A DNA stretch of 64,000 nucleotides, from NCBI GenBank assembly GCA_050084515.1, contig CM114271.1, forward strand, positions 10,664,001 to 10,728,000, written 5' to 3'. Positions 1 through 64,000 of this stretch are shown here, piece by piece. The translations under genes and the position numbers were made by a program. The notes under the pieces are model-generated. The model was not told where the DNA came from. It saw nothing but the letters and a program-made list of their open reading frames with translations, and searched no databases. Numbering within the stretch: the stretch's first letter is position 1; the number at the start of each line of letters is the position of its first letter. The DNA comes from Blasia pusilla (taxonomy: Eukaryota).

Positions 1-1475
1 AAACAGGCGCTTAAAAAAATCTTACGAGTTGTTTACATCAATATTGAGTGCAGAAAATGTTCCTTATATGCCAGCTTGTGCAGCTATGTTTTGTTGGTTG
101 GATTTGCGATATCTACTGCCTGAGGTATGCTTGCGTGCAACTCTTCCAAAGTGCTCATGATGTACGTATGAACAATTTAATAATTTTTTTTCTAATTCCA
201 GAATTTAATGGCATCATTGAGAACAAGTTGTCTCAGAAAAGCCATTTTCTAAAAGAACTTTGTTGTAGAGTTCTCCAATGTTGTATAACTTCGTTTCTAC
301 TTTTTTATTACATTGTTGTTAGCCATCAACAGTGATCATGGGTGCTATTCTACTATTTAGACTGATGGCATTGCTGTAGAAAGAAATTGGTCAGAAGACT
401 GTTTCTGGTTTGTACATTTTAAAGAGTTCATACCTCCAAAAAACGGTTAGGTCTAATTTTATGTGGTAATGAACTATTGATGAGTACAGATGTAAATTTA
501 CTAATTTGACTAGGTGGTGACATGACTGGACCATCAAACTAGTTGCAATAGAAATTTTGGTTAATATATCTTAAAGAAATCTTGTGAAGGTCAGGCCTAT
601 TGCTTCTCACTGAGTTGGCTGACTGAAAGTCAGCCACTAATTCATCACTTGAATAGATTTGAAAAAAGCTCCGACAAGGCAATGGCTCTAACCTGCGAAC
701 ACCTGAGTTGCTTATAAGATATGGATGATAATGATTGTTACAGCCTACATTTGAAGCTGAAGATCGATTGTGGAAGGAGATCCGGGATGAATGTCGAATT
801 ATTCTCACCCCAGGTCAGTAATTTTTCTTGACCAGTTCATTCAATCAAATCTTCGACTTTTACTGGCAGAAGCACTATGAAGCTGCACTTGGCTGAAATG
901 TATCATTTTGTTGGCTGCCATGATGGTGTCGAAAGGGGTATGCTTGAAGATAGTAAATCTGAGATGAGATATTACTGCAGATCTTTTATTAAAATAACTT
1001 TGAACTAGATTGCAGTAGGTTCAGGTGGTAGTAGTGTCCAAGAAAACTGACCTTAGGTTAATGGGAGAAAATTGGTTTTGCTTAATATTTCATTGCATAG
1101 CAGTTGATCATTAAAGCAAAGACCTTCAGTATTGTATGTGTGTTCTAGCATGTGCTCTCTCGTTCTTTCTACATTGGGCTATGAGGAACTCCTCGGTCCT
1201 TGCTAGGGAGTGCTTGAGATGTGGACCCTTCACCTGATCTAGCTTGGAATGGACCACTTGCAAAAACTTTGAAATGATCACTCCTTTTGCCTAGTAACTT
1301 TTTTTTGGGCCTTGATCACGCAGGAAAGGCCTGCCATTATGCAGAACCTGGTTTTTTTCGAAGCTGCTATGCATCGATGCCAATAGAGCATCTTAAAGTG
1401 GCAACTGAGCGCTTGACTGACTTTGCCAGAAGAAAGCGGAGAAAAAGGAAGGCAGAGCAAGATAGTACAGGTTAA
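1..1475 (+). CDS. ACS: 3' end (last three exons: <1-124, 744-813, 1324-1475) of an ACC-synthase-like PLP-dependent class I/II aminotransferase
   Basis: Joining exons at GT..AG (GT 125 / AG 742-743; GT 814 / AG 1322-1323) keeps the frame: NRRLKKSYELFTSILSAENVPYMPACAAMFCWLDLRYLLPE-PTFEAEDRLWKEIRDECRIILTPG-KACHYAEPGFFRSCYASM...stop 1475. This matches the ACS C-terminal pattern (AGLFCWVDLR...TFEAE..LW...ISPG.SCHC.EPGWFR.CFAN). Enzymatic activity cannot be inferred. Confidence 0.85.
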
Positions 1476-2099
1476 ATCCGCAAAGTATGTAATTATTATG
1501 AGGTGGCCTCGATTTGATTTTCGTGAAGGGTTCGTCATACCCCTTATCTCTCACGGTTTATACAAGGCACGGTTGTACTCTGGAAAATTTAGAGCACAAT
1601 TCTTGAAATAGTTTCAAATGCCCACAAGTGGAGTGAAATATCCGTTGTACATGTGATGTATTGTCTAATTGCTTGACAATGTTGTCACACCAAATTTGTG
1701 AGACAAGAATTAAACATTTCATACAAAGCACAAATATAAATTGTATCTTCATGGCACTTCCTGCGAATCCACTTTTGTGGAGTCGTCATTTGTCTTGACC
1801 TGCTAAAATATCATTCTGTGCAGTCCCAGTTTTCTCGTACAGGAAGGTCATTCCATATCTGTGTTTGGTGTTTCTGTACTTCTTCTAACAGATCTCTTAT
1901 TGCTTAGGCACATCGTGTACATGTATGTCTAGTCTTATTGGTGTAGTTTAGAAGTTTGGCTCTGTCAAGCTTGGGCTGAAAATACGGATGAGAATCAAAT
2001 ATTATGTGAAAAATTTTATACATAGCATATGTGTCGCATCATGTGTAATCTCACACTCCTCTATTCAGAGGGTGTTCAGGTTGAGATTCTAACTAAACT

Positions 2100-2380
2100 G
2101 TCAGGAAGACAGGTATTAATGTCCATAGCCATGGACAGAGGTTACATGCAACATAAAAGTTTTTCGTAATTCTAGAGTTGAGCTGCTTTGTTCTAGTTCA
2201 TGTGACGTGAGTCTCTCAAAGAAAGGTATTAAGTTCCATAGCCATCAACAGAGGTTGCATGATATGTCAGTTAGAGTTAATCAAAATTCTTGATTTGAGC
2301 TGCTTTGTCCCAGTTCATTAGATCTGAATGTCATGAAGAAAGGTATGAAGTTCTCTAGCCATTGACTGAGGTTTCATGGT
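2100..2380. repeat. Degenerate tandem repeat, three units of about 115 bp
   Basis: Core GA(A/C)AGGTATtAAgTtCcaTAGCCAT..AC.GAGGTT.CATG recurs at about 2108, 2221 and 2338. Confidence 0.6.
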
Positions 2381-4426
2381 ACGTCAGTAAGATTTTATTG
2401 CAAGTCGAACTTTGTTGTGGCTTATTGGACGAAGCTTGGCCTCTATACTGGTGCCTAGAGTAGACAAGATTGGGCGTGAGCAGAGGTGGTATTTTTTTCT
2501 CATATTTAGCAAGTAAAGCACATGCATTCTTACTCTTTGGGAGGAGGATCATGGAAGAAAAGATTGAGGATTGTTGAAGGTTTTGCTTGTAACTATTTCA
2601 ATTGTGTTCCAATCTTTTCAATGTAAAATTCAATCTGTTCATCTTTTGTTTGGGTTCTTTTTTTTTTTACTTAAGTTGGGGTTTTCCAAAGTTCTTGGGA
2701 TCTTTGGACTTCCTTCTCCCTCGAGTATGTTCATAGATTCCTAAATGCAGTTTTCTTATGAAGTGAATACGGGTTACAACCAACTCAAGTGTTTTCCCTT
2801 GCTTTTTTCCATCTTTTCTCCTGGTTGGGTCTAACATTATGATCTTATTCCCTCACATCAGTCATGGGTGGGTGGCTTTCACTTTCTCCTCACACGTTCT
2901 TTTTTGTTGTTGTCAATTCAATCCGTAACTTTCTCCATGGTTGTGTTTGGTCTTATTTGAATTGTCTGTTCACAATAAGAAGGTTTTCTAGTTTTTCTTC
3001 CATCTCCATAGGCGTATGTTTTTGTGTGCTAGTTTGTTTTAGTTGAATTCCTCTCAAACGTGTTCCTTGGTCTTTCAACAATTTACCTAATTGGTTCGCC
3101 CTTCCCTACGTTTGCTATCTTCTTGAGAGCATTATAAATTCATGTTCTCGAGCCAGATCTTTCAATACCATATAGGTCATTTTGCCTTTTTAATCATAAA
3201 TTCGTTGATGTCTAATCCTATCATCTCCATCTAAATACATTTTGGACGGGTTTCACGACTTTTATTATGGTCGCTTTCCTCATGCTTTCACAAAATCATG
3301 GTTTATGTCTTTTCTTGTCTTCAATGACTTGCCTTCCTTCGCTTGATTTAAAGACGGAGTTGGATAATCCATCTACTCGTTTCTTTGGTTTTACACGCCC
3401 TCCTACGATTGTAACTTTTCCTCGTGTTCCCTCTTCTAATCATAGATCTTGTCACATTCCTCCATATACTAATTCACCCATTACAATCGCTAGATTTCTT
3501 TTATATGCTCATCTTCTTCCCTTTTTGTATGTGTTTATTGAGCCTAATCTTGATCCATTACTATCGAATCCAACTATTTTGTCATCCTCATATATCTCAT
3601 TTGTACCCTTGCTTCCAATTCATATCTTTTTTATCTTTATCTCCCCTTTCCCTCGTCCTTCCCCAACCTACTTATCCCCTCAATTGTCATCTACTACTAT
3701 CTCGTCTTTGTGTAACCTCTCTATTTTTATGTCAAAGGTTCGTTGCATACCTTGTGGTGAGGAGTTTGCTCCTAATGGGATAAAAAAAAATCAACGATAT
3801 TTTCGATTCATACATAGACCTTTAATTCCTAATCCGATACCATCTCCTACTACGCCCCCCACAACAACTCTTTGGATTTGGTTAAGCCAAATTGATCTCC
3901 TTCACTCTTTCTATTAATGTCTTCCTTGTTCTAGACTCTACATTCACATTCCTATTGCCCCATCATCCATCAAGTATTGTTTTTCCTATTACAAAGATTA
4001 GCACGTGATCCCACAAATATCAATGTTTGGTTTCTCTTATTACTTTTCGTCTTAGGATTTCATATAAAATTGTTTGATATCTAAAATCTTTCTCCCATTA
4101 TTTTTTAGAACAATGGTTAGTTCTATAAACCATATGTCATGCACATCGTTGATCACATCCATACCACAAAACATCAATATTCCCAACACACGAGTAGTTC
4201 CACATGCATACAAAAAGAAACTCTTGTGTATCCACATTGAGATCGCATAACAAAATTGAAGTATAAATGGCTTACATAGCCAACTCCACGCTCAAATCTA
4301 CATCAACATATTGAGTCACATCAATCCTCTACTATGAGTGGATCCGAATGCTAGCACCATAGTTCCTACCATATATCAGTAAGAGAGGTGCTCTAAAGGC
4401 CCAATATTATGGTTGAAAAAAAGGAA

Positions 4427-4720
4427 AAGGTTGTTTAGGATGTCCTCTTGTAATCCATGTTCATGGACATGGATTATAAGATGTGGGGCCCGTACTTATA
4501 ATTTATGATGGAAGGTGGGGCAATAAGGTGAGAGGAAGTGGAGGTGGAGGTGGAGGTGGAGGGAGGAAGAAACGTGAAAATATGGAACATGAAGGCAAGT
4601 GGGGGGAATGAAAAAGAAGCGGAAGGTGGGATCCATATGGGCAAGTCCTTCCATAGTACGGACATAAGTTTACGGACATGGATATGTCCACGGACACAGA
4701 CTTTGTCCATATACAACCTT
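4427..4720. mobile_element. MITE-like element, about 295 bp (second copy at 63378-63696)
   Basis: Ends AAGGTTG...CAACCTT are inverted; the internal sequence (GTGGG.CCCG.ACTTATAATT.ATG.TGGAAGG...CCATATGG.CAAGTCCTTCCATAG.ACGGACATAAGT) is shared with 63378-63696. Confidence 0.65.
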
Positions 4721-4974
4721 GCCCAATATGAAAGATGTCTTAAGAAAGTCATCTTCCTCCCTCTTATAACCTTGGGAAGAGCCAAAAAAACTCTTCTCCT
4801 TGTCGTGTGCATACACATCGCTGTCATCGAACACACATAAAACACACACGATCTTATGCGAACTCATGGCATCCAAACATAAAGACAAGAAGTACCAAAA
4901 TATCTCCAATAAATCCAATAAATCAAGTAGATCTCGTACAAACTCTCCATGGTGCACACAAATCTCTCTAACTA

Positions 4975-5082
4975 TCACTCTCTCATTCTCTCACTCACTC
5001 ACTCACTCACTCACTCACTCACTCACTCACTCACTCACTCACTCACTCACTCACTCACTCACTCACTCACTCACTCACTCAC

Positions 5083-5132
<50 letters not shown>
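4975..5132. repeat. Compound microsatellite (TCAC)n-(TC)n
   Basis: Directly visible. Confidence 0.97.
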
Positions 5133-5134
<2 letters not shown>

Positions 5135-5629
5135 GTCAAACCAAACCCGCTCTCCTAATGAGAGGCTTGGGTTACACATATAAGGCAAGGAGGACCATAG
5201 TGCTGCCACTTCATGCCAAGAGGTTTAACAAAGAGAGAATGAGGTTTCAAGCTCTCTCTCTTGGAAGTATACCCCCTTCCTTCTCCCAAGCTCTCTCCAC
5301 GTTAACCTATGCTCGTAGGTCACCTGCTATGGCTCTTGACCTACTGTAGGGGGTCAAGGGCCACTTCCCGAAATGGAGAGAAAACTAAATATATCACAAA
5401 TTTTGACAAATATGGTCATTTAGAAAACCCGGTTTTGTTCTGATATGATTATTAGCACACTAGGACATAGTGTAATGGGAGTACAACTAAGGTTTTACTC
5501 TCTATCTAAACCATGTTTATGACTTAGGGTTTAAAGTTTATAGCTTCGGGTGTAATATTTATGTCTTAGCGTGGATGGTTGAGGGTTTAGATTAATAACA
5601 TTTCGCTTACTTCCTTAAGTTAGTATTCA

Positions 5630-6290
5630 CTTAGGGCTTAGGGTTTTTGGCTAAGGATTTAGGGTTCAGAGTTTATGGCCTAGGATTTAGGGTTTATGAT
5701 TTTTGGCTTAGGGCTTAGGGTTTAGGGTTTTTGGTTTATGGCTTAGGATTTAGGGTTCAGGGTTTATGGCCTAGGATTTAGGGTTTATGATTTTTGGCTT
5801 AGGGTTTAGGGTTTTTGGCTTAGGATTTAGGGTTTATGGCTTAGGTTCTAGGGTTTAGGGTGTTTGGCTTAGGGATTAGGGTTTTTTGCTTAAGGCTTAG
5901 GATTTTTGGCTTAGGGTTTAGGATTTTTGGCTTAGGGTTTAGGATTTATGGCTTAGAGCTAATGGTTTATGGCTTAGGTTCTAGGGTTTAGGGTGTTTGG
6001 CTTAGGGATTAGGGTTTTTGGCTTAAGGCTTAGGATTTTTGGCTTAGGGTTTAGGGCATTGGATTTATGGTTTATGGCTTAGGTTTTAAGGTTTAGGATT
6101 TTTGGCTTAGGGTTTAGGGTTTATAGCTTAGGGTTGAGCGTTGATGGCTTAGGGTTTAGGGTTTAGTGTTTACGGTCTAGGCTTCAACAAAGGGTTCCTG
6201 ATTTTGGGCTAGGGCTTAGTGTTTAGGGTGTAGGTTTTAGGCTTATTTATCCCTTAGGGCTTATGGTTTGAAGGGTTTAGGGTTTAAGAT
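5630..6290 (+). repeat. Degenerate interstitial telomere-like array (TTTAGGG with CTTAGGG/TTTATGG/TTTTTGG variants)
   Basis: About 660 bp of plant-type telomere motif and variants, G-rich on the + strand. Confidence 0.85.
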
Positions 6291-6793
6291 AAATGATATG
6301 TTAAAGGTTTTAAACTAATAGGTTTTGGGACTTACTATGATATAGAGTGTAGTCTTACTTAAGAAAACCCAATTTTCATCTAAAGTCTAAATGGATGAAT
6401 TATACTACATGGTGCAAGTTGGAGCATGATACTAAACAAGAAAATTTAAATTGGGAATAACATGAAATCCGATTCAAACAGTGAAAGCTTCTACACAACC
6501 ATTTATTCAATAATCTCATACCATATGTAGAAATATAAAGAAACTTTATAAAATCAAGTGATGACTTTGAATAATATTTCATTAAATTATAATAAAGGCT
6601 TACAATAATTTTTTTGTTGTTAGTCATCTCTACCTTCTAGTACTAGGTTAGTGCCAAAAGTTATTCTAGGCTTTACAAAATTAGCCACATCAATGGGAAT
6701 ACTCAGTAGTCCACCCTCTATTGCATATGTTGAATTAGCGAAAGGTGCTATAAGATGTGGATATAACATTGGTTTTTTACTACTATTCTTCTT

Positions 6794-9700
6794 CTATTTT
6801 TTTACATCCGATTTTTTATATCTCCTACTTGGGGCTATGTTCCCTCTTCCGAATATATTCAATGACCACCAATAGTGAATTCTGAAATTTGTATCTTCAC
6901 CAACTCCAACTAGAACTTGTCCCATCCATACGGGATATTTGTTTCTTTCTTGTCCTAGTCTAATTATGACAAAGTCTCCAACATTGAAATCTGCCAATGC
7001 AACTTCTGTTTCCTCCATTTATAACATATCAACTCTAGGCCTGAATCTAGCGAACCCACAATAGTGATCTCGATTTGGAGGAATTCCACTTCCAAAGACA
7101 ATAGGAACTTGAGTGTTCCGTTTGGTTAGAGGCCAAAATTTTTCCAATGTCATAGAGAACGATGAAGCGATGTCATGGGCTATCAAACTGGTGCTATTAT
7201 TGGTAGAAGAATCTTCATTTGATGTTGTCTTGTGATTTAATCACAGGTTTTGAACCTTGTCCTTAGGGTTTCCATGAGGAAACAATCGGTCCAATTCCTC
7301 AATCTTCTTCCTCCACTGCCGTGCTAGTTGTTGGAACTCCACCTTTGTGCCTTTGGAAGACTTGTTTCCCATCTTATCAAAGTACTTAATGCACTGAGAT
7401 ACATCTTTCTTCACATTGGAAAATGCCTTCAAGGGTGTGGGCAGTAAGTGCTTTGGATGACAAATAGGGATAAGAGGATGTCCAGTAATTTCATGACGTA
7501 AAAATACGTCATACTCACGCTCATTCGGCAGTCACTCTTTATCGGAACCATAAATCTTGTAATGCATGATGGGCATATGATCCAAAGATCTAGTAAATTG
7601 GAATTGACATGGCTTGTACAGTCCATACCACTGATTTTTCTTCTTAGGCCCGATGAAACCTTTCAAGTACTCCTTGAAGTCGGGATGTCCTAAACCACTT
7701 GTGGTGCTGGATTCGGTGAGGTGGAGCTAAAATTAAAACTGTGTCGCAAGATCTTTCAAGGTGTATGAATTGTGTTGTCGCAAAGTTCCCGAAACATAAT
7801 ATCAATATCTTCGTGAGTGTGTCCAAGGATGAGAAAAACCAAGTGAATCTCTTCGAATACCTCCTTGTGAACTAGAAGGGCCAAGTATGCCATGACGTAA
7901 ATATTTTTGTTATCTTTTCCAGAGTTATCCATTTGTAGATTTAGAATCTTAGGCGATTTCCTTGGTCCCTCTTCGGCAAACTCCGTGAGCCTATAAGCTA
8001 CACGGAGTAATCCATCAAGCTTTTCCCTCCCTTTTAAGAATAGATTGTGAAGTGGAGTTAGGTCATGCTCGTCCAAGAATTCTTGTATTTCACCGCGTGG
8101 GTTTTCCAAACTCTAAAAAAACTTTGCCAATGATCTAATTGTCCAATTAGATCCCTGCTTATAGACTCCTATGTCAAATTGAGCAATTGCACACGGTCCA
8201 TGCCCATGAGTCAAGATACCTGCAATAAGAAAAAAGTAAGTAAAAGTTAATTCAACTTAATATTCAAGTACCCTAAAGAAGGTACCGTTTCTCCAAACTG
8301 GGTACTTGCGGCAAGTAACACATGCGTCTGTAAGTTGCATTAGGCAAGAAATATAAGAAATGTAACGCTATGTAAGAACTTCAGTTCCAATTAATGGATC
8401 CGGTATAGATCAATCTCTTTCTCCTTAGGGAATTTTTTTGGGTATGGAGTAAAAATGGGAACTTAAGTCCTATTATGTGAGCGACGACAAGATAGCCCTA
8501 TGGAAATGCTAACTGTCACCTACATCCTAAACCATTTTCTAGTATAATGGAGTGTTATTTTGCAATATTTACCCGTACAAGTAATTGGAAACGGTTGAGC
8601 CAGAGCCAAGTATTTAGTTTGTTGCCACGCTCTTAGCAAGCCTATTTTGAAACTATCCATTTTGTCGTGGATTAGGCAAAGATAAGACTCGAGATGACGC
8701 ACAAATTCTACTCGCCAAGTGTAATATAAACTCCTTTGAGACCTTTGCAAGTAATGTTGTTCGACTACACGTTCCTTAACAACAACCTTCTCCTCTTTTG
8801 TCGATGCACTATTTCCCAGAGACTTCAACATTGCACAGGTCGCACAACGAAAAAAGTTATCACATGATTTATGAATAGAAATATTGGAGAAATACTAATT
8901 TTTGATTTGACTGATAGTTGATTGTGAATCTACCGCTAATCCCAATTTCCCTCCTTCCTTACTAACTACTTCTCGTATATACTTCCAGGAGAAAAATTGA
9001 GGCAACCGAATCAATTCCTCTCTTCTCCCATTTGACATTGTTCTTTCCTTGTGGGACATCCGATCTCCACTCTCCTCAATTATCAGCTTTACCGTTTCCA
9101 CCGCTTGCACCATCCTCAAGGTTATGCAATTTTTTCCAAGGTTCCCATGCCTTGTCCTCGTCTTGCCATCTCTGACATTTCTTACTTCGTCCTCAAAGCT
9201 CGTTTTTCCAAGAACGTGGATCTGTCGCCAACCTGGGAGGTACACGGTCGCACATCGTTCTACCTTCCAATTGCAAAACCCTTTGTTCGTCAATGAAGTA
9301 AGACGAATGGACCATGGCGTGGAGTGATTCCCTTCTTTCCTGAAAGGATTTGTTCCAATACTTCTCTTTGCTTGAACGAACAAAATCTCCCGGCGTATAT
9401 TGGGCAACATAATTGTCCAAAATAGTTTTTTGACGCCACTTGTGATATATCTTCCTCTCTTAGGGTTTTTTTTGTTTTGGTGGCTATTGGTAGACATCGA
9501 TTTTTACACCAAGGAGTGTACATGTAAGCTCTCTTTTGCTTGCCTGTTATTGCTTCAACAGCCCCTTGGGACACAGTTGAACACTCCAAGTAGCGTGTCC
9601 ATAAGTCTCGTCCATCTTCAACAATACAGGATGTCGTAGGCCATATGACTAAGTTCCTTTCAAGAACCTTGTGGCGTGCAAGATAGCTGGTGATGTTGAT

Positions 9701-10470
9701 AACGAATATGCCAACACGGTGATCTCCAAGTCTTTGACCACCAACTTTGTCATTTGGATTGGCGTAGTGAACAATTCCCTCTCCTATAATTATTACATCC
9801 ATCATTCTTTGTAAGTTGCACCGATAAAAGGACTGATTCCATACGACCAATCATAGGAACCACAACTTGGATGTCGGTGGAGGTATTGTAGGCTGAGTGC
9901 TTTCTCTTCCTAATATCCATGGTATCATTGTATTTTTCTATAATAAGATATCTTGGATATTTTATAAACATTCCCACCATATCTTGTAGCCTTCTTCCAT
10001 CGACATGGGTAGTTGGTTTGTAGTATGACTCATTAATTATTACGCACACCCACACGGTTGCTGTTGGTCGTCAAAGAAGGACATAGGTTGGATCTCTTTG
10101 AATCGAAGCTTTCGGCAACATGCCCTGAATCAATAAGAAGCTCTAATCCCTTCGAATCTTTTAAGAAAATTGTCTTTGAATATTGTGTGGGACAATGAGG
10201 CCTTCATTCCACATCCTCACGTCCACCACATGTATTAGTTGTTGTAACTCCATTACGAGGCCATGTAATGAATGCTCCAATGAAATCAGACAGAGATTCT
10301 CCATTGTAACTCTTTGATGAACTTCCGAAGACTTCCTCTAGAGACATGTACAAGGAGTCCTTACCAAGTGGTATGATGTGGACTATTCTCTTGGGATGGG
10401 TGTCCAAAATTCTAGCTCTTCCAACGGAGATGGATGATCCATCCTATACATACACTATATTACTACATCA
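6794..10470 (-). pseudogene. Decayed DDE DNA transposase of the Sola-like/DUF7869 type, with one intron (8220-8572)
   Basis: Minus-strand fragments: CATC (~8850), IHDKMD (~8665), spliced ITCT-GILTHGHG (GT 8572-8571, AG 8221-8220), LNLQMDNSGKDNKN..FLILGHTHEDIDIMF (7756-8109) and C-terminal VGDFVIIR..YPVWMG (6794-7018). Multiple stops and frameshifts. The superfamily call is tentative. Confidence 0.7.
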
Positions 10471-10589
10471 CTTATGCAGAATTCCATTGCATAAATCTAA
10501 AATCTACACCATAACATCAAAGTGCCAATTAATTGTTAGCCATACACCGAATGGAAAGTGGGGCAGAATAGTAATCATCTTATTGCACA

Positions 10590-12960
10590 AGGCAAATTGG
10601 ACCTTAACATCCAATCGAGTAGAATAGTAACCTCTAGGGTGTGTCGGATTGAAACTCTCGTTCCAAATGTGGCGACATGCCATCCACCTAATAAAGTCAA
10701 CAGAAAGTTCAAAAAAACTTGCTTTGCACCTCTATCGCGATTATGTGAATCGTGGCTTATCAGTTAAGAAGAAATGTGGATTTTTCGATGACAAGCACGC
10801 GGAGGTCCCATTGTCCTTAATTCAGATCTTAAGATCCGATTGAAGGGTCATTGGACTGTGGGCGAATTGGACCTTAAGATCCAATCGAAATGAATGGCAA
10901 CCTCTAGGATATGTCCGATTGGAACTCTAGCTCCGAATGTTGCGAGGAGCCATCCACCTAATAAAGTCAGTAGAGAGTTGAAGAAAACATGCTTTACGCC
11001 TCTATTGCGATTATGTGAATCGTGGATTATGTGTTAAAAAGAAATGTGGACTGTCCGCTGAGAGGCACGCCGAGGTCTGAATGACCTTCAATCAGATCTT
11101 AAGATCCGATATAAGGGTCAGTGGACAATGGGCGAATTGGATCTTAAGATCCAATCGAGAAGGATGGATCTTAAGGTCCACTCTTAAGCAGAGAAAAGCG
11201 TCAGCCTCTAGGGTAGTTCTTTGATTGGAACTATAGTACCAAATGTTCCTAATAAAATTAGGAGATAGTTTGCAAGCCTAAAGGCCAAGATTCTCTCACT
11301 TGGAGGTAATTGGGAACTGTAGTTCCGAATGACCTTCAAACGGATCTTAAGATCCCATTTGAAAGAACATCGGGCGCCTCTCCGCGAGATGGGAACACAC
11401 AACTTCCAGCGATACTCGAAACTTCCGCTAACAAGCATGCAAAGGTCCAACCAAATATCCTTAATTCGGATCTTAAGATCCGATTGAAGGGTCACTAGAC
11501 TCTGGGCAAATTGGACATTAAGATCCAATCAGGATGAATGGAAACCTCTAGGGTAAGTGATTGTAAGTCCGATTGGAACTCTTGTTCCAAATATTGCGAG
11601 GAGCCATCCACCTAATAAAGTCAGCAGAGAGTTGAAAAAAACTTGCTTTGCATCTCTATGGCAATTCTGTGAATCGTGGATTATCTGTTAAGAAGAAACA
11701 TGGATTGTCAGCCAACAAGCACGCGGAGGTCCAAATGTCCTTAATTCGGATCTTAAGATCCGATCGAAGGGTCACTGGATTGTGGGTAATTTGGACTTTA
11801 AGATCCAATCGGGATGAATAGCAACCTCTAGGGTATGTTCGATTGGAACTCTGGTTTCGAATGTTGCGAGAGCCATCCACCTAATAAAGTGAGGAGAGAG
11901 TTGAAAAACCTGCTTTGCGCCTCTATGGCGATTCTGTGAATCGTGAGTTACCTATTAAGAAGAAATATGGACTATCCGGTGACAAGAACGCGAAGGTCTG
12001 AAAGTCCTTAATTCGGATCTAAAGATCCGATCGAAGGGTCACAGGACTGTGGGCGAATTGGACCTTAAGATCCAATCGAGATGAATGGAAACCTCTAGGG
12101 TATGTCCGATTGGAACTCTGGTTCCGAATGCCGCGAAGAGCCATCCACCTAATAAAGTCAGCAGAGAGTTGAAAAAAACCTGCTTTGCGCCTCTATGGAA
12201 ATTTTGTGAATTTTGGATTATGTGTTAAGAAGAAATGTGGACTTTCCGTTGACAGGCACGTGGAGGTCCGAATGACCTTCAATCGGATCTTAATATCCAA
12301 TATAAGGATCATTGGACAATGGGCGAATTGGACCTAAGATCCACTTGGGAAGAGTGATTCTTAAGGTCCACTCTTAAGCAGAGAAAAGCGTTAGCCTCTA
12401 GGGTAGTTATCCGACTGGAACTATAGTTATGAATATTCCTAATAAAGTCAGAAGAGAGTTTGCAAGCCTGAAAGCCAAGATTCTCTCACTTGGAGGTGAT
12501 TAGGAACTGTAGTTCCGAATGACCTTCAAACGGATCTTAAGATCCCATTTGAAAGAACATCGGGCGCCTCTCTGCGAGAGACGGGAATGGACAACTTGCC
12601 ACCTGGCTCGCAAACTCTCATCTGACTTTCTTAGGTGCATGTCACCTCGACACATTCGGATCTATAGTTCCAATCAGAGAAATATCCTTGAGGGCCACAC
12701 TTTTCTTGAGTCAAGCTCTCGATTGGATCTTAATGTCCTATTCGGATCTTAAGATCTGATTTTGGCGATCATCATGCACGAATGCCTGATTCGAAACTAT
12801 GGTTCCAACTAGATATCTTTTCAATGGGCGTCATGCATGTACGAGAGCCCAATTAGAACTCAAGTTCTGAATGAGTCTCGGCAATTTTGTGAAAGTAGAC
12901 TGGCCGATTCAAGTGGAATTGGATCTTCAGATCCAATTCACGCTATGGAGCTTTGCCCAA
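10590..12960. repeat. Tandem array of about 270-bp units carrying GGATCTTAAGATCC-type palindromes, with a higher-order duplication (about 10860-11390 vs about 12050-12590)
   Basis: CCATCCACCTAATAAAGT recurs at about 10680, 10950, 11604, 11873 and 12141; perfect palindromes at 11136-11155, 11466-11483 and 11746-11763. Confidence 0.9.
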
Positions 12961-13658
12961 AAACCGTGTGTAGGGTTACACCTATCTGACGTGGTTGGAT
13001 ATAATTTGTACTGCACCTACGACTATGGTCAAATTAAAGTCTAATGTCTATTCCTCTATAAATATATTCCAAAAAAAAAATACTGGAAAACACAAATTAC
13101 AGAGTTTGCGTCACACTTACATGATTATTTGAATGGTGATTCGACTCTGTATCAGGACGATCTGCTTATCAAGCGACGATGATGAAGCAATAATTGAAGT
13201 CACAAATTGATTTGTTGGATTAGTGGAGGCCACCATGAGAGGGGAAATTTATATGGGTAGAGACCCTAAGTGGAATCAATTATGAAAGGATAGATGGTCC
13301 AAAAGAGGAAAAAATAGATGACTTATGTGTAGAGCCCGTCAAGAGGTTCAATTCATAAGCTTACGATATGCGAAGGCCTGACGTCTCAAGACCATGGTTA
13401 CGATTGTGATCATGTGGTATAACGTTGTTATGGATTGAAGAGAACAGACAGAGAGGGACAGAGGACATTGGGATACTAGGCTCCCGAGGTTGGGTTGATA
13501 GAGGAATGAGGAAAAAACCGTTCTAATGGAATGAGCGAGGAATATATAGGATTCCAACCAAAGTCAGTTTAAGGTGATCGATCCGTGCCCTTTCATCAAT
13601 CTTAGCCATTGGTTTTCATAACTAATTGAGGAGTGGCTCGGATGATTTCGACATATGC

Positions 13659-13854
13659 GGTTTTGATCTAATGCGCAATATCTTCTCCTAACAAAAATCA
13701 CTAATTTGTAACATCCAAATTTGAATTCTGAAATCGACGTGAGTATTAGCTTAATTAACCTAGGTTTTGATCCGATGAGCGATATCTTCTCCTGACACGG
13801 ATCCTCAATCTGTGACGTCCAAATTTGAATTTTGAAATCAATGCGAGTATTAGG
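13659..13854. repeat. Two-copy tandem duplication, about 104 bp
   Basis: GGTTTTGATC..ATG.GC.ATATCTTCTCCT.AC...TCCAAATTTGAATT.TGAAATC...GAGTATTAG at 13659 and 13763. Confidence 0.75.
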
Positions 13855-14599
13855 TTAAGAAATGTAGGTGTGTTGCCATCAATCTAATTTGGACCGCTAG
13901 TCGAACATTGAGTCTAGCATGAATGACAAGTATAAGTAGTAACATTTTCTCGGATCATTTTTCGCTAGCAATCTCTCTCCACCGGAGGTGCATAGTGCTT
14001 GTTCTAGAAGTGAGGGAAGAATGTGAACGCCCGATTGTTGATCTTTTGTAGGTCGACGCGGAAATATAATCCTGAGTTTTTTTTTCCTTCTCCTTCTGAA
14101 TGCAACATTTGTGTTGTTATCGATCTGATCTACAGTGGAGTTTAATAGGAGATTGTTAATAGGAGTTTGATAAAAATGGCGGCAGGATAGAAAATGCCTT
14201 TCTGGGGCTTTTAGATACTATGACTTCCGACTCTAAAGGAAGATTTCTTGTCAAGGTTAAAGAGAACGCCATCTTCGCCAGACTTTTTTCAATGTGTATT
14301 TGGCGCCCAACACGTCTGATGCAATGGCATTGTATCATTATATTTGTAAAGGGAATACAAGGAGGTACTTACATTCCGATTGCTCAAGTCATATAGCTAA
14401 TTTGAAAATCTAATGCGCTTGGCATATCAAGTGCACATCAAACTAGTAACATGCCCATCCAGCATGCTCGTTAGAGGTCTCGTAGAGTTCATTTTGGACT
14501 CTATTTCTAACTAGTAAGCCGTAAATTCTCGTTCTCATTTCTAGCACAGGAGGGAACAGTTCTAGCAATTTGATTTAGAAACTTCAATTTCGCATGCCC

Positions 14600-15250
14600 T
14601 CGTTTAGGGCTCTGTTCTCATTTCTCCAACCAGAACCTGAGTTTCGATTGATCCTTCTTTTCAATTCAAGAATTGGATCTATAGTTCCGTTGGTGTGGTA
14701 ACCGAGAAACAGGCCAGCAATTTGATTTTGGATGTACAATTCCGTATGATCCTTGTTTAGAACTCTGTTGTCGTCAATGGATCCGGAACCTGAGTTCAAA
14801 TTGATCCTCCTTTTCATTTCAAGAATTGGATCTATAATTTTGATGGGGACGAAGCTAGGAAAGAGGCACACGGTCTCATTTGGGAACTATAGTTCTGAAT
14901 GCCCTCGTTTAAACTCAGCTCTGGTCTCTAGAACCGGAACCTAAGTTCCGATTCTTCCTCCTTCTCATGTCGAGAACTAGATCTATAGCTCCGATGGTGA
15001 GCAAGCCGGGAAGGAGCGGATCGGAGAGGAGTGAGGCAACGGCCAACAAGCAAGTCAAAAGCGGCCTTGCTTTGCGTAACTAGAAGTCAAAGGGCCCCAA
15101 ATCCTGCTGTCTGCAGGGATCACTATATGCGAGTGCGAGGAGAGTTCGGACTCAATTTTGGTCTCTCGAACAGGAACCTGAGTTCCGATTCATCTTCCTT
15201 CTCATCTCAAGAGCTGGATCTATAGCTCTGATGGTGAGCAAGCCTGGAAG
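14600..15250. repeat. Four degenerate repeat units with GGAACCTGAGTTCC/GGATCTATAGTTCC palindromes
   Basis: GAACCT(G/A)AGTT...TCCT...AAGAA(T/C)TGGATCTATAG at about 14632, 14786, 14937 and 15174. Confidence 0.7.
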
Positions 15251-15296
15251 GAGGCCTGCGATCTTTGTGCGCCCCTTCATGAGTGGCTCCCCTGTG

Positions 15297-17866
15297 TGTT
15301 AGATACTTTTGGGTCTCTAGTTAGGTGAGTGGAAGGAGCTAGAACAACAGTCTGCAATTTAAATGGGTGAGTTAGGTGATAGAAGTAGTTAGTTGGAGTT
15401 ACCCTATGCTCTTAACTCAAGGTACTCTTTAACCAGGGAAACCTAGATAGAGAAAGCAAGGGTATAGTGAGGCAACCTGGTGAGCACTCTGCTCTTAAGT
15501 CTAACTAGGGGATAGATCAGCTGTAGTTAGACTAACAAGAGTTAAATTAACCGTAGTTATTTTAGTTGTAGTTAAGTCAACCTTGGTTGGATTGAGAGTA
15601 TGTAGGGTTAGCCAATGGTCAAGATAATCAATGTTAAGAAAATGATTGATGAAATTCTACTAGGAAGGCTTGATTTAGGGAAGGTTTTTAGTGGAATTAT
15701 AAGGCCACTCTAAACTGGTAGGTCTACTAAAGCGATGGCTAAGTTAGGGGAAGTTTTAGAGGGGACTTACTAGCCTGTAGAGTAAGGTTACAATAGTGTC
15801 AATAGGAAAGTGTCGAGGCCTGAAGTTCGAGAGGCACATGACAGAGCTTGGAGCTATCGTGGCCAGCATAGAGGGGAGAATCAAATGTTGATGGCTGGGG
15901 CTTGGCTGATCGGTTTGGTGATTGAATAGGCTTGTTAGAAAGGTCTTTGGATACTCTTCAAGATGATACATTCGAATCAAGACATTGGATGTTGGGCTAG
16001 AATTCTCAAGGTAGATTAGAACAGCAAGGAATCTGGGATTTTTGGAAAACAAGAAGGTAGACTATTCGAGGGCTGCTAGCTAGAGCACTAGAGAGCCAAA
16101 TCTTAATCTAATTGATGGCATGGCTTCGCCTTGAGATGCTCTACACTATGGAGGTCACCCACAAGAATTTTTAGCAAGCAATGAGGAGCATGGGATACTC
16201 CACGAGGGCTGAGCTTGGGAAGTTACGGTGACAAAAAAGTGGACAACTAGGTAGGCTGATTTTAAGGGATTGGGTGGACCAATGCTTGAGAGGAGTGGTG
16301 GCATATCTTTGCCCTTGGACTCTTCATATGTTTGTGGTCTTGAATCAAGCCTATCAAGGATCGGTTGGGCACATAGGATGCTCGAGGGGAGGCTGGAATA
16401 CAGGGAGGGTATCCAAGGCTGCAAGGAGTAGGGCTTGACTTGTCATTCAATGATGGAGTAGGTGGTGCAAGAGAAAGGCCAGAAAGCTCGAGAATCCAAG
16501 GGAGAGATCTATGGAGCTGAGAGGATCCAAGGAGTGATTTCTGGAAGATTTGTGCAAGTGGAGCTAAGTGGAGGTGTGAACTGAGTGCTCTCAGCTTCAC
16601 TTGAAAGTGCTCACTTTGGTTTAGTACAGGAGGCATACATGTTGTTGGCTAGTAGACACTTGATCTCTTGAGCCAAGCTAGCCAGCAAAGTATGTGCTCC
16701 CAGATCTAGGTAGTGTGTAGTGTGCTTGAAGGGGCTGAGACTAAGAAGGTCTCCCATGTACTAGATGGCTTTGTGATATACATAAAGTAGCCCTTTGGAA
16801 TGATTTCACTCCACTGCCCTATATCTGAGTTTGTGCATGATTGAGTGATGAGTTGGAGGGCTTGATGAAGTGAGATTCTTGGAGCTCATTCAACTAATCA
16901 TTCAAACGTGTAGTGAGTGGAGAAGAGGCTATACCAGTAGAGGAGAGGCAAGCTTAGGTTCCAAGATTGTGCTCCTCCAAGGTGTGCTTTGAAAACTTCT
17001 TGTTCTGCCCACCTGAGTATGGCCTTTGACACTAATCATTGATTACTTCCAGGGTGTGACAACCTGCACTTCCAGGTCTGGTAAGTGATAAGAGATTAGT
17101 GAGTGGAGAAAGAGGATCATTCTTGAGCTTCACTATAGGTAGAAGACCATGGGCTCAGCCTGTTAAGTCTCCTACTACCTGAACAAGGAGGGAGAACAAA
17201 GGACCAGCAAGGTAAGAGGAGAAGAAGAAAGGATGTGGGTGTTGGTTTGAGCAAATAGAGAGTTGCAACCCTTTCAAGCTACCCTAGGGGTGGATGATTA
17301 TACTAGACAACGTATTGGATGGCCTTATGTTGTTTTAGTAATCTCTAGTTTTGAGCCTTGAGTATGTGTTCTGGTTGGATTGCCACTGGACACTCTATCT
17401 AAGGACTCAAAACTACACCCAAGCTCTCACTAGATAACTCGGTGAGGAGCAAAAGGTGATCGCACTACTTGATCAGTTAGGAGTTGTGTGTGCTTTAGAG
17501 GATTTCCTTGGTACATTCAACTAGTCCAAGGCAGCACATGGAGGACCTTACGCTGCCCTAGTCATTCTTGACTGTGATTTCTAAGTAGAGTGTGCTTGTT
17601 GGGTTCCACTGGCCACTCCACTCAAAGCATTCAGGAGAATGGAAGGAATTTTGGTTAGTGTGGTGAAGATAGGATTGTGATATTGAAGTGGAGATTATTT
17701 CTCCAGCCTCTTAAGGTAAAGAGGTGGGGTTTACAGCTGTTAAGGAGTACATCACAAATTTTTGATCTTTTGGCCTGGCCCTAAACTCTTACATGGGACC
17801 GAACTGGTGGAAATAGCACTATTTCCACTTGGGTTGTGTGCTGGCCATGTATTCCCTGCTATGACA
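15297..17866 (+). repeat. Putative 5' LTR of Gypsy 1 (about 2.6 kb)
   Basis: Non-coding block ending in CA just before the PBS; the start at TGTTAG is tentative because no second LTR is present. Confidence 0.5.
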
Positions 17867-17869
17867 TTT

Positions 17870-17887
17870 TGGCACCGCTGCCGGGGA
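17870..17887 (+). other. Primer-binding site of Gypsy 1
   Basis: TGGCACCGCTGCCGGGGA resembles the Athila/Tat-type PBS consensus TGGCGCCGTTGCCGGGGA. Confidence 0.75.
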
Positions 17888-17921
17888 GCTGTGGAGTCCA
17901 GACCAGAAGTGAAGGAGCCTT

Positions 17922-20900
17922 ATGAGTGAGCGGCATCAAAGACATTCAGCAAGAAGTGAACAGAAGGCTGCTGCAGACCACCAAGAAGAGAGACAAAGAG
18001 CTTCCCTAGGAGACGCTTTAGTGAGGAGTTCAAGTTCATCACCTGCTATAGCAGCCTGCCCAGTTCAAGTGGTTCGTGCTCAAGCTATCTCAGTCAAGAT
18101 GCCTCCCTCATTTTGAATCAAGTACACCAGATTTCGAGGGGATGGTAGTCAAGATGTGGATGACTGGATGGAGCAATACCTAGCAACTTTGGCAGCCAAT
18201 GATGAAGGGGATGAAGACACGACCAAAAGGTTGTTTCGTGGGCTGATTGATGGAGAAGCCTTGCGTTGGTACAATGCCTTGGAGGTTGGAGAGACAGCTG
18301 ATTGGGCAAGGCTGAAGTCAGCATTTGAGCAAGAGTTTAGGGAGATTGGGGCAGATTCAAGGGTGTCACGACTGAATGCTATCAAGATGAAGGCAAGTGA
18401 CACACTAAGGAGCTACACCCAGCGTGTCCAGCAGCTGATAGGGAAGCTGTCCATAGTACCACCAGAAAACCTTCAGTTGGAGTGGTTTATTTCTGGTCTA
18501 CCAGAGTTGTTGGATTTTGAAGTGAGGAAGGCAGATCCTCAAACATTAGCAGCTGTTGTTGATGTGGCCACGAGATATGAGAAGTCAGCCCTACTATCAG
18601 GCCGCTGGGCAGAGAAGAAGCTGAAGAAGAAGGTCAAGTTTGAGGACTCTGATGATAGTGATGAGTACTTGGTGGAGGACAGAGAAGAGAAGTCTGGCCA
18701 TCAGCGAGGTAGAGAGACGCATCAATCACAACTCACCAAGGTTGTGAAGGATGAGATGCAAACCTTAAGGACAGCCATAGAGGAGGTAAAGGTGCAGATG
18801 GCTGATATCAAGAAGAACCGCAAGCCAGTCCCTATGACCCGCACTAATATTTGGTGCACCCGCTGCAAGGAGGGTCACTTCTCTCATGATTGTCAAGCTG
18901 ATTGGAGGATGATCCAAGAGACTGAGCTGAACTCTCAGGAGCTAGAGCTCAAGGACATAGAGTCTCTTTATGCTATTCAGCAAGGAGCTCTACGTGCTGA
19001 TATCAGGGCTAGACCAGGGGGTTCAATACCAAGAATCCCCGGTACCTGTTGGGAGTGTGGGGAGGTTGGACATATCTCACCTGAGTGCCCACACCGGAGG
19101 ATGCCTGGGGAGTACATCTTGCTGTGTAGAAATTGCAGGGAAGAGGGGCACAAGGCTTCTAGGTGCCCAAAGCCTGTGCAATTCAGAGTGTTGCCCCACT
19201 ATACCCCAATCCCACCTAGGGAAGAGACAACCCTCAACTGGTCCAACAAGGCAGCAGCAGAGCAGCAACCAAGGGACGAGGGCACAACTTCAACTGTCAG
19301 ATGGATCCAGGACTGTGAAGAGAATGTGTGGAGAGTGTCTACCAGAAGGCAAACCAATGAAGAGAAGGGCAAGGGGGCCTGCAAGAGAGGAGGTCAGATC
19401 AGGTGGTGAAGAAGAGGAAGAAACACCAGCCTTTGAGTTGCCTGATGTTACTGAAGAAGTGCTAGCCCACTTGGAAGAGCTACATACCAAGGAGGGAGAG
19501 GTCAGTACCAAGAGGACTACAATGGTGGTAAGACCTTCTTTGTCCCCTGCAGCCAGAAGGGAGTTGCACTACAACATCATGCAGGACATTGAGAAGAGGT
19601 TAGCTGAAGAGGTCACCATTGGGCAGTTGTTGAAGGATAATCCAAGGTACCGAAAGCAAGTGTTGGATGCAGTGAAGACCAAGAGGAGGAAGAGGTTGCC
19701 ACCTACCATTTCAGAGGTGAGGTACACTGAAGTGGAGGATTGGGGAGCACCTGAGATTGACACTGAGATTGAAGGGTGTTTGATCACAAGGGTACCAGTG
19801 GATGGAGGTTCAGGTGTGAATGTTATGATGGAGCAAACTGCTGCTGACCTGGGTTACACCGTATTCGAGCCTACCCCAAAGATATTGAGGATGGCTAACC
19901 AAGAGGAAGTGGTACCAGTGGGTAAGTTATCTCAGGTAGTTACTACGATGGGAGAGTTGGAGTATAAGCTGAACTATGTAGTAATCAGGCTACCCATTCC
20001 TGCTACATTCCAAATTTTGTTGGGAAGGCCTTGGCTGTACAAGGCAGGAGTTTTGGAGGATTGGAAGAAGAAGGAGTTTAGGATGGGTTCAGTGAGGATT
20101 CCATGGGGGGGCTTCCAACATACCAAGGTGAGACAACAACAAGCTCCATGGGGTACACAACTGAGAGTGAGGAAGTAGATGAAGAAGAGCAAGCTTCAGA
20201 TTGCTGGATGGTGGTGAATGCCTTCAAGACAGCAACAGAAGGAGAGTTTGACTTCAACCAACCAGAGGAAGAGCACGTGCAGGTCAAGGAAGATGAAGAG
20301 CAAGAGGACACCACCAAGACTTGGCCCCTTACATCAGGTGAAGGAGATCAAGCAAGACTAGTTATGGGGCAGAAGAAGAAGAATGAGCATGCCCTGGGAG
20401 AACTTGATGTCCCACTCATCAGTGAATGGGTGCACCAGCAGCTAATGGAGGATCCAGGTATGAAGGGCTATCATGAGACCTTTGGAAGAGAGCAAGAGGA
20501 GGACCTCTCCGCTGCTGTAAAACCAGTTCAGTATGAGAAGATGAGTCTTACGCCAGATATGGAGTTCTATGTAGGGAGGACTATCCAGGAGGTGGAGAAA
20601 GAAGCCTACAAGGAGTTGTTGCTAGAGTTCAAGGATGTGTTTTCTTGGTCACATCATGACCTGACTGGAATCTCACCTGAGTATGGAGAACATCGGATAC
20701 ACTTGAAGGAGGATGCAGTACCAGTTAGGCAAAGGCAATGCAGGCTCAATCCAAAGTACTCCTTGAAGGTGAAGGAGGAGTTGGATAAGCTATTGGAGGC
20801 AGGATTTATCTATCATGTAAAACATAGTGAGTGGGTATCCCCCATTGTGATTGTGCCAAAGAAGGTGGGAGCTGATGGAATAGCCAAGATCAGAGTTTGT

Positions 20901-22225
20901 CAAGACTATAGAAAGTTGAATGAGGCTACCAAGAAGGACTTCTACCCGCTGCCCTTCACTGATATCATACTGGACCATGTAGCTGGTCATGCGGTGTACA
21001 CTTTCTTGGATGGGATGTCAGGGTACTACCAGACCTTCATCAGAGTTGGAGACCAGATCTACACTACATTGGGGGACTTATGCATTTCGTAGGATGCCCT
21101 TTGGATTGTGTAATGCTCCAGGTACATTTCAGAGGATCATGAGAGACGTTTTCCATGATTTCTTGAGGCATTTTCTAGAGGTCTTCATTGATGATTTTGT
21201 AGTTTTCAATAAGAGGGAGGAGCATCTACAACATTTGAGGCTTACATTTGAAAGATGTAGGGAAGCCAATCTAAAGTTAAACCCAGGAAAGTGCTTCATT
21301 GGGATGGAGAGTGGGATACCGTTGGGGCATAGAGTATCAGCTGAGGGGATTGCTGTAGACCTGGATAAAGTGACCACCATCTTGGCTCTCAAAGCACCCA
21401 CTAGTGTGAAAGAAGTTCGTGGCTTCCTTGGCATGGTTGGTTATTATAGGAGATTTGTAGAGGGATATGCTAAGATTGCTCCCCCATTGACTGAGCTGCT
21501 GAAGAAGGAGGCTACATTCCACTGGACAGATCGCCAAGAGGAAGCTTTTAGGGAGCTCAAGGCAAAGATGGTGAAGGCACCCATGATGGCAGCGCCAAGG
21601 TTTGATAGAGAGTTCCATGTAACTGGTGATGCTTCTGGATTTTGCATAGGAATTATATTATGGCAGTATGGAGAGGACAAAGAGGAGAGGCCAATTTATT
21701 ATGCTAGTAGGCAGTTGAGTTCCGCTGAGAGAAACTATAGCACTACTGAGAGAGAGTGCTTGCCTATCATTTTTGCGTGTAAGAAGTTCAGGCATTACCT
21801 CATTGGCTATGATGTGGTCTTTCACACTGATCATGATGCCATCAAACATCTGGTCAACAAGGCTGATCTATCCGGCAGAGTTGCAAGGTGGGTTATGCTG
21901 CTACAAGAGTTCCAATACCAGATCAAGGTGAAGCCAGGGATGGGGAACAAGAATGTTGACTACCTATCCAGGCTAGAGGAGGAAGAGATGAGAAACTCTA
22001 TTGCTGCTGAGTTTCCTGATGAACACCTCTTTGCCATTTCAGAAGAAGACGATGAGTATGCTGAGATTAGAAGGTATCTCAAAGAGGGAGTTGTTCCACC
22101 CGGAAACTCTCAAAAACAAAAGATGTTTATGGTTAAGGCAGGGCCATATACATTGATCAAGGATGTGCTGTTCAAACTTGGACCAGATGACAGGTTGAGA
22201 AGGTGTGTGAGTAAGGGAGAAAGCC
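17922..22225 (+). pseudogene. Gypsy 1 gag-pol (gag with three CCHC knuckles, aspartic protease, RT, RNase H; frameshifted)
   Basis: ORFs 18156-19409 (CTRCKEGHFSHDC, CWECGEVGHISPEC, CRNCREEGHKASRC), 18970-20178 (VDGGSG, LLGRPWL), 20103-21092 (RVCQDYRKLN) and 20989-22305 (MPFGLCNAPGTFQR, FIDD, DAS, YASRQL). Confidence 0.92.
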
Positions 22226-22289
22226 TGAGATTCCTCGCGTACTTCTTCCTGAAGCTTCTGATCCGCCTCCAGCACCGCAACTCTCCCGT

Positions 22290-23810
22290 GGCTTGGCTCC
22301 ATTGAGACGCCAAGTCGATGTTCGTTTGCTGCTGATCAATCAGAAGTTTACCCTTCTTTGTATTCTCCAGCATCACGCTCTTGAGTCACGCTTGGAGAAG
22401 GTCGATCTTCTCTTGCAACTTCGCAGCGTGGAGCGAAGACTGTTGTAACTGCGCATAGAGTTGATTTGCTCCAATCTCTATGTCGATTGCTAGACTTTCC
22501 CATTGCCGTGCATTTTGAGATTCATATCTGGCTTCGACTAGTTTGCCCTCTGCTATGCAGAGAGATTGCTGCAACTCGTTGATTTCCTTCAGCTGAGTAC
22601 GGGTTTGTCTTTCCATGGACTCCCGAAGCGTTCTTTGCAGTTGTGTCTCCACGGTTTTGTGCTATATCTTTGTGAGGACGGCCAGATAGTCCTGTGCAAG
22701 AGCGTGGTCAGATAACTTACCAATTTTCTTTACTTCTTGCAAAACTGGTTCGGCAATTTCTAAGAACGAGGTCAAGTGCCTCAAGATCGTTTTCACCGGT
22801 TGCACAGCAAAACTATCCCTTGTGCTCGAAGGAACTACCACCGGCTCCACTATGATTGCAACGAGTGTTTCAGCCGCTTCTTCTTCTTCTTCTTGCGAAT
22901 CCAGCCTGACCCTCTTAGGTCTTGGCAATTCGGGAGAATGCGAGGGAGGGCGGGACGAAGATCCTTCCGCTGTTCGTCCCTTGGTTTTTGGGATACTTTG
23001 AGGTGTTGCTACTACCTCTCTGGTGCCCGAAGAAAATGCTTTGGCCGTCCTCGGCTTACTTACTGTTGTTACAGCGACCCACTTCGCTTCTTCCTCAAGT
23101 GTGATCTCTTCCACGTGTAGATACAAGCGAATCAAGAAGGGAGAATTTTTTTTCTCTCGGAGTCAATGCTCCCACTAATTCAATCACATGGGCGTGTACA
23201 AGCACGGAAAAATCGACTCCGGGTTCTTTGGAATGCAAGTGCATGTTCCAAAGAGTGTAACACTACTTTACAAGCTTGTTACTCGATCATGTAATATGTC
23301 CTACCGGGATTGAACAAGATTTTATACAACTTACAAAACTGTGCAAACAAGGGAGGGCTTACCATTTGAGGATTGTTTCCATTTCTTCCAAGGCGCTCTA
23401 CTATCACGCATCCCAATTCTTTGAGCTCTTCGGGTGTCACAATCAAGTTCTTCTTCCGGAGCTGCGGGTAAGACATATGCCATGCGCCATAGGTCGACGG
23501 ACCAATTTTTGGGTTGTGCCCTATGTTTGTACCCCCTTCTTATGAGTTCATTCACTCTGGAACTCGAATGCAATTCCATGAGCAAGGCCACCAAAGATTA
23601 CAACAAATCTGCGCCAAAGAACTGGCACAAAGATCGCTCTTCCAGTGCTTTGCGGAGCTCGCTTGAAATGCCTAGGGACGGGTACACCCCGTACTTCATG
23701 AGAGCCATGGACGCACCTCGAGCCATCCCTTCTTGCTTCCGTCGGGGTGTGCGAGACTTTATGATTGCTCTCTTTGGTATGCTCTTGGCGGTTGCTCTGC
23801 CTCTAGGCAT
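22290..23810 (-). pseudogene. Additional ORF downstream of Gypsy 2 pol, same orientation, with a C-terminal coiled coil
   Basis: Collinear fragments 23598-23810, 23331-23594, 23279-23476, 22662-23135 and 22386-22652 (PKNWSVDLWRMAY...ILFNPGR...SPFLIRLY...; heptad-rich end). Confidence 0.6.
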
Positions 23811-24179
23811 GTGAAATGACCAAATTTGCCCCTGCCTTAGCCCTCTTGGTTCTTGATCATCGCTATTCTTATGTAACAGCCCCCCTATTTTGTAACAGAA
23901 TCTTGGCGCTCTTCGCGTTCTTTAGTGCAAAGACTCCGAAGACTACAAAGATAACGAAGATGAAGACACTCTTCACTTGTCTCCCTTGGGTCTTTGGTGG
24001 TCTTCACTTTGGAGTCTTTAAGATGGTTTGTTGACACTCCTTGCACAAAGAAGAACGGGTATACTACCCCACCCCCCTCAGCCTTCAGTCGGGAACATGG
24101 TATCTTTGGACATGCAATGCTGCTCCATTCAGAGTTTCCAGTTGTAAGAACCATTCTAAAAAATTTCCAAGACTCGATA

Positions 24180-27100
24180 AGGTCCCATCCAATGTAGCTT
24201 CAGCTTCCGTGGGAACTTAAGACCTCAATTATCATAGGGCAAGACCAAGTCCCCTTCCTGTACTGATTATGGTCACAAATGCTTGTCATACCGTTTCTTC
24301 CTTTGTGCTTGGACTGTCTTCGTATGGCCAAGAGCAAGATGCCTTGCCTCCTCCAAGGCTACAAAGTCTTCGTTCCTCCTTTTGGTAATGGCCAATTCTT
24401 CCTCGTTCCTTTCTTCTAAAACCCGGTAGGTGGGCAAGTCCCATTCGATTGGAGTAAGGGGTTGAATTCCATTCGTCAAATAGAATGGTGTGTATCTTGT
24501 AGTGATCTTTTCCGCTGTCCGGTAGGCCTAGAGTGCCGCAGGGATCTTGGTATCCCAATCATAGGAATAGGTGATAGTTAGGCGGTTTAAGATCTGGCAT
24601 ATAAGCCCATTGGACTTTTCTGTTAACCCATTGGCTTTGGGGTTGTAAGGTGTAGTCTTCCTATGCTTGATGAGGAAGTGGTGGATGAGTACCTTGATTG
24701 TTTAATTGAGGAAATGAGTTCCTTGGTGGCTTACCAACTCCAAGGGACAACCATACCTGGTGATTATCATCTCATATATAAATTTGGCCACTACCTTAAT
24801 ATCATCTTTGTGAGTAGCCACTACTTCCACCATCTTGGTACAATAACATGTAGCAATTATGATGTATTTTTGGCGGGTTTTCCGAGTGGTTGGTGAAATT
24901 GGTCCCACAAAATCAATGCCCCATTTCTGAAAAGGAGTCAAAGGAAGGATAGGAACCAAAGGCCTCAGGAGGTTGCTGTGGGCGTGCCTACTCTTTGACA
25001 AGCATCACACTTCTGGATGAAGAGCCCGACATCTCGATACATTGTGGGCCACCAATAGCGTGCTGCTAGAATCTTCTTGATAGTATTTTTGACCCATAAT
25101 GCCCTTTTGCATCTTCTAAATGCATAGCAGTGATGACTCGAGGGACTTCTTCTTCCTCTAAACATCTTCAGTATTCTTCGTCGGCGCCAAGCTTGAATAG
25201 CATGCCCCGGAAGAGCTCTTAGGGCCCTACCTTGTGTAGAAACATTGCCCATTGTTATGCTGTCACAGGGGCAGGAATTTGTAGAGTGATGAGGAAGCGC
25301 AAAATATCTTCATAGGCTGATCTTTGCAGAGTCTCTTCACTGATCTGGAACATGCCTTTGTCTGGGAAGTTGTCTTCCAGAGTCTTCGTGAGTTCAGCAT
25401 TTGGCGTCCTTAAGCGGGACAGGACGTTCGCGTTGGTATTGATCTTTCCCGATCTTATTACCAGGTCGAATGTGAATTCCTGCAATAGTAGAATCCACCA
25501 TGCAATCCTCCTTGACAAATCCACCTTCACCATTAAGGGCCGAAGTGCAAAATGGTCGATGTGAAAAAGAAACTAGTACCCCAACAGATAATGTCGAAAC
25601 TTTTTGCAGGCAAAGACCATCCCCAGGGCTTCTCTCTCCGTGGTAGTATACTTTTGTTCAATGGCTGAGAGTTATTGCCTTGCATAGTAGATCGGGTAGT
25701 CTTTCTTCTTGTCATCTAAGTGGCTTAGTACCACCCCGATTGCAAATGAAGAAGTATCTACATATGCCTGAAACGTCTTCATCCAATCAGGAGGACGAAG
25801 CACGGGAGCTGTCATGAAGGCCTGCTTCAATTCTTCAAAGGCTGCTTGGCAGGGTGGAGTCCACTCCCACTCCGTTGTCTTCTCCAGTAGGGTAGTCAAA
25901 GACTTCGCCTTTATTGCATAATTCTTAATGAACCGGCGGTAGTACCCCACATGGCCCACGAATCCCCTTAGCTCAGGAAGACTCGTGGGGGCCTCCAATT
26001 CCATAATTATCTCGACCTTGGCTTTATCAACTTCAATACCACGTGAGGATACTTAGTGCCCCAATAGGCTACCTTGCCTCATTGCCATGTAAGACTTCTC
26101 TGGGTGGAGGGACAGTTGTACTTCTCTACACCGAGCTAATGTTAGTTCCAACTTCTGGAGATGATCAACTTCTGAACTGAAAATGCAAAAGTCATCAAGG
26201 AAGATCTCTATGAATCTTCACAAGTATTCCTGAAAAATATATATCATCATTCTTTGGAAGGTGGTAGGTGCGTTGCACAACCCAAAGGGCATAACTCCAT
26301 AGGCAAAAGTGCCCCAATCCGTAGTGAAAGTAGTCAATGCTCGATCCTTCTCTCTAATTGATACTTGATTGTAACCTGAATATCCGTCCAAGAAGGTATA
26401 GCGCTCATGACCAACTACTTTATCTAAGATGGTGTCAGTAAATGGCAGTGGGTGATGATCCTTCATGGTGGCTGCATTCAACTTTCGGTAGTCCTAACAC
26501 ACTCTAATCTTTCCTGACTGCTTCTTTGGTACAATGACTATGGGGGACAGCCATTCGCTACTCAACATAGGATATATAACCCTTGCTTCCAAACTCTGCT
26601 TGATCTCATCTTTAACCATTAAAGAATACTTGGGGTTCAACTTATATTGACGCATTCGCACGGGGACTGTCCCTTGTTTAAGATCAATCATATGTTCTCC
26701 ATACTTGGCAGGCACTCTCTTCATCTCATCCATAATATAGGAAAACAAGTCAAGGTACTTCGAAAGTAAGGTTTTATATTGTGAAAGTTGAGAGGTAGAA
26801 AAATCTGTAGATAGACGCAAAGCCTTAGTATTGGTGATAAAGACTTCTTGGTAGTCCTTTTCCTGCACCATATTCTCAATGAACTGATATGTACGCAGTG
26901 AGACCAGCTGGCTCTTCTCTTGGGGAGGACCAACCCTGCTCTATGGGTAAGGACTCTTCATCTATCTCATAACATTCCATGTAGTAGACATAAGATGAGG
27001 ACTTTGTGTCGGCCGTTGAGCCCTGATCCGAAGTTTACCCCTCATCCGTAGTGGGTGTCTCGCCTTGGGAAGGCTGAGACTTCCAAGAAAACTTCACAAG

Positions 27101-27250
27101 TTTCTTCGGAGCACTATATGGTGCTTGAAAGATAAATCTTTGTCTTTTCCAATCCGTGTTCACTCGGGCTCCATAGAGCTAAGGTCTCCCGATCAGTAGA
27201 GGATAACATGTGATAGTCAAAGGTTGGAGGACAAAATAGTCCAATAAGAA
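24180..27250 (-). pseudogene. Gypsy 2 pol remnant (AP-RT-RH-IN)
   Basis: FLDGYSGYNQ, MPFGLCNAPTTFQR, GYYRRFIKNYA, YWWPTMYRD..CDACQR, WGIDFVGPI; many stops. Confidence 0.9.
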
Positions 27251-29213
27251 TAGCACACCTCCTATCATTTTCTAGAAGAAAACTAGGGTTTTTACCTATT
27301 TTTCTTTGTTTCTATTAACAGAAAAATTTGCCGGGGGCTGTGCATCCCCGCGTCATCTTGGCATACTAGAGGCTGCGCCCTTGGACCCCCGCGACGCATC
27401 AGGATGCCCCGCACCCTGATGCAATATAGGGTTAGATAATCCTAGTACCGCTACTCTGTAAGCCACCTACGTCATATTAGTATGACTCCTTTGACGTCTA
27501 AGTCGGAACCATCAATCTAGGCTTCTCTTCATACAAGGGGGTCGATCAGATTAATGGTGCTCAAAGGAGTGGATGTTGAGAATCCAACAATATTTCACAT
27601 GATTACGATCAAAGGCCGTCACGTCACCTTTCAGAATAACCTTGCTTGCTCAAAAAATCTCGGCTGTCTTCTTCTGAGCCGGGTTACTTCGTGAAGACGA
27701 AGACTCCTTCGTCTTCACACTTGCAGCCTTCTTGGTCTTGGACCGTGTCTCCACCACAAAGACTTCGTTGAGGATGTCTTCAGGCTAGTCTGAGGACTCT
27801 TCATTGATCTTCCTTGAAGATCCCTCTTCTTTGATAGTCACCTTCTTGATCTCCTTTGGGGACGTGACATCTTCTACTTGCAATAGCTGCACATTAGAGG
27901 CTGGTATTCTGGCAAGAGAGAGTAAGAGAGGAGAGGAAGAGAGGAGAGTCTCTCTTCAAAAAAAAAAGGGAGAATCCGCCTCCTCTCTTCTAAATTTTCA
28001 TTAGTTTCTTTATAAGTTTTTCTCTTTGAAATGTTGAAAAACTTTAGAAGAGAGTCACAAGTGAACCAGATTGGGTCATAAACTAACCTCGCTTTTCCAG
28101 GCTTCAATCCTAAACTAGACACACCAAGACCTCTTAAGCTGTGGTCTATATATATAACTAACATCACTCTATATGGTAGCCTAAGACTTTCACTACTGAC
28201 AGATGGGATTTATTTTCTCCTACGGCAATCTTGGAGATTGACAAAGATTATAGCAAATTTGGTGAGTTTGGTAGAAAGTTTTGAAAAGTTTGTTTAAACA
28301 CATGTCTAAGGTAAAGAAAGCGACCCTTAAGGCCTACATGGAAGGACTACGAGGAAAATAAAGGCAATCAACCTTTCATCCTCTTGGAATCCGACAAGTT
28401 GATAGACATAAGAAGTCCAGAAACGCTAGTGACGAAACAAGTAGAGAGAATGAAATGAAGGTAAGACATCATCCTTCCATGCAACCTTATCACAATCCAA
28501 TAGGTTGTCATGTTGATTGCTTCCATTTTCCTCTAAGTCCTTCCTTGTAGACCTCTCTTCTCTCTTCCTCTCTTCATGCAACTTGTCAGATTCTAACAAG
28601 TTGCATGATAGACGAAGGTTGAATCTAAGAAGAACGCCAAGACCGAAGCCTCCCAACTTGAGGCATGCCAACCTGTGAGAATGCGATAGGTTTCAAAAAA
28701 TAACATCTCGGTGAGGAATGGTTTGAAGGAAATGGGGGAACAAGGTGAAGGTGCAGAAGCCTGCCAGAATGCCTAAAAGGATTCTGGTAGCACATGAAAA
28801 GAAAATTCAGTGAAGTAGACAGCTTGTCGGAATCCAACCGGGTGGAGGACGTTAAACTAGGAAAATGCAGCAGCCAATCAATGTGACGTGCAACATGTCA
28901 GAATCTGACAGGTTGCCTAACTGGATCATAGAGAAAGAGATTTGAAAAAAATGCGAGCGTCTCGGAGGCGGTAAATCTTACAACCTATCGGAATTCGACA
29001 GGTTGCAAGCATGGTCTTTGGTTTGCAACCCAGATTAATCGGACGGGTTGCTCAATGAAGACCATCCAGCACACAAGAATCGCAACCCAAACACACAAGC
29101 ACCACTACTTAGAAGACACTTCAAGAAAGTTAATATCTTGAAAAAAATGGAAGTCCTTTATTACATCTGAGGGAAACTCAGGAATTTATATTTGCTCACT
29201 CAATCCAAAAACT

Positions 29214-32200
29214 CTAGTCTATGATTTCTTCAGCCTCGTCATCTACAAATTTACTCCTAACTCTCATCGTTTCCTGTACAAAATGAATGTCTTGGGATAC
29301 TAGTGGCTCATCTGACCGATTGTAGATGGGGATTGAGAATGTAGGGGAAGTTGATAACCTTGCTCCCCCCACCTAGGTGCACCATATTGGTCCCATGTGT
29401 GATTTGAAGAGTCCCAACGCCTTCCCCAGAAAAAAATCTTGTATGTTCTGCAAGGTGACACCCATCCACGATCAATATGTACTCCGCCGCTTGAAACCAC
29501 CAAATCCCTACTCCAAAATGCTTGAATCAATTGAACCCGATAAATCCATTCAACTCACTCGTCATCATCCGAGAGCTCTTCCAAAACAAGTGTCAGGCTT
29601 GCCCTCCCAATTTTTGGAATGACAAGCAGGGAAGATAGCATCACTACCAATGGATCTGCTGTTGGAGCAGTTGCCTTTGGAGGCGAGTTGTAGACTCCCA
29701 CCAGCCTTTTGTAATCAGCCTTTGAATCCTTGCAAAGGTTGAAAAGTTCCGTTCTTCCTTCAATGAAGAGAATATTCTTGCCACTCTGCCATGCACCTCT
29801 AATACTCGCCCCCGATAAACCTACCAAGTCCAAGACCAAATCACCCGGCCTTGAGCATAGCTTAATGAGGGTGTGCATCAGGGTAGGTGACTTCTCTATT
29901 TCTCCAAGTAGAGGCGTGCCTTTGATCATAAAGAGTCACGAGGGGGGATTGTAAAGGCTATCGAATGTGACCCCATTCGAGCATGGATCAACTGGATCCG
30001 GTATCTGAAACACCTAAAACATGTGCTCCGGTCTCACAAAACAGTATACATAGGAGTGCTCCATCTATCCACAAGGCAGGGGCAACACGATGTTAGCTTT
30101 AAGGTGGAACAAGCCTACAAACGGGTTCCTCTACAACTTCCTAAAAATCACGTGTGCCACTCGTCGGATCCTAACGGGTTGCACTGGTTGCTTTTTTTCC
30201 TTATCCAAGCATCTACCTGAGAAGCAACCTGTCAGAACCCGATGGGTTGCTCATAAACAAAGTAAGTTTTCTTGTAGCTCTACAACATCGTCAAAATGCC
30301 CCCGTGCAACCCATAGGCTTCCGACAAGTTTCCCTCCTTGATTTTTTCTTTATCCAAACATCTAGCTGAGAAGCAACCCGTCGGGTTTCGACGGGTTGCT
30401 TGTGAACAAAGTCAAAATTCTAGTAGCTCTACAACTTTGTCAAAAAGCTCCCATGCAACCCGTCGGATCCCGACGGGTTGCTTTTTTCCTGATGAGAGTT
30501 CTAGCTGAGAAGCAACCCGTCGGAACCCGATGGGTTGCTCATCAGCAAAGTCACAAGCCTAGATGGATTGTCCCATGCATAGTCCATGGGACATACCCAT
30601 TTTGGAGAAGTTTTTGCCCAAGCACCGTCAACTTCTCGATTGCAGCTCTCGACTCCTGAGTCAAAAAACTTTGCAATTCATCAAGCAGGGAAGTCGGGTG
30701 GAGTAGAATAGTGATCCTGCTCGTAGAATCCCTATGCCTACCTAATGATGAAGGATTGTATTCCACATCCTTACATAATCCTGCGACAGATCCCAACGCC
30801 TCCCGCTTTTGCTTCTCGCGAGTTTGTTGCCTGCTTGTTGGTGTGTCAATTACTTCAGACTTCATAGGAGTTTTTTTGTTGGGCTCCTGTGATACCCACA
30901 ATTTTTTACTTTTAGAAATTTACACATTTTGATTCAAGGAATACAGATTCTATGAAGTGAAGATTGTACATATAAGACTGTTTTAGATATTATGTTTGTG
31001 AAATTGGAAGAATGAGTTATATTGAAATAGATCACGAGCTCCTAGGACAAGGCAGAGAGGTGGAAAATCAAGGATTTGCCTTAGAGGAGATGGAAATGTG
31101 GTAACGAAGTCTAAAGACTAAGAGCGAAGCTTGGAAAAGACAACGAAGCCTTATTAAGAACCTGTTTATGAAGTGCTTCGCTCTTGAACAAAGCTTGATG
31201 AAGAAGAAGAGGAAGCAGTTCTTCGCTCTTTAGCAAAGCACGAAGAACGAAGCACCTGGAACAAGAGCGAAGAATGCAGTGCTTCGTCCTCAGGAAGAGC
31301 TTCATCCTCAAGGGAAGAAGAAGAAGTCCAGACTTAGCAGCGAAGCCAAGCTAAGACTCGAAGTGATTTGAAGCGGCACACCGTTAGAGTAGTTAGGCTA
31401 GGAAGAGGCGTGACTTTTTGGACCAGATAGGAAGTTAGGATAGTTACACCCAGCGGATTCATAGCGATCATAGGAAAAGATAAGAGAACCGTAGATTAAG
31501 GTAGTTACAAACTCTCAATAGACACTAGATTCGTAAGAGACGCTTCAGATCTTTGGACCTACTACTGCCTCGGAAGATATTTAAGAAGCATGAAAGTAGC
31601 TATCATCATCATTCTTTCACAAAGTCCATATGCTATAGGAATGGTCCAAGCAAGGGAGTAGTACCCTCTCGAGCTTGTATAACACTTTGAAGCTTTCTCG
31701 ATCTTGATGAAGTAGTAAAGCACTCATTTCTTCATTCTGATGTGCAATGCATATTCTGAGAATTCTGATTGGGTCTGCAGAGTGAAGAGTGAATAAGGAG
31801 AACACTTCCATCATTAGAATAATCAACGCGGAGTTGTAAGAAATCTGTTCGACAGAGAGTAGCCTACCTAGATGGATTGAGTTCCGAAAGTAGGAGAAGT
31901 CTGCTTCTTGTTGAGGTCTCTGTGAGGTTCTTTGATGTTGAGTGAAAATCTAGCTGAGCGTGATTTCAATTCCACTAGAGAGAATCGAGGAAAGAAATCT
32001 TGGTACTAATAGAGAGAAGAATACACTGATGAATGATTTAATCCAAAATGTACACACTTAACTACAACTATTGCAAGATAAACGTCATTTTCAACTCTCT
32101 TTTCACATAATCGTGATCCTCTTGGGGATCGAACTCATAAAATTATTGTAAAAAGATCAATTATTAAACTTCTTGTACATTACAGCTCCCTTGTCCGCCC

Positions 32201-33424
32201 CTCTCATCTAGAAGATTTTGCCTTTGAATGCCTCGACCCCTTCGCCGTGGCTTTCAAGCTCGCAATCGATTTATCCTTGGCAATCACTACCTTGGAGACC
32301 AACTCAACTGTCTCAATGGCTTGTTCCTCCGCATCTCCTTCAAAATATTCTCTAATCTTGACGAAGTTTGGGATGTCGTCCGTTCCAGCCACGACTGCAT
32401 CATACACAATTCGCAAGTTCTTGTCAGTTATTTCTTTGGAGTCGTTGAAGTCCAACCAGATTGGACAATTCAACACTTCCCACTCGGACATATCCTACCC
32501 CACCTCCATGTCGTACATGGAGAATCCTTCTCCATCAGCATGCAGCCCACAACTTGCATGTTGATGGGTATTTATGCCAGTTCCCTGCATTCACACTATA
32601 GATCAGGTATCTATATACCATGCGCTAGGCAACTCTTTGCCGGGATGTCTCGGCCGCTTGTTCTTGAAGATCCTGCTTGTTCTTAGCAAAATCCCGCTTT
32701 CTGGCGTCGAGATCCGCCTCAGGGAGGATGTGATTCTTGAACATAGTTTGGAAGCCTGGGTTTTTTCCGGCTTACCCCAGATGTCATCCAACCACAACTC
32801 GTAATCCTCAACAGCCTCTAGATTGGCCTCCTCTAGAATTGGCTCAAACTTTTTGAGCTCCGCTTGAAGACTATGGATGATCTCCTTCCCAAGCAGACGC
32901 AATACGTCCCAAAAAGACCATTCTTTCAGCCAATGATAGATGGCAGGGTCTGATACCCCCGGAGGATGATGTGCCACCCATTTTTAAGCCTCAATCCCCT
33001 TGAGACTAATTTTCATCAATCAAATCTGCCTAAATTTGGATATTCCTAAAAGTGCAAACCTATGAACACAGTCTAATGAGTCCTTTTCCCCCAATTCGAC
33101 CCTGTGGGTCTTCGTCCCTCTTCCTCTGGCATTTAATGATCGCCTTACTTCCTTGTAGAAGTCCTGGCCGAGATCTAGGTTGAGTATGGCAATGTACCAC
33201 TGCATCTTGCTCACAATGTACAATGGTGGCTACTGACACAGCATCTTGAATAAACTTTGCTCGCTCCGATTCTGAAACATTTTCCCTCCACTCCAACTCT
33301 AGTGCGGCACTTTTCTTGGCTGCCTGAATTTTTGACCAACATAGAATCATGACGGCTGCATCTTGGAAGATGTATGTATTTGACCAAGTCTTCTTCTTGA
33401 TCTGTGCACCCTTCGCGAGCATCT
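29214..33424 (-). pseudogene. Copy A cargo gene, 3' part (middle region plus MTase-like motifs X/I/II)
   Basis: EKSPTLMHTLIKLCSRPGDLVLDLVGLSGASIRGAWQSGKNILFIE (ORF 29555-29929); homologous to B 34435-37950; interrupted by the solo LTR; the motif-IV segment is deleted. Confidence 0.75.
30888..32184. mobile_element. Solo LTR (1297 bp) with 5-bp TSD GCTCC
   Basis: TGTGAT...ATTACA termini; GCTCC at 30883-30887 and 32185-32189; the flanks rejoin into copy A coding sequence. Confidence 0.88.
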
Positions 33425-35589
33425 GGGGGCTGGTATTCTGACAGGAGAGAGTAAGAGAGGAGAGGAAGAGAGGAAGAGAGGAGAGTCTCTCTTCAAAAAA
33501 GAAGGCCAAATCCGCCTCCTCTCTTCAAAACTTTTTGACATATTTGAAATTTTTGTTTGCTTTAAAATTCAGGAAATCTTTAGGAGAGAGTATTTAGTGG
33601 TCCACATTTGGCCCTAAAAAAACCTCCTCTTTCCTGGGGGCGAGAAAAAAGGAGACATCATAAGACCACCCTAAACATTTTTCCATCACTCTCCATGTGA
33701 GCCTAAGTTTCTTAACATTCCCTGTCTCGGTCAACAAAAAGCAGTGCCCTTGGTATTTTTGTTGGAGGACCACCCGGATGGGTACCTCTCTTTTTGCAAG
33801 GATTGTTGCGTGCATCATGGCCTCCCCTAAATTTCCCCATAACCAACTTTCTGTCGGTTATGAATGGTGTCTGCTCAAGACCAACTTTTTGAAATATGAA
33901 CAAATCAGATCCTTAGGGTGAGAAACCGAGAAGCTGCACCCCTCCCAACCCGTAAGAAAGCTCACCATAAGAAAGGAAAGATTTTTAGAAGTGATTTTCT
34001 TCCACCCTGCACCCACGACGATCTAACGGGTTGGGAATCCGAAATGGCAATCCGACATGTAGTAGGAATCCTGCACATCTTAGACAAGAAAAGAAGCCTA
34101 CAACTGGTTGGACGAATGAAGGGGAACGAGCCAAAAGTCAAGAAGCCCGCCACAATGCGCCAGAAGTTGGTCTCACCGGGATAGAGTCCGATCACTCAAG
34201 CACTCAACCTGTCGGAATCCGACAGGTTGCCTGGAAATGGTTAAAAAAGTGCAGTGGGCAAAAAGCAAAAAGTCGGAATCATACGGGTTGCAGAATTGTA
34301 ATTCTGAGTAGCTACAAGAACACAATCCACAAGTCTAAAAACATATTCCAGCAAACTTTTACAAGCACCATTATGGGTTGAAAAAATCTCGTCCTTTATT
34401 ACCTCTGAAGGAACCTCGGAAATGTACATTTCACCTAGTCTATGATTTCTTCAGCCTCGTCATCTACAAATTTACTCCTAACTCTCCTCAGTGACAGTAC
34501 CAAAGGAATGTCCTGAGATTCAAGTGGCTCCTCTGGCCGATTGTAGACGGGGATCGAAAATGTTGGCGAATTCGAGAGCCTTGGCCCCCCCCTAGGTACA
34601 CCATAAGGGTCCCATGTAACCTGTCTGGAGTCCCACCGCCTTCCTCGGCAGTATACCTTGTACGCTCTGCAATGTGACACCCATCCAGTATCAATATCTG
34701 CTCCGTCCCCGGTAATACCATTATGGAAACCGCAGAGGTAGAAGGAATCCAACACGTCTGAGAGAAGAAAAGAAGCCTACGCCTGCCTTTACGAGTTGAG
34801 GGGAAGGTGCCAAGGGAAGAAGCCCGCCAGACTGCCTCTTAAGTTGGACCAACAGGGAAAGGGTCCGATCAGGCAACCTGTCGGAATCAGACAGGTTGCC
34901 TGGAGGTGGTAAAAAGGGAGCAGTGGTCAAAAAGCGAAAAGTTGCGAGGAGAAATCGACGGGTTGCACTGGTCATAAAGTGAAAGTTGCAAGCAGGAGAA
35001 ATCCGACCGGTTGCAAAGTAGAAGTCCGTGGAGTACATAGACGATCACATTCGAAAAGAAAAATGATCAGCAAACATTTACAAGCACCATCGATCGAAAA
35101 AATCTTCTGCTTTATATCATCCGAAAAAAGCTGGGAATATGAATACGCCCCAACAAGCCTTTCGTATTCTGCCTTTGCCTCCTTGCAAAGGTCAAGCGAT
35201 TCTGCCTTCCTCGAGGCGAGAGAATGTTCTGCCACTCTGCCAGCGCCTTTGATACTTGCCCTGAAAGTCCCACTAAGTCGAACACCAAGTCACCCGGCCT
35301 TGAGCAGAGCTCGATGAGCGTTTGCATCAGGGCTGGCGACTTTTCCCTTCCTCCCAGAAGTGGGGTACTGTCTTGCATGTAAATTCCCGGGGGAGAATAG
35401 TACAAACTATCTAAACTGTACCCATCTGAGCATGGATCCACAGGATCCTGGATCTTGAACACCGGAAATTGTGCTCGGGCGAACGAAGCGAAGAGCGTAG
35501 GAGTGGTCCATCTCAGTAAATCAAAGACGTTGGAAACAATGTCGAAACTAAAGAAGTCGCCTTGAGAACATTTTCAATAATCGACTTTG

Positions 35590-35970
35590 GATCAACTGCC
35601 GGAGTCGGACGGGTTGTTTTGTCGGACCAACCCGCCGGAACCCGGCGGGTTGCGATTGCTTTTGGATTTTCCCAGTTGATTTTGGTTTTGGATGCAACCC
35701 GTCGGAAGGCGACGGGTTGCTTCGGCCTAGAGCAGCCCATGCTCGCTTTGAGAGCAACCGTCGCTATCACGGGTTGCATCCACAAAACCAAAATCAAGCG
35801 AAAACACTAAAAAGCAATTGCAACCCGTCGGGTTCCGACGGGCTGCGTACACCGCGGTTTTCCCTGTGTATGTGGGAAAGATGCAACCCGTCGGAAACCG
35901 ACAGGTTGCTCTCAGCCGAGCATGGGCTGCTCTAAGCCTGCAACCCGTCGCCTTCCGACGGGTTGCTCAC
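35590..35970. repeat. 27-bp palindrome array in cargo intron 3 (copy B)
   Basis: About seven GCAACCCGTCG..CGACGGGTTGC variants. Confidence 0.9.
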
Positions 35971-38079
35971 GAACAAAAAAAAACCCAGATTGATTCTCAT
36001 TCTACACATCATTATAAGATAATTGAAATTATTGTACAGGAATTGAGCCTTACCCGAATCTGATTTGTCGCGGATCAGAGTGGGTACTCGTTTTTGATGA
36101 TCCACCATTGTGCCGTCCTCCACTTTAGCGACCTCTTGACGCACTGGAGGTTGAAGAGCTCGTCCTCGCTCCCTCCAATCAACACCAAGAAGCAGCCCCC
36201 CTGTCACTCGGATAGGCGCGCCGCAAAGGAGAACAAAAGTGCAATCTGGTCATAAGTGAGCGGCACATTCCACTCAAGTACCTCGTCCGACGGATTCTCG
36301 CCCCAAAGTCGCAACCCTGAGGGCAGATCGGCGATCAAGAGATCCACCGCAACCTCTTCAACCACTCCATTCACCGTCCAGGCAGCGTGCCCATTTCGTT
36401 GGAGCTTCCGTCCCAGCGTTGTCAATTTTTCGATGGCTGGTGTCGACGCTTGAGAACTGAAGCTCTTCAGCTCATCCAGTAATGGAGTGAACTGAAGGAG
36501 GACGCTTGTCCGGGTCATTGTTTGTCTGTGTCTTCCCAGGGCGATGGGTGTATTCTCCTTGGGACAACCGGGCACCTCTCGCTTCGCTTCTCCCTAGCCT
36601 GGGGGACGGCTTGTCGGGGTTTCTATGACCTCGGATTTTGGTGGCGTTTTCTTCGCCGAGGACCTGGTCCGACCCTCTCTCCCCGCTCGTCCGGACGATT
36701 CCGCCTCGGCCTCAAATCTTGACCTCTCTTTGGGAAGATTCGGCCCTCAATTGTTCCCTCCCCTCGCCTTGCCTTTGAGACCATTTGTGGATTTGCCTTT
36801 GGTGTCCAGGACCTTGAAGCCAACTCAAGCTGTCTCGTGGGCTGCTCTTCGCATCTCCTCCGAAGAAGTCTTGACCGGGCGAAAGTGGGGATGTCGTCTT
36901 GTCGAGGCCCTTTGCATCATGAAGCACTCGTAAGTCCTTATCCGTGATGTCTTCAGGGTCGTTGAAGTCGAGCCAAATGGGGCAATTCTCCACCTCCCAA
37001 TCGGACATGTGCTGCCCCATCTCCATGTCGTACATGGAGAATGTCTCTGCATCCGGCGGCGAAGCCCACAACTTCAAGGCTACCGGTAATTTTCCCCACG
37101 TACCTGGATTCTTACACTGGACAAGGTACCTGAAGACCATCCGTTGGGCAACTTTTAATCAAACAGAATCGGCCGTCTACTCCTGTAGATCTCGCTTCTT
37201 CTTTGCTTGATCCCGTTTGTTCCCCTCTACTTCTTTGTCAAGCTCTGCCTGAGGGAGGACGCAAACCTTGAACATGGTCTTGAATCCTGGGTTTTTTGTT
37301 GGCTTGTCCCGGATGTCGTCGAGCCAAACCTCGTAATCTCCAGAACTTTCAAGGTTTGCTTCCAGCGGAATGGGCTCCAATCTTCTGAGCTCCGCTTGCA
37401 AACCGTCCAGCACAGACTTCCCGATTACCCGCAACGCGTCCCAGAACGACCATTCGCGTAGCCAATGCGAGATCACTGGATCAGACACACCCGGAGGATG
37501 GTGTGCCGCCCTCTTCTGGGCCTCTGAGCCCTCGAGACTGATTTTCATCCGTCGTATCCTCCTGAACTCGCTTATCCCGGACAACGCAAACCGATGCACG
37601 CGATCCAGCGACACTTTCTCCCCAATCCGACAATGCGGATCTTCATCCCTCTTCCGCTAGCGCTTGATAATTGCCTTCAGCTCCTTGTAGAACTCCGGAC
37701 CAAGTTCGGGGTTGAGAATGCTGATGTATCGCTGCATCATGCTCGCCTTGTATTTCCTTGCAGCAGATACTGCAGCTTGGATGAATTTAGCGCTCAGACG
37801 AGATACCTTCTCCCTCCGCTCTAGCTCGGTCGGCGCTTTTCTTTGACTGAATCTTCGACCAGCAAAGGATGGTTACGGCTGCATCTTGAGAAATAAACTT
37901 GTTTGCCCAAGTTTTCTTCTTGATCTGAGCACCCTTTGCCAACATCTGATTGACGAGGACATCGCCCAAGAACCCCCTGTACTCTCCCGGGTGCGTCGTA
38001 AGCACCTTCCTCACCCGATCGCAATCCTGGATCCAGTGGTGGGTGACATTCCCCTCCGATACAATCCTGCACATCCAAA

Positions 38080-38630
38080 CTCAACCCGTCAGGAAATTAC
38101 ATGGGTTTCTGCAATCCTTCGGACTCCAACGGGTCGTCACAGCTCAAGGTCGGATTCTAGCAACGAGCTTAATGATGCAACCCGTCGGAGTCCGACGGAT
38201 TGCATTCAGATTTGCTAATGCCTGGTAAGCAAACCGTCAGAGTCCGACGGGTTGCTCGATAGGCCGCCTTGTGAGGGTGTTCTTTTAAGAATGCAACCCG
38301 TCGGACTCCGACGAGTTGCTCGAGTGACTGCAGGTTTAGAAGGTTTTTTCCCCAAAGCAACCCGTCGGAGTCCGACGGGTTGCTTGCCTCGCCGCTATTT
38401 TTCCCCATATCAACCCGTCGGACTCCGACGGTTTGCTTTGGGCCAAAAACTAGTTAAATCTATGTTCAATCAAACAAGTCATCGGAGTCCGACGAGTTGC
38501 AATCTTAAAAAAAGATCCAAAAAAGCGTGCAGTCGAGCAACCCGTCGGAGTCCGACGAGTTGCTTTCGGCAAAAACAAACCTAACCCATTCATCAATCGA
38601 GCAACTCGTCGGAGTCCGACGAGTTGCGAA
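38080..38630. repeat. 27-bp palindrome array in cargo intron 2 (copy B)
   Basis: Perfect GCAACCCGTCGGAGTCCGACGGGTTGC at 38357-38383 plus about nine variants at roughly 50-65-bp spacing. Confidence 0.92.
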
Positions 38631-40090
38631 AGTGTTAAAGATACTCACGTGTTCATGGCATGCATTGCCATCTCCACCGTCGCCATGTGATGAGGGTATG
38701 GATGAAGGACCACTGCCTTCACGTACAAATGTGCCTCCAATGAGTTGGGCCGCTCCTCCGAAAACTTGGTCCACGCCATGAACCTGTGATTCCCATCCCA
38801 GATGAAGAAATGCAGATTCCTCATCCAGCTGAATTCCGTGCCCTCAACTTGCCTTCTGAAGTCCTGGTCTCGCATCCTCCAGAATGTGTCGAGCTTTTCC
38901 AAGTCCTCCTCGGTAACTAGAGCTTGGGTTCCATGCTCATCGTAAGGCTGAACATAGAAGGGAGGAAAGTTGTCGACGTAGGATGCTGTCGCCGCCGATT
39001 GTTTTAGCTTCGCAATGTCCTCGTCGGACTGGATTTCACGGACGTATTCCATTGTCCGCAATCGGCAGAGTGGAATCCTCGGGGCGTTGTGGCCCTCCAT
39101 GAGTGCCATCAACTTTACCACCTGTCAAAACCGGGACAAGAGGAATAAGCTACACATGAAATCCCAATGAATTGCGATTCACATAATTAAAAAAACCCAG
39201 AACCTCTCTTACCCGCTCGAAAATGGGGTCGGTTTCTTGACCAGCTAACTTGTCTGAGACAGAGGCTGGAAAATCGACTGGAAACTCGTCGATCCGATAG
39301 AGGTCGATGTCCTCCGCCGGGCTTGGAGTCGAGAATGACCGCTCTCCGGCTTCTTCGGCCATGTCCACCATCTCCACGTTGGCGGTCCTCATGACCTCGT
39401 CGTCATCGATTTCAACTTCTGTAGTTTCCACTATGTTGATTGTGTCCCGGACTTCGTGGGGACATTTCCCATCTCAACACTGGCGGTTGGACGGGCTGGG
39501 CTATCGTCAATGGCTATCGCTTTTTCCCTCCTCGCTTTAGCCAATTCTGCCCTCCTCACCGACGCGTCCAGGCGCTTCTTTTCTCTCTTTTCGTCGGCGA
39601 TCCTTTTCTTCAACGCCTGCGACGTCTCGGCCTTTGCGTTCTGTTTATCTAGCGCCTCTTGAACACGTCTCGCAAGAAGCACTTGGTTGTGCATCTCCGC
39701 TTCCCTTTCCCGCTCCTCGATTTCCTGCTGCCTAATTTCATTCGCCGAACGAGGCCCAGGAGAAGCGGATGCAGGAGTCCTAATGGACTTGGGAGTGAAG
39801 CTCCCTGACTTGTTGGCTTGTGTTTTTTTCCTCGTCATTTTTGCCGGAAATGCCTCCACCTATGTCCACGACAAATTCCTTGATCAGTCGCCTTGCTGAT
39901 GTCGAGATGGGAGCTCGAATCGTCCCGCTATGGCTCGGTCGAACCGTCTCGCTCTCGTTCCCTCCTATCGACTCGCGATGTGTCGCTGTGTGAAATGCCC
40001 CTTCGTATCTGATCACCTGCTGTGCGGGAGAGTGAGGAGTGAGGAATGAAGATTGCGAAATGAGAAACCGGAAATGAGCGATTTCTGCCC

Positions 40091-40098
40091 TATTTATA
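40091..40098 (-). promoter_or_regulatory. Putative TATA box of the cargo gene
   Basis: TATAAATA on the minus strand followed by a pyrimidine-rich tract, about 250 bp upstream of ATG 39838. Confidence 0.5.
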
Positions 40099-40184
40099 CT
40101 TTTCTAGCCGTTGGGCTGACCGTTGGGTCCCGTCGTCCTTTCGACGGCGACGTGCCGGATGTTACGGAATTCCGGACGTGAAAA

Positions 40185-40845
40185 ATGGCAACTCGTCAAA
40201 GTCCGACAGGTTGCATGGCTCCGCCATCCTGTGTCTGTCGCCACGTGCGTGAGCAACCCGTCGGAGACCGACGGGTTGAGCGGCTCCGTCGTCTTCGGAA
40301 AAGAACACGAGGTTCCCGCGCAACCCGTCGGAGACCGACATGTTGCGCGCCTCCGCCATCCTGGGTACGTCGCCACGTGCGCGAGCAACCTGTCGGAGAC
40401 CGACGGGTTGAGCGCCTCCGTCATCTTCGGAAAACAACGCGAACAACCCGCGCAACCCGTCGGAGCCCGACATGTTGCGCGCCTCCGTCGTGTTTGGGAC
40501 GGGAACGGGACGTATCTTGGGAAATCTGTCGGAGACCGTTAGGTTGCACGCTTCCCTCATCAAGGGTTAGGAACTCCGTGCAAGTCGTCGGAGTCTGGCT
40601 GGCTGCACCAGAAGGCGAGGCCCTTGCGCAACCCGTTGGAGGGCGACGGGTTGCACGCCTCGCCGTCTTTGGGCTAAAAGGCGAGGCACCCGCGGAACTC
40701 GTCGGGAATAGACGGTTTGCACGCCTCCGGCATCTTCGGGCAAGAAGGATCGGTATCCGAGCAACTCGTCGGAGAGCGACGGGTTGCTCGCTTTGACAAT
40801 GTTTAGCAGAAGCGTGCAACCCGTCCGATGCCGACGGGTTGCGTG
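40185..40845. repeat. 27-bp palindrome array in the divergent promoter region (copy B)
   Basis: About eleven variants at roughly 60-65-bp spacing between the two TATA boxes. Confidence 0.9.
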
Positions 40846-41041
40846 CCGGCTAGCTTCGGGTAATTTTCGAGTTACCAGGACTCAGCGGGTTCCAAGTGTG
40901 ATGTGCAACCCTCGCTTCCCAAATCGGTAACATATTGCAACAAAATTGAATGTGTTCTGGTGGATCCATTGTGTCGAACAATGTCACCCACCGAATTCAT
41001 CTTGTCAAGTAAAAATCATCAGAGTATCATTTCCTATTCAC

Positions 41042-41048
41042 TATAAAT
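41042..41048 (+). promoter_or_regulatory. Putative TATA box of the transposase gene
   Basis: TATAAAT followed by (ATTCTC)n and ATG 41106; the same layout is conserved in copy D (~57856-57940, minus strand). Confidence 0.5.
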
Positions 41049-41254
41049 TAAATATTCTCATTCTCATTCTCATTCTCAATCTCCTCCGGTTGGAATCTTC
41101 TTAGAATGGATAATTATGTTAAGCTCACTTGTGGCAGTCATCTGGCGGCCCTTCCTCAATCGGAAATCATTCGACCCCAAGCTCGTGAGTCTTTCATAGC
41201 AATGGATGAAAATTTTCTGTCTGTTCGATTTCTTCTTCAAATTGGAACCATCTT

Positions 41255-42269
41255 TGTCGCGACCCTCATAACCAAACAACACCAAATATGCGCCAAGCGA
41301 AACATCAGAACTCAAAGGAACTCACGCCGCGAGGTTTGCGCTTTGGAGAGGCGTTTGGAAGAGTCTCTTGGAAAAGTCTAAGAGACGAAACGTGGAACAG
41401 AGTTGTGCGTTTCATGCGTTAGTGGTCGCGACCAGGAAACCTAGACCAAATGCGAGCCGAGACTTGAGATGAGTTGAGTCTTGGAGGTTGGTTGCCAAAG
41501 AGGTGAGAACCAGTTTGGAACACGGCTAGCGTTTGGGAGAATCTGACTGTGTTTAGGACCATAACGTTGAGCTCCGAGATGCGTTCGGGACAAATAAGGG
41601 CGCGTTGGAAAGCTGATCTTGAGACGCTTCCAACGCACCAAAGATCTCAGCAAACGCATAAGTACAGGCTGAGATATTGGCCGAAAACGATTCAGAGAGC
41701 AATCGGGTTGAGGGCCAGTGAGGGGCAGGTGTCTTTCCTAAATGTAGGGGGCCCCGGAGATCCCCAGAAGTACTAGTAAGGGGAGTACCTTCTCTGAGAT
41801 GTCTCGGGAAACGAAACCCCACTTTGGGCGCCAAACGGCGTTTGAGGCACGGGATGAAACGGGAGTTTGGCGGAAACCCAAACCCAAACCTGATCCAAGG
41901 GAGTGGACTTTTACGCCACACTTGGATTCCAACCCAATTCGCCGTGCGAGTCTTGGTGAGGAACTCATTGGATGTTCATCGGACGATTGGAACCGCTAAG
42001 CGCGAAACGCCGTTTGAGTTCTGAACCGACGAGAAAGTCTGTCCCAAGTCTTTCGAGACTTGCCCGTGTTGGAAACCGCGAAACTAGGAAGGTTGAGCTT
42101 GAAGAGAGAGTCCGAGACGAGAACTCGGAAAGTAATCCCGCTGATTGATCCAAGACCCGACTAACCGAAGTGCGTGTTTGGATGCAGATCAGCGTTGAGA
42201 GCGTGACCTCATCGAACGCACGCTTCCATAACAAACAAGATTAACGTTCAACGAGTAGGCGCCACGACA
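41255..42269 (+). repeat. 5' LTR of the chromovirus
   Basis: Near-identical to 47599-48612. Confidence 0.95.
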
Positions 42270-42686
42270 CGTGGTATCAGAGCAATTCCTTGATGAGTGT
42301 GAACTTGGGGTCGTTGAAGATCTGGACATTTGGGGAGAACTCAAGGTAGCCGGAAAACCGCGACGCCGAGGAGGAACGCAAGAGGCGAGGAGGAGATCTG
42401 AGACAAGGTGACGACTCGCAAATGGCGACCAAGGGCGAAGAACCGAGGAAACCGCGAGTCAAAGCAAAGAAGCCAAGAGACGAATCAATGACGGACGAGA
42501 GCCGGAGGTGGAATTTGCGACTCCCGAAGTGCGAGTCCAGACATAAGGATGTTCCAACCGAAAATCTTTCCGGGACCTTGGTCCAAACTTAAACGATCCG
42601 GCCTTTTATACCCAAATGATGGGATTGATGAAGGTGATGGCGGACCAGATGGTGAACAGAGCAAGGTGATCTCGGAATTCAAGTCA

Positions 42687-45600
42687 AATGGAGCCTCTAG
42701 TTACGGCAAGAAGCTTTGTAAGACTAATTTGCCAACGCCATTCACAGAATGGGGCGTTCTCGGAAAGTGAGCGAGTTTCTACAGTAACTCGAACTCTATT
42801 TCAAGCGCAAAAGGCGGATGAACAAGACAAGGTGATCAGAGCGGTCACGTTTCGAAGGATCACGCTCTCCATTGGTGGACGGCTCACCGGAAAGAACATC
42901 TAGGTCGTGGGAAAACGTTGAGTTGGGAAGATTTCAAGGAGTTGATTGGGAACCGATTCACTCCGGAATATCGAGTACCGCGATGGCATGGAGGTGGTGA
43001 GGTTGCGCCGAGTGGATCACTTGGCGCTTATGTGCGAGAGTTTAGTGCGCTCATGAGTGCACTTTCCACGGACGAACATACTAAAAGGTGATCTTCCTAA
43101 GTGGGCTCAAACCGAGTGCCGAGAAGGCTCTCTTTCGTATGCCTCACATCCCAGAGACGTGCGCGGACCTCTTGAGACTAGCCGAGCGGATTGGGGACGA
43201 TGAAGTCCAACACCCGAAACCCTTTGAGACAAAAAGTTTTTCTAAGTTCTGAGAAGAATAAAGGGACATCCAAGAGGGTTTGGAATGGGGGTGGTGAGCG
43301 ACCACGGAGGGTCTCTGCCGTAAACGAGTGGAACTCAACGCGAAGCCGAAGGGGCCGCCATTTACGAAGTCAACGAATGCCAAAGTGATTTGTTATAATT
43401 GTGGCGAACCCGGGCATATGGCTAAGGAATGTGTGAGGCCCAAGGTTAGTAAACCAAGTATGATTGCGTTTGCCGCTAAGCATTTATCGGAGGGAGATCT
43501 AGATACATCTCTACAAGTCACCAAGAGAACGCCCAATTTGGTTTACCTAGGATCCAAGATTGCTAATCGCGATGTGATGTTGCTCGTTGATACAGGTGCT
43601 TTGCACTCATTCTTGAGTCTGAGAATTGTAAAAACGTTGGGATTGCCAACCACCAAAGCGGATGAACCCATTAGGGTAGGATTCGCGGGAGGAAAATCCC
43701 ACCAGACATCAGATCTGGTTTTAGGCTAGTTGTGAGATGGAGTATTTGAGTTGAAATAAATTTCTGATTTGCGAGATGGACGGTTTTGACGGAGTCTTGG
43801 GAACACGTTCTTGGATGCGTATGAGGTGGAAGGCGAGGCGGAGACCTTTGAGGTTAAGCGTCTTGGTTAACGGCAAAGGGACGGACATCAGATTGGTTCG
43901 TGAGGTGCCTAGAAAGACGGAGTTGGTGAACGCCATCACGAGGACGAGTTTGGCGAGTTAGAGGAAGGATTCCTTTGCTTGATGAGACAGTAGAGGATGA
44001 TGCAAGCGCAAGATGCAGAGATCAGAACTCAGCTTCAAGGAGATCCTGAAACACTCAAGAGAGTTGTGAAAGAATTTGAAGATGTGTTGACTAAGGAGCT
44101 TCCGATCGAGTTGCCACCACATAGGGCGGTTGATCATAAGATTGAGGTGATACGGGATCTCAACCACCTTCAAAGGCACCATATAGGTTGAATCAAGAGG
44201 AACTTGCTGAGTTGAAGAAAGCAGTTGGGTGAACTCCTAGAGAGGGGTTACATCCGAATGAGCAAGTCACCTTATGGGGCGCCCGTCCTCTTTGTCAAGA
44301 AGAAGGATGGGAAGTTGAGACTCTGTGTGTTGTTTATCGGGCGCTGAATAAAGTGACGGTAAGGAATAACTATCCTCTACCGAGGATGGATGACCTCTTT
44401 GATCGATTGTCGGGTGCCAAGTATTTCAGCCGGATTGACCTGAAATCAGGATATTATCAGATTCGCATTGCCGAAGTGGATGTAGAGAAGGCGCTGTGAG
44501 GGACGAGATACGGTTCGTTCGAGTTTGTAGTAATGCCTTTCGGTCTTTGTAATGCGCCTCCGCGTTTACCACTTTGATGAACTCCATCTTTCACAAGAGA
44601 GCGGATGAGTTTGTGATCATCTATATAGATGACATACTCATCTATTCGAAAACACTAGAGGAGCACGCTCGACATTTGAAGACGGTGTTTGAGAAACTTA
44701 GGGGCGAACAAGTCCGTATGCGAATGCGGATAAGAGTGAGTTCGGTTTGCGAAGATCAAGTTCTTGGGGCATGTGGTCGATGCGGATGGAGTGAGTCTAG
44801 ACATGGAAAAGGTGAGCGCGATTGCGAATGGGAACCGCCTTCCACGGTGAAGGGGATGAGAAGGTTCGCTGAGTCGCCTGTCGATTTTACGGACATACGT
44901 GAAGAATTTTTCGGGCATAGTGAAACCTCTCACGGATTGGACCGCAAAGTTTTCCAATACTACATGGACCGAGGAAGTGGATAAAGCGTTCAATCGAGTC
45001 AAAGAGATCCTGGCGCAGAACCGATTTAAAGCGCGGAGTTTGAACAACCGTTCGAGGTGCACACGGATGCTAGTGATTTCGCGATTGCGGGAATGTTGGT
45101 GCAAAAAGGAGACAGAGCATACGATATCAAGAAGATGACCGACACCGAAAGGAGATGGCCTACTCATGAGAAAGAGTTGTTTGCGGTGGTTCATTGCTTG
45201 AGGAAGTGGCGTCACTATTTGGGACTTCACAGGACTCGAGTATTCACCGATAACATATCGCTCAAGTATTTTGAGACTCAGGATCGCGTGACTCCAAAAC
45301 AACTTCGGTGGCATGATACCTTGGCGTTGATGAATGTGGAGCTAATCCACAAGCCGGGGAAAGACAATGTCATTCCAGATGCGTTAAGTCGCAGGGATGA
45401 ACACATGCCATGGACGACACAAGTGTTGAGAGCAATGTTCCCTAATGAAACAGACCTGGAAAGAAGGATTCGTGAAGGATACATGAAGGATGAGCAAGCG
45501 AGGGAGTACCTTGGGAAGTTAAAGCGGGGCGAGAAGGTGGCCAATCTGAGTTTGAGACACGGCTTGCTAAGGTTTAAGCAATGCAGGATCTATGTAGGCC

Positions 45601-46908
45601 AAGGCAAGCTACGGACCAAGGTGTTTGTGGAATGTCATGATGGACCTTTGGCGGGACACAAAGGGGAGAAATCCACTCTTCTTTGTTTTGTCTAAGAGGT
45701 TCTTCGGCCCAACATGAAGGAAGATGTTGCTCAATATGTGAAAACATGCGTGACTGCCAGCGAACGCGTGTCTTATGCGAAGAAACAAGGTTTACTTCAT
45801 CCTTTGCCAATCCCGGAGGGACCCTTGCAAAGCATTAGCATGGATTTCATTACGAGTCTTCCAGAATCTGAAGGATACAACGCTATACTTGTGATAGTTG
45901 ATCGGTTTAGCAAGTTGGGGAGGTTTGTGCCGACGAGAGAGAGTGCGATGGCCTCGCGACTTCCGACTATTCCTGGATGGTTGGTGGCGGCGTCGACGGA
46001 TTTCCTAGGAGCATTGTGTCCGATCGGGATCCGAAGTTTACCGGTGCCTTTTGGTAACATCTATTCGGGAGGTTCGGACCAAACTCAGCTTTAGTACGGC
46101 CTTCCATCCTCAAACGGATGGGCAACGGAAAAAAGTAAACTTCGGTCGTAAACCAATACTTACGGAACTACGTGAGTGCGGACCAAAGAGATTGGGCCAA
46201 GTGGTTAAGTATGGCTGAGTATTGTTACAACTCGACTAAGCATTCTCAGAATCGGAGAATCTCCGTTTCTTCGGCGTATCAAAGAGAACCGAAGGGCCTC
46301 TTGACTTAGCTCTTTCGAAGGGCAATACATCGACACACACTCGTCAAGCAACGGCGGAATGTTTGTTAGTGGAAATGCAGAACGCGAGAGCGGCGAGAGA
46401 AAGTCTCGCCAAGGCTCAACTAAGGTACGTAAAGCATGCTAACAAAAGTCGGTGCCATGTGAGTTTCAAGTTGGGAACAAGTGTGGTTGAGTGTTAAGAA
46501 TCTCACTCTTCCGAAAGAATTGTTATGCAAAATTGTCACCAAGTATCTTTGGACCAGTATGTGATCAAGGCAAGGCCGTTTGAGGATGTGTACACGTTGG
46601 AGCTGCCAAACGAGTTCAAGATTCACCCGACTTTCCATGTGTCATTATTGAAGAAGTATCTTCAAGACAATGTGCGTCCGGAGCGAAGGAGGATGTTGAG
46701 ACCACAACCGGTCATCAGAAATGAGGAACCAGAGTTCGAGGTTGAGACAATTCTGCGTTCCAGACGTAGGGCCACCAAGTACGAGTACTTGGTCAAGTGG
46801 AAAGACTATCATGTGAAAGAGGCGACTTGGATTGCGGAGGCGGATCTAGAACATGCGCAAGAAGCATTGCGTGACTTCAGATGGATGCAAGCAAAGCACG
46901 TGCGTTAG
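42687..46908 (+). pseudogene. Chromovirus gag-pol (knuckle, AP, RT, RH, IN, chromodomain), many small frameshifts
   Basis: CYNCGEPGHMAKEC, LVDTGA, IYIDDILIYS, HTDASDFA, ISMDFITSLP, chromodomain EFEVETILRSRR..EYLVKWKDY..ATW (46525-46908). Confidence 0.92.
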
Positions 46909-47598
46909 TACATGGTGAAGCAATGGACATAACTTGTGATCGGAAATCTTGGGCCGATATTCCGTTGTAACTAGAAAGGTTTAGTTGTTGCAATAAAGAA
47001 GACATGGATTCGGAGATTCGATGCTTGTATTGTAATTTTGAGTTTGGATTGTGCAAGGCAATGAGTAGTTCTTCATATGCTTAGGATGTAAGTCAAGGAG
47101 ACCAAACAATGAGTATTTGAGGTGAGAGCTTGTATTCAGATAAGGCATCTAGATCAGGACCAAGTGTTGAAGTACTAGCATTTGGGCTCGCCCTAACGTC
47201 GGCGGGGCAGATGAGTCTGTCTTGGGGTTTGTGGTGATCTCATTCATGTTTCATGACTGAACTTAGTGACGCGCCTAGGTGGAATACAGGTGACCCAAAA
47301 ATAGTACGAGTTGGCTAGGTAGACAGGCCGTTGTTTACAAATAGTGAGTGAAGTGTTAGGTTGCAGACTTAGTGAGCTTATTTTGATAGTTAGATTAGTT
47401 TGGCGAGTAACTAGTCTAGGCTCATCGAAAGCGAAGCTAATAAGTCTAAGTCGCAAGCGACAAACCTAAGACTTAAGCCAAAAAGAGGAATTGCGGGTTA
47501 GCTACGTAACGCGATTACGTGTTAAGGGTCGGCTTCCCGAACTTAACATCAATAAGGTTTGCGTTGATGAGGACATCAACCTTCTAAGGGAGGGTGAG

Positions 47599-48612
47599 TG
47601 TCGCGACCCTCATAACCAAACAACACCAAATACGCGCCAAGCGAAACATCAGAACTCAAAGGAACTCACGCCGCGAGGTTTGCGCTTTGAGAGGCGTTTG
47701 GAAGAGTCTCTGAAAAGTCTAAGAGACTAAACGTGGGAACGAGTTGTGCGTTTCATGTGTTAGTGGTCGCGACCAGGAAACCTAGACCAAATGCGAGCGA
47801 GACTTGAGATGAGTTGAGTCTTGGAGGTTGGTTGCCAAAGAGGTGAGAACGATTTGGAACACGGCTAGCGTTTGGGAGAATCTGACTGTGTTTAGGACCA
47901 TAACGTTGAGCTCCGAGATGCGTTCGGGACAAATAAGGGCGCGTTGGAAAGCTGATCTTGAGACGCTTCCAACGCACCAAAGATCTCAGCAAACGCATAA
48001 GTACAGGCTGAGATATTGGCCGAAAACGATTCAGAGAGCAATCGGGTTGAGGGCCAGTGGAGGGCCAGGTGTCTTTCCCTAAATGTAGGGGCCCCGGAGA
48101 TCCCCAGAAGTACTAGTAAGGGGAGTACCTTCTCTGAGATGTCTCGGGAAACGAAACCCCACTTTGGGCGCCAAACGGCGTTTGAGGCACGGATGAAACG
48201 GGAGTTTGGCGCGAAACCCAAACCCAAACCTGATCCAAGGGAGTGGACTTTTACGCCACACTTGGATTCCAACCGAGATTCACGTGCGAGTCTTGGTGAG
48301 GAACTCATTGGATGTTCATCGGACGATTGGAACCGCTTTGGAAAAACGCCCGTTTGAGTTCTGAACCGACGAGAAAGTCTCATCCCAAGTCTTTCGAGAC
48401 TTGCCCGTGTTGGAAACCGCGAAACTAGGAAGGTTGAGCTTGAAGAGAGAGTCCGAGAGGCGAGAACTCGGAAAGTAATCCCGCTGATTGATCCAAGACC
48501 CGACTAACCGAAGTGCGTGTTTGGATGCAGATCAGCGTTGAGAGCGTGACCTACTGAACGCACGCTTCCGCAACAAACAAGATTAACGTTCAACGAGAGT
48601 AGGCGCACGACA
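47599..48612 (+). repeat. 3' LTR of the chromovirus
   Basis: Near-identical to 41255-42269; preceded by the PPT. Confidence 0.95.
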
Positions 48613-49789
48613 ATCTTTGTATCCAAAGATGTTAGGGTGGACGGTACGGAAGACATAATAGGTGAGACGGTCCAGCCAGTGACCTCAGACCGTAAAGTAT
48701 GGAATCTCCTACCTCTAGCAAATGGTCAATCTGAGTTTACGGCCCCCTCGAATTCGTCTGTTTCCCAAGTAGACGGTCTAGAATTTCCTAGTGCTCCGAG
48801 CTCTACGTTTGCAACTCCAAGCTCTGCAGATCCGGCTTCGACTCCAACTTCGCACGCTCATAACAATGTTGTTTTTCCAGAAGAGATTCCGGATGTTATC
48901 AACCTCAGTGGATCTGTCAGGCACCAATCGGGCCCTCTATCCGCCTACTCGTTCCTCTTGCGAGTATCAGGCAATAGTTTGCTTTCGTCTCTGCCCTTGA
49001 AAATGTTCAAGCACATTCTTGTCGACAAGCTGACGCCCACGTATGATGGTAATTGCATTTTTGAGTTGCCTCCACTTGCTGCTTTTGCTCAAAAGAAGGA
49101 TGGAGGACGCCTGAAGGGTATGGACAGAAAGTCTGATTGTCATCGATGTGTGAGCTTCAACGGACGGTGCTTCAATTCAGATGGTCCTTGGATTTTCTCC
49201 CGCCGCCAATGCGTGGGAGCCTTGGAGTGTAGAAGTCCAGCATGCTCGTATCTAGAGCGCAACGGGCGAGTCAATACGTCGCAATTCCCTCCCAAGAATG
49301 CAGAAACTCCATACGAGGTCGGTGCCACCATACCGTCGGGAGGCCATCGATGTCTTCATTGTCAGGGATCGCCCTTCTGCGTTGGAGCGTGTCCTGCATA
49401 CATATTTTTCATTGTCCACGAGGATGTGTCTTTGCTTTCCATTGGCAACAGTGTGAGACCCGGTACACCAAATCTTGCATCAAGGAGAATAAGAGGATAG
49501 AGCATGTCACTCTACTCCAACGCTGCAAGGACAGCAAAACCTTGAAGCAGGCCATGGAATGCCAGGAAGAACTTCATGGGTGGTGGAGGAAGCATGCGAT
49601 TGAGGGGAAGTACAAAGAGTTGTGCTCTTGGTTGAGTTGGTGGACTGTACGTATGAGACAATGGGGAAACTTCATGCGGCAGGTGAGTTCACTATTTTGT
49701 CTTGTCAAGCTCACGTTGAGAATTGTTTGTAAAGTTGTAGCTCAGGATGAGAAGCGTGGGAATTATATGGATTTCAAGCCCAAGAAACC

Positions 49790-50135
49790 AAGCAAGTTGT
49801 CGGATGCGACGGGTTGCCCGAGTGTGCAACCCAACGGAAACCGACGGGTTGCCCGAGTGTGCAACCCGACGGAAACTGACGGGTTGCCCAAGGGTGCAAC
49901 CCGACGGAAACCGACGGGTTGCATCCAGATGTTTGGTGTCGTCCCGAGTGTGCAACCCGTCGGGACCCGACGGGTCACAGAGTTGTTCATGGGATGCCTC
50001 GGCCTTGCAACCCGTCGGGTTCCGACGGGTTGCACTAGGTGGGTTTAAGGTTACAACACGTCGTGACCCGACGGGTCGCAGAGTCGTTCATGGGATGCCT
50101 CGGGCCTGCAACCCGTCTGGTTCTGACAGGTTGCT
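49790..50135. repeat. 27-bp palindrome array in the transposase intron (copy B)
   Basis: About eight variants, some in 35-bp tandem units. Confidence 0.9.
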
Positions 50136-52145
50136 TGTTTCTTTGACTCCTGGGTTATTTTCGTTCCCTTTTAACATTGCCGTCGTTGCAGGGATTGAAC
50201 GTTCATGAAAATGCCCTCTGCCCCAACACAAGTGGAGCAGAAAGTGTTGATTCCTCTTGGAGGTCGTCACAAGCATGCCAACGAATTTCACTTGTGGAGG
50301 CATGCCAACAAGACCAGGCAAGAGCAATGCTCTGATCTGCGGCATCCCATATCTTTCTCACAAAAGGCATAACAAAAGGAAAAGGGCCGCCGATCTCACG
50401 AGCTCTATGTCGTATGGCGGTTGTGAGATCTCGGTGATGAAAAATTATATGTCGGAAAGCCTTCAACCGGTGCGTAGTGGAACTCCACTCGAGCAAGACG
50501 TACACATTGGTGGGGATATTCGTGGGCGGGTTTCAAGACGCCCCATCAGATGGTGGTAGAGCGATCCGAGCGAGACTCGTGGAGACCGAGATAAGTATCT
50601 TGACTTGAGCGGTGAAGAGGCAAAGATCGAGGAACGAATCCGGTGATTGATTTGGATGAGGAAATTACACCGCCAGGTATTCGGGGACCCCGAACCCGTC
50701 CCAAATCCGTGATGGAGTTACTTCTCCAAAATCAGTGAATGTTTTATTTCAAAAGCCCTCCGTTGCTGGAAGTTCCCAACATCCTGTCACTCAGGTGGTT
50801 CAACAATATGGGATTCCGGTAATGGAGGTGGATTGCAACCTAAAACGGTGGCATATATCTCGGAGCAACCCAGGACGTGGACCCACCTACAGGGCAGGAT
50901 CTGATGGCATTAGGAGAGCATGCGGCACTTTCCTAAATAAGAACTGTACAAGGACTGGACGACCACTGCATGGGTTTTGGGGACTCAAAACCTTTGATCA
51001 TTTCACGAGGACCGGGGATCAATTGAAGTACTTCTTCTGCCCAAATGAATCTTGCGCTTTCCGGAAGTCTTATCCAGCTGCCATTGGAGCTCCCGGGAAT
51101 ACCCCCACGATTTGGCCCATCGCCGCAGGCACGAACTGCACTCAAGACGAAGTGGACAATCTTGCAAGTGCCGGTTTCAGACTCGTAGACGGGGGAAGTT
51201 TGGAGCATGTTCAGACTGAGACCTTTGATTTTAGTATTCAACCCAAGATTGATGTCAACATGTACCCGGAGAAGGTGGATGATCTCAATCCATTATTTCT
51301 GTTTGAGTCTAGAAATGGGATGAAGAGAAACAGAATGTGTAGGCGAACGGTGGAGAGAGCAAAGCGAATTGCAACAGCTCGGGAGGAAAAAATGGAGATC
51401 ATCGCCATGAAAGATGTCATGAGTGGCAATGGAATAGGAAGGATGTATTGGGTCAGGAACAACACTGTAAATTCAAGTGTCACAGGGGTGTATGTGGTGC
51501 ACATCTGTTGCTTTCCCACATGTTCATGTGATGACTTTGTCCAAAGAGAGACAAGTGGCAAAAGGTATTTCCCTTGTAAGCACATGTACTATGTGTTCTT
51601 TGGTAGTTTTAAGAAAGTCGGAGGTAGGAGTAGGAATCCACCAACCATTGTCCCTCAAAGAAGTGCGAAGTATTTTAAACAAACCACTTTGAGGATGCAA
51701 AATGAGGTTTTAGATTGTACTTTTATTTTTCCTCAACCTTCACTTTGAGCTTGAACTCTATTCAGCCCGGGGCAAATGATAGATTTTTTCCAGACCTTGG
51801 ATGGAAAAAGTGATTGGTTCCACACTTATGATTCCACTGATTTTTTAGTTTTGTAAATTTTGTGCAATTTGCAACTTGTCGGACTCACAGGGGTTGCCAA
51901 AATATGGAAGAGGAAAAAAAAACTGTGGGATTGTTTAATAAATGAACAAAAAAGTGCAAAAAAATTCACACAAAAAGTTTCCTCTCTTCAACCCAACGAA
52001 AACTCTCTTAAAAAAAAAGTATCTATTTCGGTTGAAGGTAGTTTCCTCTCTCCTCTCTCCTCTCTTCCTCTCTCCTCTCTCCTCTCTCCTCTCTCCTCTC
52101 TTCCTCTCTCCTCTCTCCTCTCTTCCTCTCCTCTTACCGCACCTC

Positions 52146-54066
52146 CGAGCATCTCATCCACTTAGTCCTGCCCCAAGAATCCTTTGTACTCCATCGGGTG
52201 CGTTGTAAGCACCTTCTTGACTCTATCGCAATCTTGGATCCAATGATGCTTCACGTTCCCCTTCCGAGACAATCCTGCAAATCGTCAAGACAAAGTGAGA
52301 ATTATTTTGCAATGTAATCCGTCAGTTTTTGTCAGGTTGCACACAACACAAGATGACAAACAAGGTCGTGTGCCGACTAAGTGCAACCCGTCAGACTCCG
52401 ACGAGTTGCAACGGTATCCAAGAGAAAGCCCGTGAGATAGGTTCAATGTAGTTTCTACCTCCACAAGACTTCAAAAAGTTGCACAACTGTTAGCAGATGG
52501 CAGAAATGTTGCAACCCGTCACACTCTGATGGGTTGCAACATCGATAGCCGCTGGACATGAATGGAGGAATATCATCATTTATTTTTTGCATCCATGGCC
52601 TCCTTGCAACCTGTCAAACTCCCACGGGTTGTTAATTTGTAGAACCTTTTGATCTTGCAACGAGTCAGAGTGTGACGGGCTCCATATTGCTGTCAACCAG
52701 AGTTGATTTTGGAGTCGATCTCGTAACCCGTCGGAGTCCGACCGGTTGCAAGGAGGCCTAGAATGCGGAAAATAAAGAATGTTATTCCATCAATTTAGCT
52801 AACACAAATGTGTTATACAATCCGTGGAAAGCCGACGGGTTGCAAGGTGGTATTTAAAATTACCAATTGAAGCCTTATATGCAACCCGTCGATCTCTGAT
52901 GGGTTCAATTTTTTTTGAAAGTGAGTCTCCTTCTTAGAAATGTTTCACCTTATGCAACCTGTTGGAGACCAACTGGTTGCATATAAGGCTTCAATTGCTA
53001 ATTTTAAATACCACCTTGCAACCGGTCAGAAGCCGACGGGTTGCACAACACACATATCATCCAAGAAAGTGACTACAAAGTTGTCTTGTATGAACCCATC
53101 GGTCTCTGACTGGTTGCCACATGGTGGAGCGACATGGGCCAAAATACCGTAAGGCAACCCGTCAGAGTCCGACGGGTTGCTGTACGGTGTCCTAAATTGC
53201 CCATGGAAGATCCGATGGGTTGCTCCTATGTTGTCCTATGATTCCAAACAAAATGTAGCTAGCTGAATTAGGCAACCCGTCGGACTCCAACGGGTTGCTG
53301 TAGTGTGTCCCAAATTGCCCATGCACGATCCAATGGGTTTCCCTTTTGACCAACGATTAATTGCAAACAAACTCTAGTAAGCTGAATTGGGCAACCCATC
53401 GGACTCCGACAGGTTGCAGCAAGCTAAAAAATCTAAGAGAGAAAAATAAACACTTACGTATTTATTGAGTGTATCGCCGTCTCCCCTATGGCCATGTGAT
53501 GCGGAAAGGGATGGAGGACGACAGCCCTCACACAAAAATGCGCCTCCAATGAATTTGGCCGCTTCTCGACAAATTGGGACCATGCCTTGAAGCTATGGTT
53601 CCCATCCCAGATGAAAAAATTTAGGTTCATCATCCAGCTGAATTCAATTCCTTCGACAACTCTTTTGAACTCCGCATCTCTCATTCTCCAGAACGTGTCC
53701 AAGTTCTCCAGGCCTTCCTCCGTCAGGAGAGACTGACTTCCATGTTCATCGTAAGGCTGAATATAGAACGGCAGGAAGCTGTTGACGTAAGATGTTGTGG
53801 CAATGGAATGCTTCAACTTTGCAATATCCTTGTCCGACTAAATTTTCCCGGACGTACTCCATGGTTCGAAGTTGACAAAGAGGAACTCGGGGGGACTTGT
53901 GGCCGTCCACCACCGCCATATGCTTTACAACCTGACGTGATGGTTAATAAGTTGCAATTTTCTTCCAAAGTGATCATCAAAGCTTAGTAAGTTATGTCGA
54001 CGACTCCTTACCCTCTCGAAAATTGGGTCAGTGTTGAGGCCGGCCAGCTGGTTTGGGACAGGAGGA
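52146..54066 (-). pseudogene. Copy A cargo gene, 5' part including the ParB-like exon (53458-53931) and a palindrome-rich intron (52275-53457)
   Basis: FFIWDGNHSFKAW exon homologous to B 38649-39121; the exon at 52146-52274 continues into 33424 across B's TSD. Confidence 0.8.
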
Positions 54067-54204
54067 GGAGGCGCAGTAAGAGGAGAGGAAGAGAGGAAGA
54101 GAGGAAACTACCTTCAACCCAAAGAGATACTTTTTTTGAAGAGAGTTTCTTGTGATTTGAAGAGAGTTTCCGTTGGGTTGAAGAGAGGAAACTTTTTGTG
54201 TGAC

Positions 54205-57200
54205 CCATCAGATCTTGCCCTACAAGTGGATCCACGTCCAGGGTTGCTCTGAGATATATGCCACCTTTTGAGGTTGCAATCCACCTTAATGACCGGAATC
54301 CCATACTGTTGAACTACCCCTGAGACCGGATGTTGCGAACTTCCAGCAAGGGAGGGCTTTTGAAATAAAACATTCACTGATTACTTCTACTCGGATTTGG
54401 GAGTAATCCGGGGTCTCCAAATACCAGGGCGGCATAATTTCTTCATCCAAATCAATCACTGGGTTTGTTCCTCGATGCTGCCTCTTCACTTGCCTGAAGT
54501 CAAGATACTTATCTGGTCTCCACGAGTCTTGCTCTGATTGCTCTACCACCATCTGTATGGGACGTCTTGAAACACGCCCACGAATATCCCCACAAATGTG
54601 GACATATTGCTCAAGGGGAGTTCCTGCTACGCACCGATTGAAGGCTTCCACATAGAGTTTCTCATCACCAGATCTCACAGCCGCCCTGACATAGAGCTCG
54701 TAAATCAAAGGTCCCTTTCCTTTAGTTATGCCTTTTGTGAAGATATGGGATGCTGGAGACTGTAGCATTGCTCTTGCCTGGTCTTGTTGGCATGCCTCCA
54801 CAAGTGAAATTCTTTGGCATGCTTGTGACGACCTCAAGGAGGAATGAACACTCTCTACTCCACTTATGTTGGGGCAGAGGGCATTTTCATGAATGTTCAA
54901 TCCCTGCAACGACGGCAATATGAGAAGGAAAAAAAAAGGCTCTATAAGCGAAGAAAAAAGAAACTTGTCGGAACCAGACGGGTTGCAAGTTAGAGGCATC
55001 CCATGAATGACTATGCAACCCGTCGGATTCAGATGGGTTGCAAGTAACTTTGGTCACTACGGGCTAGAAGATCCAAGTGCAAGTCATCGAAATCTGACGG
55101 ACCACACATGGATTTTCCAGCCTCCGACTTGAAACGGGTTGCAAGTCGGAGGCATCCCTGGAGTGTCCCAAGAACCTCTTACTGCAACCCAACACCAAAG
55201 AACCTGCTACTTCAACCCGTCAGAATCGGACGGGCTGTGAGAAGCAGGCCGGTCCGGTCTCAAAAATCCTTGTGCAACTTGTCGGATTCTGTTGGCTTGC
55301 AAGAAGTGTCAACATACAAAGCTTTGGAACTTGTTGGAATTTGACGGGTTCCAGTTAACTTGCACTGATGCAACGTGTCTAGATGCGAGGAGTTGGAGAC
55401 AGCCGCGACTTGTCTGAATGCAAGGAGTCGGAGACAGACGCAACTAGTTAGAATCCGACAGGTTGCAGACAGACGCAACTTGTCAGAATCTGACGGGTTG
55501 CAAACCGAGTTAACTTGCAGCCTTGCGGCTTGCAACCCATGTGGGTCAAACGATTTGCAGGCCTTGTATACATGCAACTTGCAACACGTCGGGATCCGAC
55601 GGGTTGCACAAACATTCTTCATGCATCCTGTCGGGCTCCGACGGGTCTGACACATGCAACCAGTCAAGTTCCGACGGGTTGCACAAACATTCTTGATGCA
55701 AACTGTCAGTTTTCAATGGGTTGCACACTCAGGAAACTAGTCGGATCCGACGGGTTGCTTGGTTTCTGCGATTTGAAATTCCTATAGTTCCCACGATTCT
55801 CAACTTGAGCTGCAACTTTTCAAACAATTCTCAGCATGAGTTTCAAAGGATGAAATAGTGAACTCACCTGCCGCATGAAATTTCCCCATTGTCTCATTTG
55901 TACAGTCCACGAATTGAGCCAAGAGTACAACTCTTTGTACTTCCCCTCAATCGCATGCTTCCTCCACCACCCATGAAGTTCTTCTTGGCACTCCATGGCT
56001 TGTTTCAAGGTTTTGCTGTCCTTGCAGCATTGGAGTAGAGTGACATGCTCTGTTCTCTTATTCTCCTTGATGCAAGATTTGGTGTACCGAGTCATAGACT
56101 GTTGCCAATGGAAATCATTTGACCTTTCCCTCTCTGGTTGAACCTCTCAATCCCATAACACTTCCCTGATAGAAATCCATCGAGGTTTTGCATTATCCGC
56201 CATGAATCCATAAATTTCCGGAGGTGGCCTTTTTTTTTTCCTTCACTACCTCCAACAAGAGTAACCAACACATCTTCAAACTGCCAACGTCTTTTGCTTT
56301 TACCTCACAGACAAATATAGTTTTGAGTCCCTTCTCCACATGGTCGTAAACATGAGCACTGATGGTCAACCATCCATTCAGCACTTTGTAGCAAATATCA
56401 AAGCTTACCTAGCTTCCGTAGAGATCTTCCACTTCCCTCATTCGATCTATAAGATCGAGGCCACTCGACAGCCCTGTAGTTGATATTTTGAAGATATAAG
56501 CCCTGGATCCTTCGCCTCCTTGGCCCATGAATTGCCATCTCTGAATAAATGGAAATGTGGATTTGGCCTTGATTCTGGCAATGGCATCCATTTCGGCTGT
56601 CTTTCCATCAAGTACCCATATTTGACACAGCAAGTTCCGGAAGCATTCAGGATCAGCGAGAAATGCAAGATTTTCCCAGAGTTGTTTCTCCTCAACAGCC
56701 GTGATCTTGCCTTGCCCAAGGATTCCAAGCAGTTGTTCACAAATTTGCGATGTTGTTGTTAACTTATCACTCCGGGCTTTGATCCTGGAGATTTTCTATA
56801 TACCTCGACCACTTTCTTTGCCACATCCTCCTTGATATGTCCCTGAATTGCACCGGTAGCAAGATGAATGTGGGAGCCAACATGAATTGCCAGCCTCATG
56901 TACTCGGATGTAGAAATGAAGTCGTGCACAATGAAAAATATGTATGCAAGACATGCTCCAAGGCAAAAAGGGGATGCCTGACAATGAGGACATCGATGGC
57001 CTCTCGGCGGTATGGTCGCACCGACCTCATTTGGTGTTGGTGCATCCTTTGGGGGGAATTAGGACGTATTGACTCGCCCATTGCGCTCTAGATATGGGCA
57101 GCCTGGACTTCTACACTCCAAGGCTCCAACGCATTGGCGTCGGGAAACAATCCAAGGACCATCTACAATTGAAGCACTAGTCCGTTGAAGCCTGCACCAT

Positions 57201-57856
57201 CGATGACAATCAGACTTTCAGTCCATACCTTTCAAGTGTCCTCCATCTTTCTTTTGAGCAGGACCAGCAAGTGGAGCCAACTCAAAAATGCAATTACATT
57301 CACACATGGGCGGCAGCTCATCGACAAGAATGTGCTTGAACATTTTAAAGGGCAGAGACGACAACAAACTATTGCTTGATACTCGCAAGAGGAACGAGTA
57401 GCCAGAGACAGGGCCTGATTGGTGTCCGAAAAATCCAGTGAGGTTGACGACATCCAGAATGTCTTTAGGAAGTACAACATACCCCTAAGTCTTACATATC
57501 AGTGGGAGTGCCAAACCTAGAGCTTGGTGCACTAGGAAATTCCGGAACGTCTACTTGGGAAACACAGGAATTCAGAGGCAAGCCATGAACTCTTTAATGA
57601 CCATTTTTTAGAGTTAGGAGATTCCATACTTGACAGTCTATTATCACTGGCTGGACTGTCTCACCTATAATGTCCTTCGTACCGTCCACCCTAACATCCT
57701 TGGAAACAAATATTTTTCCAATTTGGAGAAGAAATCGCAATGAGAGGAAATTTTCCTCCACTGGTATGTAAGACTCGAGAGCTTGCGGTCGAATTATTTC
57801 TCATTGAGGAAGGGCGCTAGATGACTGCCACAAGTGAGTTTCACATAATTATCCAT
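54205..57856 (-). pseudogene. Copy D MULE transposase with the DDE core retained and the SWIM region deleted
   Basis: Minus strand: RLAIHVGSHIH, VSFD..KVLNGWLTISAHVYD, GFMADNA, FHWQQ, SGVESVHSS; many stops and frameshifts. Confidence 0.8.
54960..55760. repeat. 27-bp palindrome array in the transposase intron (copy D)
   Basis: More than ten degenerate variants. Confidence 0.85.
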
Positions 57857-58014
57857 TCCTAGTTGATTCCACCGGGTGGAGAATGAAATAAGAATAAGAA
57901 TAAGAATGGGAATGAGAATGAGAATATTTAATTTATAGTGAATAGTGACCGTTACTGTCTCGATAGAATTTTACTGATTAGATGATGTTTGGTAGGTGAG
58001 AGGATTCAATCCTG

Positions 58015-59290
58015 TTGCAACTTGTCGGAGTCTGATGGGTTGCAAAATTTGGGACTCGGACACGTGGGTTGCAAAGCCACGGAGTACCATCGTTTGTTAG
58101 AGTCCGAATGCAACTTGCAACCCATCGGAGACCGTTGGGTTGAACGCGGTTGTCAGTCGGTTCCCCCTGCATTGTGACCTGTCTGATTCCGTTGGAGTCG
58201 GGATCCACGGGACCTCGCATGGATTTCCTACGGCAACCCATTAGACTACGACGGATTGAAAAGATACCTCACCTTGCTTTCCCTTTTAGAGGTAACCGAG
58301 TTGCGGGGGATCTCGCATTGATTTCCCTTGTACAGTGAACCGTGCAAACCGTGAGGGACAAACGAGTTTTTCGGAGACCGTGCCTCAATTTTGCCGTATG
58401 GTGGGAAGTGTCCAACCCATGGTAGATCTTGTCACCCCAAGATGAAGGAAGCTGCAACCTATCGGAGACCGACGGTGGCCTGGGAACCATGCTTTGTCAC
58501 CCCGGACGAGGGAAGCAGGCAACCCGTCGGTCTGCAATGGGTTGCCTAGGTACCTCGCCTTGTTACCCCAAGACGAGGGAAGCGACTCGCCGGTCTTCGA
58601 TGGGTTGCCCCGGTATCTCGCCTTGTTACCCCAAGACAAGGGAAGCGTGTAACCCGTCGATCTCCGATAGTTTGCACGTTTCCCACGTGCAAAGTTCCAT
58701 AACGGCCGACATTGCCGTCGATACAACGGTTCCAACGACCCAACGGTCAGCTCAAGGGCTCGAAAACTGTAAAAGGTTGAGATTTTGCTCATTTCCCCTT
58801 TTCATTTTGCTTGGTCATTGGAGGCCTAAAAGCAACCCGTGGGACTCCGACGGGTTGCAAAAGGTGAAATAATGACCAAGTACAAGGCACTTTTGGGGAT
58901 AATGCAACCCATCGGAGTTTGACGGATTGCAACTAAATTTCCTTTAGGAAATTTGGTTCAAAAGTACCATAAAATTTCTGCTTTTGGGTCTCCACTTGCA
59001 TCACTTCATGCCGATGGGCATCCATGTGCTACTCGTTAGACCCCAATGGGTTGCACATCGTTGCCATTTGCGGACAGTGGTGCAATCTGTCAGATTCCGA
59101 CGAGTTGCAGAAACTATATTGGGCCTCCAAGAGATTGCATCTCGAAGAGATTGTTGCAACCCATCAGAGTCTGACGAGTTGCGCATCCTTGCAATCTGCA
59201 AAGAGTGGTGCAACCCATCGGAGTCCGACACGTTGCACAAACTTTGCACATGACTCTTTGGTGCAACCATACGGAAACCGACGGGTTGTA
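58015..59290. repeat. 27-bp palindrome array (promoter region fused to cargo intron 2 by deletion, copy D)
   Basis: More than twelve degenerate variants. Confidence 0.85.
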
Positions 59291-59329
59291 GGGGATCATT
59301 ATTCTAACTTTGTGTTCACATTTGTATGA

Positions 59330-62300
59330 TTGTATTTGAGGGGAACGTCACCCACCTCTGGATCCAAGCATGCAACAAAGTCAAAAAGGTGCTTACAATG
59401 CAGCTGTCGTAGTATAAAGGATTCCTCGATGAGGACCTGGTCGATGAGATGCTTGCGAAGGGAGCTCAAATTAAGAAGAAGACTTGGGCGAATACCTTCA
59501 TCTCCCAAGATGCAGCGGTGATGATTCTATGCTGGTCCAAGATCCACGTAGCCAAGAAGTGTGCCACATTAGAACTGGAGTGAAGGGAAACGTCTCGGCG
59601 TCAGAGCGGGCAAAATTCATTCAAGATGTCATTTTTGCAGCTACAAAGTACACTACGAGGATTGCAATGGTACATTGCAATCCTCAACCCCAAACTTGGC
59701 TAGGAGTTCTACAAGGAGTTGAAGGCGATAATCAAGCGCCAGCGGAACAGGGACAAAGACCCATAGGGTTGAATCTGAGAGAAGGTCTCTCTACAAGGCG
59801 GATCCGACTGATGGAAATCAGTCTCGAGGGGACTGAGGCACAAAAGTGAGCGACAAACCATCCTCCAGGAATATTAGATCTAGTGATCTCCCATTGGCTT
59901 AGAGAATGGTCCTTTTGGGACGCACTACGACTTACGGGAAGTCGATGATTGTGGGTCTACAAGCAGAGCTCAAAAATTTTGAGCCAGTTCCAGAGGAGGC
60001 CAACTTGGAGGTTGCACAAGATTATGAACTGTGGCTCAATGACATCAAGGATAAGCCAACAAAAAACCCAGGCTTGTGGATGATGTTTAAGAATCACATC
60101 CTCCCTCAGGCCAATCTGGACAAAGAAATAGAGCGCGAAAATGGGATTGTGCAAAGAAGAAGCGGGATTTTTGGAGCAGGCGGCCAAGTCATCCCCACAA
60201 AGAGATGCCCAGCGGATGGTATACAGCTACTTCATATATTGTGTGAATGCAGGTACCTCGCGCAAATATCAGGCATCTTGCAAATTGTGGGCTTCTCCTC
60301 CTGATGAAGAGGGATTCTCCATGTACGACATGGAGATGAGGCAGGACATGTCCGAGTGGTAGGTCTTGAATTGTCCAATCTGCTTGGAGTTCAACAACCT
60401 GATGGACATGATAGATAAGAACTTGCGCATGGTGTATGACACAGTCCTTGTTGGCAGGGACAACATCCCAAACTTCGTGAAGAGTGATGTATTTTTCGAA
60501 GGAGATGCGGAGGAGCAAGCCATTGAGACAGCTGAGTTGGTGTCAAAGGTAGTCACCGCCAAGGACAAATCTACAGTGGGCTTGAAAGCAAAGGCAACAG
60601 GGTCGAGGCATTCCAAGGCAGAGTCTTCAAGGCAAGAGGGGCAAGAGGGGCGGACAAGGTCCTTGTCAAAGAAAATGCCTGTGGAGTGTGAGGTAACCGA
60701 GACACCAACAAGCCGACAGCAAACTCGCGAGAAGCGAAAGTGAGAGGTGTCAGGATTGTCCGAGGGAGGAGATAAGGATGTGGAATACACTCCATCATCC
60801 TTGGGCAGGCATAGGGAAACAACAAGCAAGATAACTGTCCTTCTACACCTGACTAATCTTGTTGATAAATTGCAGAGTTTTAGTTCTCAAGAGTCGACAG
60901 TTGCCGTTGAGAAGTTGACCGTGCTAGGGCATAAACTTCCCCAAAATGGGCACATCCCATGGACAGCTCATTGGGTCACTGAGGAGGTGGCAGTGGACCT
61001 CCTCATTGCAAATTTTCCCTCTGGATTTTGTTTGTGGGACGACAATCCATCTGACACTCTTCCAGATTGGAATGTCCCACTTTCCTATGAGCAGATCGCT
61101 CTTCTATTTTCTGTTGCAGACGCATATCTCAGTGACAGGGGGTGTTTCTTGGTGTTGACTGGAGGGCAAAGAAGAGCTCTTCAACCTTCAATGTGTGAAG
61201 AGGTTGCTCAAGTGGCAGATGGCGCAATTTTGGGTGATAAAAAAATGAGTACCCATTGAGATCGGCTACAAATCAAGTCCGAGTAAGTTCCAACTTGCTG
61301 GTTTCCTGTTTTTTCCCTTATTTTTTACAGTAGGTTCAAACATGCAACCTGTCGGATTCCGGCAGGTTGCAAATCCAGTCTCCAATGCCTTTGCTGATAA
61401 GCAACCTGTCGGAAAGCGACAGGTTGCTTATATGTAAGGTACAATTCTACTTGCAACCCGTCGGGTTCCAAAGGGTTGCAATTAGAGAGCTCTGCAGATT
61501 GTGCCACTATCTAGAGAGCAAACCATCGATTTTTGACAGATTTCACAATTCTTCCATCTTTTGTTTAAGCTCACAATATTTTGCACCTACCTTGTTCACA
61601 GATGGAGCACTCATGTGTCTACAGCTTTGTGAGACCGGAGCACAACTTCCAAGTGTTCTAGATCTTGGATCCAGTTGATCCATGCTCCGATGGGTACACA
61701 TTAGATGGTTTTTACAATTCACCCCCGTGAGTTTTCATGCACGAAGGGACCCCCTTACTTGGAGGAAGGGAGAAGTCACCTACCCTGATGCAGACGCTCA
61801 TGGAGCTTTACTCAAGGTCGGGTGACTTGGTCTTAGACTTGGTAACCCTATCAGAGGCGAGTATCAGAGGCGCATGGTAGAGTGGCAAGAACATTCTCTA
61901 CCTTGAGGGAAGGCCGGAACTTTTCAACCTTTGCAAAGAGGCAAAGGCGGATAACAAGAGGCTGGTGGGAGTATACAACTCGCCTCCAAAGCCAACTGCT
62001 CCAACTCTTGAGCCTCCATTGGTAGTGACACCATTTTCACTTCTTGCAATTCCAAAAATCGGAGGGAGGGCAAGACTGAAAATAATTTTGGAAGAGCTCT
62101 TGGACAATGATGAGTAAGTTGAAAGTTTTCTCGGGTTCAATTGATTGAAGCATTTTGGAGTTGGGATTTAGTGGTTTCAAGCGGCGGAGCACATATTGAC
62201 ACTGGATGGGTGTCACTTTGTAGAGCATACAAGATTTACTGTCGAGGAAGGCGTTGGGACTCAAATCATCACACATGGGACCGATATGGTGTACCTAGGG

Positions 62301-62452
62301 GGGCAAGGCTCTCGAATTCCCCTACATTCTCAATCCCTATCTACAATCGGCCAGAGGAGCCACTAATATCCCAAGATATTCCTTTTGTACAAAAACCTAG
62401 GAGAGTTACGAGTAAATTTGTAGATGACAAGGCTGAAGAAATCATAGAATAG
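59330..62452 (+). pseudogene. Copy D cargo gene (MTase-like part; ParB exon deleted; intron 61283-61601)
   Basis: VDLLIANFPSG..LSDRGCFLVL (60747-61259); EKSPTLMQTLMELYSRSGDLVLDLV..GKNILYLE (~61770-61905); C-terminus SKFVDDKAEEIIE as in A and B. Confidence 0.78.
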
Positions 62453-62614
62453 ATCAAATGTAAATTTCCGAGTTTCCCTCGGATGTAATAAAGAACTTGC
62501 AGTTTTTCTACACCGATGGTTTCTGAAGTGTTTTTTGAACTGCTGTGCTTCTGTGTCTCATCGAGCTCGTTCTTGATTATGTCTTGATATCTCTATTTGA
62601 TGGTCTTTGTAATG

Positions 62615-62905
62615 AAACCCGTCGGAATCCGACGGGTTGCAAACTAGGGACCAATTTTGCAACTTGTCAGATTTTGACGGATTGCAAACCAGGGACCAAG
62701 TTTGCAACTTGTCGGATTCCAACGGGTTGCAAACCAAGGACCAAGTTTGCAACTGGTCAGGTTTCGACGAGTTGCAAACCAAAGACCAAGTTTGCAACTT
62801 GTCTGATTCTGACGGGTTGTAAACCAGGGACCAAGTTTACAAATTGTCAGATTTGGACGGGTTGCAAACCAAAGACTAGGTTTACAACATGTCGGATTTC
62901 GACAA
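62615..62905. repeat. 45-bp tandem units, each containing the 27-bp palindrome (downstream of the copy D cargo gene)
   Basis: GCAAC.TGTC.GATT..GACGGGTTGCAAACCA.GGACCAAGTTT, about six to seven units. Confidence 0.9.
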
Positions 62906-63377
62906 GATGTAAGGGTTGACATTGTTTCTTCTCTTCTTATTTCTCCTCTCTGGGACTTGTCTGTAATGTTTTCTTAAATGACTTGAATGGTCCGTGTTTT
63001 GGGTTTCTCCTTTGTTGTGGTAATCTCTAGTGGACATTTGTTTTTCCATCTTCCAACCCGTTGCACTTCGACATGATGCAAGCCAAAAATGGAACTTGGA
63101 TGACTAAAGATGTATACAGAAATTCTCCTGTCTTGCGATATTTGCAGACCTCGACATAAATTCTCGTTTCTTGCAATATTTGCGACGAGATGATAAGCAC
63201 TTCTTCTCTTGACGTGTCTTGCAACCCGTCGGATTCCAAGAGGTTGCATATCTTGATGCAGCTTGTGAAGCTCTCTTTTTCAATCCTTTTTTATTTCTTG
63301 ATTTGATTCAACCTGTCGGATTTCGATAAGTTGCATGTGAGGACTCAATATTGTGAATTTTTGGGACCCTTCCCTCC

Positions 63378-63696
63378 ATGGTTGCATAAAAATGGACAAG
63401 TCCTTCCCTATGACAGATACTGACACACAAGTCCGGACATATCCACGGACATGGGTTCCAATAAGTGGGACCCGCACTTATAATTCATGTTGGAAGGCAA
63501 GGCAAGGCAAGGATAAGTGGAGCAATGAGGGAGGAGGGAGTGGAGTTGGAGGGAGGAATAAATGGGGGAGTATGTATGAAACACGAAGGCAAGTAAGGGG
63601 AAGGAGAAAGAAGGGAAAGGTGGGGCCCATATGGACAAGTCCTTCCATAGGACGGACATAAGTCCACGGACATGGACTTTGTCCACACGCAACCTT
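63378..63696. mobile_element. MITE-like element, same family as 4427-4720, inserted in copy D
   Basis: Imperfect TIRs GGTTGC..TGGACAAGTCC / GGACTTTGTCCA..GCAACC; internal similarity to 4427-4720. Confidence 0.65.
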
Positions 63697-64000
63697 ACTT
63701 CCTTCTATATCTTTTTTCGTACCTAGGTTATGTCACGAGTAAAAACTCTATTGAAACAGGGTAGGTCTTCATAACATGCCTTGTTTTTTAACCCTTATGA
63801 ATCTTAATCTTGTCATGCAACTTATCAGAATCCAACATGTTGTAGGTCCAGATGATTGGTTGGTTGCAGGTCTGGATGATTGACTGCTATTGCAACCCGT
63901 CGGTTAGCGATGGGTTGCTTATCTAGAGGCAGCCAGTGGAGGTCTCCTTCTGAGCCCTTTTTGTTTTCATGATGTCATTCAATTTGTCGAATTCCGACAA

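What the first reader, a model, noticed from the sequence alone, without database searches (positions are those of the whole stretch)
27896..64000. Self-nesting: two family members inserted into the cargo gene of a third
Seen: B splits A's exon (...GDVLVNQ-MLAKGAQ-equivalent region) with TSD CGAGCATCT, and D starts at about 54067 within A's first exon in the opposite orientation. The two insertion points are only about 1.9 kb apart in the uninterrupted A, flanking its palindrome-rich intron (52275-53457). Inference: the family may target its own palindrome arrays (protein tethering), or this is local hopping or a heterochromatin sink. A solo LTR also landed in A, so general TE accumulation remains an alternative.
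Basis: partly seen in the sequence, partly recalled or inferred. Interest (0 to 1): 0.7.

Follow-up and report, generated by a model that had tools for sequence, protein, structure and literature searches.

The report
Self-nesting transposon with ParB-methylase cargo
A very abundant plant DNA transposon that carries a bacterial-style ParB/DNA-methylase-like gene lands inside older copies of itself about three times more often than chance, mainly because it piles up in megabase-sized islands that other transposons do not favour.

Summary
B inside A is real (9-bp TSD). D is not a clean second insertion: its far end, 1.1 kb past the window, has no TSD and abuts another copy (E); A never resumes. 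The family is a Mutator-like element of about 11-12 kb, ~1,800-2,000 ends, ~9% of the genome. It carries a spliced cargo gene (ParB/Srx-fold domain plus N6/N4-methyltransferase-like domain with an atypical catalytic motif) and arrays of a family-specific 27-bp palindrome. In a sample, 27 of 94 young copies sit in family DNA, against 8.6% of random positions, 7 of 59 young Gypsy and 2 of 29 MITE sites. But 9 of 40 points 42 kb from young copies are family DNA too, copies cluster in Mb islands (several per long chromosome), and nested sites show no pull toward palindromes or the cargo gene. Neighbours are not closer kin, and 22 of 27 nests are inverted. So self-nesting is a by-product of family-specific, domain-scale targeting, not local palindrome tethering or a generic TE sink. 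Whether the cargo protein makes these islands is open.

The parts
27896..33424 (+). Copy A, left part: degraded left end, 3' exons of the cargo gene (minus strand), with a solo LTR inside
   Evidence: 70-81% identity to B and D
30888..32184 (.). Solo LTR (TG...CA) in A, TSD GCTCC; a 76% similar solo LTR sits in copy E beyond the window
33416..33424 (+). Left target-site duplication CGAGCATCT of B
33425..52145 (+). Copy B, complete between TSDs, same orientation as A; 11.36 kb without the Gypsy; lacks about 800 bp of the transposase core (non-autonomous)
34390..39838 (-). Cargo gene of B (approximate 3' end): N-terminal exon, ParB/Srx-fold exon (38649-39121), long middle exon ending in the MTase motif-IV region, MTase motif-I exon (about 35000-35535); carries stops and frameshifts
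38066..38647 (-). Palindrome-rich GT-AG intron of B; skipped in spliced reads of three RNA runs (2, 3 and 2 reads, from diverged family copies)
40180..40830 (.). Central palindrome array between the divergent cargo and transposase genes
41106..51750 (+). Transposase gene of B, interrupted by the Gypsy; N-terminal Cys/His domain, core partly deleted, palindrome intron (about 49690-50190), C-terminal SWIM-type zinc finger
41255..48612 (+). Full-length Gypsy-type LTR retrotransposon in B; LTRs 96% identical, TSD ATCTT; its family served as control
52146..52154 (+). Right target-site duplication CGAGCATCT of B
52155..54067 (+). Copy A, resumed part: exon end, palindrome intron 52275-53457, ParB exon 53458-53934, intron, end of exon 1; cut off at D
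54068..64000 (-). Copy D, opposite to A; runs on to window-equivalent 65131; no TSD; has the transposase core but lacks the ParB exon and exon 1 of the cargo gene
63380..63700 (.). MITE-like element of another family inside D (3,695 candidates genome-wide); used as control

Best explanation
The element is a Mutator-like cut-and-paste transposon with an accessory ParB/Srx + amino-methyltransferase-like gene. New copies integrate preferentially into a limited set of 0.1-2 Mb chromosomal domains, several per long chromosome, where family DNA already makes up about a quarter of the sequence; inside such a domain the site is close to random. About 30% of new copies therefore land in an older copy (shown). 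Nests in the same orientation form long direct repeats and are then lost by intrachromatid recombination more often than inverted ones, giving the 22:5 bias (inferred). At this locus B inserted cleanly into A; D inserted into A or E and a deletion from one of its ends, or recombination between two D-like copies, removed the right halves of A and E (inferred). The domain preference most likely comes from the integration complex reading a chromatin state (inferred; host-made about 0.35, made by the cargo protein about 0.2). The cargo protein most likely binds the 27-bp palindromes in introns and the central promoter region and protects or regulates the family, as VANC does for VANDAL (inferred, untested).
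For: Nesting 27 of 94 young copies vs 8.6% random (95% CI 3.2-15.1), 7 of 59 Gypsy, 2 of 29 MITE. 9 of 40 points 42 kb away are family DNA, not different from the nesting rate (p=0.53) and above random (p=0.006). Pairs of young copies within 500 kb: 35 vs 7.2 expected; Gypsy-Gypsy 6 vs 6.2; family-Gypsy 22 vs 13.7. A separate set of 37 right ends lies within 250 kb of a young left end in 32% of cases vs 8% of the genome, 11% for Gypsy, 8% for MITE; random loci near a young copy are 28% family vs 6% far. Different subfamilies share the islands (B-F 19 vs 3.8, BF-D 17 vs 5.6 pairs within 500 kb). Sites are even along the host (KS p=0.35). Recombination between direct repeats is common here: 11 of 30 Gypsy LTR loci have no internal sequence on either side, 9 with an exact 5-bp TSD. 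Cargo under purifying selection between subfamilies (dN/dS 0.06-0.07, dS about 1.4, 2 pairs), transcribed on its sense strand and spliced. The palindrome occurs 2.3-3.1 times per kb in five copies and 0 times in 50 random family-free loci.
Against: Samples are the best 40 hits of each search, not a census, and clustered copies are not independent. The random estimate rests on 60 loci. Among sites that fall in any repeat, the family share (41%) exceeds the random share (26%) only at P=0.066. Older D-type ends are nested in only 2 of 24 cases, both in the same orientation. The five same-orientation nests are not in more diverged hosts (87-96% identity), which the recombination-loss step would predict. 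Nothing here ties the cargo protein to the islands or to the palindromes. Selection or deletion outside the islands is not excluded.
Confidence: 0.55

Rival explanations
1. Local hopping: copies reinsert near their donor, so islands grow from founders and nests follow.
For: Excess of close pairs is highest at short range (6 vs 0.7 within 50 kb). Right-end neighbours are slightly closer kin (0.051 vs 0.083, P=0.089).
Against: In two other sets neighbours are no closer than distant copies (P=0.58, 0.89; 24 near pairs in all). Hosts are 70-97.5% identical to B, never near-identical. Diverged subfamilies share islands.
Confidence: 0.2
2. Generic TE sink: insertions survive only in gene-poor repeat regions, for all families alike.
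For: 66 of 94 young copies sit in some repeat, and 36 of 59 Gypsy sites do too, vs about 33% of random windows. A and B also took a solo LTR and a full Gypsy.
Against: Gypsy and MITE sites fall in family DNA at background rate and do not co-cluster with it. No second young DNA transposon family was available as control; the MITE is older (85-88% identity).
Confidence: 0.12
3. Direct tethering: transposase or cargo protein bound at a palindrome array directs insertion next to it.
For: Palindromes are family-specific; B landed 183 bp from one; a strong orientation bias could reflect a geometric constraint.
Against: 8 of 26 sites within 200 bp of a palindrome vs 41% expected; median distance above uniform; enrichment persists 42 kb away.
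Confidence: 0.05
4. The islands are centromere units or relic centromeres and the element is centrophilic.
For: Nested transposon clusters are the centromere state in 9 of 11 bryophytes sampled in 10.64898/2026.09.17.752431 (passages). C6, C7 and C8 show one cluster each.
Against: C1 and C2 show four clusters, C4 and C5 three; the examples in that preprint are LTR retrotransposons.
Confidence: 0.08

Closest known systems
Mutator-like elements (MULEs)
   Same: 9-10 bp TSDs, terminal inverted repeats, DDE-type core with a DxxH motif and C-terminal SWIM-type finger, an extra ORF opposite to the transposase (PMC6446971, passages).
   Different: Transposase too diverged for a Pfam MULE hit; short, GA-rich, imperfect ends; 70% of young copies sit in repeats, whereas 9% of maize and 7% of rice coding MULEs sit in other TEs and MULEs are said to prefer low-copy or genic DNA (PMC3903597, passages); 'methyltransferase' does not occur in the main text of PMC6446971.
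VANDAL/VANC anti-silencing system of Arabidopsis
   Same: MULE with an accessory protein and family-specific repeat arrays in non-coding parts (PMC5735166, abstract and section titles).
   Different: Here the accessory protein is a ParB/Srx + MTase-like fusion and the repeat is a 27-bp palindrome; binding and anti-silencing are untested.
Bacterial ParB/Noc/KorB clamps and other ParB/Srx-fold proteins
   Same: Model (pLDDT 90) matches KorB at Z 8.7, rmsd 2.1 over 91 residues; all 13 rows at Z>=2 are ParB/Srx-type by title or by my recall. ParB loading on palindromic parS is recalled knowledge.
   Different: Eukaryotic, intron-bearing, fused to a helical region and an MTase-like domain; motif is DGNHR; no HTH shown; the fold is shared with sulfiredoxin, SspE and DndB-type proteins, so it does not fix the function.
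Eukaryotic N6A/N4C DNA methyltransferases of bacterial origin (MpDN4MT1; clades of Iyer et al.; DIRS1-borne MTases)
   Same: N6_N4_Mtase-like domain (Pfam E 0.002 for a family exon, 9e-6 for a Riccia relative, both under the cut-off; Atlas 28 of 30 hits). Transposon-borne, probably inactive MTases and a ParB-HTH-fused algal family are described in PMC4738411 (passages).
   Different: Motif IV reads DLPS/DLPT/DMPS instead of TSPPY (MpDN4MT1) or DPPY (recalled); the passages read name no MULE-borne or land-plant ParB-NTPase fusion.

Membership tests
MULE superfamily | 8-11 bp TSD | tested here: met
   B 9 bp; two other copies with both ends fetched: 9 and 10 bp
MULE superfamily | Terminal inverted repeats (long, short or absent by clade) | tested here: met
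   Imperfect GA-rich inverted ends of about 60-100 bp
MULE superfamily | DDE transposase domain (PF10551) with DxxH | tested here: inconclusive
   SFD...FMAD...DAFH...AES seen in translations of D and F (motif reading recalled); no Pfam hit at E 0.5; no homologues
MULE superfamily | C-terminal SWIM zinc finger (many clades) | tested here: inconclusive
   CxC...CKH present; Pfam SWIM E 0.019-0.23, below cut-off
ParB/Srx fold | Structural match to the ParB N-terminal domain | tested here: met
   Atlas ParB_N in 11% of one hit cluster
ParB CTPase clamp | CTP binding, HTH recognition of a palindromic site, sliding | not testable with these tools
   Only the GxxR-type motif (GNHR) is seen; no HTH was looked for by structure
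Beta-class N6A/N4C DNA methyltransferase | Motif IV before motif I in a Rossmann MTase domain | tested here: met
   Order seen in family translations and in P0115
Beta-class N6A/N4C DNA methyltransferase | Catalytic (D/N/S)PP(Y/F/W) motif | tested here: not met
   DLPS in the family, DLPT/DMPS/DMPT in Riccia, DVPF in Adiantum; so not filed as an active enzyme
VANDAL/VANC | Accessory protein homologous to VANC | not tested
   No direct comparison; fold and Pfam results point to other families
VANDAL/VANC | Family-specific repeat arrays in non-coding parts | tested here: met
Centromeric transposon cluster (monocentric) | One cluster per chromosome | tested here: not met
   Up to four clusters on C1 and C2
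Centromeric transposon cluster (monocentric) | CENH3 occupancy | not testable with these tools
   No chromatin data

The most novel reading that the evidence does not exclude
The transposon carries its own ParB-parS-like system: the cargo protein loads on the 27-bp palindromes, spreads or bridges over tens to hundreds of kilobases, marks or binds the DNA through its MTase-like domain, and recruits the transposase, so that the family builds and keeps its own chromosomal islands and spares host genes.
Probability: 0.17. Interest if true: 0.92.

Novelty: new variant of a known kind. Interest (0 to 1): 0.64.

Why it matters
How transposons choose targets, and how they reach high copy number without wrecking genes, is a long-standing question. 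Mutator elements are known as gene-seekers; this family fills about 9% of a plant genome by piling into its own islands. It supplies a named protein (ParB/Srx + MTase-like), a candidate binding site (the palindrome) and a genomic read-out (islands, inverted nests), so the link is directly testable. Relatives of the cargo gene are multi-copy and annotated as hypothetical or 'trimethylguanosine synthase' in Riccia sorocarpa and occur in Adiantum ferns, so the system is probably old and overlooked. It also offers a second possible source of non-5mC DNA methylation in seed-free plants.

Tried and rejected
D as a clean second insertion in A: rejected (no TSD, A does not resume). E as A's inverted right half: divergences are compatible, but the missing exon-1 part is absent up to window-equivalent 93000; not supported. 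A 91% match between A's left flank and E's distal flank is a common repeat also in L160 and L204. Palindrome or cargo-gene targeting: rejected. Three word-index protein searches found nothing; PDB sequence searches gave nothing useful. A single-sequence fold of the MTase part of a Riccia relative failed (pLDDT 33) and was not used. 17 metagenome loci around a distant ParB-like relative were degraded and showed no transposase, MTase or palindrome arrays, so the cargo-MULE link is not shown outside this genome. In one search the dN/dS rows with B and A were out of frame and were dropped. No RNA holder was listed; three raw RNA runs were laid instead. Ten paper searches listed no paper on a MULE with a ParB/methyltransferase cargo; supplements were not read (the supporting files of PMC4738411, or Repbase-type entries, could list this family; bioRxiv supplements are closed). 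PMC11923412 and PMC12885004 (passages) had no mention of Mutator or MULE. Three look-ups of earlier findings were empty.
Full report
Locus. The window is G000:C1:10664001-10728000 of a 390-Mb eukaryotic assembly. Self-comparison and reading show copy A from 27896, copy B at 33425-52145 between two CGAGCATCT, A resuming at 52155, and copy D starting at 54068 on the other strand. B holds a full Gypsy (41255-48612, TSD ATCTT) and A a solo LTR (30888-32184, TSD GCTCC). Fetching 29 kb beyond the window put D's far end at window-equivalent 65131. There is no TSD. Next to it lies the 5' transposase half and centre of another copy, E, then retroelements, then a fifth copy, F, from 72632, itself cut at 82520. 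A's missing half is not found up to 93000. So one clean nest (B in A) and one nest or junction altered by deletion (A|D|E).

The element. Left end, cargo gene on the minus strand, central palindrome array, transposase on the plus strand, right end; about 12 kb when whole. TSDs are 9, 9 and 10 bp in the three copies with both ends in hand. Translations of D and F show a DDE-type core with DxxH and a SWIM-type finger (motif reading from my knowledge; Pfam gives only a weak SWIM hit). B lacks about 800 bp of that core; D lacks the ParB exon and exon 1. Searches with the ends gave 1,768, 1,804, 2,052 and 1,588 candidates, 40 scored each. 60 random 6-kb loci were 9.5% family by coverage and 8.6% by the 280-bp window test.

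The cargo. One exon folds with pLDDT 90 from a 44-sequence alignment and matches ParB/Noc/KorB and other ParB/Srx proteins. The last exons resemble N6/N4 DNA methylases. The 1,207-aa Riccia protein P0115 aligns with the family's exons from the ParB domain to the MTase domain at 24-38% identity. Motif IV is DLPS/DLPT, not DPPY-like, so catalysis is uncertain. dN/dS between subfamilies is 0.06-0.07 (2 pairs; 0.3 within one). Three RNA runs gave 244-356 laid reads each, mostly 85-95% alike, mostly in the direction expected for cargo sense RNA in a usual stranded library, with the palindrome intron spliced in 2, 3 and 2 reads; these come from diverged copies or a related organism, not from B. The palindrome GCAACCCGTCGGA-N-TCCGACGGGTTGC occurs 35 times in B, in introns, the centre and the left arm, and not in the terminal repeats' GA tracts or in 50 family-free random loci.

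Is self-nesting more than chance? With one test on 280 bp of outer flank: B-type 19 of 65 (38 of 39 left ends and 27 of 39 right ends listed; the window's copy and two paired ends dropped, 11 not fetched), F-type 8 of 29 (of 39 listed), together 27 of 94 (29%, CI 20-39). Controls: random 98 of 1,140 windows from 60 loci; young Gypsy 7 of 59 (6 uninformative flanks, 2 paired, 1 tandem and the window's copy dropped; p=0.017); MITE 2 of 29 (p=0.022); older D-type 2 of 24 (5 without a matched end dropped; p=0.06). The chance of 26 of 88 given the bootstrap of the random rate was 8e-5. Other repeats took 39 of 94 family sites, 29 of 59 Gypsy sites and 25% of random windows. Among repeat sites only, the family share was 41% vs 26% at random (P=0.066) and vs 7 of 36 for Gypsy (p=0.03).

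At what scale? 9 of 40 points 42 kb outward from young left ends were family DNA (22.5%), no different from the nesting rate (p=0.53). 57 of 141 sampled ends lie in clusters of three or more vs 11 simulated (maximum 29 in 1,000), with up to four clusters on the longest chromosomes. Gypsy and MITE positions neither cluster nor follow the family much. Within hosts, 26 mapped sites are even along the element and not near palindromes. Flanks show only a weak base preference at the target. Neighbours within 1 Mb were not closer kin in three sets of 30-38 copies (P=0.58, 0.089, 0.89), a weak test since few true parents are sampled.

Orientation. 22 of 27 nests are inverted relative to the host (23:5 with one borderline case gave p=0.0009). 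B in A is one of the rarer same-direction nests, in a host only about 70-81% alike. Loss of direct nests by recombination fits the many solo LTRs, but same-direction hosts elsewhere are 87-96% alike, so a bias at insertion is not excluded. If loss is the cause, the true self-insertion rate is nearer 40% (inference).

Reading. Shown: structure, cargo domains, threefold self-nesting, family-specific islands, even placement in hosts, inverted bias. Inferred: integration is steered to chromatin domains; direct nests are lost; the cargo protein acts on the palindromes. Not shown: any binding, enzyme activity or link between cargo and islands.

Known and new. It files best as a Mutator-like element (TSD and ends met, transposase profile inconclusive) and is organised like VANDAL/VANC (PMC5735166, abstract and section titles). 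It differs from maize and rice MULEs in target choice (PMC3903597, passages) and from the accessory ORFs listed in PMC6446971 (passages). PMC4738411 (passages) describes transposon-borne and ParB-HTH-fused methylases in other lineages, and 10.1101/2021.02.12.428880 (passages) a host 4mC methylase in Marchantia with no mention of ParB. Ten searches listed no description of this element; supplements and repeat databases were not seen. Verdict: the single-locus claim is half right, the genome-wide pattern is real and has a different scale than proposed; new variant of a known kind, interest 0.64.

Noticed in passing
G000 C11 and C12: 8 of 41 rows for the older D-type left end are on the small contig C11 and 2 on C12, far above their share of the genome; possibly a non-recombining or sex-linked piece.
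   Followed up: no
G000:C4:497207-504429 (L061, L062): At least four family copies appear stacked within about 10 kb, in alternating orientations.
   Followed up: partly
L101:3169-3765:+: A Gypsy-type pol region has an ORF with ENV and RxR motifs recalled from C5-cytosine methyltransferases, upstream of RT; Pfam gave no hit, so only a lead.
   Followed up: partly
window 5516-6290: Degenerate telomere-like TTTAGGG array of about 79 units inside the chromosome.
   Followed up: no
window 10591-12597: Tandem array of 267-270-bp units, about 82% alike, in two blocks.
   Followed up: no
window 59209-58810 (copy D): D's internal deletion of exon 1 and the ParB exon runs between two palindrome arrays, suggesting the arrays promote deletions.
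   Followed up: partly
window 34059-34942 and L001:1406-1640: Short duplications near the left arm, including a second degraded piece of the MTase motif-I exon in D.
   Followed up: no
L002 about 9520 onward (window-equivalent 82520): Copy F ends abruptly at a long (CT)n run and has no right end within the next 10 kb.
   Followed up: partly
C1-C5 cluster positions: Islands on C1-C5 are often about 9-12 Mb apart (e.g. C3 10.3, 21.1; C5 11.3, 26.6, 35.4; C4 0.9, 20.6, 42.5); regularity was not tested.
   Followed up: no
P0113, P0115, P0116: Riccia relatives of the cargo are labelled 'Trimethylguanosine synthase' in UniRef, probably a misannotation of the N6/N4-MTase-like domain.
   Followed up: partly

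Follow-up and report, generated by a model that had tools for sequence, protein, structure and literature searches.

What does a methyltransferase-like domain with altered catalytic motifs do inside a repeated element of Blasia pusilla? The question arises from copy B, at 35112-36593 of the window, by which we mean the whole 64,000-nt stretch analysed here (GCA_050084515.1, CM114271.1, 10,664,001-10,728,000, forward strand). Our favoured answer, to which we give slightly more than even weight, is that copy B is a decayed copy of a repeat-borne accessory gene, whose diverged and probably non-catalytic methyltransferase-like domain would act with a ParB-like segment on the element's own palindromes. 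The features concerned are given below in window positions.

39431..39859, minus strand: basic, coiled-coil-like N-terminal ORF; its ATG at 39838 is the likely start of the unit
38645..39124, minus strand: ParB-like upstream ORF in the same transcription unit as copy B, with a ParB/Srx-like IWDGNHRFMAW at 38771-38803
38082..38626, no strand: array of 25-bp palindromes directly downstream of the ParB-like ORF
40203-40841, 30239-30537 and 61345-61464: further palindrome arrays
36712..38080, minus strand: middle ORFs of the unit, conserved in copies A and D
36204..36593, minus strand: N-terminal half of copy B, methyltransferase-like region, a 129-aa open frame with VDLLIADLPSG at 36315-36347
36054..36203, minus strand: remainder of the N-half exon of copy B, with an in-frame TGA, then frameshifts; GGCFLVLIGG at 36171-36200
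near 36053: conserved GTAAG donor-like site in copy B
35512..36053, no strand: intron-like spacer of copy B, with 11 half-sites of the 25-bp palindrome at 35606-35965
35145..35511, minus strand: C-terminal half of copy B, with motif X-I (EKSP...DLVGLSG), EKSPALMQTLIELCSRPGDLVFDLVGLSG, at 35259-35345
30551..30919, minus strand: upstream part of the N-half of copy A, with the motif-IV-like and CFLVL stretches deleted
29555..29935, minus strand: intact C-terminal frame of copy A, 126 aa, with motifs X, I and II and an acidic tail
29804-29896 and onward, minus strand: full EKSP...GLSGASIRGAWQSGKNILFIEG string of copy A
60744..61259, plus strand: N-half of copy D, an intact 171-aa frame, with VDLLIANFPSG at 60993-61025 and LSDRGCFLVL at 61128-61157
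61623..62117, plus strand: C-half of copy D, in the same frame as its N-half, with in-frame stops at 61659 (TAG), 61728 (TGA) and 61878 (TAG)
53457..53934, minus strand: copy C of the ParB-like ORF, 71% aa identity, one stop
50660-51748: neighbouring divergent ORF with a SWIM-like zinc finger (weak SWIM match, E=0.23)

The minus-strand unit between about 39838 and 35145 would be an accessory gene of a very abundant repeat, and the host repeat is most likely a large DNA transposon. The motif strings quoted in the first-pass annotation are present, on the minus strand in copies A and B and on the plus strand in copy D. Within the window, the C-half is best preserved in copy A. Copy D has its TGA stop at 61728 in common with copy A and reads LVTLSE where copies A and B read LVGLSG, while the motif string of copy B is broken past GLSG because of frameshifts. 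The middle ORFs gave no family match in Pfam and PDB profile searches.

The relationship to methyltransferases is clearest in the C-terminal half. Pfam PF01555, the profile named for checking in the first-pass annotation, matches the C-half of copies A (19.6 bits, E=9.3e-4) and B (16.8 bits, E=6.9e-3), but both fall short of the 26.7 bits set as gathering score; copy D, when read through, had no Pfam match. A scan of 1.84 billion proteins found the outside relative P0002 at E=7.4e-4, which matches PF01555 at 26.5 bits (E=7.6e-6), and a word-index search returned 10 relatives, half of them (5/10) with PF01555. When three window copies and 10 outside fragments were aligned in 13 rows, PF01555 was the sole family matched, by eight of the 13 members at E<=0.01. 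The family profile found DpnA in the PDB at E=3.1e-6, and all six PDB matches of a smaller profile were beta-class DNA methyltransferases. Alignment by hhalign to three phage methyltransferases (VHML, phiKO2 and Javan253) gave a probability of 97.1% (E=5.5e-11), and all four PHROGs matches were methyltransferase families (best 2.7e-5). Queried with P0005, tblastn gave matches to 353 phage records, led by the methyltransferase of Vibrio phage VHML (5e-5). Judged by these alignments, the motif X-I-II half is homologous to PF01555 beta-class DNA methyltransferases of bacterial or phage origin.

Is the domain likely to be catalytic? Motif IV has the consensus (D/N/S)-P-P-(Y/F/W), and all three phage enzymes compared have DPPY; copy B reads DLPS and copy D NFPS, neither of which fits the consensus. 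The F-x-G-x-G SAM loop of motif I is also altered, to D-L-V-G-L-S-G-A-S in copies A and B and to D-L-S-A-S-T-G-A-S in the outside relatives; in both, the second glycine alone is retained. At the first glycine, copies A and B have Leu, the decayed copy D has Thr and the outside family has Ser. D-L replaces D-P without exception in the 13-row alignment, where GAS is also almost fully conserved. Consistent with the earlier claim that the deviations are shared, this alignment shows them to be common to a wider multi-copy eukaryotic family and not to reflect random decay. The annotated phage enzymes vary there too (D-F-F in phiKO2, D-T-H-V-G-S-A-S-S in Javan253), and motif X reads E-K-S here, Q-K-S in DpnA and E-K-P in VHML and phiKO2. 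Since motif IV of the window family has neither the second proline nor the aromatic residue, and Leu occupies the position of the first SAM-loop glycine, methyl transfer has probably been lost, and the domain would be a DNA-gripping (or SAM-sensing) module. With both cofactor and catalytic motifs altered, a DNA-gripping accessory module seems likelier than a working enzyme. We infer the loss of catalysis from the motifs alone.

The N-terminal half is far more diverged. The beta-class layout proposed in the first-pass annotation stands for the motif X-I-II half in the profile, PDB, hhalign and PHROGs comparisons, but for the motif IV-VIII half the sequence tests are at chance level. A single hhalign match sets AVDLLIANFPS on YFDLAIVDPPY over 11 columns only (probability 0.42%, E=0.14) and falls exactly on motif IV. 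Smith-Waterman scores against the N-halves of the three phage methyltransferases are at shuffle level (z -0.8 to 1.5), and the N-half had no match in Pfam, PDB, PHROGs, NCBIfam or phage tblastn. Motifs IV and X are ~113-133 aa apart, compared with ~126 aa in the DpnA-like Javan253 enzyme, and the distance from motif IV to the next hydrophobic strand is also canonical. The AF2 model of the methyltransferase-like domain is unusable (mean pLDDT 34.1). Pairing of both halves with SAM by ESMFold2 had a score of 0.51, the best of three controls one of 0.00, a result that the tool itself calls 'weak support'; the runs agree in at least 47% of contacts with a partner pLDDT of at least 55, a mark attained by 51 of the 78 solved complexes and by 2 of the 108 mismatched pairs. 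The named protein-atlas matches are all methyltransferase families but, with every score below 0.9, serve as a lead only. By itself, a motif X-I-II piece is half of the Rossmann-like sheet of a class I methyltransferase and should not fold. The N-half, from DLPS/NFPS to CFLVL, may supply motifs IV-VIII of the same Rossmann-like fold in strongly diverged form.

Copy B itself is a pseudogene. It has single-base losses near 35261, 35243, 35231 and 35205, downstream of motif X-I, and most DNA reads of the family carry an extra base relative to it at 35258, 35242, 35228 and 35208. Its two extra bases at 36195-36196 are absent from 854 of 914 DNA reads, and reads also depart from copy B at 36200. 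These frameshifts are private to copy B, and most genomic reads of the family have the frame-keeping variant. Similarity of copy B to the family stops at 35144, where the reads show a loose end. All three window copies (A, B and D) are broken, with stops attributable to C-to-T changes, which are typical of silenced repeats. DNA depth is ~2000x over copy B, compared with 15-25x in the lowest bins. The very high copy number of the family bears out the placement of the domain in a repeated element, and its relatives in other assemblies are likewise multi-copy.

Low-level, sense-oriented RNA covers the exon bins. In the spacer at 35512..36053, RNA depth falls to 0.03-0.10, compared with 2.4-7.9 in the flanking exon bins, whereas DNA depth is only about two-fold lower than in the flanks; RNA per unit of DNA depth is 30-150 times below that of the exon bins. 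By RNA depth, the palindrome-rich spacer behaves as an intron. The earlier claim of an intron-split domain agrees with this drop, but no splice-junction reads are shown for the spacer in the RNA-read data. The exons are conserved among the copies, whereas the spacer is not alignable.

The subfamilies have diverged under purifying selection, with dN/dS of about 0.1-0.35 and synonymous sites near saturation between them. The N-halves of copies B and D share 63% aa identity (pN 0.22, pS 0.81), with differences by codon position of 33/21/74 over 117 codons. The ratio is 0.10-0.28 for the C-half and 0.06 for the ParB-like ORF, compared with copy C. The first-pass annotation had named a ratio near 1 as evidence against a methyltransferase; the values are far below 1, and the selection test therefore does not refute that reading.

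The ParB-like ORF contains a DGNHR motif and matches Pfam DUF1015 at E=0.036. Protein-atlas leads include ParB_N on 11% of one cluster, DUF6551 on 98% and DUF3723 on 31%. No match was found in PDB, PHROGs, NCBIfam or phage sequences, and the AF2 model is unusable (pLDDT 36.7). The putative ParB assignment, from the motif, the weak DUF1015 match and the language-model results, is at the level of leads only. The 25-bp palindrome consists of CAACCCGTCGG, 3 bases and CCGACGGGTTG. Its half-sites occur 105 times against 0.69 expected, paired 14 bases apart, and the arrays at 38082-38626 and 40203-40841 flank the ParB-like ORF.

Our preferred reading would combine these elements as follows. The gene would encode, in order, a basic N-terminus, a ParB/Srx-like segment, a middle part and a C-terminal domain, the last descended from beta-class (PF01555, DpnA or phage VHML-type) DNA methyltransferases and interrupted by a palindrome-rich intron. 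This domain and the ParB-like segment may recognise the element's own 25-bp palindrome arrays, and such recognition could help the element to persist or to escape silencing.

A similar transposon accessory cassette has already been published for red algae, and the unit resembles it. In that report, giant DNA transposons carry the Plavaka accessory genes PAG2 (PF01555 DNA methylase and SET) and PAG3 (ParB-like and 2OG oxygenase), which are also found on Mutator, Zisupton and Fanzor-encoding elements (10.1101/2025.02.11.637652). Both systems are repeat-borne, combine a PF01555-type domain with a ParB-like segment, have inverted-repeat tandem arrays beside the ParB-like gene, and show low transcription and mostly degenerate copies. 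The comparison with PAG2 is by description, and Pfam gave no SET match in the unit ORFs scanned here; nor was a 2OG oxygenase found in the middle ORFs by Pfam and PDB profile searches. Unlike in the red-algal cassette as described, the ParB-like and methylase-like parts here lie on one strand, seemingly in one unit, and no Plavaka/CACTA transposase was seen within the 64-kb window, which has the SWIM-like zinc-finger ORF nearby. The first-pass annotation had mentioned neither this published cassette, nor the pseudogene state of copy B, nor the ParB-like ORF and palindrome arrays of the same unit.

Among known enzymes, the N6-adenine beta-class group of DpnA (PDB 5hek/5hfj), VHML ORF17 and phiKO2 Gp52 aligns with the domain in the motif X helix, motif I loop and motif II strand, and the distance between motifs IV and X resembles that in a compact DpnA-type enzyme. 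The domain differs in having DLPS/NFPS for DPPY and D-L-V-G-L-S-G for D-P-F-x-G-S-G, in its unrecognisable N-half, and in being split by an intron within a long multi-domain eukaryotic protein. The methyltransferase-like domains of the DIRS1 retrotransposon and METTL14 are described as inactive and kept for binding (Iyer et al. 2016, PMC4738411). Like these, the domain here would be a methyltransferase fold kept under selection with disrupted catalytic and cofactor motifs and, as with DIRS1, within a mobile-element protein; unlike these, which belong to PCIF1-derived and MT-A70 clades according to that account, it is of PF01555 type and its inactivity is predicted. Other prokaryote-type amino-methyltransferases in eukaryotic genomes, as reported, are the 4mC enzymes N4CMT of bdelloids (PMC8885841) and MpDN4MT1a/b of Marchantia, the latter a low-copy, sperm-expressed host gene with canonical TSPPY (10.1101/2021.02.12.428880). 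The domain here differs from MpDN4MT1 in having DLPS/NFPS without SPPY or DPPY and in being repeat-borne.

Could the domain still be a divergent but active N6-adenine or N4-cytosine methyltransferase, marking its own DNA, such as the palindrome arrays, against silencing or for self-distinction? We consider this rather unlikely. Both halves are under purifying selection, motif IV retains D/N and one proline, motif I retains the acidic residue and the second glycine, E-K-S is comparable to the motif X of DpnA, VHML and phiKO2, and the 'DPF' and 'GSG' positions are variable in annotated phage enzymes; the red-algal authors also suggest that the PAG2 methylase domain is possibly active (10.1101/2025.02.11.637652). 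However, DLPS/NFPS is without the second proline and has no aromatic residue to stack on the flipped base, the first SAM-loop glycine is Leu in copies A and B, and the N-half is too diverged for any methyltransferase profile. More specifically, a working self-recognition system of prokaryotic design, in which the ParB-like segment loads on the 25-bp palindromes and the fused beta-class methyltransferase writes 6mA or 4mC, is distinctly unlikely. It is unlikely, too, that the C-terminal piece alone is methyltransferase-derived and that the DLPS/CFLVL half is unrelated, its motif IV-VI likeness being due to chance. The chance-level statistics and the lack of an AF2 fold would fit, but half a Rossmann-like sheet is not expected to fold alone, selection on the N-half is equally strong, the sole hhalign match coincides with motif IV, from which the next strand and motif X lie at canonical distances, and the weakly supported ESMFold2 pairing exceeds its controls.

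Passive carriage of a non-functional host or foreign gene fragment would account for three broken copies with C-to-T stops, yet it is very improbable given dN/dS of 0.1-0.35 at near-saturated synonymous sites, exons conserved beside a spacer that is not alignable, an intact frame in most genomic copies where copy B is broken, and multi-copy relatives in other assemblies. That the motif matches arose by chance, with no methyltransferase relationship at all, is barely credible: single copies do score under the Pfam gathering score, but profile, PDB, PHROGs, hhalign and tblastn results agree on the family and on the aligned region, and for the C-half these independent results rule it out.

Few transposons bring along accessory genes of their own for modifying DNA or chromatin, and what these do has hardly been tested. 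The present family is very abundant and still transcribed, and it offers experimental handles in a methyltransferase-derived domain and a ParB-like segment, both strongly selected, with candidate binding sites, the palindrome arrays, within the same element. A dead domain would provide a clear-cut example of a eukaryotic mobile element reusing a prokaryotic enzyme fold for binding, and an active one would mean that a transposon encodes a writer of 6mA or 4mC. With a true self-recognition system, a eukaryotic transposon would have an epigenetic mark of its own, whether to counter silencing or to sense its copy number. If the host lies outside the red algae, the PAG-like cassette would extend beyond the sole lineage described so far.

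In our reading, the region is a real and diverged accessory domain, probably non-catalytic, derived from a beta-class methyltransferase and carried by a high-copy repeat. The window contains three diverged copies of the repeat unit (A, B and D) and one fragment (C), with 68-83% nucleotide identity among the copies; the region under study lies in copy B, on the minus strand. All strings quoted by the first-pass annotation, which proposed a beta-class amino-methyltransferase with altered motifs inside a transposable element, were located in the window sequence. Copy A has lost the motif-IV-like exon part.

Repeat copies and quoted strings
about 29142-33425, minus strand: copy A, diverged repeat copy
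29555-29935, minus strand: intact 126-aa frame of copy A with the full C-terminal string
about 34377-39859, minus strand: copy B, the copy under study
35259-35345, minus strand: EKSPALMQTLIELCSRPGDLVFDLVGLSG, C-half of copy B
36171-36200, minus strand: GGCFLVLIGG, copy B
36315-36347, minus strand: VDLLIADLPSG, copy B
53457-53934, minus strand: copy C, fragment
about 59320-62511, plus strand: copy D, diverged repeat copy
60744-61259, plus strand: intact 171-aa frame of copy D with VDLLIANFPSG and LSDRGCFLVL

The C-half of the domain (motifs X-I-II) is securely a true relative of PF01555, the family of beta-class N6A/N4C methyltransferases. Against Pfam, copy A matched PF01555 with 19.6 bits (E=9.3e-4) and copy B with 16.8 bits (E=6.9e-3), both below the gathering cut-off of 26.7 bits. 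The exon of copy A, scanned exhaustively against 1.84 billion representatives, had two matches. The top one, P0001 (E=4e-32, 23 stretches), was discarded as a low-complexity tandem repeat; the other, P0002 (E=7.4e-4, 38% identity to the exon), has a PF01555 match of its own at 26.5 bits. A profile search gave 10 exon-sized relatives, five of them with a precomputed PF01555 match. They are spread over many contigs in large assemblies, and thus the outside relatives are multi-copy too; one 90% cluster, for example, has seven members, each on its own contig (135 kb to 1.09 Mb), and the source calls one of these members 'DNA modification methylase'.

In the alignment of the three window copies and the 10 outside relatives, 8 of the 13 members matched PF01555 at E<=0.01 and none matched another family. 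A PDB profile search with this alignment found DpnA (E=3.1e-6), and with a smaller profile all six PDB matches were beta-class DNA methyltransferases. All four matches in PHROGs were methyltransferase families (best 2.7e-5), and by tblastn the outside relative P0005 matched 353 phage records, led by the methyltransferase of Vibrio phage VHML (5e-5). Aligned by hhalign to three phage enzymes (VHML, phiKO2 and Javan253), the C-half scored a probability of 97.1% (E=5.5e-11) over 95 columns. Two scans of metagenome contigs, and searches of viral contigs and of prokaryote genomes, gave no locus related to the family.

Judged from the alignment, the altered motifs are features of the family. The D-L in place of the usual D-P is invariant over the 13 rows, and 'GAS' is nearly so; in FxGxG, the first glycine is replaced by Leu in the window's family and by Ser among the outside relatives, with the second glycine kept. 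Motif X, read as E-K-S, matches Q-K-S of DpnA and E-K-P of VHML and phiKO2. Motif IV reads D-L-P-S in copy B and N-F-P-S in copy D, keeping D/N and one proline and missing the aromatic residue. Since annotated phage enzymes also vary at the D-P-F and G-S-G positions (D-F-F in phiKO2, D-T-H-V-G-S-A-S-S in Javan253), such motif states make it likely, not proven, that the domain has lost methyltransferase activity.

We regard it as fairly probable that the N-half, which contains the DLPS/NFPS and CFLVL stretches, is the motif IV-VIII half of the same domain. Position and spacing fit this assignment: about 35 residues separate the motif-IV-like stretch from the hydrophobic CFLVL strand, and the distance from that stretch to motif X is about 113-133 residues; in Javan253, a DpnA-like enzyme, the latter distance is about 126. 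The motif-IV-like block is the best-conserved part of the N-half. A motif X-I-II piece alone should not be able to form the sheet of a class I fold, which we also counted in favor of the assignment. The named language-model neighbours of the N-half are all methyltransferase families, and their scores of only 0.82-0.88 make this result a lead only. When the N-half (residues 45-171) and the C-half (residues 1-80) were co-folded with SAM in ESMFold2, the pair reached 0.51 and the best of three controls 0.00, a pass marked 'weak support'; in this range (<=0.60), most passes are false unless the hypothesis was already likely a priori. The runs agreed in at least 47% of contacts with a partner pLDDT of at least 55; 51 of 78 solved complexes attained that mark, as did 2 of 108 mismatched pairs. 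The pairing used no alignments, and its pass may just mirror likeness to solved methyltransferases.

Homology searches count against the assignment. The sole hhalign match of the N-half placed AVDLLIANFPS on YFDLAIVDPPY, with 11 columns, a probability of 0.42% and E=0.14. In Smith-Waterman comparisons with the N-halves of the three phage enzymes, neither the N-half of copy B nor that of copy D scored better than 500 shuffles (z -0.8 to 1.5). Nothing relevant was found for the N-half in Pfam, PDB (single sequence and profile), PHROGs, NCBIfam or phage tblastn, and word-index searches with exon 3 of copy B (among longer proteins) and the copy D N-half (among proteins of similar length) found no relatives. 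AF2 on the copy D read-through with a 14-row alignment gave a mean pLDDT of 34.1 and no usable fold. A conserved 'WASPPD' in a middle ORF was considered as an alternative motif IV, and was rejected as hhalign did not place it on the phage motif IV.

36980-37010 region of ORF 36712-37158, minus strand (copy D, 60207-60512): KLWASPPD stretch, superficially SPPY-like

The first-pass annotation had named a dN/dS near 1 across the copies as evidence against its proposal; codon-based counts instead show a strong third-position excess. Between copies B and D, the 117 N-half codons differ at 33/21/74 first, second and third positions (pN 0.22; pS 0.81, saturated). The dN/dS of the C-half is 0.28 (A-D), 0.23 (D-B) and 0.10 (A-B), and that of the ParB-like ORF upstream is 0.06 (B versus C). 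The codon alignments were protein-guided, yet almost gap-free.

The copy B examined here is itself a pseudogene, with an in-frame TGA and several frameshifts. The C-half of copy D carries three in-frame stops (61659, 61728 and 61878) and more damage at the exon end, and the stops in the copies are C-to-T type changes. At one codon (29728 region in copy A, 61728 in copy D), TGA is found in A and D and GGA in B; the shared TGA was either inherited as a stop from an older subfamily or arose in parallel.

Reads of the same organism, from one genomic Hi-C and three RNA-seq runs, were mapped to 27500-41000 at >=88% likeness. The DNA depth over copy B is ~2000x (both orientations summed) versus 15-25x in the least-covered bins, and thus the B-type subfamily is very abundant. 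Among the 12 of 103 indel sites listed, most genomic reads carry an extra base behind 35258 (1112/1471 reads), 35242 (997/1578), 35228 (804/920) and 35208 (866/900), and lack two bases at 36200 (854/914). Compared with A and D, copy B has single-base gaps near 35261, 35243, 35231 and 35205 and two extra bases at 36195-36196. The majority-read indels coincide with these gaps and extra bases, i.e. where B is out of frame, and thus these lesions are private to B and most family members are in frame at those sites.

Few RNA reads mapped (319-471 per run), hardly any of them at 99% likeness, so they come from other copies. Their first mate lies on the plus strand, which in most stranded libraries denotes RNA from the minus strand, here the sense strand. 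RNA depth is 3.6-7.9 in bin 35167-35617 and 2.4-3.5 in bin 36069-36519, and falls to 0.03-0.10 in bin 35618-36068 of the intron-like spacer, where the loss of DNA depth is limited to a factor of about two. The copies, alignable in their exons and not in the spacer, have conserved a donor-like GTAAG near 36053 and candidate AG acceptors near 35512 and 35450. No splice-junction reads were found among the matches listed. The second palindrome array (38082-38626) shows no such loss of RNA, but many of the reads there fit only in part and come from elsewhere; in a splicing test, the consensus strings of two RNA loose ends, near 38537 and 38600, had no match anywhere in the window. At 27500-27950, a short stretch is covered by sense RNA to a high depth of 6-17x and by DNA to about 800x; its RNA reads show a consistent set of differences, so a further expressed repeat family borders on copy A.

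Upstream of the methyltransferase-like part, the repeat unit contains further ORFs.

ATG at 39838, minus strand: basic ORF
38645-39124 (copy B) and 53457-53934 (copy C), minus strand: conserved, putative ParB/Srx-like ORF with IWDGNHRFMAW
upstream, same strand as the methyltransferase-like part: conserved middle ORFs

The ParB/Srx-like identity of the ORF at 38645-39124 is suggested by leads only, namely a Pfam match to DUF1015 (E=0.036) and neighbours in the protein atlas that carry ParB_N (11% of one cluster), DUF6551 (98%) and DUF3723 (31%). It had no PDB match as a single sequence, a two-copy profile found only an unrelated phage portal (E=1.1), and phage, PHROGs and NCBIfam searches returned nothing; AF2 gave a pLDDT of 36.7 and no usable fold. 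PDB profile searches with the middle ORFs gave one chance match (E=1.5) and nothing else.

The half-site CAACCCGTCGG occurs 105 times in the window versus 0.69 expected, mostly head-to-head and 14 bases apart, forming 25-bp palindromes. The palindrome arrays are found only in spacers and intergenic stretches of the repeat copies.

Palindrome arrays
30239-30537
35606-35965
38082-38626
40203-40841
49806-50119
52384-53416
54975-55757
58118-59288
61345-61464
62615-63903

The closest precedent found is in the red alga Bostrychia, where a 2025 preprint, in the portion available, describes giant Plavaka transposons with the accessory genes PAG2 (PF01555 methylase and SET) and PAG3 (ParB-like and 2OG oxygenase), tandem inverted-repeat arrays adjoining PAG3, PAG homologues on Mutator, Zisupton and Fanzor-encoding elements, and copies that are mostly degenerate and weakly transcribed (10.1101/2025.02.11.637652). 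On that description, the window has in common with PAG2/PAG3 a PF01555-type domain, a putative ParB-like segment, inverted-repeat arrays, carriage by a repeat and weak expression. Unlike PAG2/PAG3, it shows no detectable SET or 2OG domain, seems to be arranged as a single unit and has strongly altered motifs, PAG2 being compared by its description. The domain is best filed with the transposon accessory genes described in red algae, as a variant of that kind.

For a land-plant or repeat-borne PF01555 family, our literature search found only this preprint and two further sources. The accessible sections of Iyer et al. 2016 list such enzymes known to have been acquired by eukaryotes and describe the methyltransferase domains of DIRS1 elements and of METTL14 as inactive (PMC4738411), which offer functional analogies to the window's domain. 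The first-pass annotation had also pointed to Marchantia DN4MT1; MpDN4MT1 keeps TSPPY in the text available (10.1101/2021.02.12.428880), and thus a specific link to the window's domain is not supported.

Beyond the domain itself, an LTR retrotransposon at 41255-48612 is inserted in the upstream region of copy B and splits it; its LTRs (41255-42269 and 47599-48612) are about 1 kb long and 96% alike, and it contains gag/protease/RT/integrase-like ORFs. Another element, Ty3-like, is located at about 18100-22300. Beyond the LTR retrotransposon, next to the repeat copies, is a divergently oriented ORF set at 48550-51748 (plus strand), with an inverted counterpart at 57714-54205. This set has cysteine-rich segments and a weak SWIM-like zinc finger with a CxC...CxH pattern (Pfam SWIM E=0.23) and may be the transposase or DNA-binding gene of the element. 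At 4950-5150, a long (CTCACTCA / CTCT)-type microsatellite is read as 'SLTH' repeats in ORF 4770-5183.
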